A stretch of DNA of 64,000 nt, from NCBI GenBank assembly GCA_946965045.2, contig OX337231.1, forward strand, positions 1 to 64,000, in the 5' to 3' direction. Positions 1-64,000 of the stretch are shown piece by piece. This DNA comes from Epithemia pelagica. Lineage: Eukaryota > Protista > Bacillariophyta. Positions within the stretch are counted from its first letter, which is position 1, and every line of letters starts with the position of its first letter. The position numbers were made by a program, and so were the translations under genes. The notes under the pieces were generated by a model. The model was given only the letters and a program-made list of their open reading frames with translations. It ran no database searches and was not told the DNA's origin.

Positions 1-639
1 AAAATGAAAGAGGAGGCGTTTGGGTAGAAAAGTATCTCAGCAACGGTGCGTTACGAGTAATGTGAGATAGTTTACTGAAATGAATTGTGAGTAGTATCGA
101 GTTGCCCACAACAAACTCAAAACTTTTGATTGCGTTGGGCGGAGAAGCAATCATTTTCTTGACACGATTTTTGGTTATCCAAGTCTCCAAGATTTTTGAA
201 AAGACTGCCCATAGCAGGTTTCTGAACTTTGGTCTAGGCTGTTCACGGCGTGGGGCATTCATGATGCCAACCGAAACAAAGATGCAGTCAAGAAGCCAAA
301 AGTCTCATCAACCATGTTTCACCTGAATCTCTAGTTGGTATGTCAAGCAATTACAATGTCATTCCGTTTGGAATCAAACGTGAGCTTGTGGCTGTTGTCT
401 CGCGCTCCCCCTCTCTCACATGACAACCAGCAAGCGTTGTTTAGGTAGTCCATAATCAATCTGACTCTAGGAATAGACAGACGCCTCCGTCGTCCAAGAC
501 AAACCAACTCTTGCGTGCAATGCATACATATAATATGAAAGATCTATTGCGATGGATTAGTCGTGCTAGCTATTAGTCCCTCATAGCTGATACCAAAAGA
601 GAGATGAAGTCCGATGGCCAAAACAACTTTCAGTCTACT

Positions 640-3390
640 TTAGACCGTTGAGAGGATAGAATTGGTTTTGTTGGTGGCACCAAAAAATGGGTCAGTGGCA
701 AGTGCAACTACCGGTTCCAGGTCCTGTGGTGTTGGTGTTGGTAGCGAGTCTTGGCGCGTAACGGGTCGATTTGGAATCTGATCCTCGTCGTCGCCTTTGA
801 AGAGGTCCTTTACAAACTTGTCGAACACCAACAATTTCTTGTATTGCTGGTAATTCGTTGGAGGGAAGTTTGCCGCTGGTGTATCTTGGAGATACGATCT
901 CTTGATGCCCCATGTACCGATTGGGTTTCCGGTGGCATCGATTTCGTTGTTGTCACCAGCGATGGGTGTGCTCCGTAGTCGCGCAAATTCGCGAACTTTG
1001 GACACGAGGCTTGGTTGGTCCCCAAACGAAGTTCCCGAGGCGATTTGGGCTTTTACAAAAGCGCCATTCTGCGAAAAGTCGACAAAGTAGGGGGATGAAA
1101 TTCCGTTGGCATCCGGTTCGCATGCTTCGTGGGCCTCTCGACGCCAATCCCAAAACCGTTTGATCAAGTCATCTCCCAGGCCACCGACGGCCATACGTGG
1201 AGAGCCCCAGTCTTCAATGCGATTCGCCTGGCCTTGCATAACACAAGAGTCTTCCAGAGCAATGTGGTAGTTCCAGTTGTTGACCAAAAGAGTGAGGATG
1301 GGTCGGACGAGTGGTATCCCTGTGATTGTCGAAAGAATGGGTCCTCTTGGAAGATGCTGCCGAAGAAGCACCCGCGTTCGATGAGGCGCAACAGGAATAA
1401 TTTGAAACTCTTCTTCAAATCCACTGACCCCGCCGTGACGAACGATATTAGGAGGGTCAAAACGGATAAGCTTTTTTGGTCGTCCATCCTTTTCAATGGA
1501 TCCCAAATGTCCCATCCCACAGTCATCTGTGAAAGCCTTGAGCTTCAATTTTGGTAGATTTGAGTTCTTCATGCCAATACTCTCGATTGGCGGGATACTC
1601 CCGTCATGTAGAAAGAACAAGTGTGGAGAATCGAGATTGTTTTCGACAATGTACGAGTAGTCGACAGCGTAATCCAGGACGGTGTCAATCGTGACAGTCT
1701 CCATATCCCCTTTGCGGCGTGTTGGGAGCAAGGAAGGATCAGCTTCCAACACGTTGCCCCTCCAAACATAGACCAACCCATCGTGTTCCACAACAGCGCG
1801 ATTATTCCCACAGTTGGTTTTGGTCACTGACTTGAGAAAGTTGGAGCTGCCCGTCCTCGCCATGACATTCGCGTCTTCATCAACCGTGTTGAGCGTTGGA
1901 ATATTGACGCACTCTCCACCCTTTCCAAACCTCCACCCGTGGTAAAAGCAGACGAGTTCGCCATTTTCGACTTTTCCCATGGACAGAGGAACTGATCGAT
2001 GCGGACATACATCCGCCGTCGCAACAAGCTCGCCCGCCGAGTCGCGATAGATGACAATGGGCTCTCCCCATAGCCTTGTTCCAAATGGTTTGCCATCTGA
2101 TGTTTTCCGTCCCAGAACGGCATCCAGCGGTGTCTCGTAACCATCAATCTGCCAGGTGTAGGCGACAGCGTACCAGACCTTGTCAAAGCTCGGCTTCTTC
2201 AACAACACCTGGTTATTGCTCTGAGTCGGTGTGTACGACTTGACTAGGCCGTCGACGCGGCTGCTAATGTGCTGGGCAATCTTCCCTTGTTGAGAAACTT
2301 GATTCAGCTGGCCTTGGGCAGTCTTACTGGAACGGGACGCTGCTAGGCAAAAGTGAACGGCACCTCCCCATCGTGAACGGTGCTCCAAAAGATCCATGTT
2401 TGCCGTCTTGTCAAAGAAGATGGAAGCCTCGTTGGTGAATGGTACACTCACAAAGGGTTTGAGACTATCCGTCATGCAAACCATACACTCAGCACCATTG
2501 TTTCCTTCTGGGGAACAAAACTGGAAAATATCGGGCATCATGTTGCGAATAGCGTCCTCATTGACGTAAAATAGAACCGCTTCGGAAACAAACAAGGTGG
2601 GAACACCCACTTGGAGTCCTCCTTTCTCTCGTAGTGTGTCAATAATGCCTACCGGAGAGTCGCCGCCACAGTCATTCAAATCAAATGGGACAAGTTTGGG
2701 GCCTTTCCCTTCCAGATCCCAGGTAGGGTCATGCTCGTCTCGAAATTTCGCGTAGAGTTTCTCCTTGCCAGCGCAGACATCCGGCAGGTCCACTTCCATA
2801 AAGTTGATTTTGTCGTCGTGCGCGTGACGAAATCTCAAGGATCTCGTGTCGTATCCTGCACCGAACAAGACGATATTGCACTCGACGGCATTTCCAGACT
2901 CATTGGTACATGCTGGACTTGTTAAAAAGTGGTCGACTGCGTTGTCAATAAAGTCTGTTCGTGCTTGAATCCATTCGGTAAACTTGACAATGGGATCGAA
3001 CAAACGACTGCCACCCTCGGTGGTAACCAGACCGCGTGTGGTCGGTGGAAGAAACTTTTCTGCGACATCATCTTGGATCATGCCTCTCTGGTTCAGGAGA
3101 GCTCTCACCCAAAGAACTCGAAGGTTCTTGCTGGAATCGCTAATGGGATCTGGATCGAACGCATGAAGGAAACCAAACGCAGCACCAGTAAACGCATCGG
3201 AAAGAATTCCAAAAATATTTTGTGAATCGGCCTCGCTCGTCTGCCCGGGTGCTTGCTGCAGTCTACTAGAGCTCGAAGGCAGGCCCGTGGCGCTACGAGC
3301 CGCCAAGTGTAAAGGAGCCGTAAAAGCATGCGAGCTGACGGCAAAGAAAAGACCGAGACAAATCAGAACGGATCTGTTTTTAGGCGTCAT
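640..3390 (-). CDS. Plastid-targeted fusion protein: LCM-like SAM-dependent (carboxyl) methyltransferase plus Rieske [2Fe-2S]/mononuclear-iron oxygenase (CAO/PAO/TIC55 family)
   Basis: Long ORF with ATG at 3390 (MTPKNRSVLICLGLFFAVSSHA|FTAP, a signal peptide followed by the F of the diatom ASAFAP motif). LFGAGYDTRSLR, MEVDLP and FVSEAVLFY are LCM-type methyltransferase motifs. DVCPHRSVPLS...CFYHGWRF is the Rieske CxH..CxxH motif and ENNLDSPHLFFLH is the mononuclear Fe site. Confidence 0.85.
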   Translation of the reverse strand: MTPKNRSVLICLGLFFAVSSHAFTAPLHLAARSATGLPSSSSRLQQAPGQTSEADSQNIFGILSDAFTGAAFGFLHAFDPDPISDSSKNLRVLWVRALLNQRGMIQDDVAEKFLPPTTRGLVTTEGGSRLFDPIVKFTEWIQARTDFIDNAVDHFLTSPACTNESGNAVECNIVLFGAGYDTRSLRFRHAHDDKINFMEVDLPDVCAGKEKLYAKFRDEHDPTWDLEGKGPKLVPFDLNDCGGDSPVGIIDTLREKGGLQVGVPTLFVSEAVLFYVNEDAIRNMMPDIFQFCSPEGNNGAECMVCMTDSLKPFVSVPFTNEASIFFDKTANMDLLEHRSRWGGAVHFCLAASRSSKTAQGQLNQVSQQGKIAQHISSRVDGLVKSYTPTQSNNQVLLKKPSFDKVWYAVAYTWQIDGYETPLDAVLGRKTSDGKPFGTRLWGEPIVIYRDSAGELVATADVCPHRSVPLSMGKVENGELVCFYHGWRFGKGGECVNIPTLNTVDEDANVMARTGSSNFLKSVTKTNCGNNRAVVEHDGLVYVWRGNVLEADPSLLPTRRKGDMETVTIDTVLDYAVDYSYIVENNLDSPHLFFLHDGSIPPIESIGMKNSNLPKLKLKAFTDDCGMGHLGSIEKDGRPKKLIRFDPPNIVRHGGVSGFEEEFQIIPVAPHRTRVLLRQHLPRGPILSTITGIPLVRPILTLLVNNWNYHIALEDSCVMQGQANRIEDWGSPRMAVGGLGDDLIKRFWDWRREAHEACEPDANGISSPYFVDFSQNGAFVKAQIASGTSFGDQPSLVSKVREFARLRSTPIAGDNNEIDATGNPIGTWGIKRSYLQDTPAANFPPTNYQQYKKLLVFDKFVKDLFKGDDEDQIPNRPVTRQDSLPTPTPQDLEPVVALATDPFFGATNKTNSILSTV

Positions 3391-3818
3391 GGTCCCTCGT
3401 TTAGCTGTCTTGGTGTCGGCAATCGAAAAAAAGGTATCTTGGTGGTTGATGTTTTGATTGGGCACGGCGTGCCGTGAGCCGCGAGTGCCGATTCTCGAAA
3501 TCTTCTTGGATGCATGTTCAAGATGTCAAGAATTCGGGTTCGGTCCATCTGCTACAGATGGTATCTTGTAGTGTACTCCTAGGAGTACTTTTTTAAGGAG
3601 GGTCCCCCGGCGCGTAGGTCATGAATACGCGTGGAAGCTTTTGAGACACCCCGTCTCAAAAGCATTTATGATTTATGACTGCCATAGTATGGCATATTCC
3701 ACACAGTCTCCACGCAAAGGGCTTCCACGCGTTTTGCTCTGTTACAAACATATCCTCTCCGAGAGGATATGTCCTCTCGTGCTGCTATTTCTTGTCGACG
3801 TTATAAAGCGCCGGGACC

Positions 3819-4901
3819 ATGACAACGACTCTGCAAAAGCAAGCATGGCAGTCGGGCCTTGTCCTTGTAGATGACACAGTAGAATGGAATGAAAGAGACT
3901 GGCCTCCTCTCGAGGGAGGATGGCGTATGGGTCATGCTTCGGTCGTACTGAATCATACCGATAACAACCAGGAACAAACCGTCGTCGTGTTGGGCGGATA
4001 TCAAGCAGGCCAGGGCAGTGTCGATTCCATTCTTGTCTTGAACTTGGCAGAATCAAACAAGCAGTGGCGAGAAGGGCCACCCATGAACAAGAAACGTTGT
4101 GGGCATGCCGCTGTTGTGTGCAAAGGAGGTGTTTATGTTGTTGGAGGAGAATACAATAATAGCTATTCAAGTTTGAATTGCATCGAAAGAATTGATTACA
4201 ATGATTTGCTGCAACCAATTTTGACTTCAAGCAGCACACATGAGAGTCATTGGACAACATTGACATGTCGATTATCAACGGGCGGGTGTGGATGTTGTGC
4301 TATTGCGGTTCACAACCGTTACATCGTTGTAATGGGTGGCTACAACGATCGTTGTTCGTCCTCAGTCGATATTGTTGATACCAGGAATGAAACTGTCACT
4401 GCTGGACCATCCATGACTGTTCCTCGACAACTATGTGCCAGTGCGGCAATTGGTCACCGCATTTTTCTCGTTGGAGGCCAAAACGAGAGTGGCAATCTTG
4501 ACTCGGTGGAGTACATTGACTTTGCAATGATTTGTGATAATGAAAAGACAAGAAAGGAAACTGGCTCGACGTTCATTTCTTTCTCACCCACTTGGACCAC
4601 TCATTCGGAGTTGGGGCTTTCCAATGCAAGCAGCTTTTGTGCAATTGTCGCCGTGGGATCGTGTCTGGTTGTTGCCGGAGAAAAGCTTCAAACCCTCGAA
4701 GTCTTGGACACGCACCGCAACCGCGTTTGGAATCTGCCACCATTCGGACATGACCGCGATGGCAGCATTATGGTGACTGCTGCCAATCAAGTTGCCGTTA
4801 TAAGTGGCTTTGGCAATCCTTCCTGTGCAACATTAGGAATAATCGACAAGAATACATGGTGTTTTCGTCGACTCTGTGAGCAAGAGCCCAGCGGATGGTA
4901 G
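3819..4901 (+). CDS. Kelch-repeat beta-propeller protein
   Basis: Repeated kelch units: GHASVV..VVLGGY, GHAAVV..YVVGGE, IAVHNRYIVVMGGY, GPSMTVPR..IFLVGGQ. The start codon is uncertain. Confidence 0.8.
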   Translation: MTTTLQKQAWQSGLVLVDDTVEWNERDWPPLEGGWRMGHASVVLNHTDNNQEQTVVVLGGYQAGQGSVDSILVLNLAESNKQWREGPPMNKKRCGHAAVVCKGGVYVVGGEYNNSYSSLNCIERIDYNDLLQPILTSSSTHESHWTTLTCRLSTGGCGCCAIAVHNRYIVVMGGYNDRCSSSVDIVDTRNETVTAGPSMTVPRQLCASAAIGHRIFLVGGQNESGNLDSVEYIDFAMICDNEKTRKETGSTFISFSPTWTTHSELGLSNASSFCAIVAVGSCLVVAGEKLQTLEVLDTHRNRVWNLPPFGHDRDGSIMVTAANQVAVISGFGNPSCATLGIIDKNTWCFRRLCEQEPSGW

Positions 4902-6993
4902 TGGAAGGAATGAGTATCCGAGATGCTGATATCTCACCCTTCTCCATCTCGACATCAGCTTAAAAACGAGCAAGGCCCAATACGCGTGTCATGGTGACAA
5001 AGGGAAGGATCAAGCCTAGCCGTTTATTTCTCGAGTGGTTGACTTGTTTTCTACATTCGATTGCAATCCTAGAAACTTGTATTAAGTGTTTACTCAAAAG
5101 TAGAAACAATATGTCGCAAGATAGAAGGTGCTTGTTTTTTTGTCAAAGGCGGGGAAGGAACGCCCGATTTGTGTACCTCTACAAGTGCTGGTACTACGCT
5201 TCGGCCATTACCTGTACCTCCTGTCAGTTGTGGGACAGTGCCACCACCGTGACTGTGCAGTAGTGACCAGAATCGGGTACTTTGTGGTGGCATCATGGCT
5301 CTCTACATAACATAGAGTCGTCGTCCACTGGTAGCTGTGGCAGGGAGGCCACCAACCGGTGAGAGGAGCAGGAACAGAAGCACGCCAAGGCGAAACCTTG
5401 TTGGACCTGATGTTGTCCGCTTCGAATGGTTCTTCTTCGAAAGATGGCAATGGGTCGCGTCTGTATGGAAGTAAGGAGGGTGGACCGTGTCATATCCAAT
5501 TCCGACATGATGGCCAAGAACAGGTTGTTCCTTTCGGAGGAGTCTCCGCGCTCCAATCGCAATGCCTTCTTCTAGCTGCTGTTGCATGTGAATCGCAATA
5601 CGTTGTTGCACTTGTCATGTGATGTCAAGCCGGAATGGCCCAAGGAAGATGACGAGTCCTAGAGGAACCCACCAAATCGGATCGAGGGTCGTGCCAATTG
5701 TCGCAATGGACCAGAACGGAAACAAGGAATCGAGTCTCGACGTCGCGACGAGACAGACAGGACACCTCCACCACCACTACTTTCTGCCGAAGCATTGCTC
5801 GTTCAATTGCTCATGCCTGGAAACAAGCCGCTCCCCATGTCTTGCCCCTCAATGCCAGTTCCACCGAAACCTTGTTGCACGACAACAACGCTGTCGAACA
5901 GCAGTGTTGGACCTTGACCGCTACATCCTTTGTGCCTCGTACCGAACTCAGCAGCACCAACAACACAGCCATCATGGAAGCCTTGTCACCCACACCGTAT
6001 GAATGGTAGGTCATGTTGGAACAGTGGTCGGCCGAAGCGGTCGTGCCTGAATGGTTGTGTTCGTAGTGAGCCCACACCTCACCGTTCTCAAACTCTCAGC
6101 ATACCGTGTACGACCAGCATGTGTCCGCACTGGAAAGGGGGTTTCGATCCGACCAAGTCGACCGCAATCACACGACAATTCCCAAAATGACAACGACACT
6201 TGGAGGATACGGTTGTCGTCCTTTTCTTGATTTCCGTCGTCATCCACTCGCACTGGAATGGTTGCCTGCCAAACAAGCAAGCATGGAAACAAATGGATCC
6301 AAGCGACGACTCATCGGTCCACTTTTCCTGTTGATGGAAATCTTTCTCGTCTATTGTAGTCTCCAGGGAGCGACGGCTCCAGACAGCGGACGTTTGTGGG
6401 TCTTTGGTCGGAATGACTCCCCATCGTGAGCTATCGTATCTTTGCGGGGATTTGCATTGGGTTTTCTTTTTGAGATTCGAACGTGCGGGCTCCAGATCGC
6501 GCGGGATTTTGGCCTTGGTCTCTGCTACCCGTGCTACCTTTTTACTATGTAGAGTGAGTTCATGGAAAGCTAATCTATGGCCCTTAGGCTGTCTCCACCC
6601 CAGCGCCGCTATGCTGACGTATTGGGGCTTTCTGATTGGCCTCGCTATCCGGATTGCGGATTAGCAGAGCCAAAGGGAAATAAACTCCACGATCTCCGTT
6701 AACGCCATTCGTAAGGAACACGTTTTAAGGGATTTGGAGCATTGCATTTACTACTCCGATAAATATTATCGGAGTAGTAAAAATGCTCGAATTTAATGCT
6801 CCGGCCTTAACAGGGTTTGAAAACGGTCCGATTTCGGTCGGTCGCACTATCATCTGCGTTGCAATCATCACGATAGAGGTCCGCCCATTCATTGCAAGGT
6901 ACCAATGCATTGTCTTTCTTTCTATTTTACATTATAAAGGTATACGAACATCAACATGAGTGATAGTAACCCCTTGGAAGGTGAGATTCTGTC

Positions 6994-7620
6994 TTGATCC
7001 AAGATCAATTCATTGTTTCGTTTGCTTTTGTCTCCCTACACCTCACCTCATTTTTCTTTTGCTTTACAGATCTCGTCGAGTCCATTGAGATCGCCAATGC
7101 TACTCTCCCCAACGACGACGATCCGACCCGTAGTGGAATGTTTGTTCCATTTACGTTACAGAAGTCAAAAGTAATGGTTACTGGCGAGGATGGAGAAGTT
7201 ATCCACGAAACTACGGAGTGTACAGAGACGCGATACATGCCTATCGAATATGCTTGCGTAGAGAGTATCGAACGCATTCTATTCGAGTTAAACCAGAACT
7301 CACCGCGGTCTACGACTGAAGGCTACTACTGGGAGAATGTTTGTGGCAACTGTCAGAAGAACCCTTGTGAGATCTTGCAGCATCTCCCCTACCTCCACGA
7401 GATTGCTACTCACTTGAAGGCGCAAGGAGAGCCCAACCGTACGATCCGGTACAAGCTTTATTGCCGCCTGTCTAACAAACTTCATGGTACTCTTGGCCGT
7501 GGAAATAGAGTTGAACTCCCTGCTTGTTTGGTCGAATTCATCCGTCAGAACTTTCCCAATGAAGACAACAACGAACCATACGTAGGATTTATCCAGAACT
7601 CTGACGACACTATGGAGTAG
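6994..7620 (+). CDS. Hypothetical accessory protein inside the piggyBac-like element (Cys motif CGNCQKNPC; HGTLGRGNRVELPAC)
   Basis: 208-aa ORF convergent with the transposase and lying between the TIRs. The true start is probably downstream of 6994. Confidence 0.5.
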   Translation: MIQDQFIVSFAFVSLHLTSFFFCFTDLVESIEIANATLPNDDDPTRSGMFVPFTLQKSKVMVTGEDGEVIHETTECTETRYMPIEYACVESIERILFELNQNSPRSTTEGYYWENVCGNCQKNPCEILQHLPYLHEIATHLKAQGEPNRTIRYKLYCRLSNKLHGTLGRGNRVELPACLVEFIRQNFPNEDNNEPYVGFIQNSDDTME

Positions 7621-7689
7621 TTATAACAAACAGATTCATTCACTATTTAGTATTATATGCAAAGATACTCTATTCTTCCATATCTTGCG

Positions 7690-10600
7690 CTAGACTTCTT
7701 CTGTGTCTTCCACATCTGAGTTGTTCTCTGAGTTGCTGTTGTCCTCGACAACATCTTCCATCTCGTCTGCATTATCATCGTCTCCTACTTCGTCTGCATC
7801 ATCTCCTACTTCGTCTGCGCGTTGTCTTATTTGTCGTCGTTGCATACGGAACTCAACAGCTGACCTTTTCCGACTATGACTTGGTTGCAGACCATGGTCC
7901 TCTCGTAGTTTGGCAACAGTCTCGTGGTTTTTTCGTACCGTGTAAGTGTACCTGGCTCCCTCTTCCGCAGCTACAAAGATTTCTTGGCCTTCACTGCAGT
8001 GAACGATCTCAAAGCATGTCATATTCTTGAATTGAGGTAGAGAATGGATCTTCCACCCTTCATCGGCTCGACTCTGACAACCTACAAGGTGTGCACAAAT
8101 CCCACACATGGCGCATCTTCCGACATTTTTGTAGATCCCAGCCATTTTCATTGTATCTTTTTTCCACCGATACTCCAAAAGACATACTGCACAGGCCACT
8201 TGTTTCTTGTCTTCGATTGCAACTGGATAATGACCATGTGCACAAGGAGCAGGACGTTCGGTGTTGGTTGTTCGGCGCGCCAATGGATCCACTTCTTGGG
8301 GGGTTCTATAACTACACATCATTTGGGCGACGATGGTGTAGAACCCGTGGCGAGAAAGCTTTCTCCGTCGTGACCTCAGCCGGTCACCAGCAGACAAATT
8401 CCATGCTATATAACTGTTCAATAGCATACAGTCGAGAATCGCCAAGCCTGCTTTTTTATACCATTTCTTGAAATGGGTGACGTTGGCAAACCCACCAAAC
8501 TGGAACCGCATTTGGTCGCCATTGTCTACTCCACCCATGTTATTTTGGTACCGGATCAAGGGTACGGGACAAGTAAGTTCACGTTTCTCACTTCCTACTT
8601 GACGTAGTACAGTGCCGCTTCCAGAGTCTTCAAACGAAGACACAAAGTTGACTGTTTTTGAATCCACCCATTGACCCAACACTAGACCGTTTACAGCATC
8701 GTGGTACAAAAGTACTGCACCCCGATTGTCAGATCCTTTCTTTAGATTCAACTTGTTCTTGTCCCAACCGACTCTGTTGGCACGGCATGTACCAGCGGAA
8801 AAGATTCTCAGTCGGTCACGGAGAATCACAGCAAGCTTCGGAGAACAGTACCGGTTATCCATCGAGATATGCCGATACCCGTCCGTCAGCTTATGCATCT
8901 CAAGCTGGTAGCATGCATTGACTACCGCTTTCATTGTAGTTGGGAGATTCAATGCTTGTTGGTGTATATAAGAATTAGTGGCGTTGGCCCCTTGATACAC
9001 GTCGAGGTGTAGGATTGCGTAGGTTGAAGAAGACGAGAGGATAAAGAAATCCACTCTGAACTTCTGTGGCTTGTCTTTGTTGTATTGTCGAACCGGACAA
9101 TACCGAGACCGACAACCAATCCCACCCTCATCAAATGCCAAGTCTTTCGGCACATAGAAGCTTCTTCGTGACGCAGCGTTCATTGATGTGATGAGCTTCC
9201 GTAGCTGGTGGCACTTGTCGCCACCACGTCTGCTAGACTCTTCCTCCAAATGGAAGGCGCCCCTTATTTGCCGAAATCTGGCCAGCTTCATGTATTGAGA
9301 AGCCCAACCAGTGCTGTTTTTTATTTCTACCAACGGATGGCCAGCACCAACATTGTACACCCGGTTTGACGTCTGAAAATGTGCGGCATACCCTCCTCCG
9401 TCGACGGGCCGCAGAGACATCATGAGAATTATTCCGAGGAACCTTGTCATTTCCTCTATTGTGACATTTTCCCATCGTTGGGAATGGTAGTATCCACGGC
9501 GTGATAAAAGATTTGGTTTTATCTTTTGGTCAAAATACATATTTGTGGCCGTTGCCATTCTCGCAATCGTTGAACTGGATAGACCACCCACAAACTGAAA
9601 ACATTCCCAAGGATTTGAAAAGTTATCAGAGACCCCAGGCCGAAGTCCATCAGGTCCTTTATAGAGGGACTGGTGGTTATCTTCTTTACCAATCCAATTG
9701 GATGGAAGAGTCGACATGGAAATCTCATGGTATGCAAAAGACAAGGCATCCATCAATTGGCGGATTGAAGTTTGATTGTTGGCACCTGACACATTCGCTC
9801 CTTCATTTCCTTCTTGTGCATCTTCTGCTTGTGCCTCATCGGTGTCAGATTGTGCAACTTCATCAAGTGGATTGTCAAATCTTGGTTGCTGTGTATCGGG
9901 TTCAAGATCCTCGTCACCATTGTCCTCATCAGAGTCGGAGGAATCAGATGACTCGGCCTGATTATGGCGACGGCTGCGGCGAGGAACATCGTTGTCGTCA
10001 TCAACAGGTTGAGCCGGTGCTGTAGTGCTACCACTGCCAAAAAGGCGGATTGGTCGAGAGTCGTCGTTGCGGGGAGTGTTGTCGTTGTTGGCCTCGGGTG
10101 GTACAGGGTCAGTTAGGTTTGAAATAGCTGGTGACGACTCTTCTCCAGTTGCAGTGGTGAGTGCTGCCCGTCGTCGTGCTCTCTCGATTGTATTAGGGAC
10201 GGACGTTGTTCTTTCGTTGGTACCTTGCTGGAGAGGCGATGTAGTTCTTGTTGCCCGTCTATCAGGCTCTACAGTAGTCGAGGGATTGTTCGTTGTCGTT
10301 CTTGTTTCTGCAAGAGGTTGTTGAGGTGCAGTGGCTGTCTGTGTCACTGTCGCTGGATGTGCGGTTGCGTTATTCCTCTGAGATTCATGTTTCCGTGCAA
10401 GTGTTGCTTCGTCGAAGTCCACAATAAATTGCTGGAACTTCTCCTTGATAAAAGGCGACGAAGTGAACTGGCGGCGCACCCATTGAGGATTTAGCGTGGT
10501 GAAATTACGCTGGTCCCATGAAACCACGTACACATAGCCATTTTTGGTTGTGGGACAAGCGATAATTTGCCCTTCGAGAACCAACGGAGTTCTCATGTCG

Positions 10601-10857
10601 CGAGAAGGGAACGACTGCTGAAACCTGTCGGTGTACGTTGGATCAAGCCAAAATGTATGCGGTGCGTACAGCTTTCGCTTTGCATATGAGAAACGGAGTC
10701 GTGGTGGTTGTCGTGAACGTTGGGTAGGGACTGGAGCAGGCACTGATGACACTTGGCTTGATTCGTTGTCTTGGGTTGATGAGTCAAGCAATGGTTGCGA
10801 ATAGGCGCTTGTGGACGTTTGCGTATCTTCAATGGAATCGGAGGTAGATGACGACAT
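7690..10857 (-). CDS. piggyBac-family (PGBD-like) DDD transposase with C-terminal Cys-rich domain
   Basis: LAFDEGGIG, VRQYNKDKPQKF, ISMDNRYCS and YQNNMGGVDNGDQ motifs; C-terminal CAVC..CAMCGICAH. Confidence 0.85.
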   Translation of the reverse strand: MSSSTSDSIEDTQTSTSAYSQPLLDSSTQDNESSQVSSVPAPVPTQRSRQPPRLRFSYAKRKLYAPHTFWLDPTYTDRFQQSFPSRDMRTPLVLEGQIIACPTTKNGYVYVVSWDQRNFTTLNPQWVRRQFTSSPFIKEKFQQFIVDFDEATLARKHESQRNNATAHPATVTQTATAPQQPLAETRTTTNNPSTTVEPDRRATRTTSPLQQGTNERTTSVPNTIERARRRAALTTATGEESSPAISNLTDPVPPEANNDNTPRNDDSRPIRLFGSGSTTAPAQPVDDDNDVPRRSRRHNQAESSDSSDSDEDNGDEDLEPDTQQPRFDNPLDEVAQSDTDEAQAEDAQEGNEGANVSGANNQTSIRQLMDALSFAYHEISMSTLPSNWIGKEDNHQSLYKGPDGLRPGVSDNFSNPWECFQFVGGLSSSTIARMATATNMYFDQKIKPNLLSRRGYYHSQRWENVTIEEMTRFLGIILMMSLRPVDGGGYAAHFQTSNRVYNVGAGHPLVEIKNSTGWASQYMKLARFRQIRGAFHLEEESSRRGGDKCHQLRKLITSMNAASRRSFYVPKDLAFDEGGIGCRSRYCPVRQYNKDKPQKFRVDFFILSSSSTYAILHLDVYQGANATNSYIHQQALNLPTTMKAVVNACYQLEMHKLTDGYRHISMDNRYCSPKLAVILRDRLRIFSAGTCRANRVGWDKNKLNLKKGSDNRGAVLLYHDAVNGLVLGQWVDSKTVNFVSSFEDSGSGTVLRQVGSEKRELTCPVPLIRYQNNMGGVDNGDQMRFQFGGFANVTHFKKWYKKAGLAILDCMLLNSYIAWNLSAGDRLRSRRRKLSRHGFYTIVAQMMCSYRTPQEVDPLARRTTNTERPAPCAHGHYPVAIEDKKQVACAVCLLEYRWKKDTMKMAGIYKNVGRCAMCGICAHLVGCQSRADEGWKIHSLPQFKNMTCFEIVHCSEGQEIFVAAEEGARYTYTVRKNHETVAKLREDHGLQPSHSRKRSAVEFRMQRRQIRQRADEVGDDADEVGDDDNADEMEDVVEDNSNSENNSDVEDTEEV

Positions 10858-12553
10858 GGCCTTTTGTATTTCAGTTCGTTGTAATGTTACGAAGCAGAAT
10901 GGAGAAGGTTGGCACTTGATTGTACTTCGGGAGAAAGAAATCAGCAATCAAACATGGACCTCTGGAGTCAGACAACAAAAATGAGGACAATCGTTGAACT
11001 TTCAAACGAGAGGATGAGAGCAATAACGAAGGAATCGGTGTACAATATCATATATCAAAATGTTCCAAATGGCAAAACCTACCAGAATAAAGGGTTCAAA
11101 ATGATATGACGTCAATAATGAGTATCATACAAAGAGAGGAAGATATGGGAGTAGTGTATTTACTACTCGACTTTATCGGAGTAGTGTATTTACTACTCGA
11201 TTACGAATGGCGTTCAAAGAACGCCGCTATCTCGCGTTGTGCGTACGCATTGTGCATATGCCCTCTCTTGTTTCGGTTAAAAAGGGTTGCGGCCGCGGAA
11301 GTTGCAAGTTGCAAGACAATCAACGAGAGCACAAAGCATAAACCAAAGATGGAGGACTCGTTGTTTTCCCTCTTCATTGTTGACTGTCATGGTGAATCAT
11401 GTTGTTGTTCATGGCCAATGTAGATGTAGGTTGTAGGTTGAAGTCCAATCGTCCTATTGTATTCCCTGTCCGATTTCCGATTGATTGTCTGATAATCGAA
11501 CACATCAATAGTTTGAATGATGCATTTGTTTGATTGTTGCATTCCTTCCAATCCGTGATCCTCGAATCATCTTGCTGTGCATGGTTCTTGTCCCATTGTA
11601 GGAAGTAGGGTACACAACAATGGAAAAAGAGATGGTAAGCGATCGTCACAAATCAATACGTGCCATTGCCATGTTTTCGACAAGAGAGATACTGTTGGCA
11701 GCAGACGTTAATTTATTTATGCCGACGGTTATATTGTTAGAATTCTCACCGTCTATGGTGGTTAGATTCTACATCTCATCGATTCCCCATGTCACATAGC
11801 CTCGTGCTATCGTATCATGCCATCTAGCTTCGAGCTATGTTCCCTAGCTTCGCGCTATATCGACCTATATTTCTTCGCAAATCATGAAAAGTGAGAATAG
11901 ATTGACGAACTCACTCTCAAGACTAAACTGGGTCGTGCGGTATTACAACGGACATAAATTTGGCCGTTGCTCGGACATTATACTAACGCCCTAAGCGTAC
12001 GCGCCCGAAATCATCGAGCGCGCCCAAGCGACATCCGAGCGCTGTCGGCATCTATCCGACCCAACGGTCTAAGTATCCCAAGCACGACACACGATCACGC
12101 GAGACCATATTTCCATTCCCACAATCTCCAAATTGTCAACAAGCTGCGCGCCATGAAAACAACTATGCCAACCCAAAGCAAGAGCTGTTGACCCTGTATA
12201 TGTTATCCGTCCACATATACATGTCATATACATCACATGAATCGACTCCAACTATTCCAAACCTGTTGCCGCCAAGAATCTATGACACATGACCCTTGGC
12301 AGGACCGAACATTTCACGTAGACCTATCGTAGTAATCAACACACAATCTAACAATATCACCATTTATCACATCATCTTTTGTGTCCCGACTATCCTTCTG
12401 ATAGACTTCGACTTGCTTGCTTCTTTGACCCTGAGAAGCTTGTATCGGTTGGTGACCTACCTGATTGTCTGCTCTACCGAGCATCAATGTCCCTACGATT
12501 CAGAAAGAATTGTAACAGATTAACAGTCTCAAAGCTTATTTCCTTGTGGTTTC

Positions 12554-12923
12554 ATGGATACTAACGAGCTTATCACTCCTGTACGACAGATCTATCGAGC
12601 CAAACTGCATCCAGGGCAGCCCGATACCCTGGTGCAGCAGGAACTGGTGCCGACGCCGAAGGCAGCCAACACATCGGTCAACATCTCCGTCGACAGTTCC
12701 AACAGCAACCCATTCGAGACTCCAACCCAGCCTCACACTCCGATCCCTGCGCCGTTGCTTCGGCCCCCGAGTCCGCCTCGTCGGCTCGTCCCTTCTCGAT
12801 CCCGTCGTACCACCCGGTTGATTGCTGATCATATCAAGTACTTCCGTCAACCAACTTGTTCGACCTTCGATCCCGAGATCATCCGTGGGGAGACCCAGAT
12901 CGAACACCAGTTCCAATCGGTGA
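12554..12923 (+). pseudogene. Pro-rich ORF of unknown origin, cut at 12924 by the first element junction
   Basis: The ORF runs directly into the CCCTAAGG junction. No recognisable domain. Confidence 0.3.
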
Positions 12924-12967
12924 CCCTAAGGAGAAAGTGCCTGTCCGTAGGCCTACGTAGACTCTAG

Positions 12968-13110
12968 CGTCCCACTGCAGAACAGCCCCCATCCCACTTG
13001 TCCCACTGCAGAACCGCCCTCTGTCCCACTGCAGAAGTGCCCTGTCCCACTGCAGAACAGCCTGCTGTCCCACTGCAGAACAGCCCACTAGAACAGCCCT
13101 ATTCTAGTCA
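12968..13110 (+). repeat. Imperfect tandem repeats with core TCCCACTGCAGAA (alpha terminus)
   Basis: About six copies of the core at roughly 21-26 bp spacing. The reverse complement occurs at about 35045-35175 and 39250-39300. Confidence 0.85.
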
Positions 13111-13327
13111 TACCTATGCCCATGCTTATTAGTTAGTCTTAGCTCGACTAGTATCATTTCCCGTCACTACAAGTGCGACTGGGTCAGATTTTTGTGTGAA
13201 ATGACCCTTCTTTGGGCCTAATATTTTTTTGTGAGACGTGATTAGATTTTTTGTGAGATGACTCTTCTATGGGCCTTTTGATGATGGTCTTTAACCCGAC
13301 ACATTGTAACTACTAACTTAATACTAT

Positions 13328-14653
13328 TTACTTGAATGCTTTCTTTGCATATGGATTCCTTGGTAGAGCTGGTCGTGCCACAGACGGTCTGGCTGCTGTG
13401 GTTGCATGAGGTGTCTGCGTCACTGTCATGCCCATCCGTTGTTCAACACTCTGACACAGAAAAGCATGAAACGAATGGCTGTCGCATGTTACTTCGGACA
13501 TGAAATCAGTCATTGCTCTGGATTGTCCATTGGTCTTCCTTGACTCATATACATCGATCATCAGCCGCTTCAATCTTCGTTGTAAAGGACATGCACTGGG
13601 ATGGTGTTGCTTGTAGCCGCGCCTGCTGAACACATCAAAGCAGTAAAAGCAGGCCTTGTTGCTCAAGACTGTTCGGAAATTGACTTGGCACTGTCCTCTC
13701 TGGTGACCTGACTGACCACAGTGGAAGCATGCTCCATAGGGCAGACAGCTTTCACCATTGCATCCTGCCTCCTTGCACACAATGCATTCTCTTGTAAGCC
13801 TTGCCAGATAGGATTCAGCCTTTTCCGCATCAATGTCTTCATTCCTGACCCTCTCCCTGACTCTGGAGTGTCCACTTTGACTTGATTGTTCAACACACCA
13901 ATCACACACACCACAGCAATCCACCTCCAATCCGAATCGTCTTGACAGACCTTGTACTCGGCATGTTCTTTCGGCCAGCCACTTTGCTATTGAACTTGAG
14001 CCAAACACCGACTCAAGGTGAGCTCTTGATTCAGATCCAGTCAGTAATCCTTTGTCTTCAAGTAGCCTCAATGTCTGGTCTTCTTGGAGATCCCTTGCCG
14101 TGTGTCCTGTGCTGTACAACAATGTGACACTCCCATCAGGCTTTCTCTGACTTGGCCGTAGGCGTCCCACAGCTTGGACGATGTTCATTAGACTGTATAT
14201 CATGCCGCATACAATCACATGTCGACAATTGTGATTCTCATTACCACATAGTGCACATGTTGTTGAGACCAAGATTCGGATGTCCCCAGATCTCCACTGC
14301 TGGGCAACTGCTTCTTGTCTACTTGAAGGCTCATCCGATGACAGAGCTTCAACAGAAAGGTTGGTTGATTGCTTGAGGCACTGTGCAATGTCGGTACACT
14401 GCTGTTTAGTCGCCACAATCACATGTACACAGGTTGATGACTCTTTGGTTACTTTGCCTTTGGTGCAGATCACTGTGTCATGGACTAGTTGTGATGATTG
14501 GACTGTCTCAATTCGGAAACCCTTAGGGAAGATTCCCAATAGAGTTCTCCCCGTAATCAATCGATCGAGACGAAGGCCCAAGTATTCATAAAGACTCTCT
14601 ACCAGAGGCCCGGGAAGAGTTCCAGAGAGTGTGGTGAGGGGCACCCCAAATTG
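13328..14653 (-). pseudogene. 3' fragment of subfamily C YR-RecQ gene (helicase motifs III-VI, Zn domains)
   Basis: Nearly identical to the C-terminal half of ORF 31959-34814. The N-terminal residues of the listed ORF (to 14728) come from the adjacent beta terminus. Confidence 0.85.
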
Positions 14654-17600
14654 CCCTAAGGATATTTGCCTTTTTTGGGTGTCTTTAGTACTAGAGACCG
14701 TAGGATTTGAACGTGTGCATATGAGCACAAGGGGCTATAGTATCTGTGCATATGAGCAATGCTATATATGCCTTTTGTTGCAAAAGAGCACTGCCCCTTG
14801 TGCAGATGAGCACAGAATGTCTATGCCCCGCTCAAGTCTAATTTCTAAGCACTCATATTCAATATGAGTCCTGAATTTCATTGATTACTAACCATTACCG
14901 CACTCTTAGTTGTTCCCCCGTTCTTTTGGCGCGAAAAGCTTGCCTGCGTGCCCCTTCGCGCCAAACATTTTCACCTGAAAACCTCAATAGGCCCAACATC
15001 TTCACCTGAAAACCTCAATTGGCCCAACAAAAGGTCATTGTTGTTTCATGAATTATGACTCTTGCAAAGAAGCCCATCCTTGCTTTTGCTTGAGAGTCGG
15101 CTGGTTATGTCTCTTCCTCTGTTCCATGCACACGAGGAAACCAGCAATGGCTACCAACAATGGGCCTGGAACGCCATCTCCATCCCGGAGACGGCCTGTG
15201 AAGAAGATCCGTTCCGATCAGGGCATTGGCTTGTCATGTTTAGATGCTACAATTGTGACACCCTTTGGTATGGGATGCGGCATATGCAAGAAATCATTCG
15301 GAGAAAGTCTTTGGTCCATGCAGCGGCATCTAAATCAACATGGAGTCTGTGTCTCAGCAACTGACAACCGACTCCTTGTTGCAAGAAAACAGTCCCTTGA
15401 GCAAATTTTGCAAGAAGACCCTCATACCGCAAAAAACTTCTTCACGGGGAGGTCTGTTCTTGGATATTCTTGCAGGTGTCTTGTTGGCTGGACAAGACTC
15501 AGCAATGTTTTGCGTCATCTCTCCTCACCTAACTCTTGTGGAGCCATTGGGCCTGAGAGGGAACAATTGCAGGTCACTTCTTGTGGGAGGCTGGTATCTA
15601 TGACTGCTGTCAGTATGAAATATTCCCAAGAGGATCCAATCTTGAAAACAAAGAGAGCGGTCACCCAAACTTTCCATATGGTATCTGAGGAGATGGTTGA
15701 TTGTTTTGTTCCTTTGTTTCATCCATTGGCTCAGGAGGAACACTACTCTTCCAAGCCAGATGGAGCAACCTTTCAAGAACGGATGGAAAATTTGCTTTCT
15801 CTGACAACCACTAGCGGCAAAGATGAAGTCAACGAACCCATACTCAAGTTTTTCTATGATTTTGGAGAGAAGTGGTTGTTGCATGGCGCTCCAATTCATG
15901 TGAAAATGGTCCCAGCAAATTTTCGGTCGAAGCTTTTGGTATTTGATGGTACAAGGGAAAGTGGGTCACATGCTGGAGCAAATACGACCTACACATTCAC
16001 CAAGTTTCCAAACCGACTTGTTCCAGAGCTCAAGAAATTGTTGTGCTTCATCCACAAGCAGCAGCCATCCATTATGAAGAGAGAATGTGACTTACAGTCA
16101 TTACTTGTTGATCTGTGTCTCGAGACACCTGACTCTGTCAGGCACCATACTATGCTCATGACTTATGCGGTTGGCCGGACTTTGCAGCATAAGGACACCG
16201 CAGGGTCATTGTCCGTACTGGGCCCATCACGTATCGCAACAATGTATTCCGCTCTGCTCACCATTCTAAGGGCGAGTATATGTTCCTTGATCTACAAAAT
16301 GGACAAAGATTATTCTCAACAGGCCTTGACTCTAGTAAAACGGGCACAGGAATCCATAACAATCAATTTCTTGGCAAGTTCCATTCGACGCATGCGCGAA
16401 AAAGAAGCACTTATGCCATCTTCCCGGAAAGTGTCCATTCGAACCACAAAAGATATATTGGTTGACAACTTCCTTTTTAAATTTGATATTTGGACGAATG
16501 TTGTACCATGTATTGAAGAAAAGTGTATTTCATCTTTCAGAACTCTTCTGGTTGGTGACCAATGGACTGATTTCCTCAACCTAAATTTGCACTTGTACGT
16601 CAATTTGGCTCCATCTTCTGGATTGGTGTCTCTTCAGGTCGAGAAAGAATCTTCTATCATAACATCTGAAGTGATTCAAGTGCACCATGCCTTCAATGCA
16701 ACATCTGTTGATATTCTGGTATCATTCTTGGAACTTGCATTCCACGGAACAGGGTTGGGCTCCATGCGATATGCAGAAATTGAAAGGTGTCTGTTTAGTA
16801 GCATTCGTTGGCATGGCCAACAATGCTACTATTACAGTCACACCGAGAAAGTATACACTGCACTCAACAACAAACCTGGAAAGCTTGTTGAACACAAGCT
16901 ACCCAAGTCACTTGGACGCATATTTTTGGTCTTCAGAGTTGTATGTCAACACCTTCAGTCACAGCTGAAGCATGACTTGCGGAGACTTGTACCAGTGAGA
17001 AATAACAGGGTACACGAGATGACCGATGCTGTGGCAACAATCTTTGGCTTCGAAAACCGACCGGATTGCACACAAGTAAGGCACTTGTGGACATCAATCT
17101 CTAATATTCTTTTCCCGGAGTTTGATGAAATGTCGATCCAGAATCAGTACACAACCAAGACTGTGGCTGAACAGTCAGGTCACAGCCTCATAACACATCG
17201 TGACCATTATGGGTCAAGCAATGTAGCTGCAAAAGAAGACTTGTTCGAGACATATCATAAAGCACTGGGTGAAAAGTCTGTTGGGAAAGAATCAGTGACC
17301 ATGAAACGAGACTTGACGGATGGGGAGATATTGAGGACATTGCACAAACTCTTTGGGCCTAGTGCCACATACACGTGTTCTGAACAACACGCCATGTTGG
17401 CTTTTGCATCGAGAGAAAGCACATGTCATGGACACTTTGGTTTACCATGTGGAGGTGGCAAGTCACTATCATGGTTAGTCCCGGTGGTAGGAGCCAAGCT
17501 ACATCACTTGGCTCCCAAGACCTATATGGTAGTCGTGCCCTACAAATTTTTATCTGGTTACCATGAAGAACAAGTATCACGCAACTTGCCATCAGGTGTG

Positions 17601-17980
17601 GAAGTGTCTTCCATGACAGTTTCAGGCAATCAAGTTACGGCAGACCGACTGCCTGATGGTCTCCATGACTTCAAAATGTTGCCAGACATTGTTTTCTTCA
17701 GTCTCGAGGCCATATGGATGTTGGAGAAATATCATTCCTCTACTATAGAAGAGTGGGTGGAGAAGTCAGCTTTGGCCAAAATCATAATTGATGAGGTTCA
17801 CACAATTTACTCGGAGCTTTCCTTTCGGTCCAAATTTGATTGCCTTCCACGTCTTGTTCGCTACGGAGTGCCCGTCATGACCTTAAGTGGGTCCCTCCCA
17901 CGGTTTTCATTGCCAAGTCTTATGAGATACATGTCAATGACTCAAAGACAAGATCTCAAAGATATGACAATCGGATATGC
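14654..17980 (+). mobile_element. YR-RecQ telomeric element unit, beta terminus (subfamily A), ended by telomere addition
   Basis: Starts CCCTAAGGATATTTGCC, the same terminus as at 28852 and 38101. Confidence 0.85.
15147..17980 (+). pseudogene. Subfamily A YR-RecQ gene, open reading frame truncated after helicase motif III by telomeric repeats
   Basis: ATG of MATNNGPGTPSP at 15147. GTGLGSMRYAEI, CTQVRHLW and EQSGHSLITHRDHYG are YR motifs; LPCGGGKS, IIIDEVH and TLSGSL are helicase motifs. The frame then runs into RVRVRV from TTAGGG. Confidence 0.85.
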
Positions 17981-18507
17981 TAGGGTTAGGGTTAGGGTTA
18001 GGGTTAGGGTTAGGGTTAGGGTTAGGGTTAGGGTTAGGGTTAGGGTTAGGGTTAGGGTTAGGGTTAGGGTTAGGGTTAGGGTTAGGGTTAGGGTTAGGGT
18101 TAGGGTTAGGGTTAGGGTTAGGGTTAGGGTTAGGGTTAGGGTTAGGGTTAGGGTTAGGGTTAGGGTTAGGGTTAGGGTTAGGGTTAGGGTTAGGGTTAGG
18201 GTTAGGGTTAGGGTTAGGGTTAGGGTTAGGGTTAGGGTTAGGGTTAGGGTTAGGGTTAGGGTTAGGGTTAGGGTTAGGGTTAGGGTTAGGGTTAGGGTTA
18301 GGGTTAGGGTTAGGGTTAGGGTTAGGGTTAGGGTTAGGGTTAGGGTTAGGGTTAGGGTTAGGGTTAGGGTTAGGGTTAGGGTTAGGGTTAGGGTTAGGGT
18401 TAGGGTTAGGGTTAGGGTTAGGGTTAGGGTTAGGGTTAGGGTTAGGGTTAGGGTTAGGGTTAGGGTTAGGGTTAGGGTTAGGGTTAGGGTTAGGGTTAGG
18501 GTTAGGG
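17981..18507 (+). repeat. Telomeric (TTAGGG)n array
   Basis: Perfect hexamer array up to the gap. Confidence 0.99.
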
Positions 18508-18707
18508 NNNNNNNNNNNNNNNNNNNNNNNNNNNNNNNNNNNNNNNNNNNNNNNNNNNNNNNNNNNNNNNNNNNNNNNNNNNNNNNNNNNNNNNNNNNNN
18601 NNNNNNNNNNNNNNNNNNNNNNNNNNNNNNNNNNNNNNNNNNNNNNNNNNNNNNNNNNNNNNNNNNNNNNNNNNNNNNNNNNNNNNNNNNNNNNNNNNNN
18701 NNNNNNN
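18508..18707. other. 200-N assembly gap joining two telomere arrays
   Basis: Run of exactly 200 N. Confidence 0.99.
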
Positions 18708-19209
18708 ACCCTAACCCTAACCCTAACCCTAACCCTAACCCTAACCCTAACCCTAACCCTAACCCTAACCCTAACCCTAACCCTAACCCTAACCCTAACC
18801 CTAACCCTAACCCTAACCCTAACCCTAACCCTAACCCTAACCCTAACCCTAACCCTAACCCTAACCCTAACCCTAACCCTAACCCTAACCCTAACCCTAA
18901 CCCTAACCCTAACCCTAACCCTAACCCTAACCCTAACCCTAACCCTAACCCTAACCCTAACCCTAACCCTAACCCTAACCCTAACCCTAACCCTAACCCT
19001 AACCCTAACCCTAACCCTAACCCTAACCCTAACCCTAACCCTAACCCTAACCCTAACCCTAACCCTAACCCTAACCCTAACCCTAACCCTAACCCTAACC
19101 CTAACCCTAACCCTAACCCTAACCCTAACCCTAACCCTAACCCTAACCCTAACCCTAACCCTAACCCTAACCCTAACCCTAACCCTAACCCTAACCCTAA
19201 CCCTAACCC
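18708..19209 (-). repeat. Telomeric array, (CCCTAA)n on the + strand
   Basis: Perfect hexamer array. Confidence 0.99.
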
Positions 19210-21900
19210 ATGCGCATCATGTCGCATATTGACATCTCACTCAAATTCACACTCAAAACACAAGTCCACAATATCCACAACACTATACACCAAGTTCGCA
19301 CTGCACGAAACACACCTGGCCACTTGGTGAACAAAAATAGCAAAACATCAATAGATAAACCATTCAAATACCTTCAAGACACATCACTTGCGCATCATGT
19401 CGAATATTGACATCTCACTCAAATTCACACTCAAAACACAAGTCCACAATATCCACAACACTATACACCAAGTTTGCACTGCACGAAACACACCTGGCCA
19501 CTTGGTGAACAAAAATCGCAAAACATCAATAGATAAACCATTCAAATACCTTCAAGACACATCACTTGCGCATCATGTCGAATATTGACATCTCACTCAA
19601 ATTCACACTCAAAACACAAGTCCACAATATCCACAACACTATACACCAAGTTCGCACTGCACGAAACACACCTGGCCACTTGGTGAACAAAAATCGTAAA
19701 ACATCAATAGATAGACCATTCTAATACCTTCAAGACACATCACTTGTGAATCATGTCGCATATTGACGTCTCACTAAAATTCACACTCAAATCACAAGTC
19801 CTCAATATCCACAACACTATACTCCAAGTTCGCACTGCACGAAACACACCTTCCACTAACCCGAATACTCGCATCGCAACGAATGGTATTATGTAAACTT
19901 ATACTTTAGATTTTGCAAGGAAAGCCATGAATGTGCTTTTGCTTGTGTAGCATGTCGCATATTGACATCTCACTCAAATTCACACTCAAAACACAAGTCC
20001 ACAATATCCACAACACTATACACCAAGTTCGCACTGCACGAAACACACCTGGCCACTTGGTGAACAAAAATAGCAAAACATCAATAGATAAACCATTCAA
20101 ATACCTTCAAGACACATCACTTGCGCATCATGTCGAATATTGACATCTCACTCAAATTCACACTCAAAACACAAGTCCACAATATCCACAACACTATACA
20201 CCAAGTTTGCACTGCACGAAACACACCTGGCCACTTGGTGAACAAAAATCGCAAAACATCAATAGATAAACCATTCTAATATCTTCAAGACACATCCCAT
20301 GCGCATCATGTCGCATATTGACATCTCACTCAAATTCACACTCAAAACACAAGTCCACAATATCCACAACACTATACACCAAGTTCGCACTGCACGAAAC
20401 ACACCTGGCCACTTGGTGAACAAAAATCGTAAAACATCAATAGATAGACCATTCTAATACCTTCAAGACACATCACTTGTGAATCATGTCGCATATTGAC
20501 GTCTCACTAAAATTCACACTCAAATCACAAGTCCTCAATATCCACAACACTATACTCCAAGTTCGCACTGCACGAAACACACCTTCCACTAACCCGAATA
20601 CTCGCATCGCAACGAATGGTATTATGTAAACTTATACTTTAGATTTTGCAAGGAAAGCCATGAATGTGCTTTTGCTTGTGTAGCATGTCGCATATTGACA
20701 TCTCACTCAAATTCACACTCAAAACACAAGTCCACAATATCCACAACACTATACACCAAGTTCGCACTGCACGAAACACACCTGGCCACTTGGTGAACAA
20801 AAATAGCAAAACATCAATAGATAAACCATTCAAATACCTTCAAGACACATCACTTGCGCATCATGTCGAATATTGACATCTCACTCAAATTCACACTCAA
20901 AACACAAGTCCACAATATCCACAACACTATACACCAAGTTTGCACTGCACGAAACACACCTGGCCACTTGGTGAACAAAAATCGCAAAACATCAATAGAT
21001 AAACCATTCAAATACCTTCAAGACACATCACTTGCGCATCATGTCGAATATTGACATCTCACTCAAATTCACACTCAAAACACAAGTCCACAATATCCAC
21101 AACACTATACACCAAGTTTGCACTGCACGAAACACAAGTCCACAATATCCACAACATGATACATCAAGTTCGCACTGCACGAAACACACCTGGCCACTTG
21201 GTGAACAAAAATCGCAAAACATCAATAGATAAACCATTCTAATATCTTCAAGACACATCACTTGCAAATCATGTCGCATATTGACAACTCACTCAAATTC
21301 ACTCTCAAAACACAAGTCCACAATATCCACAACACTATACACCAAGTTTGCACTGCACGAAACACACCTGGCCACTTGGTGAACAAAAATCGCAAAACAT
21401 CAATAGATAAACCATTCAAATATCTTCAAGACACATCACTTGCGAATCATGTCGCATATTGACATCTCACTAAAATTCACTCTCAAAACACAAGTCCACA
21501 ATATCCACAACATTATACACCAAGTTTGCACTGCACGAAACACACCTGGCCACTTGGTGAACAAAAATCGCAAAACATCAATAGATAAACCATTCTAATA
21601 TCTTCAAGACACATCCCATGCGCATCATGTCGCATATTGACATCTCACTCAAATTCACACTCAAAACACAAGTCCACAATATCCACAACACTATACACCA
21701 AGTTCGCACTGCACGAAACACACCTGGCCACTTGGTGAACAAAAATCGTAAAACATCAATAGATAGACCATTCTAATACCTTCAAGACACATCACTTGTG
21801 AATCATGTCGCATATTGACGTCTCACTAAAATTCACACTCAAATCACAAGTCCTCAATATCCACAACACTATACTCCAAGTTCGCACTGCACGAAACACA
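19210..21900. repeat. 178-bp subtelomeric satellite with higher-order duplications
   Basis: Unit starts at 19210, 19388, 19566 and onward. It is interrupted by copies of the last ~50 nt of ORF B plus its 3' flank at about 19856-19950 and 20589-20683. Confidence 0.95.
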
Positions 21901-21950
21901 CCTTCCACTAACCCGAATACTCGCATCGCAACGAATGGTATTATGTAAAC

Positions 21951-24900
21951 TTATACTTTAGATTTTGCAAGGAAAGCCATGAATGTGCTTTTGCTTGTGT
22001 AGACTGTGGCCATGTAGTCTGCGAGTGAGCACTGAGCTTGTACAGATCCTGATATGAGGAGTCTTTTCAGTCGGTTCTTCAAGGGACAATTTGACAACGA
22101 ATGAGACTGGTACCATGGTCTCTCATGATAATCGAGACACTTGTAGCAAATCCTGCCTTTGTAATGGTTAGTCAAGAAATCACTGAACCGACAGTCCCTT
22201 CGAAAATGGTCTCCCCCGCAATTGAAACAACCCTTCGTCAAACAGGCATCACCTTGGCATTCTCTCCGACCACACACAAGACATCGTTCCTTCAAAGTCA
22301 TTAAGACAAGCATAGCATCATTTACTTGCGTAGAACGAATCTCTTCCTTTTGTTTGGCTTGGCTTCCAACTACTTTTACAGGGATCATTTTTTGCCTTCC
22401 AATACATACATCACATACGTTGCACTGTTCGTACGTCGAGCCAAATTTGCCAGCCAAAGATACAACCCGACACTTCCCTCTCTCAGTCTCCCAGTCCACA
22501 AGACCTTTTATGGTTCCAATTTGCATGTAATCTTGTTCGTTACTGGTATCAATAACACCAAGCTCTCTCAACCGATGGAAGTTCATCATCTCCTCCTTCT
22601 CCATTGCCGCTTGTCGTGTTGATGATAATTTGTTTGCAAATATCACAAAGGATGAAGTCCCAGTACGTTGTTTGGGACGAAGTCTTCCCAGTGCTTGAAC
22701 CACAGACATCAAGGAAAACAAATGGCCAACCACGACCACACAATGGCACTTTGGATTCTCGTTGCCCACCAATGCCACTGTTGAAGAAACTAGAATTGAT
22801 ATCGCTGAAGCCGACCATCTCTTGGCAATATCACGTTGCTTGCTCGTTGTTGTCTCCGATGTTACAAACTCCACGGGACCAAGGGACATTTCTTCCAAAC
22901 TTGCAACAACATCCATCCCAAGCTGCTTAGAAGCAACAATGACATGAATCCCATGTCCCAATCGAGTAAAAGAGTTCATGGTGGATTGAATAAAATCTTT
23001 GAATTTGTAACGAATAGCGACATCAACCACTACCGAGAACCGAAAACCAGATGGGAAGGAACCCAAAACCCTGTCGGAGTGCGAGATTGTCATGTCATCC
23101 AAGGTCCCCTTAGATAAGGCCAAATATTTCATTAATGGGGGAAGAAATCTCCGTGGCAAAGAACCACTCAAGGTCATAATGGGCACTTCATATTTTGCCA
23201 ACCGAGGCAAACATTCCAATCGTGTACGAAACCCAATTTCTGAGTAAATAGTGTGAATCTCATCCACAATGATCCTTCCCAGCTTTCCCGCCGTCACCCA
23301 CTCTTTTAGAATGAACGAGTGATTTCGTTCCAACACCCAAATCGCATCCAAGCTCATGAAGACGACATCGGGAAGGTTCTTCATATCAGAAATGACATCT
23401 GGTAATTCACCCAATGAGAAATCTGATGCTGTCAAAGTCACTGATCTGACATCAACTTTAGTCTGTTTCGCTGTAGATATCATACTCTCGTCATGATATC
23501 CCGCCAGGAATTTATAGGGAACAATGACTAGTGTTGTCTGTTGTTTGGTTCCATACAACCTCACCCCGGTTGTTGGCAAAATCCATGACATCGATTTACC
23601 CCCTCCACACGGCAAGCCAAAGTGACCATGTCTCTCATATTCCGAGCAAGTGTAGTGCAACATGTCCCGCTGCTGGTCGCAAGTGTAATTGGCAGCAGGC
23701 CCAAACAGTTTACGTAATGTGAGTAGTATCTGTTCGTCACTGAGTCCCTTCGCAATGACTGTCTCTTTCTGAACCAATTTTTCTCCCAAAGCCTTGTGGT
23801 ATATCATGAACAACTCCTCTTTCGTGTTTCCGGATAGAGATCCATAATGATCTCTATGGGTCCAATAACTATGACCCGACTGCTCTGCGACCATCTGAGT
23901 TGTATGCTGGTTATGTATTGCTGTCTCATCCACCTGGGGAAAAAGTACATTGGACACAGATGTCCACAAATGCCTGATTTGTGTACAGTCCGGGCGATCC
24001 TCAAACCCAAAGATGGTTGCCACAGCATCACCCATGTAGAATGCCCGATTATTTCTCACAGGAACAAGGCAACCAAGAGATTCATGGCGAAGTTCACATA
24101 GCACTCGAAAGACCATGTATGCTCGACTCAAGGTCATGCAAAGTTTGTGCTCAATCAAATTTTTACCTTTGTGGTGAACACTGAACGCTTTTTCACTGTG
24201 TGAGTAGTAATACACACAGCCTCCATGCCACCGCACGTCAGAAAACAGGCTACGAGAAATTTCAGTGTATCGCATGGACCCCAAACCTGTTCCATGAAAT
24301 GCCAATTCCAAATAGGAGGCAAGGACATCAATGTCGCAGAGATCATAGTCGTCCTGAAGAACAATATCCTCTTGGGAGTAATTACTGTGACCCGATGCCA
24401 AAGTCATTGTTGTCTTGCCCATAGAACTCCAACACACGAACAGTGGATATCGTCGATTCAGTAGATTCACCCAACGATTACCCTTGATCACCTTGCAAAG
24501 TGAAGCAACCAACTTGTCAAAGATGATCGGAATGACGTTCGACCATTTTTGAAACTTGAACATAAAACCATCAACAAGTATATCGTAGTTGTCTTGAAGG
24601 GACACTTTCCGTGAAGACGGTGTGAGCGACTCTCTCTCCCGCATACGCCGAATCGTACTTGCCAAAAAATTGACTGTGATGGAGTTTTGAACATTTTCCA
24701 CCAGCCGAGAAGCTTTCTCATGGTAGCCCCGTCCCATGAAGTATATCATTGAGCAAATACTGGCCCGAAGCATGGCCAAAATGGCTGACAGCATTGTCGC
24801 AATGTAGGAGGGACTCCAAACAGAAAGTGTCTCTGAACCTTCTTGCCCCCGGACAACTCTCCCTGCGCAGTAGGTCATGACTGTGGTATGATGCTGAACA

Positions 24901-25874
24901 GAATCCACTGTTTCTAAACAAAGCTTTGCCAGTAAAGAGGGAATATCTCTAGTGAGTGGCAGAAGTTTGTGGTTGCTTTGACACAGGAACGAGAGCAATT
25001 TCTTGAACTCGGGGAGAAGTCTTTTGGGGTATGCAGTGAAGGTGAAAGTAGAAATTGCATTGGGACTTCTTGCTCCATCAAAGACCAACAGCCTTGATCG
25101 GTAATTTGCTGGAACCATCTGGACATGGAGGGCAGCCTGTGCTGTGAGCCAGTTTTCTCCTTGATGGTACAACAAATCAAAGAGTGGTTGATTGTCGATG
25201 ATGTGTTTCAAGTTGATGGAGTCATATAAGAAATGCACTCGTTCCTTGAATGACCTTCCCTTGGGCCTGGATGGGTAAGGTTCGTCTTGGGCCAAGGGAT
25301 GGAAAAGGGGTACGAAACACCCCATCATATCGGGGAGTACATGAAGAGTTGCTTGTAGTTGTGTGCTTGTTTTGAGTGAAGGGGCTTCTTGACAGGAATA
25401 CTTGATCTGTAATGCCTTGAGGGAAATCATACGGCCACAGGTACTGATTTGTAGTTCCTCTTCTGTAGGGGAGGGAGCACCGCAGGTACGACCCGAGGAC
25501 AAATGTCTGTACACATTTTGAAGTTTCAAGCTCCCAACAAGACAATGACATGAATAGCCCTTGACCTTTTCCCCCGTCATATATTGAGAGACACTTGAAA
25601 TGTCTTGCATAACACCTTGAAGGAGGGTCATTTGATGTTTTATCAGTGTCTGGCTTTCAGAACGTGAGACAGACACACCATGGCCATTAAGGTGCCTTTG
25701 CATGGACCATAGACTGGTTCCGAACGGTTTCCCACATAGGCGACATCCCATACCAAAGGGGGTCACTAGCGTGACATCGACAGCCTGTAGTTTGTCCTCT
25801 TCCTTTTTTTTCTTCGTTGGTCTCCTCCTTGATGGAGAAGGAGTCCCTGGCCCATTATTAGAGGGGGAAGCCAT
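21951..25874 (-). CDS. Intact 1307-aa Zn-finger / tyrosine-recombinase-like / RecQ-type helicase / Zn-knuckle protein (telomere-linked helicase-like, subfamily B)
   Basis: N-terminal CRLC..QRHLNGH. YR-like GTGLGSMRYTEI, EHKL, CTQIRHLW and EQSGHSYWTHRDHYG. Helicase motifs I LPCGGGKS, Ia VIVPY, II IIVDEIH, III TLSGS, V ILVSST and VI QALGR. RecQ Zn motif CRV..CNVCDVC and knuckle CFNCGGDHFRRDC. Confidence 0.9.
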   Translation of the reverse strand: MASPSNNGPGTPSPSRRRPTKKKKEEDKLQAVDVTLVTPFGMGCRLCGKPFGTSLWSMQRHLNGHGVSVSRSESQTLIKHQMTLLQGVMQDISSVSQYMTGEKVKGYSCHCLVGSLKLQNVYRHLSSGRTCGAPSPTEEELQISTCGRMISLKALQIKYSCQEAPSLKTSTQLQATLHVLPDMMGCFVPLFHPLAQDEPYPSRPKGRSFKERVHFLYDSINLKHIIDNQPLFDLLYHQGENWLTAQAALHVQMVPANYRSRLLVFDGARSPNAISTFTFTAYPKRLLPEFKKLLSFLCQSNHKLLPLTRDIPSLLAKLCLETVDSVQHHTTVMTYCAGRVVRGQEGSETLSVWSPSYIATMLSAILAMLRASICSMIYFMGRGYHEKASRLVENVQNSITVNFLASTIRRMRERESLTPSSRKVSLQDNYDILVDGFMFKFQKWSNVIPIIFDKLVASLCKVIKGNRWVNLLNRRYPLFVCWSSMGKTTMTLASGHSNYSQEDIVLQDDYDLCDIDVLASYLELAFHGTGLGSMRYTEISRSLFSDVRWHGGCVYYYSHSEKAFSVHHKGKNLIEHKLCMTLSRAYMVFRVLCELRHESLGCLVPVRNNRAFYMGDAVATIFGFEDRPDCTQIRHLWTSVSNVLFPQVDETAIHNQHTTQMVAEQSGHSYWTHRDHYGSLSGNTKEELFMIYHKALGEKLVQKETVIAKGLSDEQILLTLRKLFGPAANYTCDQQRDMLHYTCSEYERHGHFGLPCGGGKSMSWILPTTGVRLYGTKQQTTLVIVPYKFLAGYHDESMISTAKQTKVDVRSVTLTASDFSLGELPDVISDMKNLPDVVFMSLDAIWVLERNHSFILKEWVTAGKLGRIIVDEIHTIYSEIGFRTRLECLPRLAKYEVPIMTLSGSLPRRFLPPLMKYLALSKGTLDDMTISHSDRVLGSFPSGFRFSVVVDVAIRYKFKDFIQSTMNSFTRLGHGIHVIVASKQLGMDVVASLEEMSLGPVEFVTSETTTSKQRDIAKRWSASAISILVSSTVALVGNENPKCHCVVVVGHLFSLMSVVQALGRLRPKQRTGTSSFVIFANKLSSTRQAAMEKEEMMNFHRLRELGVIDTSNEQDYMQIGTIKGLVDWETERGKCRVVSLAGKFGSTYEQCNVCDVCIGRQKMIPVKVVGSQAKQKEEIRSTQVNDAMLVLMTLKERCLVCGRRECQGDACLTKGCFNCGGDHFRRDCRFSDFLTNHYKGRICYKCLDYHERPWYQSHSLSNCPLKNRLKRLLISGSVQAQCSLADYMATVYTSKSTFMAFLAKSKV

Positions 25875-26523
25875 TGTCGATAGAGGTTTTGCTGAGAGTG
25901 TTCAAGAGACATCTTTCATCGTTCATCAAAGAAAGGGAGTGATGACCCTTTGCAGAATTGCATTGGGCCCAATTTACTGGACGAATGATAGGTAGGTACA
26001 AAGAACTAGAGGCATAAACTAGGAATGGTCAAAATGGGATTTTGATGAGAACTAGTGATGGGTGAAATGAGATTTTTCTGTGAAATGCCAGCGTCATTTG
26101 GCGGGAAAAAGATTGTACAAAAAAATTAGTTGGTCATTTGTGTACAAATATATGTCACTTGTACACACATATTAGCTGGTTTGTTGTAACAAGGAAATTT
26201 TGTACAGCAAAGCAAGGGAAATTCAATCTTACGTTGATTCTTCTATGTAGAGTAGGGCGAGACAAAAACCTAACTGGCAGAGCTCTGAAAAGTATTTGGC
26301 CAGTATAGAGCATATTGAATATGACTGCTTTTGGGGAGTGGTCAAAGGGGCATAGACAAGGCCACTGCTCAATCGCAACAAAGGCATAACAAATTGCAGC
26401 TCATCCGCAACAAATCCTTGCTCATATGCAACAGGCACTATAGGATTTTGTGCTCATATGCACACGTTCAAATTCTACGGTCTCTAGTACTAAAAGCTCC
26501 AAAAAAGTGAAATATCCTTAGGG

Positions 26524-27284
26524 CATGGTGTTTCTTCAGTAGAATCTGATTTTCTGACCGGGACACAGAGACACCATGTGGGTTGAGATGTCTCTGCATC
26601 GACCACAGACTTGATCCAAAGGGCTTGCCGCATTGTTTACACCCCATACCAAAGGGGGTTACAAGGGTCACCTGCAGACATGATACCTTGCTCTCTGCTG
26701 TCTTTGTTTTCTTGCACGGTCGCCTTCGTGAAGGTGATGGAGTGCCTGGCCCAACATTCACAGGGGGAGCCATTGTCACCAGTCTTTGTGAGTATCAGAG
26801 ACGGTGTGACCAGACAGGCCCAAGCAAAGGTCATTGACAACAAATAGTGCTTCGAAAAAGGCCCAAAGCAATGTTGTCCACATAGGCCCAAAGAGAAATC
26901 ATTCTTGTAGCAAAACAGGCCCTACGCAAGGTGATTCCACAAAAATCCTAACTTTTGCTTTTTTCGTGTACAAGAAGTATTCTTCTACAGACTTTTCGCT
27001 TTCCCGCCAAAAAAGCAAAAATCTAGCGCTAGTACCTTTATGAGCCAATGAACAAGTATGGCCATATTGAATATGACCACTTGAGAAGTAAATAGAGGGC
27101 ATAGGTAAATTCCTGGCTCAATCGCAACGGGGGTTATGAAAAATTGCAGCTCATCTGCAAAATGAGCATAACAAATTTGCTCATATGCAACAAAGCACTA
27201 TAGGATATTCTGCTCATATGCACACGTTCAAATCCTACGGTCTCTAGTACTAAAACATGCCAAAAAAGGGGAAAATACTTAGGG
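26524..27284 (-). mobile_element. YR-RecQ unit, beta' terminus, with the first ~85 codons of subfamily E gene (26524-26779)
   Basis: Terminus CCCTAAGTATTTTCCCC. ORF MAPPVNVGPGTPSPSRRRP..CKQC..QRHLNPH is cut at the 26523 junction. Confidence 0.8.
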
Positions 27285-28852
27285 CCCAGTACGGACAATG
27301 ACCCTGCGGTGTCCTTATGCTGCAAAGTCCGGCCAACCGCATAAGTCATGAGCATAGTATGGTGCCTGACAGAGTCAGGTGTCTCGAGACACAGATCAAC
27401 AAGTAATGACTGTAAGTCACATTCTCTCTTCATAATGGATGGCTGCTGCTTGTGGATGAAGCACAACAATTTCTTGAGCTCTGGAACAAGTCGGTTTGGA
27501 AACTTGGTGAATGTGTAGGTCGTATTTGCTCCAGCATGTGACCCACTTTCCCTTGTACCATCAAATACCAAAAGCTTCGACCGAAAATTTGCTGGGACCA
27601 TTTTCACATGAATTGGAGCGCCATGCAACAACCACTTCTCTCCAAAATCATAGAAAAACTTGAGTATGGGTTCGTTGACTTCATCTTTGCCGGTAGTGGT
27701 TGTCAGAGAAAGCAAATTTTCCATCCGTTCTTGAAAGGTTGCTCCATCTGGCTTGGAAGAGTAGTGTTCCTCCTGCGCCAATGGATGAAACAAAGGAACA
27801 AAACAATCAACCATCTCCTCAGATACCATATGGAAAGTTTGGGTGACCGCTCTCTTTGTTTTCAAGATTGGATCCTCTTGGGAATATTTCATACTGACAG
27901 CAGTCATAGATACCAGCCTCCCACAAGAAGTGACCTGTAATTGTTCCCTCTCAGGCCCAATGGCTCCACAGGAGTAAGGCGAGGAGAGATGACGCATAAC
28001 ATTGCTGAGTCTTGTCCAACCAACAAGACACCTGCAGGAATATCCAAGAACAGACCTCCCCGTGAAGAAGTTTTTTGCTGTATGAGGGTCTTCTTGCAAA
28101 ATTTGCTAAAGGGACTGTTTTCTTGCAACAAGGAGTCGATTGTCAGTTGCTGAGACACAGACTCCATGTTGATTTAGATGCCGCTGCATGGACCAAAGAC
28201 TTTCTCCGAATGATTTCTTGCATATGCCGCATCCCATACCAAAGGGTGTCACAATTGTAGCATCTTAACATGACAAGCCAATGCTCTGATCGGAACGGAT
28301 CTTCTTCACAGGCGGTCTCCGGGATGGAGATGGCGTTCCAGGCCCATTGTTGGTAGCCATTGCTGGTTTCCTCGTGTGCATGGAACAGAGGAAGAGACAT
28401 AACCAGCCGACTCTCAAGCAAAAGCAAGGATGGGCCTCTTTGCAAGAGTCATAATTCATGAAACAACAATGACCTTTTGTTGGGCCAATTGAGGTTTTCA
28501 GGTGAAGATGTTGGGCCTATTGAGGTTTTCAGGTGAAGATGTTTGGCGCGAAGGGGCACGCAGGCGAGCTTTTCGCGCCAAAGAATGGGGGAACAACTAA
28601 GAGTGCGGTAATGGTTAGTAATGAATGAAATTAAGAACTCATATTGAATATGAGTGCTTAGAACTTAGACTTGAGCGGGGCATAGACATTCTGTGCTCAT
28701 CTGCACAAGGGGCAGTGCTCTTTTGCAACAAAAGGCATATATATCAGTGCTCATATGCACAGATACTATAGCCCCTTGTGCTCATATGCACACGTTCAAA
28801 TCCTACGGTGTCTAGTACTAAAGACACCCAAAAAAGGCAAATATCCTTAGGG
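27285..28852 (-). mobile_element. YR-RecQ unit, beta terminus, 5' fragment of subfamily A pseudogene
   Basis: Near-identical to 14654-16225. In-frame stops at about 28265 and 28105. Confidence 0.85.
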
Positions 28853-31800
28853 TTCTCTCCCGAGAGATAATCCGACAATCTGTGATATGCAGAACCACTC
28901 AAATCGAGGAAGTCCATCAATTTCTGACCAAAACTCATCGAAATACTTCCAGACATCAGTGTTACGGCGACTCCAAGTGCAGATATTTCGGGCAAGTCAT
29001 CCCGTGCAAACCAGTTGGGCCAATTCTCATGACATAGATCGTTCTTTGCCAACATCTCGACGCATAAACCATCATGCAAACCCAAAGTTTGTGATGCCTT
29101 TTCCAAGAGGGCTTTGACTTTGACCATTTGATAGCTAGCCAAGAAGTTGTAGGGCACAAGAAACATGTTGGTCGAAGTCTTCAGTCCTCGAATGGATTCC
29201 ACCACACAACGCACCAAGATGTTCATGGTTTTGCCCGATCCACAAGGTTGAAGCATAAGTTTATGTCTTCCCGGTGAATTGGTGCACATATCAATTGCTG
29301 TTTCTTGATTGCCTCGGAATGTTGCCTCTTCATTACCCAACAACAATTGTAATGCTTCTAACCGATGCTGACGCCTTGTTATTGTCAGCTGATGGCATAC
29401 CGAGTCCACGATCATACATTTGGTACCGATGTAACGATGAAATCGGGCATAGTAGATCTCATGACTGTTGCTCACGCGTGTCTGGTAGTTGGACATTGCA
29501 GTCTGTTGGGAGTGCTTACTCAACTCACTCAATGCTGTTGAAGAGACCAATGCCTGACTGTTGCTGTCTGGAAAGAGCAAGTTCATAAGAGAAGTCCAGA
29601 ACTGTCGAACAACCACCGAACCAGGACGATTATCCAAGCTGAAAATCTCTTGGGCAACATCCTCAAAGAAAAACCTCCGGTCATTACCATATTGTGGAAA
29701 AAATCTCCTTGCATTGGGCCCATTCCAAACTTTCAGCACCACAACTCTGTAGAGAAATAGACACCTTGCTATGATCCGAGGCATCTTGTGTTCAACGGGG
29801 GGTCGATCATAAGCTTGCAGTTTGGGTTGTTTACGACTCGGTGCAGAAACATATAAATCTTGGTAGTTTGTATTTTTCCACCGAAGCTGAGTCACATCGA
29901 GACAATGGACCTCTGAGAACCGATCTGCACCACAGCCAAATCCGTGGATGGCAAAATCCATCAAGGCAGTTAGTCGTTCGAACTGACTTTTCACCAGCTC
30001 CTTGCATTCCAAATCTTGTGTGTTGGTACCATCTGGCAGCGATCCCAAACCCTTGGACCACTCCACAATAGTCAAGTCACCATCTAAGCAGAGGAATTTC
30101 TCGTATGCCTTTCCGACAAAGCATGCATCAAAAATACCATGGGCCTTTTCCACAACCGTAGGAACGACCTTAGACCAATGTGCTTTTTGGAATGCATGTC
30201 CATCAACAATGATATTGAAGAACTCATCGACCACAACCTCCCTTTTAGGAGGCTTCTCTTGATATTGCTTCCTCCTAGAATAAATCTTAGGACAGAGAAA
30301 GTGTATTGTAGGACAATGTCTGTACCATTCCATGACCTGCTCGACCAACTTGCCCTGCCCATCGTAGTATTTTAAGCCAGCCGCAACCCCACAGCGAAGC
30401 AGATGTAAAAGGTCAGCTAGAAAGAGATGAAAGAAGACATGAGATTTGAACAACCAAGTATATTCATTGACAGGGGGAAAGGGGGACTCACCGAGTTCTT
30501 GAGCGGCAACTCCACATGATTTCAACCTCAAGCCATTCTTCGTCTTAGTGAACAACCTCTGCCGAGAGAACAGTAACACTACCCCTGAGTCGGACCAAGA
30601 AGAAATCTCACTGTCGAGTACCAACTCTGTCAGGAGTGACCCAAGAACACAATTTTGGAATGCAGTGTCCACAGAGAATCCATCACCTTCAACCTGGCGG
30701 CAAAAATAGTCCCATCTCTTCCACTGCCTCTGATGCAGGAAACACAAGAGAGAGAGGAGTAGAGGTTTCACTCGTTTGTCATAATCACGTCGATGGCTGA
30801 AATTCCATGAGTGATCCACATCACCATCATGGAAAGCAAACTTAGCAATCTGACTCCGAATGTCTGCTGGAATCCCCATTACGATCGAAGCCATCCTGTC
30901 CAGAAGGTAACAACCAACCTGATAGAGTCGGTTGATTGCAGTGTTATTTCCTCTCTTATGATACTCGGCTTCAAACATAATTCCTTGTTCAATGTCTCCA
31001 AGGGCATTCTCCAACGTGCCAGGAATCATATTACTCAGTACATCGGGCCACCTTCCCAAAGTGTCGCTTGGATGCAATAATGGTTCAATCGAACTTGCAA
31101 ACTTGTTGGGTAACCTGCTGCAGGGCAGCGGCATGGTAAATGTTGAATTCTCAACTTGAATTATTGGGGTCCAGTTGGTTTCTTGCTGCATGGTTTCTCT
31201 TTGGGGCCTTGGCATGAAGCAGCCACACTTCAGCTTGAGGAAAGTCTTGGCAATGACTTTGGCACTAGCGCAACAACCAGCAACGTGCTTCTCGCACAAA
31301 AGCTTCACATGAAACATCTTGTCACAGTCACTACAGAAATACTTGATTCTTGTATCATTTGACTCATGAATGAAACAATCAAACGGTTGGTTGTTGGCAT
31401 TCTCCACAAGAGTGTGTATTTTGTTACCAAGATGTCTCCCAGGAAAGCGAAAGGACACCCCATGAATTTTGGAGCAGGTCTTGGCGTGGCGGGCAAGACA
31501 CTTCATGTTTGCTCGGAAACCACCACCACAGAGCTTACAGACCAAGCCACAGGGTGTGGCAAAGTCCACAAGCCCCAAGTAATCGTCAAACTCCATGGTG
31601 GCTGTTGTCGTTCCTACGGTCAAAATAGGTTTGGGACGTATGACCCTTTGCAGCCAAAAAAGAGGCCCTAAAGAGGGTCATTCACCTCAAAAACTGAAAA
31701 GGCCCTAACACCAGAGATCATTCACCTCAAAATCTTTGAGCGACAAGAAGGAATATGGTTTACTATGGAGAGTTAATGTAGGTTTGCAAATCGACCTTCT

Positions 31801-31955
31801 TGTGGTCGAAATCGACCTTTTTGTGGTCGCACTAAAATTTCGCACGCAACAATACAGTGATTCAAAATTGACCTTTTTGTGGTCGCGCATGTGATTCTAC
31901 AGAATGAGCTTAGTGCGCACGACAAAAAGGTCGATTTCTAGCAAAACCCTTAGGG
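28853..31955 (-). mobile_element. YR-RecQ unit, delta terminus, subfamily F gene (31623 to 28853, defective)
   Basis: Terminus CCCTAAGGGTTTTGC at 31955 with CGACC-N6-GGTCG repeats. ORF has GADRFSEV, VVRQFWTS, SKHSQQTAMSNY and QPCGSGKT but lacks helicase motif II. Predicted intron 30417-30491. Confidence 0.8.
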
Positions 31956-34900
31956 TCTATGGAAAAAGGCAGGCATCTTATAGAAGAAGTGCAAAAATGT
32001 CCTGTATTGCACGTTCTGGCACCAATCATTCGGAGAATGAGAGAACTTACCAAACAACTTCCCAAGCAGAACAAAGTCACTGTGAACTCAACACGGGACA
32101 TCATTGTGCGATCCCACATGTTCCGCTATGACATCTGGTCACGTTTGATTGGAACCATTGCTATCAAATGCGATCAAATTTTCACAACACTTTTCGATGG
32201 AGAGACTTGGTCGATTTTCACACGATTATCACAATACTTGGTTGTATTGGAGGACGGGAATGGGTCCTTCAATTTCTCCACTGAAATGGATGGACAAGAG
32301 TTGAAGTCCAGTGAACTTCGACTAAAAGATCAACTAGAGAATGTGACAATCGAACACTACATGAAAGAGCTTGTCGGCCTCATGGACATGTCTTTCCATG
32401 GAACTGGAGGTGGTGCGATGAGGTACGAAGAACTTAAAAGGATGACAAACAAACACTGCAAGTGGCACAATAGCACAATCTACTATGTGGCGACCACTAT
32501 CAAACGCTTCAATCACAAACAACGTCAAACAACGATAGAAAGGAAACTCCCTGAGAAATTGGCTCGATTCTATTTGCTGTATGACTTTCTCTCCCGACAG
32601 ACCATTGGGCCCAATGAGATGTCCCCCCAATTTATGCTGGGGACAAATCCAGAATCAATGCAAGTGACTGTGCAACAAATCTTCGGACTGCAGACTCTTC
32701 CCGAGTGTCTAGATATTCGACACTTGTGGACATCCATTTCGAACATTGTCTTTTCGAAGAACTCACTTTCCGGCAAACTCGCGGTCGACGAAAATATTGC
32801 ACGACTCTCGGGTCATTCGGCCCAAACCCACAATGACTTCTATGCATCAAAGGAAGAAGGATGCCAAGAGACTATATACGAGATATACCACAATGCAATT
32901 GGTCAAGGGGAGCTCAACGAGACCTACCATCTGGCCCCACTGTCCATCCCAGACCTTGACTATGCCTTGAAAATTTTGTACGGCGGGACTGCTCTGTATC
33001 GAAGTACCGAGCAACAACAGATGGTTTATACGACAATCAATCAAAAGCATGAAAATTATCATGTCTCCCTTGAATGTGGAGGAGGCAAGAGCCTAGCATG
33101 GACTCTACCTGTTTTTGCAAAGACTTATTTTGGGCGCCACATGGCGGGACTACACATTGTCATCCTACCCTACAAGTTTCTTGCAGCCTTTCATGTGTCC
33201 CAGCTACAACAGCTTTTCGATAAGAAGGTTGTTGCCAAGATTGCCTTTCTACAAAATTCAATGGTCAGCCAGAATTCCTATCCAGATTTTCTTGACGATG
33301 TGGGAGGAAATTTTCCAGATGTGATGTTCTGTACGGTGGACTCGATCGGGAGTCTTTTCAAATTTCACCATCTCTTTGTGCATGAACTGTCATCAAAACA
33401 CAAAAATGCCCGATTTTATCTCGATGAAGTGCATACACTATTCAGTGAACAGTTCAGAATAGCATATGACAACATACAGAACATCGGGCAATTTGGGGTG
33501 CCCCTCACCACACTCTCTGGGACTCTTCCCGGGCCTCTGGTAGAAAGTCTTGATGAATACTTGGGCCTTCGTCTCGATCGATTGATTACGGGGAGAACTC
33601 TATTGGGAATCTTCCCTAAGGGTTTCCGAATTGAGACAGTCCAATCATCACAACTAGTCCATGACACAGTGATCTGCACCAAAGGCAAAGTAACCACAGA
33701 GTCATCAACCTGTGTACATGTGATTGTGGCGACTAAACAGCAGTGTACCGACATTGCACAGTGCCTCAAGCAATCAACCAACCTTTCTGTTGAAGCTCTG
33801 TCATCGGATGAGCCTTCAAGTAGACAAGAAGCAGTTGCCCAGCAGTGGAGATCTGGGGACATCCGAATCTTGGTCTCAACAACATGTGCACTATGTGGTA
33901 ATGAGAATCACAATTGTCGACATGTGATTGTATGCGGCATGATATACAGTCTAATGAACATCGTCCAAGCTGTGGGAGGCCTACGGCCAAGTCAGAGAAA
34001 GCCTGATGGGAGTGTCACATTGTTGTATAGCACAGGACACACGGCAAGGGATCTCCAAGAAGACCAGACATTGAGGCTACTTGAAGACAAAGGATTACTG
34101 ACTGGATCTGAATCAAGAGCTCACCTTGAGTCGGTGTTTGGCTCAAGTTCAATAGCAATGTGGCTGGCCGAAAGAACATGCCGAGTACAAGGTCTGTCAA
34201 GACGATTCGGATTGGAGGTGGATTGCTGTGGTGTGTGTGATTGGTGTGTTGAACAATCAAGTCAAAGTGGACACTCCAGAGTCAGGGAGAGGGTCAGGAA
34301 TGAAGACATTGATGCGGAAAAGGCTGAATCCTATCTGGCAAGGCTTACAAGAGAATGCATTGTGTGCAAGGAGGCAGGATGCAATGGTGAAAGCTGTCTG
34401 CCCTATGGAGCATGCTTCAACTGTGGTCAGCCAGGTCACCAGAGAGGACAGTGCCGAGTCGATTTCCAAACAGTCTTGAGCAACAAGGCCTGCTTTTACT
34501 GCTTTGATGTGTTCAGCAGGCGCGGCTACAAGCAACACCATCCCAGTGCATGTCCTTTACAACGAAGATTGAAGCGGCTGATGATCGATGTATATGAGTC
34601 AAGGAAGACAAATGGACAATCCAGAGCAATGACTGATTTCATGTCCGAAGTAACATGTGACAGCCATTCGTTTCATGCTTTTCTGTGTCAGAGTGTTGAA
34701 CAACGGATGGGCATGACAGTGACACAGACACCTCATGCAACCACAGCAGCCAGACCATCTGTGGCACGACCAGCTCTACCAAGGAATCCATATGCAAAGA
34801 AAGCATTCAAGTAGATAGTATTAAGTTAGTAGTTACAATGTGTCGGGTTAAAGACCATCATCAAAAGGCCCATAGAAGAGTCATCTCACAAAAAATCTAA

Positions 34901-35218
34901 TCACGTCTCACAAAAAAATATTAGGCCCAAAGAAGGGTCATTTCACACAAAAATCTGACCCAGTCGCACTTGTAGTGACGGGAACTGAAACTAGTCGAGC
35001 TAGGACTAACTAATAAGCATGGGCATAGGTATGACTAGACTAGGGCTGTTCTAGTGGGCTGTTCTGCAGTGGGACAGCAGGCTGTTCTGCAGTGGGACAG
35101 GGCACTTCTGCAGTGGGACAGAGGGCGGTTCTGCAGTGGGACAAGTGGGATGGGGGCTATTCTGCAGTGGGACGCTAAAGTCTACGTAGGCCTACGGACA
35201 GGCACTTTCTCCTTAGGG
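31956..35218 (+). mobile_element. YR-RecQ unit, alpha terminus, subfamily C gene lacking its N-terminus (ORF 31959-34814)
   Basis: ORF has GGAMRYEEL, LDIRHLWTS, RLSGHSAQTHNDFY, LECGGGKS, YLDEVH, TLSGT and Zn domains. The alpha terminus lies downstream of the stop; the 5' part is cut at the 31955 junction. Confidence 0.85.
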
Positions 35219-38101
35219 CACGACTACCATATAGGTCTTGGGAGCCAAGTGATGTAGCTTGGCTCCTACCACCGGGACTAACCATGATAGTGACTTGCCA
35301 CCTCCACATGGTAATCCAAAGTGTCCATGACATGTGCTTTCTCTCGATGCAAAAGCCAACATGGCGTGTTGTTCAGAACACGTGTATGTGGCACTAGGCC
35401 CAAAGAGTTTGTGCAATGTCCTCAATATCTCCCCATCCGTCAAGTCTCGTTTCATGGTCACTGATTCTTTCCCAACAGACTTTTCACCCAGTGCTTTATG
35501 ATATGTCTCGAACAAGTCTTCTTTTGCAGCTACATTGCTTGACCCATAATGGTCACGATGTGTTATGAGGCTGTGACCTGACTGTTCAGCCACAGTCTTG
35601 GTTGTGTACTGATTCTGGATCGACATTTCATCAAACTCCGGGAAAAGAATATTAGAGATTGATCTCCACAAGTGCCTTACTTGGGTGCAATCCGGTCGGT
35701 TTTCGAAGCCAAAGATTGTTGCCACAGCATCGGTCATCTCGTGTACCCTGTTATTTCTCACTGGTACAAGTCTCCGCAAGTCATGCTTCAGCTGTGACTG
35801 AAGGTGTTGACATACAACTCTGAAGACCAAAAATATGCGTCCAAGTGACTTGGGTAGCTTGTGTTCAACAAGCTTTCCAGGTTTGTTGTTGAGTGCAGTG
35901 TATACTTTCTCGGTGTGACTGTAATAGTAGCATTGTTGGCCATGCCAACGAATGCTACTAAACAGACACCTTTCAATTTCTGCATATCGCATGGAGCCCA
36001 ACCCTGTTCCGTGGAATGCAAGTTCCAAGAATGATACCAGAATATCAACAGATGTTGCATTGAAGGCATGGTGCACTTGAATCACTTCAGATGTTATGAT
36101 AGAAGATTCTTTCTCGACCTGAAGAGACACCAATCCAGAAGATGGAGCCAAATTGACGTACAAGTGCAAATTTAGGTTGAGGAAATCAGTCCATTGGTCA
36201 CCAACCAGAAGAGTTCTGAAAGATGAAATACACTCTTCTTCAATACATGGTACAACATTCGTCCAAATATCAAATTTAAAAAGGAAGTTGTCAACCAATA
36301 TATCTTTTGTGGTTCGAATGGACACTTTCCGGGAAGATGGCATAAGTGCTTCTTTTTCGCGCATGCGTCGAATGGAACTTGCCAAGAAATTGATTGTTAT
36401 GGATTCCTGTGCCCGTTTTACTAGAGTCAAGGCCTGTTGAGAATAATCTTTGTCCATTTTGTAGATCAAGGAACATATACTCGCCCTTAGAATGGTGAGC
36501 AGAGCGGAATACATTGTTGCGATACGTGATGGGCCCAGTACGGACAATGACCCTGCGGTGTCCTTATGCCGCAAAGTCCGGCCAACCGCATAAGTCATGA
36601 GCATAGTATGGTGCCTGACAGAGTCAGGTGTCTCGAGACACAGATCAACAAGTAATGACTGTAAGTCACATTCTCTCTTCATAATGGATGGCTGCTGCTT
36701 GTGGATGAAGCACAACAATTTCTTGAGCTCTGGAACAAGTCGGTTTGGAAACTTGGTGAATGTGTAGGTCGTATTTGCTCCAGCATGTGACCCACTTTCC
36801 CTTGTACCATCAAATACCAAAAGCTTCGACCGAAAATTTGCTGGGACCATTTTCACATGAATTGGAGCGCCATGCAACAACCACTTCTCTCCAAAATCAT
36901 AGAAAAACTTGAGTATGGGTTCGTTGACTTCATCTTTGCCGGTAGTGGTTGTCAGAGAAAGCAAATTTTCCATCCGTTCTTGAAAGGTTGCTCCATCTGG
37001 CTTGGAAGAGTAGTGTTCCTCCTGAGCCAATGGATGAAACAAAGGAACAAAACAATCAACCATCTCCTCAGATACCATATGGAAAGTTTGGGTGACCGCT
37101 CTCTTTGTTTTCAAGATTGGATCCTCTTGGGAATATTTCATACTGACAGCAGTCATAGATACCAGCCTCCCACAAGAAGTGACCTGCAATTGTTCCCTCT
37201 CAGGCCCAATGGCTCCACAGGAGTTAGGTGAGGAGAGATGACGCATAACATTGCTGAGTCTTGTCCAACCAACAAGACACCTGCAAGAATATCCAAGAAC
37301 AGACCTCCCCGTGAAGAAGTTTTTTGCGGTATGAGGGTCTTCTTGCAAAATTTGCTAAAGGGACTGTTTTCTTGCAACAAGGAGTCGGTTGTCAGTTGCT
37401 GAGACACAGACTCCATGTTGATTTAGATGCCGCTGCATGGACCAAAGACTTTCTCCGAATGATTTCTTGCATATGCCGCATCCCATACCAAAGGGTGTCA
37501 CAATTGTAGCATCTAAACATGACAAGCCAATGCCCTGATCGGAACGGATCTTCTTCACAGGCGGTCTCCGGGATGGAGATGGCGTTCCAGGCCCATTGTT
37601 GGTAGCCATTGCTGGTTTCCTCGTGTGCATGGAACAGAGGAAGAGACATAACCAGCCGACTCTCAAGCACAAGCAAGGATGGGCCTCTTTGCAAGAGTCA
37701 TAATTCATGAAACAACAATGACCTTTTGTTGGGCCAATTGAGGTTTTCAGGTGAAGATGTTGGGCCTATTGAGGTTTTCAGGTGAAGATGTTGGGCGCGA
37801 AGGGGCACGCAGGCAAGCTTTTCGCGCCAAAAGAACGGGGGAACAACTAAGAGTGCGGTAATGGTTAGTAATCAATGAAATATAGGACTCATATTGAATA
37901 TGAGTGCTTAGAAATTAGACTTGAGCGGGGCATAGACATTCTGTGCTCATCTGCACAAGGGGCAGTGCTCTTTTGCAACAAAAGGCATATATAGCATTGC
38001 TCATATGCACAGATACTATAGCCCCTTGTGCTCATATGCACACGTTCAAATCCTACGGTCTCTAGTACTAAAGACACCCAAAAAAGGCAAATATCCTTAG
38101 G
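35219..38101 (-). mobile_element. YR-RecQ unit, beta terminus, subfamily A pseudogene (37609 to 35219, nonsense at 37355)
   Basis: Near-identical to 14654-17540. GAG>TAG change in QSLEQ. Confidence 0.85.
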
Positions 38102-39249
38102 ACACAACAGTATTCAACCCGAGAGCTAAAATGGTTCTTTTTGCCCCTATTTCTGGGTCTGTTGCATGAATTTGGCTCCAAAATGGAGTCGAGTGATGTA
38201 TGGAACTGTGGAGTAAGCAGCAAAATGGTCTTGCCAAACCACAGAGAGATTGAGATGGTTTTTCTATGTTGTTTTCCATCAGGAGAGATGCAGATTGTGG
38301 ACTAGACCGTTGGATTGGTTGAACCACAAAGTCAGATACAGTGTTGTGTTGGTGGATGTATGTGTGGAACGGAACCACCAAAGAGAATGAAGTTTGATTG
38401 GTGGATGTACGTAATGAGCGGAACCACCAGGAGTATGAGATTGGCTTGAGTGCCACTACCAGGAGTATGAAATTTGTGATCGGATATGGGAGAGCACGAG
38501 GGTCAGAGTCATGGTTTGGTTGTTCTCATGCAATTGCCTGAACAAGATCCATTTGGACTCGACCCATGTATTTGATTGTTGGCTCTGGCTATGCATTGCA
38601 TACTTCCCCATGTACTTTGTGAGTTGTTTGATCACGATGCAATGACAAAGATGGTTTATTTGGTGCTTAAGAAGGAGAACTAGAGGCACAATCACCTCGT
38701 CAGTGGACGCTGGAATCGCGAGGGGACCGAGAAATGGTCGCGGTAGTGGGCGGAATTTGGGCGATCTAGCTATCTGTCGGCGAGCCCTAGCCCCTCGCCA
38801 GTCGCTTCCCCTCGCCAGTCGCTTCTGTTGTTGGTAGATAACGTAGACACTTCTTTGTTTTGGACGATATTTCATCCAGCAACGAGGTCGTTTCTTGATT
38901 CGACAAAAATTCCTAACTTTTGCTTTTTTCGTGTACAAGAAGTATTCTTCTACAGACTTGTCGCTTTCCCGCCAAAAAAGCAAAAATCTAGCGCTAGTAG
39001 CTTTATGAGCCAATGAACAAGTACGGCCATATTGAATATGACCACTTGAGAAGTAAATAGAGGGCATAGGTAAATTCCTGGCTCAATCGCAACGGGGGTT
39101 ATGAAAAATTGCAGCTCATCTGCAAAATGAGCATAACAAATTTGCTCATATGCAACAAAGCACTGTAGGATATTCTGCTCATATGCACACGTTCAAATCC
39201 TACGGTCTCTAGTACTAAAACATGCCAAAAAAGGGGAAAATACTTAGGG
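38102..39249 (-). mobile_element. beta' terminus unit (matches 26930-27284) followed by unrelated, probably Copia-derived sequence
   Basis: 38895-39249 mirrors the unit at 26930-27284. 38717-38745 resembles the PPT/LTR start of the Copia at 63794-63822. Confidence 0.65.
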
Positions 39250-39341
39250 TGGTTCTGCAGTGGGACAAGTGGGATGGGGGCTGTTCTGCAGTGGGACGCT
39301 AGAGTCTACGTAGGCCTATGGACAGGCACTTTCTCCTTAGG
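39250..39341 (-). mobile_element. alpha-terminus stub (~92 bp)
   Basis: Only the terminus and two repeats remain before the next junction. Confidence 0.8.
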
Positions 39342-41161
39342 CGAGAGGTCATTAATTGTCAAGTCATTTCCATTGAGTTGAGTCCCATTAGATTCAATGG
39401 AATAATTGAACCAACCACAGTCATCCTGTATCACGTTAATTGGGCATCCATTGAGGTCAGTGAAAGCCATCCAGTCCAAGTGAGAAAAGATTTCTGAGCA
39501 GACACTGTCGCAGTGGACTTTCAATACCGACAGAAGGCTGGACCAAAGACCATATGCAAACTTATGACTCTGCACCACTATGTCTCCTGTGGAGGTCACA
39601 GTGACCTTACACTCCGTTGGTTGTTGACTTTGTAGTTCTCGTAGTTGCCTAATCATAGGACAGAGAACATGCACAGACACGCACTGTCAAACCTGCTTCA
39701 AAAGAGCTGCTCCTCTTTGCAGCACCTCTGAATCAAAATGGTAGATTGAAGAGCACACAGCTCCTCGAAGAAGACACAAGACATCAGAACACATACTTGC
39801 AGAGTTGCCTGGTCGGACAAAGGTTAATGACCCTTCATTTTCACGACACATCCGAGACAAACAGTATTTCACAACCAAGCAATCTTGGGGCAATTTCTGG
39901 ATTGGCTCCATGAAAAGACCCAGCAAGATTCTTGGGATGGCCCGAACAAGGTCATTCCTGTCACAGTCACGAAGGCTTCTCTGGTGTTGAGGAGAAATAT
40001 TCTGTTGGAAAATGAAGCACAGCAGCTTCTTGAGCTCCCGACCGATCACATCGTCATTGTGTCGAAATGTGAATGTGTTGTTTTGATTGACCTCATCAAT
40101 CTCCATTCCATCCAAAACAACAAGAGCAGCACGGAAATTTCCAGGAGTCCGTTGAACATGTAGTCGGACATGATCTTTAATCCAAACCTCTCCTCCTTGC
40201 AGGATCTCAAGGAGAACTGAGTCTGTAGTGTCTGTGCTTGCCCAGTCAACCATTTCAACCAGCCGGCTGGTTAAATTCTCACGGTACTGGTAGGCCAGAT
40301 CGTAAAACATGCTGGTGTACGTACGCACACCCATAGAACCTGCAAGCATTGGCTGTAGAATTGCAGCTGTCTGATCACTGTTCCATGGGGTATCACTTGT
40401 TTCCACTCCAGGGATCAACCTGCAACAGACTGTTGTCACACAAGAAGTTCTTGTTGCACTTGAACCATTGCATACTCCTCCACTATGGCGACAGTGATCT
40501 GCAAGTGCTCTTCGTGTCTTGAAAATTTCTCCACAAACGCAGCAATGACCCATCACAGTCTCCAGGATACTTGATGACCTGGTTTCTGTAGTGTTTAATT
40601 GTTGCATGTGGCTCTTACACTGTGCCAACATGTCTTTTAAGGAAACCCTGGTCACCCACTGCCGGTGTTTCTTCAAATGCCTTTGCAAGGACGATGTCGA
40701 AAAACCAATTGGAACTTTACAAACCAAACAATAAATATCAAAATGAGACACCCTGATGCCATGGTGATTGTCAAAGGCATACCCAGTCAATGGGTCAAAC
40801 AAGGGGGAAGAATCTGACATGGTCAATGGAGGAACTGTGCAAGGTACCAATGAGAGCGAGACGAGAGATAGATAGATGGGGTGGAGTGAGGTCATTGGGC
40901 CCATAGAAATTCATATGGGCCAAATGACCTTGGCAGTCCCAAGGGAAAAGGCAATAATAATTACTATAGGTTTTGATTGTACTTTGTGGGATGAGGGGCT
41001 GTGCGAAGGTGGGATGAGGGGCTGTGCGAAGGTGGGATGAGGGGCTGTGCGAAGGCGGGATGAGGGCTGTGCGAAGGCGGGATGAAGGAGAATAGTAGGA
41101 GGGGAGGGTGGGAAGCCAGGATCTACATAGCTCTACGTAGAGACCTAGTTTATCCTTAGGG
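39342..41161 (-). mobile_element. YR-RecQ unit, gamma terminus, 5' part of subfamily D gene (40904 to 39342, in-frame TGA at 39687)
   Basis: Terminus CCCTAAGGATAAACTAGG with GAAGGTGGGATGAGGGGCTGTGC repeats at about 40985-41085. ORF has CLVC..QRHLKKH and aligns by eye to subfamily C (VHVLCPMIRQLREL vs LHVLAPIIRRMREL). Confidence 0.8.
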
Positions 41162-41852
41162 ACAATTTCTGGATTGGCTCCATGAAAAGACCCAGCAAGA
41201 TTCTTGGGATGGCCCGAACAAGGTCATTCCTGTCACAGTCACGAAGGCTTCTCTGGTGTTGAGGAGAAATATTCTGTTGGAAAATGAAGCACAGCAGCTT
41301 CTTGAGCTCCCAACCGATCACATCGTCATTGTGTTGAAATGTGAATGTGTTGTTTTGATTGACCTCATCAATCTCCATTCCATCCAAAACAACAAGAGCA
41401 GCACGGAAATTTCCAGGAGTCCGTTGAACATGTAGTCGGACATGATCTTTAATCCAAACCTCTCCTCCTTGCAGGATGTCAAGGAGAACTGAGTCTGTAG
41501 TGTCTGCGCTTGCCCAGTCAACCATTTCAACCAGCCGGCTGGTTAAATTCTCACGGTACTGGTAGGCCAGACCGTGAAACATGCTGGTGTACGTACGCAC
41601 ACCCATAGAACCTGCAAGCATTGGCTGTAGAATTGCAGCTGTCTGATCACTGTTCCATGGGGTATCACTTGTTTCCACTCCAGGGATCAACCTGCGAAGG
41701 TGGGATGAGGGGCTGTGCGAAGGTGGGATGAGGGGCTGTGCGAAGGTGGGATGAGGGCTGTGCGAAGGCGGGATGAAGGGGAATAGTAGGAGGGGAGGGT
41801 GGGAAGCCAGGATCTACATAGCTCTACGTAGAGACCTAGTTTATTCTTAGGG
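41162..41852 (-). mobile_element. Internally deleted gamma unit
   Basis: Terminus and repeats are joined at about 41693 directly to an internal piece of the D gene (duplicate of 39895-40425). Confidence 0.8.
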
Positions 41853-41910
41853 GAGGGTGGGAAGCCAGGATCTACATAGCTCTACGTAGAGACCTAGTTT
41901 ATCCTTAGGG
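41853..41910 (-). mobile_element. gamma-terminus stub (58 bp), innermost unit joined to host DNA
   Basis: ATCCTTAGGG|CAAATTGT. The paralogous host region at about 56014 reads TTGGGCAAATTGT. Confidence 0.8.
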
Positions 41911-41995
41911 CAAATTGTAGGGTGGATCGCCTCGAGGAAGAGTGCAACAAGAGACTATATTCTCACAGTTGGCACGTTTTGAAGGAGACTCAGTT

Positions 41996-43429
41996 CTATT
42001 TGCGCGAAGGACGATTGTTGGGCCGCAAGTCAATAACAGTGGTTGAAAAGTGCTGTTGCACAATGAATCGTCGAAGGTCATTCATGAGTCGACTCCAGTT
42101 GCTTGCCGTAGTCAGAACAAAGTCATTGGCCTCCATGGCTATCACGAGTGAGGCCAATCCAGCCAATCCAGGCGTTCCCCTTTGAGCTTTAGTCATGTGG
42201 GCATTCCCACCGAACCCCTTTTGACGATATTGGGAAAACTCCTGTACATAGGGATCAACATACAATTTCCAATGCGATGGCATGTTCGCACGCATGGCTT
42301 GAACTGCAGTTGGATCTTCAGTGGCCAAAAATATGTGTACTGGATCTCCGTCCTTGCTGCTACCGCTGTGGTTGGTGTAAATGGGTATGCTGTCCGCCAA
42401 GTTTGTCTGGTTTGTGCCCTGAGACCCTGTGACTTGGTTTCTTAGTCGTTGTAGTTGGTGTCGTCGTCGTTGTAGAATTTGATGACAAGCATCAATGTAG
42501 GAGTGAATGCTTACTAAATCCATTTCTGTTCCTTTATCTCCCCACCGAATGTGTACGGTAATCATGTTGGGTGGCACAATGCCATGAGGTGGAAAGACAA
42601 GTGGGAGCCTCTCAACGGCAGAGTCGACTACTCTGGATGAAACGCTCGAAAACAAAAACTCCGTGGCCGATCCGACAAAATCTTTTTTGGTGAGATTTGC
42701 CTGTTGTAGCAAAGACCAACATTCGTCGCGAACTCTTCCATCTTGTTCAATCCTGAGTTGAGAGCGTGGAGGACGGCTCGTGTTGTCCTCCTTCTTGGCG
42801 AGAGCCTGCTTGTTCACTGTGGTACACAAATCCTCCGATCGTGGAAAGTAGCAGGTCATGGACGAGTTGTCGTTGACGGGACAACCGACTTGGCTCCAAT
42901 GAATCCACGGTCGAGGCGAGATGAGACGCTGACCGAGCTGCATGCCTCTGCATATGCCATAGGACCACAGGGTCAAATCGCTGCCAATCCCAGCTGCTTT
43001 GTTTCGCCATGGAAATATCGCCTCGGGGATGTCACAAGAACTTTGATGAGCGGCGATTCGTTTTGCCATGGGAGAGTGCAGGTCCAATTGAGTCCAATCT
43101 AGGCGCAAACCAGCAGAAGGAACCGGTAACGAATTTGCTTCCTCCCCAATAGGTGTATCATTCGTCATGTTTGCAGAAATGGACGGCCCCATCCCGGTGG
43201 GTGGATTTGTGGCAAGTGAAGAAGATGGATTGTTGGTTGCAACTGCACCCGAGAAGGACGAAGCTCGCATGAAAAGAGGAAGATTCACAATTTGACGGGT
43301 CTGAAGAAGGAACACCAACACAATAAGACCAAAAGCCATCAACCTAGCCTTGGTATAAAGGGTGGGAAACCCATTGCGGTTGATTGGACTGGACCGTGTC
43401 TTGATGAGCTCTTCTATCGGCGGCGACAT
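41996..43429 (-). CDS. Alpha-1,6-fucosyltransferase-like (GT23/NodZ-like fold) type II membrane glycosyltransferase
   Basis: N-terminal TM segment; ITVHIRWGDKGTE, IFLATEDP and DFVLTTASNWSRL motifs. Confidence 0.7.
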   Translation of the reverse strand: MSPPIEELIKTRSSPINRNGFPTLYTKARLMAFGLIVLVFLLQTRQIVNLPLFMRASSFSGAVATNNPSSSLATNPPTGMGPSISANMTNDTPIGEEANSLPVPSAGLRLDWTQLDLHSPMAKRIAAHQSSCDIPEAIFPWRNKAAGIGSDLTLWSYGICRGMQLGQRLISPRPWIHWSQVGCPVNDNSSMTCYFPRSEDLCTTVNKQALAKKEDNTSRPPRSQLRIEQDGRVRDECWSLLQQANLTKKDFVGSATEFLFSSVSSRVVDSAVERLPLVFPPHGIVPPNMITVHIRWGDKGTEMDLVSIHSYIDACHQILQRRRHQLQRLRNQVTGSQGTNQTNLADSIPIYTNHSGSSKDGDPVHIFLATEDPTAVQAMRANMPSHWKLYVDPYVQEFSQYRQKGFGGNAHMTKAQRGTPGLAGLASLVIAMEANDFVLTTASNWSRLMNDLRRFIVQQHFSTTVIDLRPNNRPSRK

Positions 43430-44181
43430 GGAAATCAACGAGTGCACACAACAACCGGAGAGAGAGTCGTTTGTCTCAACTCTCTTTTGACTCCCCAAGT
43501 GTACAAAAAACCCCTTTAACGAGACTGCTGAGACTATTGACTTGACTGGGGGTGAAGAGTGATTGGGTGGTGGGGCTCTGTATCGTTATCTTGTGTGGTC
43601 ATTCTCTACCTTTATCACTCGTCGTTCTACCGTCGTCGTGCCCTTCCCCACTCACTGAGGAGTGGGTCACTCGCCACACTCAGACAACCTAAGCCCGAAA
43701 ACTTACTGTACGTGGACATTTGATTTAGTCTAGTAATGTAGAATAGCCCGGGAAACGAAAAAGTAGGTGCTGGTTGTTGGTGCATCATTCGGAGTGGGAA
43801 ATTGGGAACATTGACTCTAAGTATTCTGTTTGAGTATTTTTAGAACAAGCACGCCTCGGAGTTTGATTAGCATGCAATAAATGTGGGAGGAATGATACTT
43901 CGACATTGAGCGTTTTAAGTCATCCGATATGGTTGTATGTGATCCCTTAAGTGACGGGGTTATTTACAAAGGATTAAAGATTACCTGGTGCGCCATCATG
44001 TGCAGGGCCAGCATAAGTCTGTAAGACTAATTTGGCTCACGACTACTAAGTATACATTAAGAGTACCGATCACTTAGGAAGACCGAAAAATACCTAAAGC
44101 GCGCTGGCACGACTCCTCGTGACAAAGGAAGCTAACATACTTTAATAGCCCCGGGGGACTCCTCGTCGCAGGGCGCTCCTC

Positions 44182-44303
44182 GTGGCTTAACTCCTCGTCG
44201 GGCAATAGCTTCTCGTCGTGGACTGCCCCCTCAATCCGCTTACGCGGATCTCACAAGGGCAGTCCACTCCTCGTCGCTATTGCCCTTCTTGGAGCTAAGC
44301 CAC
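44182..44303. other. Multi-stem inverted repeat interleaved with CTCCTCGT(CG) direct repeats
   Basis: Four nested complementary arm pairs (see findings). Confidence 0.7.
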
Positions 44304-44538
44304 TCCTCACACCCTAGCTCCTCCTCGTCCACCCTCAGCTATTAAAGTAGATTTACTAACCCCCAGTGGGGGTGAGTCATGAGGATAAGTGATCGAAAAA
44401 TAGGAGTTTGTACAAGAAAAGCACGACACAGATGCAACCACTCATTCTTACTGGGGGGTTGTCCCCAACCCACGCTGGCTGCGCTACGCATTTTTGCAAA
44501 TTTGCGAATTTTGAATGTTTTGTTTCTTGAGAGTGATA

Positions 44539-45981
44539 ATGATAACACACAAGATGACGAGATGGAATGGAAAAGAGAATAAGCTTGATCGGGACTGGAC
44601 ATGTAAATTTCGAAATTCCCGAAGAAAATGGGTATGGAGTGCCATTGTTCTATCACTTTGCTTGAACTCACTCACTCCAACACACCACAAAGAACCTATG
44701 CTCTGGATCCATGCGAACGGAACCAGCTTCAGAAGTAGTGGCAAACTCGGGGTGGACAGAAATAATTCCCGAATGGATCAAAGTGATGAAGAGGCCTTGC
44801 CCATCGGACCCATGTGCCAAGCCAATCCTTGGCCAACTGTCATACCAGCCCAAATTTATGTTTGTGGTTATTTTTTGCAAGAAAAGGTCGTCAGGAATAC
44901 TTATCCAGAATTGGATTCGCTCGAAACCATCCGCTTGACTCAATCGAATTTCAAAAACACGACCAAAAACGATGTATTGATCATGAGAACCGACAGACCC
45001 TGTGGCGTATCGCTTCAGCAGATGCTTCATTCGTTTCCGGGGATGGTGTTTCACGTCAATGGAGAGGCCTACGGAGGAGAGGTTTGGGATAGATATGTCA
45101 ACTCCATATCGTCACAAGACCAGTGGAGAAGCGAGCCCACCAAGTCGTCCTCTGCTGGTCATTCGACCCGAGGGTCAGAAAAGACTCTTTCCCATCCACC
45201 TCCTCGCAATCTTCATCTGGGATATGTAGCGGACTCAGAATACAGCGTACGGCTGTTCTATGGCAATATGGCTATCAGTATTGCAACACCAAAGGAACAA
45301 GAACTACTGTTTGACCACTCAAAGAAGCCTCGCAACACCGGAGAGGCCTTTCTCATTTATACCAACAGCAACTGTCACCCCCTAAGGGAAAAGGCGTTTG
45401 ATTCGATAATTACCGCAACACTATCCAACTTGCCCCAACCCCTTGCTCGTTCTGAAATGGCCCACAAGGGAGGCAAGTGTTGGGGTTACCTCAAGAATGC
45501 GTCCTTGGTCCGTGAAACTCAGTGGCCTTCGCCAAGGAGTGGATGGGGTAAGAACTACAAGATGTATCGGCATTATCGATTTTGCTTCGTTCCAGATAAA
45601 CGATACACGCCTGGATATGTAACCGAAAAGATTGTCGAAGCCTTTTGGGCTGGTTGTATTCCAATCTACTACGGTACAGAAGAAGTGTTTGATATTTTCA
45701 ACCGCCATGCCTTTATTTACTACAATATGTCAGATCCACAACCTTCCCTGGATCAAATTGCCCATCTACAATCTAACCAAATGGCCTACAACCACATGTT
45801 GGACCAACCCATTCTTGCGAACGGCACTGCAACAATAGAGCGCTTCTTTTTGTTGAAAGGAGATGGAATTGGCAAGCAGGGTTCGTTGAAACAAAAGATC
45901 CGTGAAACAGTGTGTGCACTGTCTGGCGATCGGAAGAGTGGAACTCATTCTTCCAAGAAAGAGCAAGCTTCTAGTAAATGA
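44539..45981 (+). CDS. Alpha-1,3/4-fucosyltransferase-like (GT10) protein
   Basis: YRFCFVPDKRYTPGYVTEKIVEAFWAGCIPIYYG corresponds to the GT10 alpha-1,3 motif; N-terminal TM segment. Confidence 0.75.
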   Translation: MITHKMTRWNGKENKLDRDWTCKFRNSRRKWVWSAIVLSLCLNSLTPTHHKEPMLWIHANGTSFRSSGKLGVDRNNSRMDQSDEEALPIGPMCQANPWPTVIPAQIYVCGYFLQEKVVRNTYPELDSLETIRLTQSNFKNTTKNDVLIMRTDRPCGVSLQQMLHSFPGMVFHVNGEAYGGEVWDRYVNSISSQDQWRSEPTKSSSAGHSTRGSEKTLSHPPPRNLHLGYVADSEYSVRLFYGNMAISIATPKEQELLFDHSKKPRNTGEAFLIYTNSNCHPLREKAFDSIITATLSNLPQPLARSEMAHKGGKCWGYLKNASLVRETQWPSPRSGWGKNYKMYRHYRFCFVPDKRYTPGYVTEKIVEAFWAGCIPIYYGTEEVFDIFNRHAFIYYNMSDPQPSLDQIAHLQSNQMAYNHMLDQPILANGTATIERFFLLKGDGIGKQGSLKQKIRETVCALSGDRKSGTHSSKKEQASSK

Positions 45982-47337
45982 CACGTTCGCCATAGCAAAC
46001 ACACACACACATGGCTGCCGAAAAAGACAACTCTGAAACATGCACAGCACATGATGTCATGGTCGACAAGGGGTGCTGTTCACCAAAGGGTCCAAAACGC
46101 AGACATGATGGCTACAAAGAATGTGGAAGCATACACATCACGTGGTGTGCATTGTCGATACTTGGTGTTTGGCATAAAATCGTGGAAACGTTACGGTTCA
46201 ACTTGTTCCACAGAAACAAACAAAACGGGGAGTCCATTTGAAATCAAACGAAGGTACCTGAGTGATGGTACTCGAGCGAGATGCACATAGAAACTCATCT
46301 ATGACACATTATTTCGTTTATCATCTGGTGACAACAAACTGACTTCAGCACGGTCGTAGCAAGATAGTTAACCAACCATTGGAAAGAAGGACAACTTGCC
46401 ATTCGTGAGACACGCAATCAAACATGGGCGATAACCTCCAGTCGGTGCATGGATGCGAGAACGACCCAACGCATCGTATCTCTGTGTCGAACCAAATGGC
46501 TCAGTTGATGTTCGACAACAACGGGATCACTCACCATGATCGATCAAGGATCAGTTGCAAGTTCAGTCGACATTGAATAACAGCCAACGGTAGCATCAAG
46601 CTTTCCCTCATCATGGCGCGTCATGTGCTACTTTTTGTGATTTCATCCTTTCGGATTTGCGTAGAGTTTGTCATACGAATACTGTGTGCAATGATTTCTG
46701 TGACGCTGAGACCATTAGGCCACATATCCAACAACATTCACTATCCGTACTCGCATTTGGTCGCATTCCGCTGCCTAGGAGGAAACACTTTGGGATCATG
46801 GAGGATCTCCGTTTCGTTCTTTTCGATTCATGCCTTTGGTTGCTGCCTTGATTTTGCAGGGTACCACAACCGCAAACTGTCGCCTACAGTCCAGTTGCCA
46901 CATGACCATGACTGACCTGCTACTGCGTTGGTACACAACGCAGGCCACATGGCTTTCACGAGATCTGCTGGATGCTGAAAGATTCGGGCCCACGCATCTG
47001 GGGAGGAACTGGAACGTACCAATTCCCGATGTCGTCTACAAAATGCTGCAAACTGGACAGTGTTAATCAAGCCTGTTCATGTCGAAGTACCATCCATTCA
47101 GTATATGAGACAAATAATTGAAGGGCTAAATACTAAAGAATCGAGACGATTTGAACGCAATGCATTGGTAAAATACAAGGACATCGTCAATCGTAACGAG
47201 CAGAAAATAGAAAAAGTGGACAGGTCCACTCGCCCCACGGCACGGAGCCTCACACAAGACCCCCAAAGGATGATTGTCCAAGAAACCAAACATGAGTACA
47301 AGCAGCAACATTCTGTTGTTGCATGGTCTGTCACATT

Positions 47338-48168
47338 TTATCCTTCCAACGGTGTCGTTGGAGGACAGACGTGATGTGTGATATCGGCAATCGAGGAACA
47401 TTTTCGAGCAATGGCCGAGAGCAACCCGGACCGTCTTCGTGTACGACCCGCATGCTGCTTGAAAAGGGGTCCACTTTTTTCTTCGTCGCACGTGAGGCAA
47501 TCATTGAGAGGACAGAACGGCGGTGCACCGTTGTTAGGTTTGTCTAGCAAATCGTTGAGGGCGCAAGTCAAGGTGCATTTTCGACCAATATGGCGGGCAT
47601 TGTCAGTCCATATATCGGCACAGGGCTCGGAAAATCCCAAATCCATAAAACACTCGACGCCTTTGTCGTGACTGACCAAGGTGCGTGCCCCACACCGTGT
47701 ACCAAAAGTGGTCAAGTCCATGTACTCCAAATACACGGCCAAATCAGACGTCGTACTGCAGGCACCGCATTCTCCAAGATGAGTGACAAAGGCTCCAGCC
47801 TCTTCGGCCACCGTTCGACTGGCGTAGCTTTGCAACTTGTAAGTCGCACAGTTGACGTCATCGTCATAATGCAAGCCACAAACTGCGTCGTCTCCAAGGG
47901 CATTATTCGGAGGATCGTATTCGCAAGAACTGTCCACATAGGGATCGCAATTCAGCAAGGGGAACGCATTTGTGGCTTTTTGGTCACGCAGGGCTTGCAA
48001 AAAGTCTTTGGAATAATTGCTGATCGGAGCCGGAGACGGACATATGAGTACATCACCGTCCAAAATGCAGTGACAATCACCACAGGATGCGACTGGTTGT
48101 GGATCATCGTCGTCTCCTTCGTCAATTACGAACAAAACCAAAATAACAATACCCGCGATCAACGCCAA
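47338..48168 (-). CDS. Cys-rich membrane-anchored hypothetical protein
   Basis: 276-aa ORF with a hydrophobic N-terminal segment and about 20 Cys (CGACST, CLTCDEEKSGP, GRTRRRSGL). A possible upstream exon lies at 48229-48444. Confidence 0.6.
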   Translation of the reverse strand: MALIAGIVILVLFVIDEGDDDDPQPVASCGDCHCILDGDVLICPSPAPISNYSKDFLQALRDQKATNAFPLLNCDPYVDSSCEYDPPNNALGDDAVCGLHYDDDVNCATYKLQSYASRTVAEEAGAFVTHLGECGACSTTSDLAVYLEYMDLTTFGTRCGARTLVSHDKGVECFMDLGFSEPCADIWTDNARHIGRKCTLTCALNDLLDKPNNGAPPFCPLNDCLTCDEEKSGPLFKQHAGRTRRRSGLLSAIARKCSSIADITHHVCPPTTPLEG

Positions 48169-48697
48169 GCAAAGACAACATACAGTGCACCGACAAAATA
48201 TGCGTGCCGCTTTTCCCAGGAGAGTGCGCTATTGAGAAGTTGCGTCTCCTGCCGCACCTGTATCCGCCTCAAGTTTCTTGCTGCTCTGCCTGCTACTGGC
48301 TCCAAGACTTTTGGACGACGACACGGCTTCTTTCGTTGCTTCCTTCTTTGTCGAACTCACTTCTGAACCAGTCTCAACCATGCCCAATTCATGTTCAATC
48401 TGATCACTCGCATCCGCTTTGGAAGCCTTCGTTTTGTCAACCATGTATCAATCTCCTCCTTTGCTATTACTGAGTTCGAAACATATACTGTCGACCTCAC
48501 CGACGTATTTGTATGGAGACATGGCAGCCTCATTTGTTGCCTTCTTGTGTGGTGCACTGCAGCAATGGAATCTATATACAGCGTTTGTTTCGTGTTTTCA
48601 TTCCACAATCATCTCAGTTCCGGTTCTTTTTCATTCCGCAGCCTCGCAAGAATGGAGCGAGCGAATGGAAGCGGTCTCTCTCCGTAGTCCGTATTGT

Positions 48698-48888
48698 TGT
48701 CTTATTCTACCTGATAGAATCCGTTCCAAAGAAAGACTAAGATAAGCGTTACAACTACATCCAACGCATAAAACCAGTAAAGTGGTAACCGATAATGTCC
48801 GTACAAATTTCCCCCGGCCATAAGGCCCAATCTAGGCCCAATCTACGTCATGCTGACGTATCAATCCCGTATCGACCAGAATGAGACA
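48698..48888 (-). repeat. 3' LTR of Copia 1
   Basis: Direct repeat of 55084-55274. Confidence 0.95.
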
Positions 48889-48931
48889 GTCCCCGCCAGT
48901 CAACATGCCATGGAATTGATGACTGGCTCCC

Positions 48932-51900
48932 TCAGAGGGCGGAAGGATTGATACCAGCAGTGGACATAGAAGGTGGACCACTGGACCCAAAAGCCGAAGA
49001 ATACGTAAACTGCGAAATCAAGTTGTTCCGCCGCTCCTGTGGCAGGACCTTGGTAAACAAGTCTGCAATATTGGATTCGGTATCTTCCTTGCCGACGCGG
49101 ATAATCGACGCTGCAGCCGCCTCCCGCACCGCATGATAATTGATAGCATTATGCCGCTTGCTGAGAACCGAAGAAGGCAGACTGGTGTTCTTCACCACAC
49201 CACGATTGTCACAGAGGACATTGGCTGGCCCGGCCAAAGGAACCCCGAACATCCGAAGTTTGTAACGCAATGCAACAATCATCTCCTTGGCGATCCGAAG
49301 AGCAACGAACTCGCTCCCAAAACTTGAAGTCTCCACGGTATTTTGCCTCTTCGAGTACCACAAGATGGGAGCATTTTGGAGGAAGATTAAGATCCTGGTG
49401 TGCGATCGACGAGTCACGATATTCCCGGCGTGATCGGCATCAACGAAACACGTGATAGTTATGGGCCGTCCTAACGCCAGCGGCATATCGGACGGAATCT
49501 CTTCAGCAACATCCCCATAAAACTCTTTCCATTCGTCCAATGGAACCTGCGGGAAACAAGATTCATCCAGCACCACATCTTTTGGATCGAACACCAACTT
49601 CAGCTTGGGATGTGTTTTGAGGAAGGCGAATATGTGATACACCGCTTCGAGATGCCCTTCCCTTGGATTCGCTAAGAACTGCGACAAGATCGAGACCTCC
49701 AAATAGACGTCCACACGACCGAGCTCCACTGCCCACCTGAGAATCCCAATCAGCTGTTGATCTCGTGAGGTGAGTCTTGCGTCTAGCTCTGGGCTGGTAT
49801 CCAGTTCAGGCTTGTACGATGAGATGACGGGGACCCGTGCCGTGGTCTTCAAATGTTTGCCGTCCCCGTCCTCCTTCAGCAGGTCTTCGACGATCCGAAT
49901 GGCATTGGACACATACTTTTCACTGGACATTCCCCATGCCCAGTCACCACTAGGTAAGTTGTGCTTGTAAATCTGCGCGCCCAAATATACAGTCGGCTCA
50001 CCCACGCTGCCTGCCTTGATCTTGTAATGCCGGTCGATCTCGTCGATTACCGGTTGTGGGTCATCACTGACCAGCAAGATGTCATCCACATATACTAAAA
50101 TAAGCTCGTAGTATTCCTCTCCCGATGCCTTTCTCGCCTTCCTCCGTAGGACGCATGCATCCGCTCTAGTATCGACAAAACCCATGTCATAAAGCGTGAC
50201 CATGAGCGTGGCTCTCCAACTTGCACCCGATGACTTGAGCCCGTATAGCGCTCGCACCATGACACAAACCTTGCCCTGGAACTCGTTCCCTACCTCAGCT
50301 CCGCCATGGAACCAAATCTTCTCCCTGCATGGTGCATTCAAGTATGCGTTCCCGATGTCGCATGCCAACACTTTCAGCCCATTTAGTGCGGCAATGAGAA
50401 AGGCAACTCGGATAGAATCTCGGCTGACGACACTGGAATATGTGAGGCTGGACGGCGCGTCGGTCATATGGCCACCAGCCACCAACCGCGCTTTCCTCGT
50501 CAGGTCCATTTTTACGTCGAAAACCATATGACATTTAATTTCCGTGTAGCCAATGAGCTGTCGCCCGGCGCGTACCTCGTCGATGTCTAAGTCATCCCGT
50601 GCTTCCCATGCTACCTTCACTACCTTGAGTTCCTTGTTGATAGCGTCCCTCCAGAACGTAGTTCCAGTTAGTTTGTCTATCTTTAAAGCTTCTTCCACCG
50701 AGTGGGGTAGTTTTATCCCATACTTCTCGGTGGTCTTCCAGTATTTTTTCTTCACCTTCTTTACCATCCGGCGCATGTGGTTGAGCGTCTGTGGGACCCA
50801 CCACTTGAACGCCGGTTCCTCCACGAGCCCTTGTGCGACCGCGTATTCTGCCAACTCGATGGCGTACCCATTTTTCGCGTCCCGTAGAGGTATCCACATC
50901 TGTTTCCCATCGCGGCATTCGACAGCTATTTCCCATCCCTTGGTTGTTCTCTTCGGGTGTTTGTTACCATTCTTGCCTTCATGGTACCCATCCTCAACCC
51001 TCACGGCGTCCCCGTTTTTCCTGTGACCGACTACCTCTTGGATCACCAGAAACCTTTTCCCTTCAGTATCCAGTTGAGAATATAAGTTCTCCGCCACCAG
51101 GTTCGCCGTGTATTCCTGTATTACTCCACCTGGGAATCCTACTTGGTAAGTCCTGGTGTCAAATCGTGGGTTGCGATGCGGTTTTCCCACAGGCTTCCCG
51201 TCTAACCCTTACTGTCTTTTCACTACCGTGCCGAACATTCGCTCGCCTCCCACTTCGACTTGTATCTGTGCCCCAATGTACTCGTCGTGTCCTTCCCCAT
51301 GTGCGTCAGCATCCTTTGTTTCCTCCACCACCATATCTCCGTATTCCTCATCAGACGGGACGATCCCGATCCGTCCCCGTCTTTCCTCTTCTGACTCCAA
51401 ATCCTCCATGTCCTCCAAGTAACCTGGTCCTTTCCCTTCCGTGTCAGTGAAGTTCCGGTCATCTAACCTCTCTTCAACAATCAACTTGAACTGCTTAACC
51501 TTCTCGGCGATTTCTGGCTTCAGCATATCGTCGTCTGTGACGTGCTGGACTGTTGTCCGAGCGATGACCTTGCCGCTTTTGGTCAACACCCAATAGCAGA
51601 GATCGCTGCCAATTCGGTGAGCGATTCCCAACCAGTATCCCAATTGAGCATTGTCGTCAGCGGTATCAGTTTTCACGTTGTTGTGAAACCAAACTAAGTC
51701 AAAAAAGGAAAAATCAATCCACTCCAAGATGTCGGGCGTATCTCCCGAGAGTCGTTCCAACCCGGTTCGGCCGTCTTGTCCCCGAGCGACTCGACTGAGT
51801 ATGCCCGCTTCATAAACGAGGCCAAAATCCCACAGTCGCTTGGGCACATGCAAGTCAGTGGCACGACGGTGCCATCGTTGCTTCAACAATCCAATTTCGC

Positions 51901-54900
51901 GCTCGGCGCGATGATTTTGCTTTCCAGTGTGACGTTCCGTCCAGTGGATGTCCACACGGTGCATCCGGACTAACTTCCGGAATAGGGTGGATTCTCCAAA
52001 CTGCTCACCCGCCATATCCGCGGTGAGCTTGTCCGGGATCCCAACGTCGTCGATAAATTGCGCGAGCGCCTGTCCGACTTGTGCCTTACTAGGTAGAGGG
52101 TAAACCGCGGTAAAGTGTCCGTCCGTAAACAACTGAGCACATTTGTTTCCGGACAAAGACGTCGTCTTGGAGAACAATGTGTCCGTATGAAAGCGTGTGT
52201 GGAGGCGATTCCGGTGTAATGCTAGATTGTCTACCCTGTATCGCCGCGTGATTGGCGAGATAGCCGTGCGGATCCCCTGTTGGGTGGTCACTCGGAGGGT
52301 ATTTCGAGCAGAATCGAGCCCGATGCGCCACTTGCGACTGAGACTCTCCGCAGTGGCCGAGCCATGCCGCGAGCTCTCGACTTGTTTAACTCGCGGACGA
52401 GAGGCCAACTCGCGTGTAATTCCTTCCGGGGTCAAGGCGACAGAAATCTCCCCAATCCCGGCCATGCTCGGTCCATACGTTTCCAGATATGGGCTTGCGT
52501 CCTGGACTGACAGGTCAACCGTGTGGGGATCCCACATTTCTTGACGTGTAACAGTAACAGAAGGCATCTGTTCGATGTCTTGAGGACTTGGTGCTCGGGA
52601 CTCAAAGTACACCGTCGTTCCGTGTAACTGAAACGGGATGTGAAACCCATCCACCCAAATTCCGAATCCTTCACGATCCTTTCTCGTCGGGTCGTCCCGA
52701 ACATCGTGCCCAGCATGGCGAATCTGGTTTTGATTCAACAATGTTTTATCCAACTTATCCCCGAACCACAACATTTGGTGTCCTATCACTACGATTTCTA
52801 AGCCAGATTTCGCCTCCCTGACGACAGTGGCACATGTCGCCACTGGCACCGAAGATTTTCCCACCTGGTTGCCTGCAAAATCGTTAACGGTACACTCCAT
52901 CCCCGTTGTCTCAAGCAGAGTCCAATTGCGCCCCGCGCAACATGTATCCGCCATCGTGTCCATTTCGTTCCTACCAAGGGTTCCCGCCTTTCCTTGTTCC
53001 AACAACCAACCCTTGGCGACTTGACCAACGCGTCGCTGTGGCCCGCAATGGACGACCGCCATTCCCCGATGGCCATTCCCAGTGCTTCCTGCTGTCCCAG
53101 TGTTTTCATCTCCGTATGCCCCATTCCCAAATCTTCTCCCGTTTGTACTTCCCCTTTCTCGTTCCCCTTGTGTGGCTGTGCCAGTTTCCGTCCTTGTGTC
53201 CTGATCGTTGTTGGTGATATCGGTGATAATTGACTGGTCCCCACCAGTCTGGATCTCAGAAATGCCACGACCATTTCCACGGCCTGCACCACGACCCCCA
53301 TGTCCATGACGTCCCCGACCACCGAGACCGCGGCCGCCGCCACGACCACCATGAACACGAACCCGTGCGCGTTCCTGGTGAATATAAGCTTGCCCAGCAG
53401 GGCCAAGGGTCGCCATTTCTTCGCTTGAAAAACGACGAGTGACGTCGGTGACATCAACACCGTAGAAGGTGTAGATTCCGTTGGTTTGCTGGAGTCCAGT
53501 AAAGTTCCGTGGACGGTTGGCGGGGTTTGAGGTGGTTTCCGATATGAAGCGGTGACGGCCTTGGTTACGTCGATTACCGCCAACGGCGACGTCCGGATAG
53601 ATATCCGATATTTTGCGTGAGATATACGCAATGGCCCCTGGTAAGTCCGTGCGATGGTTGCTTCGAACGTACGACTTGATGACAGCGAACTCAGCCGTTG
53701 CAATCTTCATGTTGTCAATGAGAATCTTGACTTGGTTCGATGCCGTGCGCCGATTAGGGGTATTGTCCAGGGTACGAAAAGCCCGCAAAAGTTTTGCAGA
53801 GTAAGCATCAAAACTAAAGACGCGTTCGTTTTGATATAAGACCGTCTCTAGGATGGCCTCGGCCTTGGAGATACGCCGTTCCTTTTGACCGCCGCCATCG
53901 AAATGATCCACGAGTGCAAGCCATGCACGGCGTCCATCTTGAGATGCCTGGTACGGCTGGATCCAAGTGGCAGGTTGATCTTTCACTAGATCACTCAACA
54001 GCCGAAATACCTCCTTGTTATCTTCCTTGTAGTAGGGGCCACCTAGAGGGTAGCTATAGAGCTCTTGTTCCCTAGTACTAGCAAAAACGTGAGTCGGAGC
54101 TAGGTCCGGACGGATCACATAGTCCAATGGGGCCTTCTGTTTTCCGTATATGTGAGACAGATACGTGGGGAATTCTTGACTCCAATCTTCCCAGTCTTCT
54201 TCCTTGAGGGCGGAGGGCTTAATATCTGGTGCGGAGGATTTTTCTGCCTGGATTTCCATGGCGTCCAACGATTCTGCCAAGACTTCCGTGGTGAAATCTC
54301 CATAGTTAAGCGGACGACCCTGTCGACGCGCCCGTGCCGACCAGAAACACATTCCTTGAATGTTCTTGACGACACTTGTAGGGATGGCGACGTTATGCGG
54401 GTAAGGACGTTTCTCCAATCGCGACGCTAGCTGGGTCACGTCATCCGATGTCATCCTTCCGTATGACTCTAGAGTATTAAGCCGTTCCGTGTGTTCCAAG
54501 GCATAAATCTCGAAAGGATTCGCGCCACACACGGATAGGGCCATTCCGACTGCAGAAAGTGGCGGTGGTGGTGGTGGCACGCCTGGAGGTACTCCACCTC
54601 CGCCTCCTCCTCCAGCGCCTCCGCCGTCGCCTCCTCCACCTGCACCATGCCCTCCAGCACCTCCTCCGCCAGGGGCGCCAGGTCCTCCCGCCCCAGCTGC
54701 TCCTGGCACTCCTCCACCTGCACCGGCGATGCCGCCGGCGCCTCCTGTTCCTGCGGCACCTGCACCTGCAGTGCCCGTTCCAGACGCGCCCCCTGGCGCA
54801 GCTACTCCTGGAGCCGTTCCTCCTGCGGCCATCCCTGCCGCGCTTCCTCCCGTTCCCGGTGTACCTCCGGGCGGGTCACATCCTCCCGTCGGTACCGTAC

Positions 54901-55045
54901 TCGTGCCATGACGTGAAGTACGGCCCGTGGCTCCAGGGTTCCCACTTCCACTTCCACTCCCAGTTCCGCTTCCGCTTCTGCTTCCGCTTCCTCCGCTTCC
55001 GCTCCCGGTTGCAGTTTTCGTATTCGATCGCGTCGATGTAGCCAT
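48932..55045 (-). pseudogene. gag-PR-IN-RT-RNaseH polyprotein of Copia 1 with one in-frame TAA at 51209
   Basis: The two listed ORFs are in frame (..VKRQ*GLDGKPVGKP..). Motifs: EMDTMADTCC (PR), KARLVAGGH, LVYVDDILL (RT) and CFVDADHAG (RNaseH). Confidence 0.9.
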
Positions 55046-55083
55046 TCTTCGTTATCCTTTACCAGACGGTGGGTCTGATAAAC

Positions 55084-55274
55084 TGTCTTATTCTACCTGA
55101 TAGAATCCGTTCCAAAGAAAGACTAAGATAAGCGTTACAACTACATCCAACGCATAAAACCAGTAAAGTGGTAACCGATAATGTCCGTACAAATTTCCCC
55201 CGGCCATAAGGCCCAATCTAGGCCCAATCTACGTCATGCTGACGTATCAATCCCGTATCGACCAGAATGAGACA
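55084..55274 (-). repeat. 5' LTR of Copia 1
   Basis: Followed on the minus strand by the PBS. Confidence 0.95.
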
Positions 55275-56102
55275 TTGTAGCTGGCACATTCTACTAAGAG
55301 TAGGTAGTCTACCTAAGTAACCCGAATATAAAGATAGAAGTACTGCTACAATATGCCGTCGTCGTCCCACACCCTCGTGTAACCGGGAGTTCTATTACAG
55401 GCACAACCGGATAGTACTTCTACTGAGAATCCCTCCATGGGCCCGTTCCATACAAATAGGATCCCTCGAGGAGTGTACCTACCTAGTTTGTATATTCCTA
55501 CGAATCATAAAAAGTCCAATATTCTAGTTCGTACATTGGTGCTTCCAATTTCCAATGGCAACCCCCCAAACAAACAAGACGCACACTCTGGAAGCAACAA
55601 CCACGCTTCCAGAAATTCCCAGTGTGTGATGACGACCATTCAAGATCCAGCGTTTTCCCATTGCAAGAGACTGGCCACCATTCCCAACCACAACAAGCAC
55701 GAGAAGAACCAGAACCAACTGGTTGTCGTCTGGAAAGTAGGCGCACTCGAGGTTTCTTCAGGCAAATCCAAACGAAATCGCGTCCCATTGAGACAATCAA
55801 TCAAGGTGGGCGTAATGGTAATTTGTTGCAAGTAGGCTTTGGCCATGGTTTTGGCCAAGCGTCCCGCAAAGACACAATTGTCACCGCCCGACAAGAATAC
55901 CAATCCGGCCGTTTGCAACAAAAGGCGGGCAGGTCCAAATGACCAGTGCCATAGTCTTGTTCTGTCAATCCCGGTTCGAGCCAGAGACCGTTGGTGCTCA
56001 TGCCAAACAAGAATTGGGCAAATTGTATGGTGGATCTGATCCCCTGGAGGGAAGAGTACAACTAGAAGTCGATTCTCACAGTTAGCACGTTTGGAAGAAG
56101 AC

Positions 56103-57549
56103 TCAGTTCATTTTGCGGGGAGGTCGACGGTTGGGCCGCAAGTCAATAACGGTGGTTGGAAAGTGCTGTTGCACAATGAATCGGCAAAGATCATTCATGA
56201 GTCGACTCCAGTTGCTTGCCGTCCTCAGAACAAAGTCATTGGCCTCCATGGCAATGAGGAGTGACGCCAGTCCGGACAATGCCGGTGTTCCCCTTTGAGC
56301 TTTGGTCATTTTGGCATTCCCACCAAAACCCGTTTGACGATAGTGGGAAAACTCCTCCACATAGGGATCTACATACAAGTTCCAATGCGATGGTATGTTC
56401 GCACGCATGGCTTGAATTGCAGTTGGATCTTCTGTGGCCAAATAGATGTGCACCGGATCGTCGTCCTGGCTGCTACCGCTGTGGTTGGTGTAAATGGGTA
56501 TGCTGTCCGCCAAGTTTGTCTGGTTGACGTCCTGAGACCCTGCGACGTGGTTTCTTCGTCGTTGCAGAATTTGATGGCAAGCATCAATGTAGGAGTGAAT
56601 GCCTACCAACTTCATTTCTCTTGCCTTGTCTCCCCACCGAATGTGTACGGTAATCAAGTTGGGTGGTACAATGCCATGAGGTGGAAAGACCAGTGGGAGC
56701 CTCTGAACGGCCGAGTCAACGACTCTGGAAGAAACACTTGAAAACAAAAACTCGGTGGCCGATCCGACAAAATCTTGGATGGTGAGGTTTGCCTGTTGTA
56801 GCGTAGACCGGCATTCCTTGTGGATACTTGAATCCACCATTTGTTTTATTCGGAGCTGAGAGCTCGGACGATGGCTCGTGTTGTCGTCCTTCGGGGCGAC
56901 AATCGGCGCGTGGGATGTGGTACACAAATCCTCCGATCGTGGAAAGTAGCACGTCATGGACGACTTGTGGTTCCTCGGACAATTGAGTTGGCTCCAATGA
57001 ATCCACGGTCGAGGCGAGAGGAGACGCTGACCGAGCTCCAGGCCTCGGCACATGCCATAGGACCACAGGGTCAAATCGCTGCCAATCCCAGCTGCTTTGT
57101 TTCGCCAGGGAATTATCGCCTCGGGCATGTCACACGAACGTTGATGAGCGGCGATTCGTTTTGCCATGGGTGAGTGCAGGTCCAATTGCGTCCAATCGAG
57201 GCGCAAACCAGCAGAAGGAATTTGGTTCCTCCCCAATCCGTGTATTAGTCGTCACGTTTGTAGAAGCACGTGGAGGTGCCCTCAAAGTCTTGTTGTTGTC
57301 GTCGTCCAGAATGGACGGCCCCATACTTGCAAGCGGATCTGCGCCAAATGACAAAGTTTGATTGTTTGTGGCAATGTTATCCGAGAAGGACGAAGCTTGC
57401 ATGCAAAGAGAGAGATTTGCAATCTGAAAAAGGGACACCCACACAACACCAACAACAGCCATGAACCTAGCCTTTGTACAAATGGTGGGGATCCCATTGC
57501 GGTCGGTTGGACTGGACCATGTCTTGACTCGTGCCGACATGGAAACCAA
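56103..57549 (-). pseudogene. Paralog of the GT23-like gene at 41996-43429, apparently frameshifted near 57220
   Basis: The N-terminal frame (57130-57549) and the catalytic frame (56103-57236) differ. Same motifs: HIRWGDKARE, YLATEDP. Confidence 0.7.
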
Positions 57550-57634
57550 CGAGTGTAGAGAGAGTCGTTGGACTCACATCATGTTGTGCAAACCCAACAA
57601 GTTCCTATTGCCATACGACGAAAAGGTGTACTCG

Positions 57635-57756
57635 CAAGAAATGGTCGCGGTATTGTCGCGAGAATGGGCGAGATTTTAGCGAGACATAGTCCTCTAGGTT
57701 AGAGGCTCCTAATAGTCACTCTTTTGATTTTGAGACACTATCATGACCGTAATTTG
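57635..57756 (+). repeat. 5' LTR of Copia 2
   Basis: Direct repeat of 63805-63926. Confidence 0.93.
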
Positions 57757-58178
57757 GTTTATCAGACCCAAGACTCTGGTTCGAAAGGAAAAGCTATGGC
57801 ACAATGGGCCTGGGAAGGTCGTGAAATATCTGGATCAAAGTTGATCCGCCCATAAGAGACACAAATGGTCTCATACTAGTCTCGAGAATTATCCAACCTG
57901 CAACGGGGAATGGACCGGACTAGTATAGAGGTGCGGTCTGCGTATGCGCGCACCTTGGGCAATGGCGGACGCGCCACTCTTTGCCGTTGAAAAGAAAAGC
58001 CTGCCATGCGACCAAGCGTTTATGACACATATGTGACGCTGGACGATGATGAATGCAGCTGTGCACGCTTTCTACCTTTTGGATTGCCAGTGTGAGATCG
58101 GGAAATGAGTGAGGCATCACACTTCCGAATACTTGAAAGTCTGAAAGAGTCCGAAAGAGAGAAGAAAGATCGAGCACC

Positions 58179-59675
58179 ATGGCTATGCCTGCACCTCCAG
58201 CTCCTCCAACTGCACAAGAATTGCTTGATGAGTTGAATGGTTACTTGCAGAATACGTTATTGATTGGACAGCAGAATGTAAGAGATGCCTTGAATGCTCA
58301 GGGCTTGATCTCAGTTAGCGATTTCGAAGGCCTTACAGAGGAGGACATCGCTGAAATCTGCTCTAATGCAAGGAAGCCAGGTGGGACAATCAACAATCCT
58401 GCTTATGACGTGGCAAATCCAGTGGCCGGTGTACCTGCAACGATTACCAATCCAGGCGTCTTAGTTGGCCATGTAATCGAGAAAAGACTTAAGATGTTAC
58501 GCTACTATGTGCATCATCTAAAGAAGATCTCGAGGAAGTTTGACCCGGCAGCTGCACATGCTTCTTTGCAGAAGTTACAAGACCTCTATCGTTTCAAAAC
58601 AAGCGAGGAGGAGTATGACAACGATATCGAGCTCCCTGAACGCTTGACCTCGGTTGATAACATCCGGACTGTGTTAGAGGATCTCGACGATTATTTCGAA
58701 AGGAAGAGAGGATGCACAGGAATCCCTCTAGCCGCTTATACGAGGACGATCCAGGCAATCCCTGAAGTTGATGTGGACCCAGGATTTGGCACCCCAAGCA
58801 TTATCAGGGAACTGATCCGACGTGCGCCACATGCTGGCCCCACTGCTTTGACGGACAACGAGGCAGTTTGGGATGCTGTTCGACATGTAACCCACGATGG
58901 GCCGGGTTGGGGTTGGGTCCAAGCCTTCAGTAGATCCAGGAATGGCCGCCAAGCGTATTTGGCTCTCAGAAGCCACTACTTTGGCGACGCTTACCAAACA
59001 AGGTTGAGGGCTAAAGCAGATCAAATCCTCGAAACGAACTACTATGATGGTACCAAAAGAAACTTCACTTATGAAAGGTACATTGAGACTCTGCAGAGAG
59101 CATTTGCTGACTTGGAATCCACTGGAGAATTCGTCAGTCATGAAAGGAAAGTCCGTATCTTAATGACAGGAGTGCACGATCCTAGATTGGAAAGTGCCAA
59201 GAACACAATATTGGCTACTCCGGATCTGCGTGTCACTTTCGAATCGGCATCCAACTACCTTGCTGAAGTATTGGATAATAAGGTATCGTACAGTGCTACG
59301 ACCCGTAAGGCACGAATTTCAGCGGTCCATGTTAACAAGAAGAAACAGAATGGCCATGGCAACGGCAACAAAGGAAAGGGGAACGATGATTCTACAGAAT
59401 TCAACCCCAACAAGTATTACCCTTTCCGCAAATGGATCAAGTTAACAAAAGAGCAACAAGCTATGGTCCGGGCAGCACGAGACTCCCAGAACAGTAGTAC
59501 CAAGAAAAGGACCGCCTCGGCTGTTAAGACAGGGAAAGGCAAGAAAAGAAAGAATGAAAGCAATTCCACCACGACGACTGAAGATTCTTCCTGCAGTGAT
59601 TGTGAAGAAGAGAACAAAACCTCTGGAATCGGTGCAATCATGAGTCGTAGAAAGAAAGGAAAGGACCAAATCTGA
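58179..59675 (+). CDS. Gag of Copia 2
   Basis: 498-aa ORF. RNGRQAYLALRSHY and FTYERY parallel the gag region of Copia 1. Confidence 0.85.
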   Translation: MAMPAPPAPPTAQELLDELNGYLQNTLLIGQQNVRDALNAQGLISVSDFEGLTEEDIAEICSNARKPGGTINNPAYDVANPVAGVPATITNPGVLVGHVIEKRLKMLRYYVHHLKKISRKFDPAAAHASLQKLQDLYRFKTSEEEYDNDIELPERLTSVDNIRTVLEDLDDYFERKRGCTGIPLAAYTRTIQAIPEVDVDPGFGTPSIIRELIRRAPHAGPTALTDNEAVWDAVRHVTHDGPGWGWVQAFSRSRNGRQAYLALRSHYFGDAYQTRLRAKADQILETNYYDGTKRNFTYERYIETLQRAFADLESTGEFVSHERKVRILMTGVHDPRLESAKNTILATPDLRVTFESASNYLAEVLDNKVSYSATTRKARISAVHVNKKKQNGHGNGNKGKGNDDSTEFNPNKYYPFRKWIKLTKEQQAMVRAARDSQNSSTKKRTASAVKTGKGKKRKNESNSTTTTEDSSCSDCEEENKTSGIGAIMSRRKKGKDQI

Positions 59676-59687
59676 CGGTCCATCAGC

Positions 59688-62600
59688 ATGCTCTCCAAAG
59701 ACCTGGAAGTAGCAACATCCACCTGTGAGCTCGACAGTCATGCCGACACGTGTTGTCCTGGCAGTATCTGTTTAAAACTCTACGAGACGGACAAGGCAGA
59801 AGTGAGCGGCTTCACCAACACGCTCGGCAGTATCAAAGAAACCCCAATCATCACAGGGGTAGTTGCATACGATGATCCTGTTTCAGGAGAAACGTACCTT
59901 CTGTACTTTCACCAGTCATTGCATCTTCCCATGATGGACAAATGCCTTCTCAACCCTAATCAAATGAGGGATGCAGGCATCGTGGTGAATGATGTTCCTT
60001 TGAAGTACTTGAAAGAAGAACAAAGAGAAGCAACTTCTCATTCAATTGTTGCTCCAATAGACGGACAAAGCGAGAACCTCATTATTCCCTTCAATCTTGT
60101 GGGAGTCATGAGTAGTTTCACCGTAAGGAAACCAACATGGGACGAGATAAAAGAAGTCGATCCGTCCAATAGAATCCACATGACGAATGAAAACCCAGAA
60201 TGGAGTCCGAATGACTCAACAGATGATGTTGATGAAAGTAAACTCCGGATTGACTTGGGTAGTAATTCGATCAGAAAGAAAGAACCAAGAAATTTACACC
60301 AACGAATGGCATGGATGGTCCGTGTGAATACAAGGACGATAGCTGACATCCGCCATCGTCGAAAGGGGACCATTGACCCCATAACTCTGTCAACAAGATG
60401 GGGAATAGGAATCCCAACAGCTGAAAAGACTTGTGCTGCGACGACTCAATTGGGGATCCGTGACTTCTCAGAGTCAATTGGCAGCAGAAGGTTGAAACAT
60501 ACCTCGTATCAACTCAAGCACAGGAGGCTAAGAGCAGATGTTTACACCGACACTCTCTTTTCGGACATAAAGTCCCTCGGCCAGAATACCTGTGGGCAGA
60601 TTTATGCCACCGAATTTGGCTGGGTACAATTTTACCCAATGCAAAAGAAGAAAGATGCTCATCGTACGTTGGAACAAGTCTTTAATGACTTTGGAGTTTT
60701 CAACAGTGTCATCCCCGACAATGCGCCGGAGTTGACCAGTGGTACGTTTCGGAAGACCGCCCATAAGTTTGGTTGTCGCATAAGGCCCATAGAGGCATGG
60801 ACACCAAATCAAAATTTAGCGGAGGCCAACATCAGAGAATTAAAGCGTATGTACAGGCGAGAAATGAGGAGAACAAATTGCCCTGGAGTTCTTTGGGACC
60901 ATTGTCTCGAACTAATGGCACGGAGAAGGTCGCACACTGTGTTGACATCCAGTCCGTATGATGAAGGCCCACCAATGAAGGTCCTGACTGGTGACACACC
61001 AGACATTTCGCATTTAGTGGAGCATCGATGGTATGACCCCGTTTGGTATTCGAATCCCGGATTCGAAGGCAGGAAACTGGGAAGATGGTTAGGCCCGAGC
61101 CACAGTGTAGGGCAAGCCATGAGTTCAAAAATACTCACCGCAAAAGGGAAGATCGTGCACAGAACATCTGTCTGGCCGTTGTCCATAGAAAAATCACATG
61201 ATGAGACATTCGCAGCTCAGAAGGACCAGTTTGACGACTCCCTAAGAGAGGCACTGGGAGCACGAATGGAAGGTCTACCACCAGATGAAGACGACGACCC
61301 AGATGAATATGACACCACAACTCCGCATTATGAACCCTATGAAGACGACGAGCAAGGGGACGTTAGAAAGCCCGAGATGGATGAGCACAAGGTGGACTCA
61401 TATGACAAGTTGATTTCTGCCAAGGTAATGCTTCCACTCGGTGATTCCCTGAGGGCCGGTCAAGTTAAAAGGAGAAAGCGGGATGCGAGTGGTAATTTGG
61501 TTGGTCGTGCATCCACGAATCCTTACCTCGATACCTCCATGTATGAGGTAGAATTCCAAGATGGGCATGTAGAGGCTTATGCAGCCAATATCATTGCCGA
61601 GAACATATACGAACAATTAGACGACGAGGGCAATCGTTATCGTCTCATTGATCAAATAATTGATCATAAGAAAGATGCTCGTGCAATCCCCTTGTCGGAC
61701 AGCACAATCACTTTAAATGGGCGCGAACACAAGAAAAGAACGACAAGAGGATGGTCGCTCTGTGTTCAATGGCGCGATGGCTCAACAAGTTGGGAACTCT
61801 TGAAGGACCTAAAGGAATCAAACCCTCTTGAGGTCGCAGAGTATGCGGTTGCCAATATGATCGACAAAGAACCCGCTTTTGCATGGTGGGTCGGGTTCAC
61901 ATTGAAAAGAAGAGACCGACTCATTAAAGCTGCCAAAACAACAAGGTACATGAGAAAATGGCAAAAGTATGGGATAGAAATCCCGAAGACGGTCGAGAGA
62001 GCATTGCAAATCGATAAGGAGACAGGTACTGACTTTTGGGCGAAAGCACTCCGTCTCGAAATGTCGAAGATAGTACCAGCAGTGAAGATCTTGGACGAGG
62101 GAGTCCCACATCCCGTGGGGCATCAGATCATTCCGTGTCACATCGTTTTTGATGTTAAAATGGACTTCACCAGGAAGGCCAGGTTCGTCGCAGGAGGCCA
62201 TAAGACTCAGGAACCTGAGACCCCAACTTATGCGAGCGTTGTGTCAAGGGAAAGCGTCAGAATTGGCTTCCTCTTAGCCGCTCTGAATGGTATTGACGTG
62301 ATTGCTGCAGACATCGCTGGAGCTTACTTGAATGCTCCATGCCATGAAAGGATTTGCATGAAATGTGGATTGGAGTTTGGCAAAGAATTTGAAGGCCGTT
62401 TTGCCATCATTACCAAAGCATTATATGGCTTAAAAACGAGCGCATTCGCCTGGAGAGAACACCTGTCCGCAACGTTGCAGGAGTCACTTGGGTTTCAAGC
62501 CTGTAGGGCAGACCCCGACGTCTACATGCGTCCGTCAACAAAATCGGATGGTACAAAGTATTATGAACTGGTATTCATATACATTGATGATGTACTCGTG

Positions 62601-63659
62601 ATTTCGAACCAAGGGAAAGAGATCTTGAACATGTTGGATCAGCATTATTTGCTGAAACCTGATTCGGTCGGCCCTCCTAAATTATATCTCGGCAACCAGG
62701 TGGAGACGTTTGACATCGACAACGATAGTTCGAAGCGTTGTTGGGCTTTAAGCTCCAGGAGATACGCCAAAGAAGCGATCAGGAATGTTCAAACATGGAT
62801 GGATGGTCGAGGGATGCAACTCAAGACGAGGACATCCGGCGTCTTACCTTCTAATTATCGTCCAGAATTGGACACGAGTTCCTACTGTGACCCTGATTGG
62901 ATGAACTTCTATCAGCAACAGATCGGTGTTTTAAGATGGTTAGTTGAGCTCGGCCGTATAGACATCACGGCGGAAGTATCAATGCTGGCAGCGTTCTTGG
63001 CTGCACCAAGAGAAGGTCATGTGCACGCTATGCTACATATATTCGCGTACATCAATACACACGATCGGTCAAGGTTGGTACTGGACCCAGAGTACATCAC
63101 TCATGGGGAAGAACCTTCAGCGGATTGGACAGGGTTTTATCCAGACTCTAAAGAGGAGATTCCCCCTGATGCACCAGAACCGCTCGGCAAGGCAGTACAA
63201 ATGACCGCTTTCGTCGATTCAGATCATGCTGGCGATTTAGTCACAAGGAGATCAAGAACAGGAGTGTTGATCTTCTTGAACAGAGCTCCCATCAATTGGT
63301 ACAGTAAAAAGCAGACGAGCGTAGAAACATCTACATTTGGGTCTGAGTTCATGGCCTTGAAAGTTGGTGTGGAGATGATTAAAGGACTCCGATACAAATT
63401 AAGGATGATGGGTGTCCCATTGGAGGGGCATACCCATATCAGAGTCGACAACATGTCAGTTGTCCAGAACAGTTCAAGGCCCGAGTCAGTACTGCGAAAG
63501 AAGTCCAATGCGATAGCATATCATTTTGTTCGTGAGAATGTGGCGAATGGTACTTGTCGTATTGCTTATGAACCTTCTCGTACTAACCTTGCAGATCTTT
63601 TAACCAAGATTCAGACAGGAACGGAAAGGACTCGTTTGGCATCAATGATATTGTTCTAA
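59688..63659 (+). CDS. Pol (PR-IN-chromo-like-RT-RNaseH) of Copia 2
   Basis: ELDSHADTCC, VYTDTLF..IPDNAPE..AEANIREL (IN), KARFVAGGH, IYIDDVL and FVDSDHAG. In frame with gag across a single TGA. Confidence 0.92.
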   Translation: MLSKDLEVATSTCELDSHADTCCPGSICLKLYETDKAEVSGFTNTLGSIKETPIITGVVAYDDPVSGETYLLYFHQSLHLPMMDKCLLNPNQMRDAGIVVNDVPLKYLKEEQREATSHSIVAPIDGQSENLIIPFNLVGVMSSFTVRKPTWDEIKEVDPSNRIHMTNENPEWSPNDSTDDVDESKLRIDLGSNSIRKKEPRNLHQRMAWMVRVNTRTIADIRHRRKGTIDPITLSTRWGIGIPTAEKTCAATTQLGIRDFSESIGSRRLKHTSYQLKHRRLRADVYTDTLFSDIKSLGQNTCGQIYATEFGWVQFYPMQKKKDAHRTLEQVFNDFGVFNSVIPDNAPELTSGTFRKTAHKFGCRIRPIEAWTPNQNLAEANIRELKRMYRREMRRTNCPGVLWDHCLELMARRRSHTVLTSSPYDEGPPMKVLTGDTPDISHLVEHRWYDPVWYSNPGFEGRKLGRWLGPSHSVGQAMSSKILTAKGKIVHRTSVWPLSIEKSHDETFAAQKDQFDDSLREALGARMEGLPPDEDDDPDEYDTTTPHYEPYEDDEQGDVRKPEMDEHKVDSYDKLISAKVMLPLGDSLRAGQVKRRKRDASGNLVGRASTNPYLDTSMYEVEFQDGHVEAYAANIIAENIYEQLDDEGNRYRLIDQIIDHKKDARAIPLSDSTITLNGREHKKRTTRGWSLCVQWRDGSTSWELLKDLKESNPLEVAEYAVANMIDKEPAFAWWVGFTLKRRDRLIKAAKTTRYMRKWQKYGIEIPKTVERALQIDKETGTDFWAKALRLEMSKIVPAVKILDEGVPHPVGHQIIPCHIVFDVKMDFTRKARFVAGGHKTQEPETPTYASVVSRESVRIGFLLAALNGIDVIAADIAGAYLNAPCHERICMKCGLEFGKEFEGRFAIITKALYGLKTSAFAWREHLSATLQESLGFQACRADPDVYMRPSTKSDGTKYYELVFIYIDDVLVISNQGKEILNMLDQHYLLKPDSVGPPKLYLGNQVETFDIDNDSSKRCWALSSRRYAKEAIRNVQTWMDGRGMQLKTRTSGVLPSNYRPELDTSSYCDPDWMNFYQQQIGVLRWLVELGRIDITAEVSMLAAFLAAPREGHVHAMLHIFAYINTHDRSRLVLDPEYITHGEEPSADWTGFYPDSKEEIPPDAPEPLGKAVQMTAFVDSDHAGDLVTRRSRTGVLIFLNRAPINWYSKKQTSVETSTFGSEFMALKVGVEMIKGLRYKLRMMGVPLEGHTHIRVDNMSVVQNSSRPESVLRKKSNAIAYHFVRENVANGTCRIAYEPSRTNLADLLTKIQTGTERTRLASMILF

Positions 63660-63804
63660 GTGCGTTTCCCGCCGACGTGTCGGGTTTGGGTACGTCCTGC
63701 ACTCATTGTGAATGGGCTTTAAGCAGGTTATGAAGAATGGAATGGTGAAATTGGGTATAGAGACACGATTACCCTAGCAAATAGCCAGTAAATCGCGAGG
63801 GGAC

Positions 63805-63926
63805 CAAGAAATGGTCGCGGTATTGTCGCGAGAATGGGCGAGATTTTAGCGAGACATAGTCCTCTAGGTTAGAGGCTCCTAATAGTCACTCTTTTGATTT
63901 TGAGACACTATCATGACCGTAATTTG
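63805..63926 (+). repeat. 3' LTR of Copia 2
   Basis: Preceded by the PPT and followed by the TSD CTCG. Confidence 0.93.
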
Positions 63927-64000
63927 CTCGTATCTACATTTTCAAAATAATGACCGTTCACCTTTTCCAACTTTCCCATAGACCGTGACTCCCTGAGTCA

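What the first reader, a model, noticed from the sequence alone, without database searches (positions are those of the whole stretch)
640..3390. Plastid-targeted carboxyl-methyltransferase/Rieske-oxygenase fusion: candidate chlorophyll c3 (7-methoxycarbonyl) synthase or pigment-modifying enzyme
SEEN: one uninterrupted ORF with a bipartite plastid signal, an LCM-type methyltransferase domain, and a complete Rieske plus mononuclear-iron oxygenase. KNOWN: chlorophyllide a oxygenase, from the same Rieske family, oxidises the C7 methyl group. LCM-family enzymes methylate carboxyl groups. Chl c3 differs from Chl c2 by a C7 methoxycarbonyl and occurs in some diatoms and haptophytes. INFERENCE: oxidation of C7-CH3 to COOH followed by methyl esterification is the two-step chemistry this fusion could perform. 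A role in chlorophyll catabolism (PAO/TIC55-like) is the alternative.
Basis: partly seen in the sequence, partly recalled or inferred. Interest (0 to 1): 0.72.

Follow-up and report, generated by a model that had tools for sequence, protein, structure and literature searches.

The report
Plastid methyltransferase–Rieske oxygenase fusion enzyme
This diatom gene joins a carboxyl-type methyltransferase to an iron oxygenase in one plastid-targeted protein. The family is named so far only from algal groups that include chlorophyll c3 producers, so it is a testable but unproven candidate for the unknown enzyme that makes that pigment.

Summary
Window 640-3390 (minus strand) is one intron-free ORF of 916 aa. 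It has a diatom-type plastid presequence, an intact LCM-type SAM methyltransferase domain, a complete Rieske [2Fe-2S] motif and a mononuclear-iron catalytic domain.

The fusion is real and old. More than 80 full-length homologues carry both domains. Several come from transcriptomes, so it is a single mRNA in relatives. Every catalytic residue checked is invariant across the fused clades that keep the Rieske domain.

Named members come only from diatoms, bolidophytes, pelagophytes, a dictyochophyte and haptophytes. The window's clade includes Thalassiothrix, Proboscia and Pseudo-nitzschia, whose families or genus include c3 producers. It also includes Triparma and Bolidomonas (class pigments listed as chlorophylls c1-3). 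That pattern and the chemistry fit chlorophyll c3 synthesis, for which I found no published enzyme.

The fit is not clean. The closest named orthologue is in Ditylum brightwellii, where HPLC found no c3. Diatoms also carry a second paralogue clade, found in Thalassiosira species.

I rate the c3-synthase reading at about 0.4. Another plastid substrate is about equally likely. Other notes of this scan report similar methyltransferase-Rieske fusion genes on two other pieces of this genome.

The parts
640..3390 (-). Complete coding sequence, 916 aa plus stop (stop codon 640-642), with no intron
   Evidence: ORF list. Continuous alignment to transcript-derived orthologues over query residues about 52-867.
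3325..3390 (-). Signal peptide, residues 1-22, ending SSHA|FTAP (Phe at +1)
   Evidence: Hydropathy maximum at residues 7-25. An A/S-F junction is conserved in diatom, bolidophyte, pelagophyte, dictyochophyte and Phaeocystis homologues. This was a heuristic inspection; no targeting predictor was run.
3226..3324 (-). Poorly conserved Ser/Pro-rich transit-peptide-like stretch, residues 23-55
   Evidence: Column identity 0.16-0.20 against more than 0.5 from residue 61 onward.
2326..3219 (-). LCM-type SAM-dependent methyltransferase domain, residues about 58-355 (Pfam core 92-285)
   Evidence: Pfam PF04072 E 1e-15. Profile search of PDB: LCMT1 3iei 2e-12, Rv0731c, ML2640. AF2 model pLDDT 88. Foldseek top hits are LCMT1, ML2640c, PPM1 and TYW4.
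2842..2862 (-). SAM-binding motif GAGYDTR (residues 177-183)
   Evidence: G177, G179, D181, T182 and R183 are invariant in all 54 fused homologues checked.
2191..2325 (-). Inter-domain linker, residues 356-400, low conservation
   Evidence: Column identity 0.28. No Pfam hit for residues 290-435.
1882..2100 (-). Rieske [2Fe-2S] domain, residues 431-503, with ligands C462, H464, C481, H484 (1939-2007)
   Evidence: Pfam PF00355 E 1e-21. The ligands are invariant in clades A, A2, B and D.
1141..1773 (-). Mononuclear non-haem iron catalytic domain, residues about 540-750. Iron motif E583/D587/H590/H595 lies at 1606-1644; the probable third ligand D714 lies at 1249-1251.
   Evidence: The motif is invariant in all fused clades. 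Profile search of PDB: PDO 7fhr, SxtT 6wn3 and DdmC 3gb4, all about 1e-26. Foldseek top hits are DdmC, SxtT, GxtA and NdmA over 310-400 columns. The role of D714 is inferred from alignment with the outgroups.
643..1140 (-). C-terminal extension, residues 751-916. It is mostly variable but contains a conserved motif GTWGIKRSYLQDTPAANFPPTN (residues 825-846, coordinates 853-918).
   Evidence: G828, P838, P844 and N846 are invariant in alignment A2. No Pfam hit. No transmembrane-like segment.

Best explanation
This is a nuclear, intron-free gene for a soluble, plastid-imported bifunctional tailoring enzyme.

Shown:
- A signal peptide and transit peptide, as far as heuristic inspection can show targeting.
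- An intact LCM-type SAM methyltransferase domain.
- An intact Rieske cluster and a His/His/Asp iron site of the homotrimeric (alpha3) Rieske monooxygenase type.
- The two domains are fused in one polypeptide across diatoms, bolidophytes, pelagophytes and a dictyochophyte.

Inferred mechanism:
- Plastid ferredoxin reduces the Rieske cluster.
- The cluster passes electrons to the iron site of a neighbouring subunit.
- That site oxidises a substrate methyl group stepwise, CH3 to CH2OH to CHO to COOH.
- The fused methyltransferase then methyl-esterifies the new carboxyl group with SAM.

The substrate I think most likely is the C7 methyl of chlorophyll c2 (or divinyl-protochlorophyllide). The product would be the 7-methoxycarbonyl group of chlorophyll c3. 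The confidence given below is for this substrate-specific reading. The generic statement, an active plastid methyltransferase-oxygenase fusion, I hold at about 0.85.
For: Domains and motifs.

Folds.

Conserved fusion. Transcriptome-derived full-length members include Corethron P0019, Ditylum A0A7S1Z823, Florenciella P0253, Thalassiothrix P0476, Proboscia P0518 and Phaeocystis A0A7S0HD33.

Presequence conserved across clades.

Chemistry:
- From my own knowledge, the characterised LCM-family enzymes (LCMT1/PPM1, TYW4, TcmP) methylate carboxyl groups.
- The best PDB and Foldseek matches are LCMT1, PPM1 and TYW4.
- Chl c3 differs from c2 by a 7-methoxycarbonyl group (PMC4584358; PMC13297055).

Distribution:
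- Named members come only from groups that include c3 producers. Bolidophyceae are listed with chlorophylls c1-3 and the Chrysista classes with c1 and c2 only (PMC6492006).
- Clade A includes Thalassiothrix (Thalassionemataceae) and Proboscia (Rhizosoleniaceae). Their relatives Thalassionema nitzschioides and Rhizosolenia setigera are cited as c3 diatoms.
- No named hit comes from Phaeodactylum or T. pseudonana.
- Prymnesium has the two halves as separate genes. Separate genes in one lineage and a fusion in another point to a functional link between them.

Nearest relatives outside the family: Rieske proteins that score for PaO and VanA_C.

Literature: no paper in the held library describes a Chl c3 enzyme or this fusion.
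Against: - Ditylum brightwellii carries the closest named orthologue (68% identity, all catalytic residues kept). HPLC of that species showed chl c1+2 and no c3 (PMC2639444).
- From memory, Pseudo-nitzschia multiseries, which also has a clade-A gene, is a c1+c2 type.
- The family has several paralogue clades: A and B in diatoms, several in pelagophytes, and C plus standalone forms in haptophytes. That suggests more than one substrate.
- Clade B occurs in Thalassiosira species, a genus generally of c1+c2 type (from memory).
- Emiliania huxleyi, a major c3 producer, is not among the named hits.
- Most hits carry no taxon label, so the phylogenetic profile rests on about 15 named species.
- The protein does not reach the PaO family model that CAO-like enzymes match.
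- There is no RNA, pigment or biochemical evidence for this organism.
Confidence: 0.4

Rival explanations
1. The enzyme has the same bifunctional mechanism (ferredoxin-driven Rieske mono-oxygenation plus SAM-dependent carboxyl methylation) but acts on another plastid small molecule. Examples would be another tetrapyrrole intermediate, a prenyl-lipid or carotenoid-derived acid, or an osmolyte or signalling acid. On this reading its association with c3-bearing lineages only reflects shared plastid ancestry.
For: - An orthologue with intact catalytic residues exists in c3-free Ditylum.
- There are at least five paralogue clades, including a second diatom clade in Thalassiosira.
- About 43 distinct clade-A clusters come from marine samples. 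That seems more widespread than c3 is in diatoms, where about 12% of 51 species replaced c1.
- The best PDB relatives act on small aromatic acids, alkaloids and steroids, not tetrapyrroles.
Against: - To my knowledge no other plastid metabolite with this oxidised-methyl-to-methyl-ester signature is known in these algae.
- No concrete alternative substrate is suggested by gene neighbours or by bacterial gene pairing. Only 1 of 80 bacterial LCM loci has a Rieske neighbour.
- Its absence from model diatoms argues against a housekeeping role.
Confidence: 0.4
2. It is a chlorophyll-breakdown enzyme of the PAO/TIC55 kind. The Rieske oxygenase would open or hydroxylate a chlorophyll catabolite, and the methyltransferase would modify a catabolite carboxyl group.
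For: Plastid targeting. The nearest relatives outside the family score for the PaO domain. A clade-B homologue has a faint PaO match (E 0.16).
Against: - The window protein has no PaO match at E up to 1.
- It has no C-terminal membrane anchor.
- Chlorophyll breakdown is universal, yet no named homologue appears in Phaeodactylum or T. pseudonana.
- From my own knowledge, known catabolism removes the methyl ester (MES16/pheophorbidase) rather than adding one.
Confidence: 0.08
3. Only one half is catalytic. For example, the LCM domain might be a SAM-sensing or scaffolding module for an ordinary Rieske oxygenase, or the gene might be a decaying fusion without joint function.
For: In haptophyte clade C one module, the Rieske domain, has been deleted. 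Modules in this family can therefore be lost.
Against: The SAM motif, acidic motif, Rieske ligands and iron ligands are all invariant in 40 fused proteins from clades A, A2, B and D, at only 37-69% overall identity. That indicates purifying selection on both active sites. Even clade C keeps the LCM and iron-site residues.
Confidence: 0.05

Closest known systems
Chlorophyllide a oxygenase (CAO) and the PAO/TIC55/PTC52 'LLS1-like' plastid Rieske oxygenases
   Same: All are plastid-located and presumably ferredoxin-dependent. They share the Rieske CxH...CxxH motif and the E-x3-D-x2-H-x4-H iron motif. CAO oxidises the C7 methyl of a chlorophyll(ide) in successive steps, which is the chemistry proposed here. 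The nearest relatives outside the family score for the PaO domain.
   Different: The window protein has no PaO (PF08417) match and no C-terminal membrane helices. It carries an N-terminal methyltransferase that none of those enzymes has. The proposed reaction also needs a third oxidation, to carboxyl. The family forms its own long-branched clade.
Homotrimeric bacterial Rieske monooxygenases: dicamba O-demethylase DdmC, SxtT/GxtA, phthalate dioxygenase, NdmA, KshA
   Same: These are the best sequence and fold matches: E 5e-17 for the single sequence, about 1e-26 for the profile, and Foldseek E 2.5e-15. They show the same Rieske plus SRPBCC-type catalytic domain and do not need a beta subunit.
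   Different: Identity is only 17-20% over the fold. Their substrates are small aromatics, alkaloids or steroids. They are bacterial, not fused to a methyltransferase, and lack the conserved C-terminal GTWGIK...FPPxN extension.
LCM family methyltransferases (PF04072): LCMT1/PPM1, TYW4, mycobacterial ML2640/Rv0731c, TIGR00027
   Same: They share the fold and the GxGxDTR SAM motif. From my own knowledge, the characterised members methylate carboxyl groups.
   Different: Identity is 12-18% in structural alignments. The TIGR00027 score is 52 bits, below its cut-off of 93.55. This domain is plastid-targeted and fused to an oxygenase. Bacterial relatives are at most 33% identical and are not paired with Rieske genes.
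Chlorophyll c synthase CHLC (2-oxoglutarate/Fe(II) dioxygenase)
   Same: It is also an oxygen-dependent tailoring enzyme acting on protochlorophyllide-type pigments in the same algae. It is the only chlorophyll c-specific enzyme described (PMC13297055).
   Different: It has an unrelated fold and cofactor. It acts on the C17 propionate, not on C7. It makes c1/c2, not c3.

Membership tests
LCM methyltransferase family (Pfam PF04072) | Profile score above the curated cut-off | tested here: met
   58.6 bits against a cut-off of 22.3, residues 92-285.
LCM methyltransferase family (Pfam PF04072) | SAM-binding motif GxGxDTR and downstream acidic residues | tested here: met
   GAGYDTR at 177-183, plus E199/D201 and E270. 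All are invariant in 54 fused homologues.
LCM methyltransferase family (Pfam PF04072) | LCMT1/PPM1-like fold | tested here: met
   AF2 model pLDDT 88. Foldseek top hits are 3o7w, 3iei, 2uyq, 1rjd and 2zwa with probability 1.00. TM-scores are only 0.45-0.57.
LCM methyltransferase family (Pfam PF04072) | Carboxyl O-methylation activity | not testable with these tools
   Needs an enzyme assay.
TIGR00027 methyltransferase subfamily (NCBIfam) | Score above the curated cut-off | tested here: not met
   52.3 bits against a cut-off of 93.55.
Rieske non-haem iron oxygenase, alpha3 type | Rieske [2Fe-2S] ligands CxH-x(15-17)-CxxH | tested here: met
   C462, H464, C481, H484. Pfam Rieske 77 bits against 20.3.
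Rieske non-haem iron oxygenase, alpha3 type | 2-His-1-carboxylate iron site with a bridging acidic residue | tested here: met
   E583, D587, H590 and H595 are invariant. D714 aligns with the conserved Asp of the outgroups. The role of D714 is inferred from the alignment alone.
Rieske non-haem iron oxygenase, alpha3 type | Complete catalytic-domain fold | tested here: met
   Foldseek matches DdmC, SxtT and GxtA at E 1e-13 to 1e-15 over 310-400 columns. The model has only pLDDT 63.
PAO/CAO/TIC55/PTC52 (LLS1-like) family | PaO domain PF08417 | tested here: not met
   No PaO hit at E up to 1 for residues 400-916. The outgroup proteins do have it.
PAO/CAO/TIC55/PTC52 (LLS1-like) family | C-terminal membrane anchor (PAO, TIC55, PTC52) | tested here: not met
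   No hydrophobic 19-residue window above 1.81 outside the signal peptide. The one at residue 685 lies in the catalytic core.
Diatom plastid-targeted proteins (bipartite presequence) | Signal peptide followed by an ASAFAP-type junction with Phe at +1 | tested here: met
   ...AVSSHA|FTAP at residues 17-26. Homologues show NAFTAP, NAFVAP, SAFAPP, GAFAPL and similar. This was inspection only; no dedicated predictor was available.
Chlorophyll c3 (7-methoxycarbonyl) synthase (hypothetical) | Presence tracks Chl c3 across species | tested here: inconclusive
   It fits at class level and for Thalassiothrix, Proboscia, the bolidophytes and Phaeocystis. Ditylum brightwellii contradicts it. Most hits are unlabelled.

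The most novel reading that the evidence does not exclude
This fusion family is the long-sought chlorophyll c3 synthase. One polypeptide would oxidise the C7 methyl of chlorophyll c2 three times and then methyl-esterify it. In haptophytes the job would be split between a Rieske-less methyltransferase-oxygenase subunit and a separate Rieske-donor subunit working as a mixed trimer.
Probability: 0.35. Interest if true: 0.85.

Novelty: new variant of a known kind. Interest (0 to 1): 0.66.

Why it matters
Chlorophyll c3 is a major light-harvesting pigment of haptophytes, pelagophytes and some diatoms. It is also a standard chemotaxonomic marker in oceanography. A 2026 review of chlorophyll biosynthesis describes enzymes for c1 and c2 only.

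A single gene that plausibly carries out both steps gives a direct experiment. It could be expressed in Phaeodactylum, which makes c2 and shows no named homologue, and the extract checked for the c3 mass and spectrum.

Even if the substrate turns out to be something else, the family is of interest. It is a conserved, lineage-restricted plastid enzyme of unknown function. It pairs a Rieske oxygenase with an LCM methyltransferase, an architecture I could not find described. Its modules have also been reshuffled in haptophytes in an unusual way.

Tried and rejected
- Literature: searches for the fusion or for a Chl c3 enzyme found nothing relevant.
- ESM Atlas search by features returned no usable hit. 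The Atlas fold search returned only generic LCM clusters from bacteria and TYW4 from animals.
- RNA evidence: only four DNA runs from one study hold this sequence and none is RNA. I did not use read laying, because contigs from DNA runs cannot show a transcript.
- Organism identity is masked. The window's own protein carries no name.
- Gene neighbourhood gave no functional hint. The window has a Kelch-repeat gene, L001 has retrotransposon ORFs, and the Prymnesium Rieske gene has unrelated neighbours.
- Bacterial ancestry of the pairing: 80 bacterial or archaeal loci with LCM relatives (at most 33% identity) were scanned, and only one had Rieske ORFs nearby. The fusion looks like an algal invention, and bacterial operons give no clue to the substrate.
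- I considered and rejected three other roles. An alternative Mg-protoporphyrin methyl-ester/cyclase pair would have to be universal, yet the gene is missing from the named model diatoms. 19'-acyloxyfucoxanthin synthesis needs an acyltransferase, and diatoms lack that pigment. The DMSP-pathway methylation and oxidative decarboxylation steps have no supporting evidence here.
- The NCBIfam best hit, SdmA 4-beta-methylsterol monooxygenase, scored 67 bits against a cut-off of 600 and covers only the Rieske end. I do not take it as a functional assignment.
- Direct absence tests in Phaeodactylum, T. pseudonana or Emiliania genomes were not possible, because no eukaryote genome collection is on hand.
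Full report
**What is in the sequence**

One search lists one uninterrupted ORF on the minus strand, 640..3465. The first codon offered is a GTG artefact of the bacterial start rule. It starts with a hydrophobic signal peptide and the junction SSHA|FTAP.

Pfam places an LCM methyltransferase domain at residues 92-285 and a Rieske domain at 431-503, both far above their cut-offs. The beginning of a VanA_C-type catalytic domain follows. Read directly from the sequence:
- SAM motif GAGYDTR at 177-183.
- Rieske ligands C462, H464, C481, H484.
- Iron motif E583-x3-D587-x2-H590-x4-H595.
- A conserved Asp at 714, aligned with the outgroup Asp, which is probably the third iron ligand.

Outside the signal peptide there is no membrane-like segment. 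The only correction is that the gene lies on the minus strand.

**Is the fusion real?**

A search with the whole protein found 102 homologues, and more than 80 carry both Pfam domains in one chain. Several come from transcriptome projects:
- Corethron hystrix, 853 aa.
- Ditylum brightwellii A0A7S1Z823, 839 aa.
- Florenciella parvula, 893 aa.
- Thalassiothrix antarctica, 946 aa.
- Proboscia alata, 949 aa.
- Phaeocystis A0A7S0HD33, 831 aa.

Many others sit on contigs of about 3 kb, which are probably metatranscriptome contigs, so the two halves are one mRNA in relatives. Shorter 'Rieske-only' or 'LCM-only' hits at 60-75% identity are mostly gene-caller splits of the same gene. In locus L003, for example, the two ORFs overlap by 55 nt in different frames. 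For the window's own organism no RNA run exists, so a single transcript is inferred here, not shown.

**Are both halves active?**

I aligned 54 fused proteins at 37-69% identity to the window protein. Every SAM-motif residue, the acidic residues E199/D201/E270 and all four iron-motif residues are invariant. In the 40 proteins of clades A, A2, B and D the four Rieske ligands are invariant too. This argues for selection on both active sites.

The methyltransferase domain modelled well (pLDDT 88). Its best structural matches are LCMT1, ML2640c, PPM1, TYW4 and Rv0731c. A profile search of PDB agrees, with LCMT1 at 2e-12.

The oxygenase half modelled only moderately (pLDDT 63). It still matches the whole fold of the homotrimeric Rieske monooxygenases DdmC, SxtT, GxtA, NdmA, phthalate dioxygenase and KshA.

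**Family structure**

Trees of the Rieske-plus-catalytic part show one well-separated family. I built a FastTree of 143 rows and an IQ-TREE of 59 rows with a mixture model. The outgroups are bacterial-type proteins that score for both VanA_C and PaO.

- Clade A (support 100) holds the window gene. It also holds Ditylum, Corethron, Thalassiothrix, Pseudo-nitzschia (identified through a cluster containing a JGI Psemu1 model), Proboscia and the bolidophytes Triparma and Bolidomonas.
- Clade A2 is pelagophyte (Aureococcus, Chrysophaeum). It was sister to clade A in the FastTree (support 83), but that relationship was unresolved in the IQ-TREE.
- Clade B is a second diatom clade (Thalassiosira exigua, Thalassiosira sp. 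AJA248-18).
- Clade D holds Florenciella.
- Haptophytes have a standalone Rieske-catalytic protein (Prymnesium P0114) and standalone LCM proteins (Prymnesium P0375, Chrysochromulina P0378).
- Clade C, labelled by Phaeocystis, has the Rieske domain deleted but keeps the LCM domain and the iron site.

The N-terminal signal peptide with an aromatic residue after the cleavage site recurs in all of these groups. Plastid location is therefore probably ancestral.

**The chlorophyll c3 hypothesis: evidence for**

- From my own knowledge, the characterised LCM-family enzymes methylate carboxyl groups.
- A Rieske monooxygenase of the CAO type oxidises a ring methyl group.
- Chl c3 is 7-methoxycarbonyl-Chl c2.
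- To my knowledge, methyl esters among known plastid metabolites of these algae are essentially limited to chlorophylls.
- Every named member comes from diatoms, bolidophytes, pelagophytes, a dictyochophyte or haptophytes. These are the groups in which c3 occurs. A taxonomic compendium lists chlorophylls c1-3 for Bolidophyceae and only c1 and c2 for the Chrysista classes.
- Among five labelled clade-A diatom genera, Thalassiothrix and Proboscia belong to families whose members Thalassionema nitzschioides and Rhizosolenia setigera are cited as c3 diatoms. From memory, Pseudo-nitzschia also contains c3 species.
- No named hit comes from Phaeodactylum or T. pseudonana, which lack c3.
- The two halves are separate genes in Prymnesium, which supports a functional link between them.
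- I found no paper describing a c3 enzyme or this fusion.

**The chlorophyll c3 hypothesis: evidence against**

- The closest named orthologue (68% identity, every catalytic residue intact) is in Ditylum brightwellii. An HPLC study of that species found chl a, c1+2 and carotenoids, and reported c3 'only present in P. globosa'.
- Clade B occurs in Thalassiosira species.
- The number of paralogue clades suggests several substrates.
- Emiliania is not among the named hits.
- Only about 15 species are labelled at all.
- 'Absence' from model species rests on named hits of a word-indexed search, not on genome searches.
- The window protein does not match the PaO model typical of CAO-like enzymes.

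Trace c3 has been reported in some c1+c2 diatoms, so Ditylum is a serious objection but not a fatal one.

**Verdict**

The generic reading is well supported at about 0.85. This is an active, plastid-targeted, bifunctional methyltransferase/Rieske-monooxygenase belonging to a lineage-restricted algal family.

The specific c3-synthase reading is the best concrete hypothesis, but I hold it at about 0.4. 'Same mechanism, other plastid substrate' is equally likely. A role in chlorophyll catabolism is unlikely.

As an architecture it is a new variant of known enzyme kinds. No bacterial precedent for the pairing was found: only 1 of 80 loci had a Rieske ORF nearby.

**Earlier notes of this scan**

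Similar methyltransferase-Rieske fusion genes have already been flagged on two other pieces of this genome (s1-256926, with a follow-up favouring c3 synthase, and s1-252180). Those are not independent evidence. My check of the claim that such genes occur 'almost only in c3 algae' found it roughly true at class level, with the Ditylum exception.

Noticed in passing
Related proteins P0421, P0287, P0078, P0095, P0084 (clade C) against P0124, P0127, P0128, P0132, P0137, P0150 and P0114: Two groups show complementary decay. Clade C proteins (one labelled Phaeocystis) have the whole Rieske cluster region deleted but keep the LCM motifs and the His/His/Asp iron site. A group of standalone 400-500 aa relatives keeps perfect Rieske ligands but has lost iron-site residues. 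This suggests a mixed trimer in which one subunit donates electrons to the other. I did not establish whether both groups occur in the same species.
   Followed up: partly
window 3819-4901 (+): A 360-aa Kelch-repeat protein gene lies head-to-head with the fusion gene, 428 bp away (Kelch_1 E 1e-25). LCM plus Kelch is the domain pair of TYW4. The adjacency is seen in the same species' other assembly (L007) but not at the closest relative's locus (L001), so it is probably coincidence.
   Followed up: partly
L007 (ENA ERZ21939226 ctg1321l), protein P0246: A second assembly carries a 97.7% identical copy, called as 967 aa from an upstream in-frame ATG. In the window the corresponding upstream stretch has no ATG, which supports 3390 as the start. 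Other notes of this scan report similar fusion genes on two other pieces of this genome, of 2754 and 2308 letters. I did not examine them, so I cannot say whether they are alleles or paralogues.
   Followed up: partly
L001 1-4400 and 9200-14532: The closest genomic orthologue (P0002, 69% identity, on a 2.7-Mb ENA contig) is flanked on both sides by retrotransposon-type ORFs (Pol_BBD, SH3_retrovirus, RVT_2).
   Followed up: no
L003-L006: A clade-C gene sits on very GC-rich contigs (70-72% GC) that recur in Tara Oceans metagenomes. The gene caller splits it into an LCM ORF and a catalytic ORF that overlap by 55 nt in different frames. This could be a short intron or a frameshift. The organism is unidentified.
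   Followed up: partly
window 21951-25874 and 31956-35218: Other first-stage notes on this window describe a helicase-like protein with a tyrosine-recombinase motif and a telomere-associated element. I did not examine these.
   Followed up: no

Follow-up and report, generated by a model that had tools for sequence, protein, structure and literature searches.

The window analysed here is a stretch of 64,000 nt from Epithemia pelagica, in which a run of 200 N (18508..18707) is flanked by telomere arrays placed head to head. Since (TTAGGG)n precedes this run and (CCCTAA)n follows it, the N mark a place where the separate ends of two chromosomes or contigs were put together, not an internal gap, so that neither continuity nor a reading frame exists across 18508..18707. 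The ORFs 15048..19232, 17977..18714, and 18502..19227, which run through the gap, are artefacts whose frames are open in the telomere repeats. The left chain (12924-17985) consists of two units with termini at 12924 and 14654, and the right chain (19207-41910) consists of 11 units with termini at 41910, 41852, 41161, ~39342, 39249, ~38102, 35218, 31955, 28852, 27284, and 26523. Read telomere-ward, a unit begins at (C)CC/TAAG (the slash marks the joint), continues with a family-specific segment of 100-400 nt, and stops distally at the next unit or the telomere; all long ORFs of the chain are fragments of one protein family. Both ends are stacked, one-sidedly truncated copies of a single type of DNA element, with the following features (coordinates, strand, description):

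11989..12923, + strand: possible older J-like unit (uncertain), terminus CCCTAAGCGTA, without recombinase gene
12924..14653, + strand: unit A of the left arm, terminus CCC/TAAGGAGAAAGTG, cut off at the start of B
14654..17985, + strand: unit B of the left arm, terminus CCC/TAAGGATATTTGCC
17986..18507, + strand: telomere of the left sequence, (TTAGGG)87
18508..18707, no strand: run of 200 N with telomere arrays on both sides
18709..19206, - strand: telomere of the right sequence, (CCCTAA)83 on the + strand
19207..21905, - strand: 178-bp satellite, ~15 copies, telomere-ward strand G/T-rich, distal part of unit D
21951..25874, - strand: intact gene of unit D, 1307 aa
25875..26523, - strand: 5' leader and fixed terminus of unit D, ...ATATCCTTA/GGG on the + strand
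26524..27284, - strand: short unit G, terminus CCC/TAAGTATTTTCC, internal deletion, start of the gene only (aa 1-84)
27285..28852, - strand: unit B, first 1.57 kb only
28853..31955, - strand: unit C, terminus CCC/TAAGGGTTTTGCTA
31956..35218, - strand: unit A, longest copy, terminus at 35218, cut at ~aa 383 by unit C
35219..38102, - strand: unit B, 2.9 kb, junction trinucleotide TCC, not CCC
38103..39249, - strand: second copy of unit G, diverging from the other G copy after 354 nt
39250..39342, - strand: unit A, first 92 nt only, junction trinucleotide GCC
39343..41161, - strand: unit F, terminus CCC/TAAGGATAAACTAGG, 23-nt repeats
41162..41910, - strand: two further F units, 41162-41852 (internal deletion) and 41853-41910 (58 nt)

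The 13 units proposed in a preliminary description of this DNA were recovered, two on the left and 11 on the right, and the inventory was corrected in that the satellite at 19207-21905 belongs to unit D. The left chain may start earlier, at ~11200-11989; a CCCTAAGCG terminus sits at 11989, proximal to 12924, a similar one (CCCTAAGCGCA) opens the distal DNA of locus L032 at 14596, and 11211-11870 is found again within the chains of loci L004 and L033. The left-arm unit A carries ~400 nt of 5'UTR-like sequence with 23-nt repeats, followed by the inverted 3' part of the gene, and the ORF 13328-14728 on the minus strand matched Helicase_C (Pfam, E 1.5e-11). This unit is 99% identical to 33486-35218 on the right arm, and homology also links its terminus with those of F and C. 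The gene of left-arm B runs from 15048 towards the telomere and ends at ~aa 980 inside the helicase. Where the untruncated B of L004 reads GGATATGCAGAGAATG, the window B reads GGATATGC/TAGGGTTAGGG; the gene is cut there by de novo telomere addition.

On the right arm, the telomere at 19207 is joined inside a satellite repeat, in a phase different from that in L007. Behind the D gene, this 178-bp satellite is also found in L007 and at two places in L008, and CCC is absent from its telomere-ward strand over 10.3 kb; the unit D terminus is present at nine places among the end loci. The B unit at 27285..28852 is 98% identical to 36531-38101 and to 14654-16225 of the left arm, with its break at CCCATC of native B. 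The gene fragment of unit C is a 959-aa ORF (28744-31623) corresponding to family aa 24-885, and C copies truncated at other points were found in L004, L009, L032, and L033. In the longest unit A, the gene is inverted (a 951-aa ORF at 31959-34814 of the + strand, with DEAD, Helicase_C, and zf-CCHC), and the unit meets B at CCCTA of the native B sequence; this B (35219..38102) shares 99% identity with 14652-17542 of the left arm. Since A is followed by B on the left arm and B by A on the right, at 99% identity, the stacking order of the units varies. The unit F at 39343..41161 retains a gene fragment corresponding to aa 37-550 (ORF 39687-40904). The termini at 41910 and 41852, previously read as two units, were both recovered, but they could alternatively reflect a 58-nt tandem duplication. 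The innermost F unit is joined to a member of a host gene family, itself cut at CCC; an empty-site comparison gave CAATTTGCCC/TAAGGATAAAC in the window versus CAATTTGCCC/ATGAGCACC in L009 and in the window paralogue near 56016. Ordinary microhomology deletions are also present inside units.

The sole gene of the element encodes a protein of ~1300-1400 aa with zinc fingers, a tyrosine-recombinase domain, a RecQ-like helicase, and a Cys-rich tail. In the 1307-aa D protein, which has this Cys-rich tail, the zinc fingers lie at ~aa 60-131, the catalytic domain of the tyrosine recombinase at ~aa 494-725 (R535, K562, R634, H668, Y677), and the RecQ-like helicase at ~aa 735-1180. Only seven columns (G, R, K, R, H, Y, G) are invariant in 42 diverse homologues, among them the catalytic residues of tyrosine recombinases, at which the protein is most strongly conserved; the canonical His ahead of the second Arg is not conserved. 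The recombinase domain was undetected by Pfam, PHROGs, and PDB sequence searches, and the Pfam models Phage_integrase, DUF3504, and DUF3435 gave no score even at E up to 10. Its AF2 model (pLDDT 86.9) was submitted to Foldseek, a check suggested in the preliminary description, and the top 50 PDB matches were nearly all tyrosine recombinases (including XerA, Cre, XerH, Tre, XerD, IntI, and a staphylococcal integrase), plus a few type IB topoisomerases, with a probability of 0.98-1.00 for the best 17 and a modest best E-value of 1.6e-3. Both enzymes named in that description were thereby confirmed, the tyrosine recombinase by the invariant R, K, R, H, and Y and by the structural matches, and the RecQ helicase by the family profile, whose best PDB match was RECQ5 (E 6e-8, spanning the helicase and the zinc subdomain) and which also matched E. 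coli RecQ. In family A, the gene is inverted behind a normal terminus, and families H and J are without the recombinase gene; some units are non-autonomous.

All 36 typed termini at eight end loci of Epithemia pelagica are directed telomere-ward and none is reversed, in a sample from one species that was located via D-family proteins and in which internal copies of other families could be hidden. Each of the 36 typed units starts at the same base of its own family. The fixed proximal end, the variable distal end, and the polarity first described for the window hold at six further end loci of the same species, as do the loss of distal target and the lack of TSD and of RT or DDE genes, with no RT or DDE Pfam match found in the chain. 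Element DNA starts with 5'-TAAG, which is immediately preceded by CCC in 32 of the 36 termini, and the break lies at CCC in 22 of the 23 junctions with a known native target (one D/B junction is counted twice, in L004 and L032), two of which are empty-site comparisons in host DNA. As CCC is expected about once in 64 by chance, chance is excluded as the source of these two counts. At the ACC and CAC junctions, the trinucleotide comes from the target, indicating that the rule reflects a cleavage or target preference and not simple microhomology with the incoming end. The family A terminus is joined to three different contexts, and these normal joints despite an inverted gene indicate that the element requires in cis no more than its terminus. 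Exceptions are two joints of unit H (CGTCTAAGGAGG...), both at sites other than CCC, and joints without a canonical terminus at L008 8470 and L004 4553.

The preliminary description had also stated that the target sequence beyond each joint is missing, and indeed the distal sequence of the interrupted unit resumes at none of the 12 junctions tested. Telomeres were added de novo inside units at three different points. A block of D (4.4 kb) joined to B is common to L004 and L032 (99.2% over 5186 nt) with different proximal neighbours, which shows that the donor can be another chromosome end and can comprise several units. Copies in L009, L032, L033, and L034 are separated from contig ends by ~14-26 kb and have other DNA on their distal side, so "strictly terminal" is true only at arrival, if at all. 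Neither the reciprocal product expected of an end swap nor a free form of the element was observed.

In metagenome relatives with 26-30% identity, contig starts carry the same (C)CCTAAG terminus and the units are stacked too; metagenome contigs extending beyond the terminus have unique upstream sequence without telomere repeats. Contig L001 begins exactly at the fixed end, and in L023 a new terminus directly follows a gene cut at aa 682. In L034, which belongs to another species, a truncated element is immediately followed by a fossil telomere tract oriented as predicted. The protein family contains 524 clusters, none of them named, and no published description of such an element was found in a literature search.

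We regard it as probable that these units represent a DNA-level mobile element of chromosome ends, moving by end replacement, in which the recombinase joins the CCC of the recipient to TAAG; the element seems to spread by replacing the chromosome tip. To our knowledge, tip replacement as a mode of movement is so far known only for retrotransposons. The recombinase would cut the telomere-ward strand after CCC in a recipient subtelomere and would also cut a donor copy at its CCC/TAAG boundary; then, the recipient CCC would be joined to the donor TAAG. Because homology is lacking beyond the cut, the second strand exchange is unlikely to proceed in the normal way; the branched intermediate may be finished by copying the donor out to the telomere, probably with the help of the fused helicase, or the two ends may be swapped. 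The recipient would lose all DNA distal to CCC and gain the distal DNA of the donor, namely further units, if any, plus the telomere. Eroded or broken ends would later be healed by telomerase inside a unit, and new units would land on CCC sites of the outermost units, giving stacks whose units are complete proximally and cut distally. The encoded enzyme is tied to the joints by association, and we infer that it makes them; the earlier proposal of a single recombinase-made joint is strengthened by the target rule, in which a break after CCC meets an element start of TAAG.

A free linear episome capped by telomerase, whose body and distal telomere are swapped onto the chromosome at CCC, is an unlikely alternative. 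Its bottom strand would end in ...CCTTA-3' and be extended by telomerase with GGGTTAGGG, and the displaced chromosome tip would be lost as an acentric fragment. Such an episome would explain why the junction always recreates the outward telomeric hexamer CCCTAA, would need no dicentric or uncapped product, and would account for most junctions being unique, and the G/T-rich satellite distal to D would be a good telomere-seeding substrate. However, the block shared by L004 and L032 shows multi-unit chromosome ends acting as donors, the metagenome contigs past the terminus are unique upstream and free of telomere repeats, no junction has more than one CCCTAA, and no free form was observed. Subtelomeres of many organisms are mosaics made by host repair, and telomere-linked RecQ-like helicase families are known (PMC4522978, PMC7473861, PMC1635262); the units might accordingly be an ordinary subtelomeric gene family of the TLH/Y' kind with an idle recombinase-like domain, shuffled by break-induced replication, ectopic recombination, and microhomology-mediated end joining. 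A few non-canonical joints and the microhomology deletions within units agree with such shuffling, which nevertheless predicts variable donor starts, whereas all 36 units start at the same base per family in one orientation. The CCC preference persists where the incoming DNA gives no matching bases, the recombinase catalytic residues are the most conserved of the protein among the 42 diverse homologues, and the terminus is conserved at 26-30% protein identity, and we consider host shuffling rather improbable.

An encoded tyrosine recombinase, the absence of RT, and a joint with a short stretch of target identity, which Cryptons also show (PMC9977147, PMC3212892), would also suit a Crypton-like cut-and-paste or circle-integrating transposon, whose internal, self-preferring, nested insertions mimic stacks. 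After such an insertion, the remainder of the interrupted unit should follow the insert, but it is missing in 12 of 12 cases; no second fixed end was found, the A terminus is no right end but an ordinary proximal one whose gene is inverted, and every copy points to the nearest contig end or telomere, making this origin quite improbable. It is more improbable still that the units were added by reverse transcription of their own RNA, as in a telomere-specific retroelement of the HeT-A/TART or Athena/Terminon style. Head-to-tail telomeric arrays in which one end is fixed and the other variable characterise such elements, and the fixed end is the start of the 5' leader, exactly where L001 begins. 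But RT was not found in the chain or in the relatives, poly(A), telomere-repeat spacers between units, and ribozymes (nothing in Rfam) are lacking, and in D units the gene is followed distally by kilobases of satellite; end-primed reverse transcription places the RNA 3' end proximally, whereas here the 5' end of the gene is proximal. Subtelomeric repeats are hard to assemble, yet we give almost no credence to mis-joined repeats at contig ends, as the same exact junction rule was found in eight loci on different contigs, in short-read metagenome contigs of other organisms, and in a second species, and chimeric joins would miss the precise CCC/TAAG.

Among known systems, the eukaryotic Cryptons (CryptonF/S/A/I) resemble the end-replacing element proposed here in having a tyrosine recombinase as the only recombination enzyme, in lacking RT, TIRs, and TSD, and in placing the joint at a very short sequence that is common to the element end and the target or is preferred there. 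In Chlamydomonas, a short terminal sequence recombines with a near-identical target, CACCG with CAYCG (PMC9977147), and stramenopile CryptonS has TATGG termini (PMC3212892). Unlike the present units, which have one fixed end, lack the distal target, and lie at chromosome ends in a single polarity, Cryptons are internal and two-ended, with the target intact on both sides. They are without the helicase that is fused to the recombinase here; CryptonF has GCR1_C, and CryptonS has a conserved C-terminal region, sometimes a C48 peptidase. Starships and Enterprise, the giant fungal elements with DUF3435, are likewise DNA elements driven by a tyrosine recombinase and carry whatever follows the recombinase end, but they insert internally, have two ends and a defined target site, greatly exceed the present element in size, and encode a DUF3435 "Captain"; no DUF3435 match was obtained here.

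The TLH genes of Magnaporthe, Ustilago, S. pombe, Fusarium, and Agaricus, as well as the yeast Y' elements, are similar in being multi-copy RecQ-like helicase genes adjoining telomeres. Complete as well as truncated telomere-linked helicase genes occur, differing from end to end and from strain to strain (PMC1635262, PMC4522978, PMC7473861), and no domain besides the helicase core has been reported for fungal TLH (PMC7473861). Spread of the fungal genes is thought to be due to host recombination, whereas a recombinase domain is fused in here, and the base-exact proximal end and the CCC target rule also set the element apart from TLH and Y'; Y' units are separated by telomere repeats, in contrast to the absence of internal telomere tracts in this species. 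No sequence relatedness to fungal TLH was found by searches other than profiles against fungal proteins. Telomeric retrotransposons (HeT-A/TART/TAHRE of Drosophila, Athena/Terminons, other endonuclease-less Penelope-like elements, MoTeR, and SART/TRAS) share the head-to-tail stacks, the single polarity, and the combination of one fixed and one variably truncated end, and in effect they too form or extend the chromosome end. They are RNA-mediated and use RT, their 3' end lies proximally, and their joints consist of poly(A) or telomere repeats, whereas the element described here has no RT, a proximal and fixed 5' side, and CCC/TAAG joints. Finally, D copies elsewhere are 98-99% identical, with pN/pS of 0.3-0.4 in most comparisons (0.91 in one pair), and the presence of several intact 1307-aa copies at this identity and mostly low pN/pS suggests recent activity.

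The two telomere arrays of the window face each other across a run of N, so the window holds two separate chromosome or contig ends in series. There is no continuity across the gap, and the ORFs called through it are open frames of the telomere repeat. The telomere-ward strand is the plus strand on the left arm and the minus strand on the right arm, and the main features are as follows.

17986-18507, telomere of the left sequence, (TTAGGG)87
18508-18707, N run between the two telomere arrays
18709-19206, telomere of the right sequence, (CCCTAA)83
19207-21905, 178-bp satellite, distal part of the D unit
21951-25874, minus strand, intact D gene, 1307 aa
Right-arm units, in order toward the telomere: F, F, F, A (92 nt), G, B, A, C, B, G, D

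The 13 units claimed in the preliminary description were all recovered, two of them (A and B) on the left arm and 11 on the right. Read toward the telomere, each block starts with (C)CC|TAAG and a family-specific leader and stops at the next block or at the telomere; the units are one-ended and range from 0.06 to 8 kb. All long ORFs of the chain were identified by tblastn as fragments of one protein family of ~1370 aa. Self-comparison of the window paired the left A copy (12924-14656) with a right one (35218-33486) and the left B copy (14652-17542) with a right one (38104-35214), each at 99% identity, while the telomere-ward order differs, being A then B on the left arm and B then A on the right. 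The 178-bp satellite is assigned to D because the D gene precedes it in the window, in L007, and twice in L008, the latter two being further end loci of this species. The chain had also been described as free of RT and DDE genes, and the domain search agreed, returning no RT or DDE match; no Rfam family, ribozymes included, was found in the chain.

Six further loci (L004, L007, L008, L009, L032, and L033) were obtained from one ENA assembly via exact-protein look-ups. All of them lie at most ~25 kb from a contig end, and their gene points outward, in a sample possibly biased toward ends, as it was located by the D-family and A-family proteins. The fixed, family-specific terminus and variable distal end proposed earlier were found again in the window and in all six loci. 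The single polarity also held, with 36 of 36 typed termini pointing telomere-ward and none reversed (eight end loci, one species). In these eight loci, the trinucleotide before TAAG is CCC in 32 of 36 cases, and GCC, TCC, ACC, and CAC occur once each. Where the pre-insertion sequence is known from another copy, the target broke at CCC in 22 of 23 junctions and at ACC in the remaining one, a count that includes one D|B junction twice (L004 and L032). Two empty-site comparisons in host DNA gave ...CAATTTGCCC|TAAGG vs ...CAATTTGCCC|ATGAGC and ...GTTATCGCCC|TAAGG vs ...GTTATCGCCC|ACGTTG. The trinucleotide at the ACC and CAC junctions comes from the target, indicating that element DNA starts at TAAG and that CCC is a preference of the target rather than a pairing with the incoming end; microhomology joining via a terminal GGG was ruled out on this ground. 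The loss of distal target described earlier was seen at all 12 junctions tested, where the interrupted DNA is not resumed distally. The CCC at +278 of family C has served as a landing site at least three times. Exceptions are unit H (CGTCTAAGGAGG..., no gene), whose two joints to C fall at points other than CCC, and two joints without the canonical terminus.

Joining to the telomere repeats themselves was considered and rejected, since the CCCTAA at the joint is oriented opposite to expectation; no internal telomere tract was found between units in the end loci of the window species, which counts against telomere-repeat recombination. The inverted gene of family A had raised the suspicion of terminal inverted repeats or of attachment through either end. 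This idea was rejected because the first ~400 nt of A align with F and C over their normal proximal terminus and leader, and no inverted terminus was found in the metagenome relatives L001-L003.

Leader tandem repeats were observed in families A and F (23 nt, C-rich; 12999-13086, 35056-35143, 40986-41085, and 41693-41781) and in family B (31 nt; 14960-15029, 28478-28547, and 37727-37796), together with small palindromes located 25-40 nt from the element end (TAGTACTA; CTACGTAG). These repeats and palindromes could be putative protein-binding sites, and they are frequent landing sites of new units. The 178-bp satellite (window 19207-21905; L008 5718-8460 and 13966-18846) has no CCC in 10.3 kb of the telomere-ward strand, for which its composition predicts ~7. 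If units do land at CCC, incoming ones would be unable to displace this satellite. In L008, DNA beyond a satellite is joined non-canonically.

The simplest end is L007, which consists of host genes, one D unit, satellite, and telomere. Elsewhere, the window families recur, differently ordered and truncated at other points. A D unit (same CCC cut, 4.4 kb) and the B unit next to it are common to L004 and L032 (99.2% over 5186 nt), and the proximal neighbours of this block differ between the two loci. A multi-unit block has therefore moved, with the terminus of D as the joint, and both copies of it are present. Family A carries a normal terminus and a leader homologous to F and C, has its gene inverted, and is joined to three different contexts. 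The arrangement of these units suggests that the terminus is the only requirement in cis and that any distal DNA travels with it. Three separate attachment points of telomeres were seen, one on the left arm within the B helicase and two in the satellite that differ in phase, indicating de novo healing. Among possible products of reciprocal end swaps, only two non-canonical joints were found, both without the expected CCC signature.

Several units depart from the common form. Unit H (L009 13739 onward; L032 4790-6377) starts with CGTCTAAGGAGG, contains a 368-bp duplication and a ~105-bp satellite, lacks the recombinase gene, and is followed in L009 by a RING/FYVE-type gene. At L032 14596-23795, a stretch of at least 9 kb without a family gene begins with the terminus-like CCCTAAGCGCA, and a similar terminus is present at window position 11989; the 1285-aa ORF in this stretch (L032 17641-21498) has no Pfam or PDB match. 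A D copy at L009 8186-9478 carries ~1.2 kb extra between terminus and normal leader.

The family protein, which consists of zinc fingers, a tyrosine recombinase region, a RecQ-like helicase, and a Cys-rich tail, had been proposed as a recombinase-helicase fusion, and this identity is borne out by its catalytic residues, its modelled fold, and a profile match to RECQ5. Homologues of the D protein with 26-33% identity are found on metagenome and Logan contigs of ~6 kb. The catalytic order of tyrosine recombinases and type IB topoisomerases is Arg-Lys-(His)-Arg-His/Trp-Tyr, and the family alignment displays the R...K...R-H...G-H...Y pattern typical of tyrosine recombinases. In sets of 15 and of 42 homologues, R535, K562, R634, H668, and Y677 (1307-aa numbering) never vary, and only seven columns are invariant in 42 diverse catalytic regions (G39, R42, K69, R141, H175, Y184, and G204); the His three residues ahead of Arg-II is not conserved. 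The AF2 model of the recombinase region has pLDDT 86.9. In a Foldseek search of the PDB, tyrosine recombinases (XerA, Cre, XerH, Tre, XerD, IntI, and a staphylococcal integrase) made up nearly all of its top 50 matches, alongside a few type IB topoisomerases; the 17 strongest had probabilities of 0.98-1.00, the lowest E-value was 1.6e-3, and TM was ~0.45-0.52. A larger model of the N-terminal part matched the same families with weaker scores. No recombinase match was returned by Pfam for 15 family members at E up to 10 (DUF3504 and DUF3435 included) or by the PDB profile search, and PHROGs gave no integrase match. By residue conservation and predicted model, the domain has the catalytic residues and fold of tyrosine recombinases, strand cleavage through a covalent 3'-phosphotyrosine link, with strand transfer, being its putative activity.

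The C-terminal half is matched by Pfam DEAD and Helicase_C. The best PDB match of the family profile is RECQ5 (E 6e-8, profile 735-1179 vs residues 13-445), with E. coli RecQ next; the SF2 core is most RecQ-like in this match, which includes the zinc-binding subdomain, and the automatic JGI name is 'superfamily II DNA helicase RecQ'. After motif II, the family consensus has a D-E-x-Q ... G-F-R-x-x-Y stretch, which we take to resemble the RecQ aromatic loop. No RQC winged-helix or HRDC match was found in Pfam, and in their place the C-terminus is Cys-rich, resembling CCHC knuckles. A weak piggyBat match of a 959-aa ORF (E 0.05) was discarded, the ORF being a piece of the family protein. Several intact D copies have 98-99% identity, with pN/pS of 0.3-0.4 in most comparisons and 0.91 in one pair, which suggests that the D lineage is functional and has been recently active.

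Relatives are numerous. The recombinase-region profile returned 524 representatives at E up to 1e-3, including 171 at 1e-30 or better; these are 50%-identity clusters of public data, all of them without a name, pointing to an unannotated component of many protist genomes. Many of the best 150 of the 524 are 1300-1600 aa, in addition to shorter fragments, and sampled members come from metagenomes, ENA, and Logan only, without a curated name. A full-alignment profile search of a word-indexed database returned the self cluster only. The contig of L001 begins exactly at CCCTAAGGA; (C)CCTAAG and a conserved AT-rich motif are present near the contig starts of L010, L015, L020, and L011 (JGI); and in L023 the (C)CCTAAG terminus directly follows a gene cut at aa 682. 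Two further genes were identified in metagenome relatives:

L001 4531-6210, L002 5241-6284, also L003, L005, L006, and others: second gene (ORF2), core ~290 aa, downstream of the recombinase-helicase gene
L015 6905-10516, L016 5765-9655, L020 7103-10465, all minus strand: large ORF (ORF3), 1100-1300 aa, opposite strand, downstream of ORF2

ORF2 is conserved in all metagenome relatives and has no Pfam match. Two of the three large ORFs are 34% identical and carry a weak, sub-threshold Integrase_H2C2 match; ORF3 gave no match in the PDB and, beyond that weak one in two copies, nothing in Pfam. No counterpart of either ORF was found in the window species. In L034, from another assembly and species (~30% identity), the element is cut in the second gene; a degenerate TTAGGG tract of 43 nt comes next, oriented as predicted, with 9 kb more DNA beyond it in the locus and ~25 kb to the contig end. 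This tract marks a buried former chromosome end. At L034 15343-15395, the degenerate telomere tract and one inverted repeat are followed by TATGG (...GGGTTAGGGTTA ACCCTAAC TATGG...). TATGG is the terminus of stramenopile CryptonS elements (PMC3212892), a resemblance that may be coincidence.

Several explanations of the chains were weighed. Retrotransposition would fit the stacking, which is common to these units and the telomeric retrotransposons (HeT-A/TART, Athena/Terminon, and MoTeR). In those elements, which use RT, the RNA 3' end is joined to the chromosome end; in the present element, the fixed proximal end is the gene's 5' end and RT is absent from chain and relatives, so that polarity and the absence of RT rule against reverse transcription, including via telomerase. 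Nested Crypton-like insertion would share with the present element a DNA element with a tyrosine recombinase and no reverse transcriptase, and Cryptons also have short-core logic at the joint (PMC9977147, PMC3212892). However, Cryptons are two-ended and internal, leave an intact target, often have short terminal direct repeats, and lack a helicase, whereas the present element has a single fixed end, the proximal one, and the distal part of the target is missing at 12 of 12 junctions. In Starships, the DUF3435 'Captain' recombinase occupies one end of a cargo-carrying element that is large and two-ended, unlike the present one-ended units of 0.06-8 kb without a DUF3435 match. Helitron/IS91 elements are one-ended and move by rolling circle with an HUH Rep endonuclease and an SF1 (Pif1-like) helicase; the present protein differs in having no Rep domain, an SF2 RecQ-like helicase, and an N-terminal tyrosine-recombinase fold. 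Further alternatives, each rated less likely than the mechanism below, are stacks made by host repair alone, an assembly artefact, and a free linear form capped by telomeres.

In the mechanism that fits best, the recombinase would join a CCC site in the recipient subtelomere to the TAAG end of a donor copy, and the distal DNA of the donor, with its telomere, would then take the place of the recipient tip, completed by copying with the help of the fused helicase. A second strand exchange is unlikely because the sequence past the cut is not common to the partners, and a copying step would explain a block retained by both donor and recipient; these steps and the helicase role are our inference. 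We give somewhat less than even weight to the reading that this is a separate eukaryotic mobile-element class, a self-transferring chromosome-end cassette that could be ancestral to fungal TLH and yeast Y', in which the fusion protein makes a single site-specific joint at CCC|TAAG and the rest of the donor end, telomere included, is copied onto the recipient. If so, a DNA parasite would build and turn over the subtelomeres of these organisms, and the fungal telomere-linked helicase genes and yeast Y' could be degenerate or domesticated remnants. Fungal TLH and yeast Y' likewise have a RecQ-like helicase gene family directly beside telomeres, and no domain beyond the helicase has been reported for fungal TLH (PMC7473861). 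The helicase-region search returned only metagenome proteins of the present family without a curated name.

To our knowledge, the mobile elements that build or extend chromosome ends are all retroelements, and we know of no means of autonomous spread for telomere-linked helicase gene families. The literature search found no published description of a recombinase-RecQ architecture at chromosome ends. A DNA element with a recombinase-RecQ-like fusion, a base-exact end, and tip replacement would be a third route to subtelomeres, would supply a testable mechanism for rapid end turnover, and would offer a defined pair of recombinase and site (CCC|TAAG) acting at chromosome ends. Conservatively, the novelty is tempered by the resemblance of enzyme class and short-core logic to Cryptons, and the element would merit a class of its own should both the copying step and its specificity for ends be confirmed.

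Finally, we also noted features of the DNA around the chains. Genes of Copia-type LTR retrotransposons (gag/pol, RVT_2) lie beside and beyond the chain in L033 (5220-9384 and 18807-21770), indicating that other elements insert into these subtelomeres. A piggyBac-type transposase ORF (1085 aa, 7690-10947, minus strand; DDE_Tnp_1_7, E 2.9e-43) adjoins the left chain of the window proximally and lies outside it. The right-arm chain begins within one copy of a host-like gene, cut at a CCC; several copies of this family were found with 80-98% identity (window 41908-43444 and 56016-57555; L009 5028-6610), and its 500-aa ORF at 41996-43498 has no Pfam match. The neighbouring ORF at 44515-45981 is fucosyltransferase-like (GT10). 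On the right arm outside the chain, two pairs of direct repeats are 100% identical, at 48698-48888 and 55084-55274 (191 nt) and at 57635-57756 and 63805-63926 (122 nt).

Follow-up and report, generated by a model that had tools for sequence, protein, structure and literature searches.

Candidate end-replacing TLH-type helicase elements with a predicted tyrosine-recombinase-like domain at two chromosome ends

Introduction

Subtelomeric helicase genes, among them those of the Y' elements and the TLH genes, have been known for decades, and to our knowledge neither their function nor their mode of spreading has been agreed upon. The Y' elements of yeast are subtelomeric, helicase-encoding units that occur in tandem arrays and spread among chromosome ends, and in these respects they resemble the elements described here. 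They differ in that telomere repeats of normal orientation lie between the copies and the copies spread by homologous recombination, and we know of no recombinase domain in them. TLH proteins have two N-terminal C2H2-type motifs and a conserved domain of about 250 amino acids just upstream of RecQ-type helicase motifs. Discrete telomere-like boundaries of fungal TLH regions have already been reported, in M. oryzae on the centromere side, as the motif CCTAACC..., with divergence beginning at the first or second C (PMC1635262), and in F. oxysporum for full-length or truncated, arrayed regions with interstitial, often single, telomere repeats (bioRxiv 10.1101/2024.02.27.582403).

Telomeric retrotransposons (HeT-A/TART, MoTeR/FoTeR, SART/TRAS and the Penelope-like Athena/Coprina) pile up head to tail at chromosome tips; the end facing the centromere is defined, loss on the telomere side varies and pairing at the joint is short, as is also seen here. 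These retrotransposons encode or require a reverse transcriptase (RT). Proximally they finish in poly(A) or in C-strand-like sequence, and they are attached either to telomere repeats or inside them, whereas the present elements lack an RT, finish in a G-strand-like hexamer and attach to non-telomeric GG(G) sites. The telomere-capping Helitrons of Paramecium (PMC13085455) are likewise DNA elements restricted to chromosome ends, with an absolute bias in terminus orientation, a clade-dependent ORF orientation, internal satellites and a nuclease-helicase protein. They combine a HUH Rep with a Pif1 helicase, possess two defined ends (LTS and RTS) and lie inside telomere repeats of normal orientation (PMC13085455); the elements here have instead a recombinase-like domain with an SF2 helicase, one defined end and one inverted hexamer. 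Cryptons and other eukaryotic tyrosine-recombinase transposons have in common with our elements a tyrosine-recombinase-type domain (predicted in the present case) and short homology at the site, which in Cryptons takes the form of 4-6 bp direct repeats at the recombination site (PMC3212892). Unlike the elements here, Cryptons lack a helicase; they are two-ended, integrate at internal positions and presumably travel by way of a circle, and no Crypton relationship was detected at the sequence level.

Results

Two chromosome ends abutted at a gap

The window, a stretch of 64,000 nucleotides of contig OX337231.1 from Epithemia pelagica, contains long ORFs without introns as well as Copia-like and piggyBac-like elements. 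Telomere tracts meet within it at a run of N:

17981-18507, + strand: (TTAGGG)x88, terminal telomere tract of the left contig
18508-18707: gap of 200 N
18708-19209, + strand: (CCCTAA)x84, terminal telomere tract of the right contig
19211-21903: 178-bp satellite array, the distal portion of the A1 element, with the telomere seeded within the array

Since the proteins to the left and right of the gap are recorded on separate contigs of ERZ21939226 (ENA; 17,929 and 62,107 bp), the gap brings two independent chromosome ends together by their telomeres, and neither continuity nor a reading frame extends across it. Three ORFs spanning the gap (15048-19232, 17977-18714 and 18502-19227) were therefore rejected as artefacts. 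Seven further contig ends of the same assembly (L001-L006 and L014) were analyzed, which with the window gives nine contig ends. The 178-bp array is also present in L001, L005 and L014, where telomere healing occurred at different positions; seeding points vary, some lying within satellite and some within an ORF.

Organization of the elements and comparison with TLH regions

Four parts make up each unit: a terminus, a leader (about 0.65 kb), an ORF (about 1300 amino acids) and a satellite array running to the telomere. Besides a conserved middle domain and an SF2 helicase, the ORF encodes C2H2-like fingers and a CCHC knuckle, and the ORFs of the A1, B, D, X and C elements belong to one family. 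The principal coding features of the window are as follows:

21951-25874, - strand: full A1 ORF, 1307 aa, with C2H2-like fingers, recombinase-like domain, SF2 helicase and CCHC knuckle
about 23769-24395, - strand: recombinase-like domain of A1
about 22683-23615, - strand: SF2 helicase of A1
15048-17985, + strand: B-type ORF (52% identity with A1), oriented toward the telomere
28744-31623, - strand: D ORF, recombinase-like domain at 29410-30036
31959-34814, + strand: X-type ORF, 951 aa left, 32% identical to A1 residues 386-1305

The helicase domain of the B-type ORF is interrupted by telomere healing at about 17980. The X-type ORF, with its recombinase-like domain at about 32286-32918, reads away from the telomere and toward its own terminus. 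This is the rule for X ORFs, while those of the other families point away from their terminus, and such family-dependent orientation is easier to reconcile with a cis site in the DNA than with the end of an mRNA. By alignment and Pfam, a C-x2-C-x12-H-x4-H motif lies near the N terminus, the conserved domain at residues ~494-702, and DEAD and Helicase_C at 754-1064. These last two are the only Pfam domains in the ORFs, the RecQ family model giving weak matches (E 1e-5 to 1e-6) far under the cut-off.

We identify these elements as TLH-type subtelomeric units, an identity absent from the initial annotation of this DNA; the likeness to fungal TLH is one of location, architecture and published descriptions. 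The ORF, the 178-bp array and the telomere occur together in the window, L001, L005 and L014, the orientation of X being the exception, and the proteins have N-terminal C2H2-type motifs with a conserved domain directly upstream of the helicase. Full and truncated copies are arrayed, with 46 distinct joints at (C)CTTAGG(G). The elements thereby resemble M. oryzae region I, F. oxysporum TLHcr, S. pombe tlh, U. maydis UTASa and the Monosiga regions, whose ORF faces the telomere they adjoin and which have tandem repeats associated with them. They differ from fungal TLH in that the host is not a fungus and the nearest named relative is from a diatom, in their deeper stacks (11 segments) and in the attachment of the X family via the 3' side of its ORF. 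Neither the GG(G) microhomology rule nor a recombinase fold of the middle domain was found described in the literature searched on TLH.

Joints in the window

All 13 of the junctions reported in the initial annotation were found at their positions. On the + strand of the left piece, CCCTAAGG is read at joints 12924 and 14654. On the + strand of the right piece, CCTTAGGG is read at 26516, 28845, 31948, 35211, 41154 and 41903, CCTTAGG followed by a base other than G at 38095 and 39335, and CTTAGGG with the leading C absent at 27278, 39243 and 41846. A comparison of CCTTAGG with its background frequency, proposed together with these junctions, gave 14 occurrences against 4.3 +/- 1.7 expected, a count reached in 0 of 100 shuffles.

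12924-12931, - strand: X-type terminus (3' side of the X ORF) on sequence of no assigned family
14654-14661, - strand: B (A2-type) terminus on X, cut at the equivalent of 33486
26516-26523, + strand: A1 terminus, proximal end of segment 19207-26523
27278-27284, + strand: A3 terminus (segment 26524-27284) on B, cut at the equivalent of 36531
28845-28852, + strand: B/A2 terminus; segment 27285-28852, which carries ORF residues 2-358
31948-31955, + strand: D terminus (segment 28853-31955) on X, cut at 31956
35211-35218, + strand: X terminus (segment 31956-35218) on B, cut at the equivalent of 17542
38095-38101, + strand: B/A2 terminus (segment 35219-38101); GG only, then A
39243-39249, + strand: A3 terminus (segment 38102-39249) on the 23-bp repeat region of an X 3' end
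39335-39341, + strand: X terminus, 92-bp remnant (39250-39341); GG only, then C
41154-41161, + strand: C terminus (segment 39342-41161) on another C copy
41846-41852, + strand: C terminus (segment 41162-41852) on the G-rich subterminal part of a C end
41903-41910, + strand: innermost joint, C terminus, 58-bp remnant (41853-41910), on host sequence

The stack of the right piece is 11 segments deep, and the C ORF of segment 39342-41161 lies on the minus strand with one stop. The two pieces share element sequence, positions 12920-14656 being the reverse complement of 33486-35221 at 98.6% identity. For several joints the uninterrupted target can be read directly: CCC/GGG is common to joint 14654 and intact X, the target of joint 27278 reads GATGGGCCCAGT, and the host paralog of joint 41903, at 56014, reads TTGGGCAAATTGT. 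Five such targets had been quoted in the initial annotation, all correctly, but one of them shares five nucleotides with its junction rather than three, TAGGG being common to joint 35211 and intact B.

End replacement at GG(G)

The nine contig ends together contain 49 joints with 46 distinct flanks. Their termini fall into eight diverged families with only (C)CTTAGG(G) common to all, and every unit, followed from the telomere side inward, finishes in ...(C)CTTAGG(G), a single telomere unit in reverse orientation. The strand heading toward the contig end or telomere carries CCCTAAGG at 49/49 joints, so the uniform polarity first noticed in the window extends to all of these ends, and the joints of the window and of the seven further contig ends showed no mixed polarity, long homology or multi-repeat tracts, any of which had been named as evidence against the original interpretation. 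The base 3' of TTAGG is G in 38 of the 46 distinct flanks. An intact copy of the target exists for 21 joints, and at the crossover it has GG in 20 and GGG in 19 of them (background rates P(GG)=0.05 and P(GGG)=0.0125). In these targets GG is preceded by A (12), T (7) or C (2), and the A of TTAGG is retained at the joints even where the target has T or C, which places the crossover between TTA and the end of GG(G). The short GG(G) overlap is real, but the pairing is not confined to two or three G as originally proposed; it ranges from 2 to 5 nt, with the consensus W-GG-G.

Each joint overlaps a GG(G) already present in the recipient and the recipient DNA distal to it is gone, so each marks a chromosome tip that was replaced. 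In every case the target has lost its distal part, and no interrupted target resumes farther out; the joints are therefore end replacements and not insertions. The contig ends examined yielded neither a free form of the element nor a second defined end, a circle junction or a reciprocal product, and subterminal palindromes, 20-40 nt inside the end, occur in some families only. Four known classes of element were considered and rejected. Helitrons have a HUH Rep with a Pif1-type helicase and the termini 5'-TC ... CTRR-3' between A and T, while only DEAD and Helicase_C are found here and the termini end in TTAGG(G) with a varying flanking base. A telomeric non-LTR or Penelope-like retroelement does not agree with the lack of an RT domain in any stack ORF or with the G-strand-like terminal hexamer, nor a Crypton with a single defined end, invariable loss of the distal part of the recipient and no duplication. 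Telomere resolvases (protelomerases) form hairpin ends from a palindrome, and CCTTAGG is not one.

Blocks of sequence are also common to different ends. L002 and L006 have a common 5.2-kb block that begins exactly at an A1 terminus and holds an older distal joint, on recipients that differ; later homologous recombination between 98-99% identical copies could be an alternative origin of this block. Joints without a canonical terminus exist (L005 ~8467, L004 ~262 and L006 14535), and other processes therefore also act on these ends. Such blocks and joints would be expected if eroded or broken ends were patched by host repair only, through microhomology-mediated end joining or break-induced replication from other subtelomeres, or through fusion with critically short telomeres that keep one repeat, the element protein not being involved. 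Microhomology of 2-5 nt is usual for repair of this kind, and single telomere repeats at joints are typical of eroded-telomere fusions. We nonetheless consider this explanation unlikely: host repair would not begin at the identical nucleotide at 46 distinct joints belonging to eight diverged families, there is a single polarity throughout with never 0, 2 or more repeats, and at the ends examined no terminus lies against a true telomere oriented as a donor telomere would have to be.

A recombinase-like middle domain

By sequence alone the middle domain had no matches in Pfam or PDB sequence searches. We aligned 52 sequences taken from 358 protein clusters and found G-x-G-x-x-R-x-x-E, K, R-H and G-H-S-x-x-T-x-x-x-Y to be invariant or at least 90% conserved; among the candidate catalytic residues R, K, R and H never vary and conservation of Y reaches at least 90%, with an H-to-Y spacing of 9, and the canonical H-x-x-R motif lacks conservation at its His in the family. 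Conservation of recombinase-type catalytic residues on this scale also counts against host repair as the sole explanation. The conserved Y is residue 677 of the 1307-aa ORF. AlphaFold2 models of the domain have a pLDDT of 91 (91.1), and in Foldseek searches of the PDB the top match is XerA (E 3.6e-4, probability 1.0, TM 0.50), followed by Cre, XerH, IntI, HP1 integrase and topoisomerase IB, the PDB matches of the model being tyrosine recombinases and topoisomerase IB only. A weak hhalign match aligns R141 with the box I arginine of E. coli XerD. These motifs and the predicted fold suggest that the middle domain has a previously unrecognized tyrosine-recombinase/topoisomerase IB-type fold, and it could be a candidate to carry out the joining. 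The involvement of a tyrosine recombinase, first proposed from the joints, thus gains independent support from motifs conserved in every element family and from the predicted fold, for a mechanism that is itself putative. At least 358 protein clusters, drawn from metagenomes and one diatom, belong to the domain family; among the 26 family proteins with clusters looked up, the only ones on record under a name are GAX27885.1, from a diatom, and metagenome proteins whose names are absent or generic.

A recombinase of this type might also exchange whole tips reciprocally, a donor terminus recombining with a W-GG-G site of another chromosome end, without copying. Only swaps of the same orientation relative to the centromere would be viable in such a conservative exchange, which would explain the absolute polarity; blocks do move as units, and the 2-3 nt match by the cleavage site resembles the homology check at strand swapping in known tyrosine recombinases. 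Nowhere in the nine ends, however, is a distal target fragment joined to an ex-donor flank at GG(G), and copy number has clearly grown, so that replication is needed at some step. We regard an exchange of this kind as distinctly unlikely.

Discussion

We lean toward the view that the joints are the centromere-side termini of TLH-type elements stacked at two separate chromosome ends, with the recombinase-like domain aiding the joining. The replacing DNA starts exactly at the donor terminus and runs outward, and later replacements cut into earlier ones and so produce a stack. The element's own recombinase-like domain may nick the donor strand at or just past TTAGG(G), after which the helicase would unwind the nicked strand and the recipient would be joined via 2-5 paired bases. 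This last step might take place by (a) extension of the recipient 3' end (...CC(C)) along the unwound strand to the donor telomere, or (b) direct transfer of the recombinase-linked 3' end to a recipient 5'-OH. The phosphate on normal DNA 5' ends argues against the second variant unless the enzyme also cleaves the recipient.

In the initial annotation the polarity was taken to be opposite to RT or 3'-end priming, and from this the transfer of a 3'-phosphotyrosine donor to the chromosome 5' end was deduced. That conclusion does not follow, because a duplex joint does not show which strand joined first. The telomere-ward strand terminates in ...CC(C)-3' at every joint, and its annealing to a template ending in ...TTAGGG-3', followed by extension, could reproduce the priming topology of HeT-A and MoTeR. 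With respect to telomeric retroelements only the terminal hexamer is reversed in sequence, being G-strand-like and not C-strand-like.

The same strand topology, together with primer-template pairing of 2-3 nt, fits an RNA-mediated addition in which a transcript ending in ...CCUUAGGG-3' would be reverse-transcribed from the chromosome 3' end (...CCC) by an RT acting in trans, either telomerase or a retroelement RT, as for HeT-A/MoTeR with a G-rich template end. The genome has Copia-type RTs, stacking with a defined proximal and variable distal end is that of telomeric retroelement arrays, and the 58- and 92-bp segments could be abortive copies. Against this, RT is absent from and beside every element, and the template would be antisense to the ORF, including the upstream leader, in 7 of the 8 families. 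Kilobases of satellite are part of the copies, which have neither a fixed distal end nor poly(A), and the termini have no stable or common RNA fold. An RNA intermediate therefore seems to us very improbable, and we retain the joining of DNA termini as the preferred reading.

What is new here is a mechanistic lead and a variant on the described fungal TLH regions with telomere-like boundaries. The analysis provides three leads, a nucleotide-precise attachment site, a GG(G) recipient rule and a candidate catalytic domain fused to a helicase, which make the movement of these units between chromosome ends a biochemically testable question. More tentatively, the TLH domain may be an active tyrosine recombinase and the TLH units autonomous DNA elements that transplant their own telomere to damaged tips at W-GG-G, a proposal about which we remain doubtful. 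If true, telomeric retrotransposons would have in them a DNA-based counterpart that does without RT, and if the fungal TLH domain is homologous, this would also account for subtelomeric helicase genes in fungi and choanoflagellates. Should the mechanism hold, end repair by a telomere-bringing DNA element would take its place beside telomerase, telomeric retrotransposons and recombination-based maintenance, and tyrosine-recombinase mobile elements would gain a new life style.

Two chromosome ends in one window

The window holds two chromosome ends placed telomere to telomere, with no continuity over the run of Ns between them.

17981-18507, (TTAGGG)x88, telomere of the left piece
18508-18707, 200 N, gap
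18708-19209, (CCCTAA)x84, telomere of the right piece

Proteins flanking the gap match different contigs of ENA assembly ERZ21939226 (17,929 and 62,107 bp) in exact look-ups, and ORFs spanning it are artefacts. The DNA is not human; the window contains long ORFs without introns along with Copia-like and piggyBac-like elements, and Rfam and tRNA scans of it returned no matches. Features other than the telomeric elements are as follows.

640-3465, minus strand, single 941-aa ORF with an unusual pairing of leucine carboxyl methyltransferase and Rieske 2Fe-2S domains
7690-10947, minus strand, 1085-aa ORF encoding a piggyBac-type transposase domain (DDE_Tnp_1_7, E 3e-43), immediately inward of the left-arm stack
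48698-55274, minus strand, Copia-type element with RVT_2 ORFs 48932-51190/51209-55045; 191-bp direct repeats at 48698 and 55084, 100% identical
57635-63926, plus strand, Copia-type element with RVT_2 ORFs 58179-59675/59688-63659; 122-bp direct repeats at 57635 and 63805, 100% identical

Because their flanking repeats are identical, both Copia-type elements look like recent insertions.

Self-comparison of the window resolved 11 segments between the telomere and host sequence in the right piece, each with the shared motif (C)CTTAGG(G) at its centromere-side end and an arbitrary internal position as its telomere-side start.

19207-26523, right-piece segment
26524-27284, right-piece segment
27285-28852, right-piece segment
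28853-31955, right-piece segment
31956-35218, right-piece segment
35219-38101, right-piece segment
38102-39249, right-piece segment
39250-39341, right-piece segment
39342-41161, right-piece segment
41162-41852, right-piece segment
41853-41910, right-piece segment

The left piece is a mirror arrangement of 2 segments, its telomere added within a helicase ORF at ~17980. Host DNA beneath the innermost right-piece joint (41908-43122) is an 86% identical paralog of 56016-57220, 14 kb further in, and the loss of this chromosome tip fell within a duplicated gene. Telomere repeats start at a different point in every case (19207-19215 and 17975-17985 in the window, and 15200-15210 and 1-12 in L001 and L004, two other contig ends of the same assembly), twice within a 178-bp satellite, once inside a helicase ORF, and once inside an E-type leader. 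This variation argues that telomerase heals these ends de novo.

A shared terminus of single polarity

All 13 joints listed in the initial annotation, where the centromere-side end of an element abuts recipient sequence, were recovered, and CCTTAGG is enriched (14 occurrences versus 4.3 expected, a count reached by no shuffle). The motif is present at all 13, but its outer bases vary: the leading C is absent in three (CTTAGGG) and a base other than G follows CCTTAGG in two. Seven further contig ends of this assembly (L001-L006, L014) were reached through members of the same protein clusters, which brought the census to 49 joints with 46 distinct flanks and eight terminus families (A1, A2, A3, D, E, F, X, and C). 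The single polarity proposed from the window extends to the whole set, with 49/49 joints carrying CCCTAAGG on the strand running toward the contig end or telomere. Only (C)CTTAGG(G) is common to all families at the tip; a subterminal CTACGG...GTAC block is common to the A, E, and F types, and in several families a palindrome lies 20-40 nt inward from the end.

One D-type terminus (L003 6978-6992) reads AAAACTATTAGGG in place of AAAACCCTTAGGG, retaining TTAGGG and losing the preceding CC. Two candidate additional joints of correct polarity (window 11989-11997, L006 14597-14605) may represent a ninth type, both having CCCTAAGCG, then GAA(A)TCATC, then a GCGCGC-rich stretch; they have no mutual BLAST likeness, and no family ORF was found in window 11995-12923. 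Among relatives from other metagenomes, CCTAAG precedes the ATG by 120-390 bp in L007, L008/L009, and L011 and is absent from that position in L010 and L012, a weak hint from sequence that the terminus may be conserved.

Crossover at a GG(G) of the recipient

Microhomology was scored on the 21 joints whose recipient is also present uninterrupted at another place in the data. The crossover coincides exactly with GG in 20/21 and with GGG in 19/21, against background frequencies of 0.05 and 0.0125 in the same DNA. The homology of 2-3 G proposed initially thus holds as to the GG(G), but the overlap is actually 2-5 nt. In the intact recipients, the base before GG is A in 12, T in 7, and C in 2; where it is T or C the joint keeps the element's A, and where GG is followed by another base the joint carries the recipient's base. 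The crossover therefore falls after TTA and, at the latest, at the end of GG(G). A poxvirus-topoisomerase-like cut after (C/T)CCTT, a pentamer found directly before AGGG in six of the eight families, was ruled out because every joint retains the A, including those whose recipient has T or C there, placing the crossover 3' of the pentamer.

No distal resumption of an interrupted recipient was found by self-comparison. Two-ended insertion is thereby ruled out, and since recipients never resume outward, chromosome tips have been replaced rather than interrupted. Host repair alone, as the source of the joints, does not explain them, as it leaves unaccounted for a single exact endpoint across eight diverged families.

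One recipient site in the B-type ORF, GATGG/GCCCAG, bears two terminus variants, A3 (window 27278) and A2-like (L003 4548), reflecting either a reused hot spot or terminus conversion. Joints with neither a canonical terminus nor GG(G) also occur inside stacks, between a satellite array and an ORF fragment (L005 ~8467), a leader and an ORF (L004 ~262), and the B ORF and an unrelated 60 nt (L006 14535), so a second joining process also acts.

A recombinase-like domain in a helicase protein

The ORFs of A1 (1307 aa), B, D, X, and C form one protein family with 22-52% identity, in which the only Pfam matches are DEAD and Helicase_C. Their alignment has four regions: an N-terminal C-x2-C-x12-H-x4-H, a conserved middle domain, the SF2 helicase, and a C-terminal CCHC knuckle. 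Searched against 1.84 billion protein clusters, a middle-domain profile found 358, mostly of 1300-1600 aa; examined members lie on 4-10 kb metagenome contigs that break off in tandem repeats. Of the relatives, one alone has a named source, the diatom Fistulifera solaris. No stand-alone short relative of the domain appeared in a word-based search.

G-x-G-x-x-R-x-x-E, K, R-H-x-W-T-S, and G-H-S-x-x-T-x-x-x-Y are (nearly) invariant in 52 sequences, and these candidate active-site residues resemble the catalytic residues of tyrosine recombinases in order and spacing. Sequence searches with the middle domain against Pfam and PDB gave nothing meaningful, and hhalign against a single E. coli XerD sequence weakly aligned box I alone, first Arg on box I Arg (E 0.07). 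AlphaFold2 models (pLDDT 91) show a predicted recombinase-type fold: the best Foldseek PDB match is XerA (E 3.6e-4, probability 1.0, TM 0.50), in a list consisting essentially of XerA, Cre, XerH, Tre, IntI, HP1 integrase, and topoisomerase IB. We infer that the domain may act as a recombinase.

The helicase ORF of a distant relative found in other metagenomes is followed by another ORF, 296 aa long and with no Pfam match on record (L008 6715-7605, L009 4596-5486). E- and D-type leaders contain several spaced, telomere-like copies of GGCCCTAA(G/A) oriented as the terminus (L004 1376-1460, L003 3283-3361, window ~31660-31710), which might serve as promoter elements or be bound by a telomere-repeat protein.

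Relation to known telomeric elements

In fungi and Monosiga, telomere-linked helicase (TLH) proteins combine two C2H2 motifs at the N-terminus with RecQ motifs and, just upstream of the helicase, a 'TLH domain' of ~250 aa and unknown function (bioRxiv 10.1101/2024.02.27.582403). The TLH region of M. oryzae has a discrete centromere-side boundary (PMC1635262), and those of F. oxysporum are full-length or truncated, single or arrayed, with interstitial, often single, telomere repeats (bioRxiv 10.1101/2024.02.27.582403). We class the window elements as probably TLH-type because their architecture and behaviour equal these published descriptions. Our literature search turned up neither a recombinase fold assigned to the TLH domain, nor a GG(G) rule, nor any account of a telomeric element that combines recombinase and helicase. 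The closest behavioural analogue is the telomeric Helitrons of Paramecium (PMC13085455), which share an absolute orientation bias, clade-dependent ORF orientation, and internal satellites but use other enzymes and are set in telomere repeats of normal orientation.

Possible mechanism of tip replacement

At the joints, the donor strand ending ...TTAGG(G)-3' is contiguous with the recipient at GG(G), and all DNA outward of each joint is donor-type. L002 and L006 have in common a 5.2-kb block that starts exactly at an A1 terminus and contains an older distal joint, on different recipients. This is compatible with whole-tip transfer, though homologous recombination at a later time might equally have produced this arrangement. 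No reciprocal exchange products were found among the nine ends.

The encoded recombinase-like domain would nick at the terminus and the helicase would unwind the nicked strand, after which either the recipient 3' end (...CC(C)) would prime copying as far as the donor telomere, or the enzyme would transfer the strand to a 5'-OH. The initial annotation had argued from polarity for transfer to a 5'-OH by tyrosine-recombinase chemistry; polarity cannot tell the two routes apart, since priming from the 3' end on a G-terminal template yields an identical joint. Formation of the joints through an RNA intermediate is unlikely: the elements have no reverse transcriptase, in seven of the eight families the template would run antisense to the ORF, kilobases of satellite are part of the copies, and the termini have no RNA fold in common. 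Folds of six termini as single-stranded RNA or DNA gave nothing stable or shared (z-scores −2.2 to +0.9).

The initial observation is thus confirmed and extended, and its interpretation is supported in part only. Together, they offer a new and testable mechanistic lead for TLH-type subtelomeric elements.
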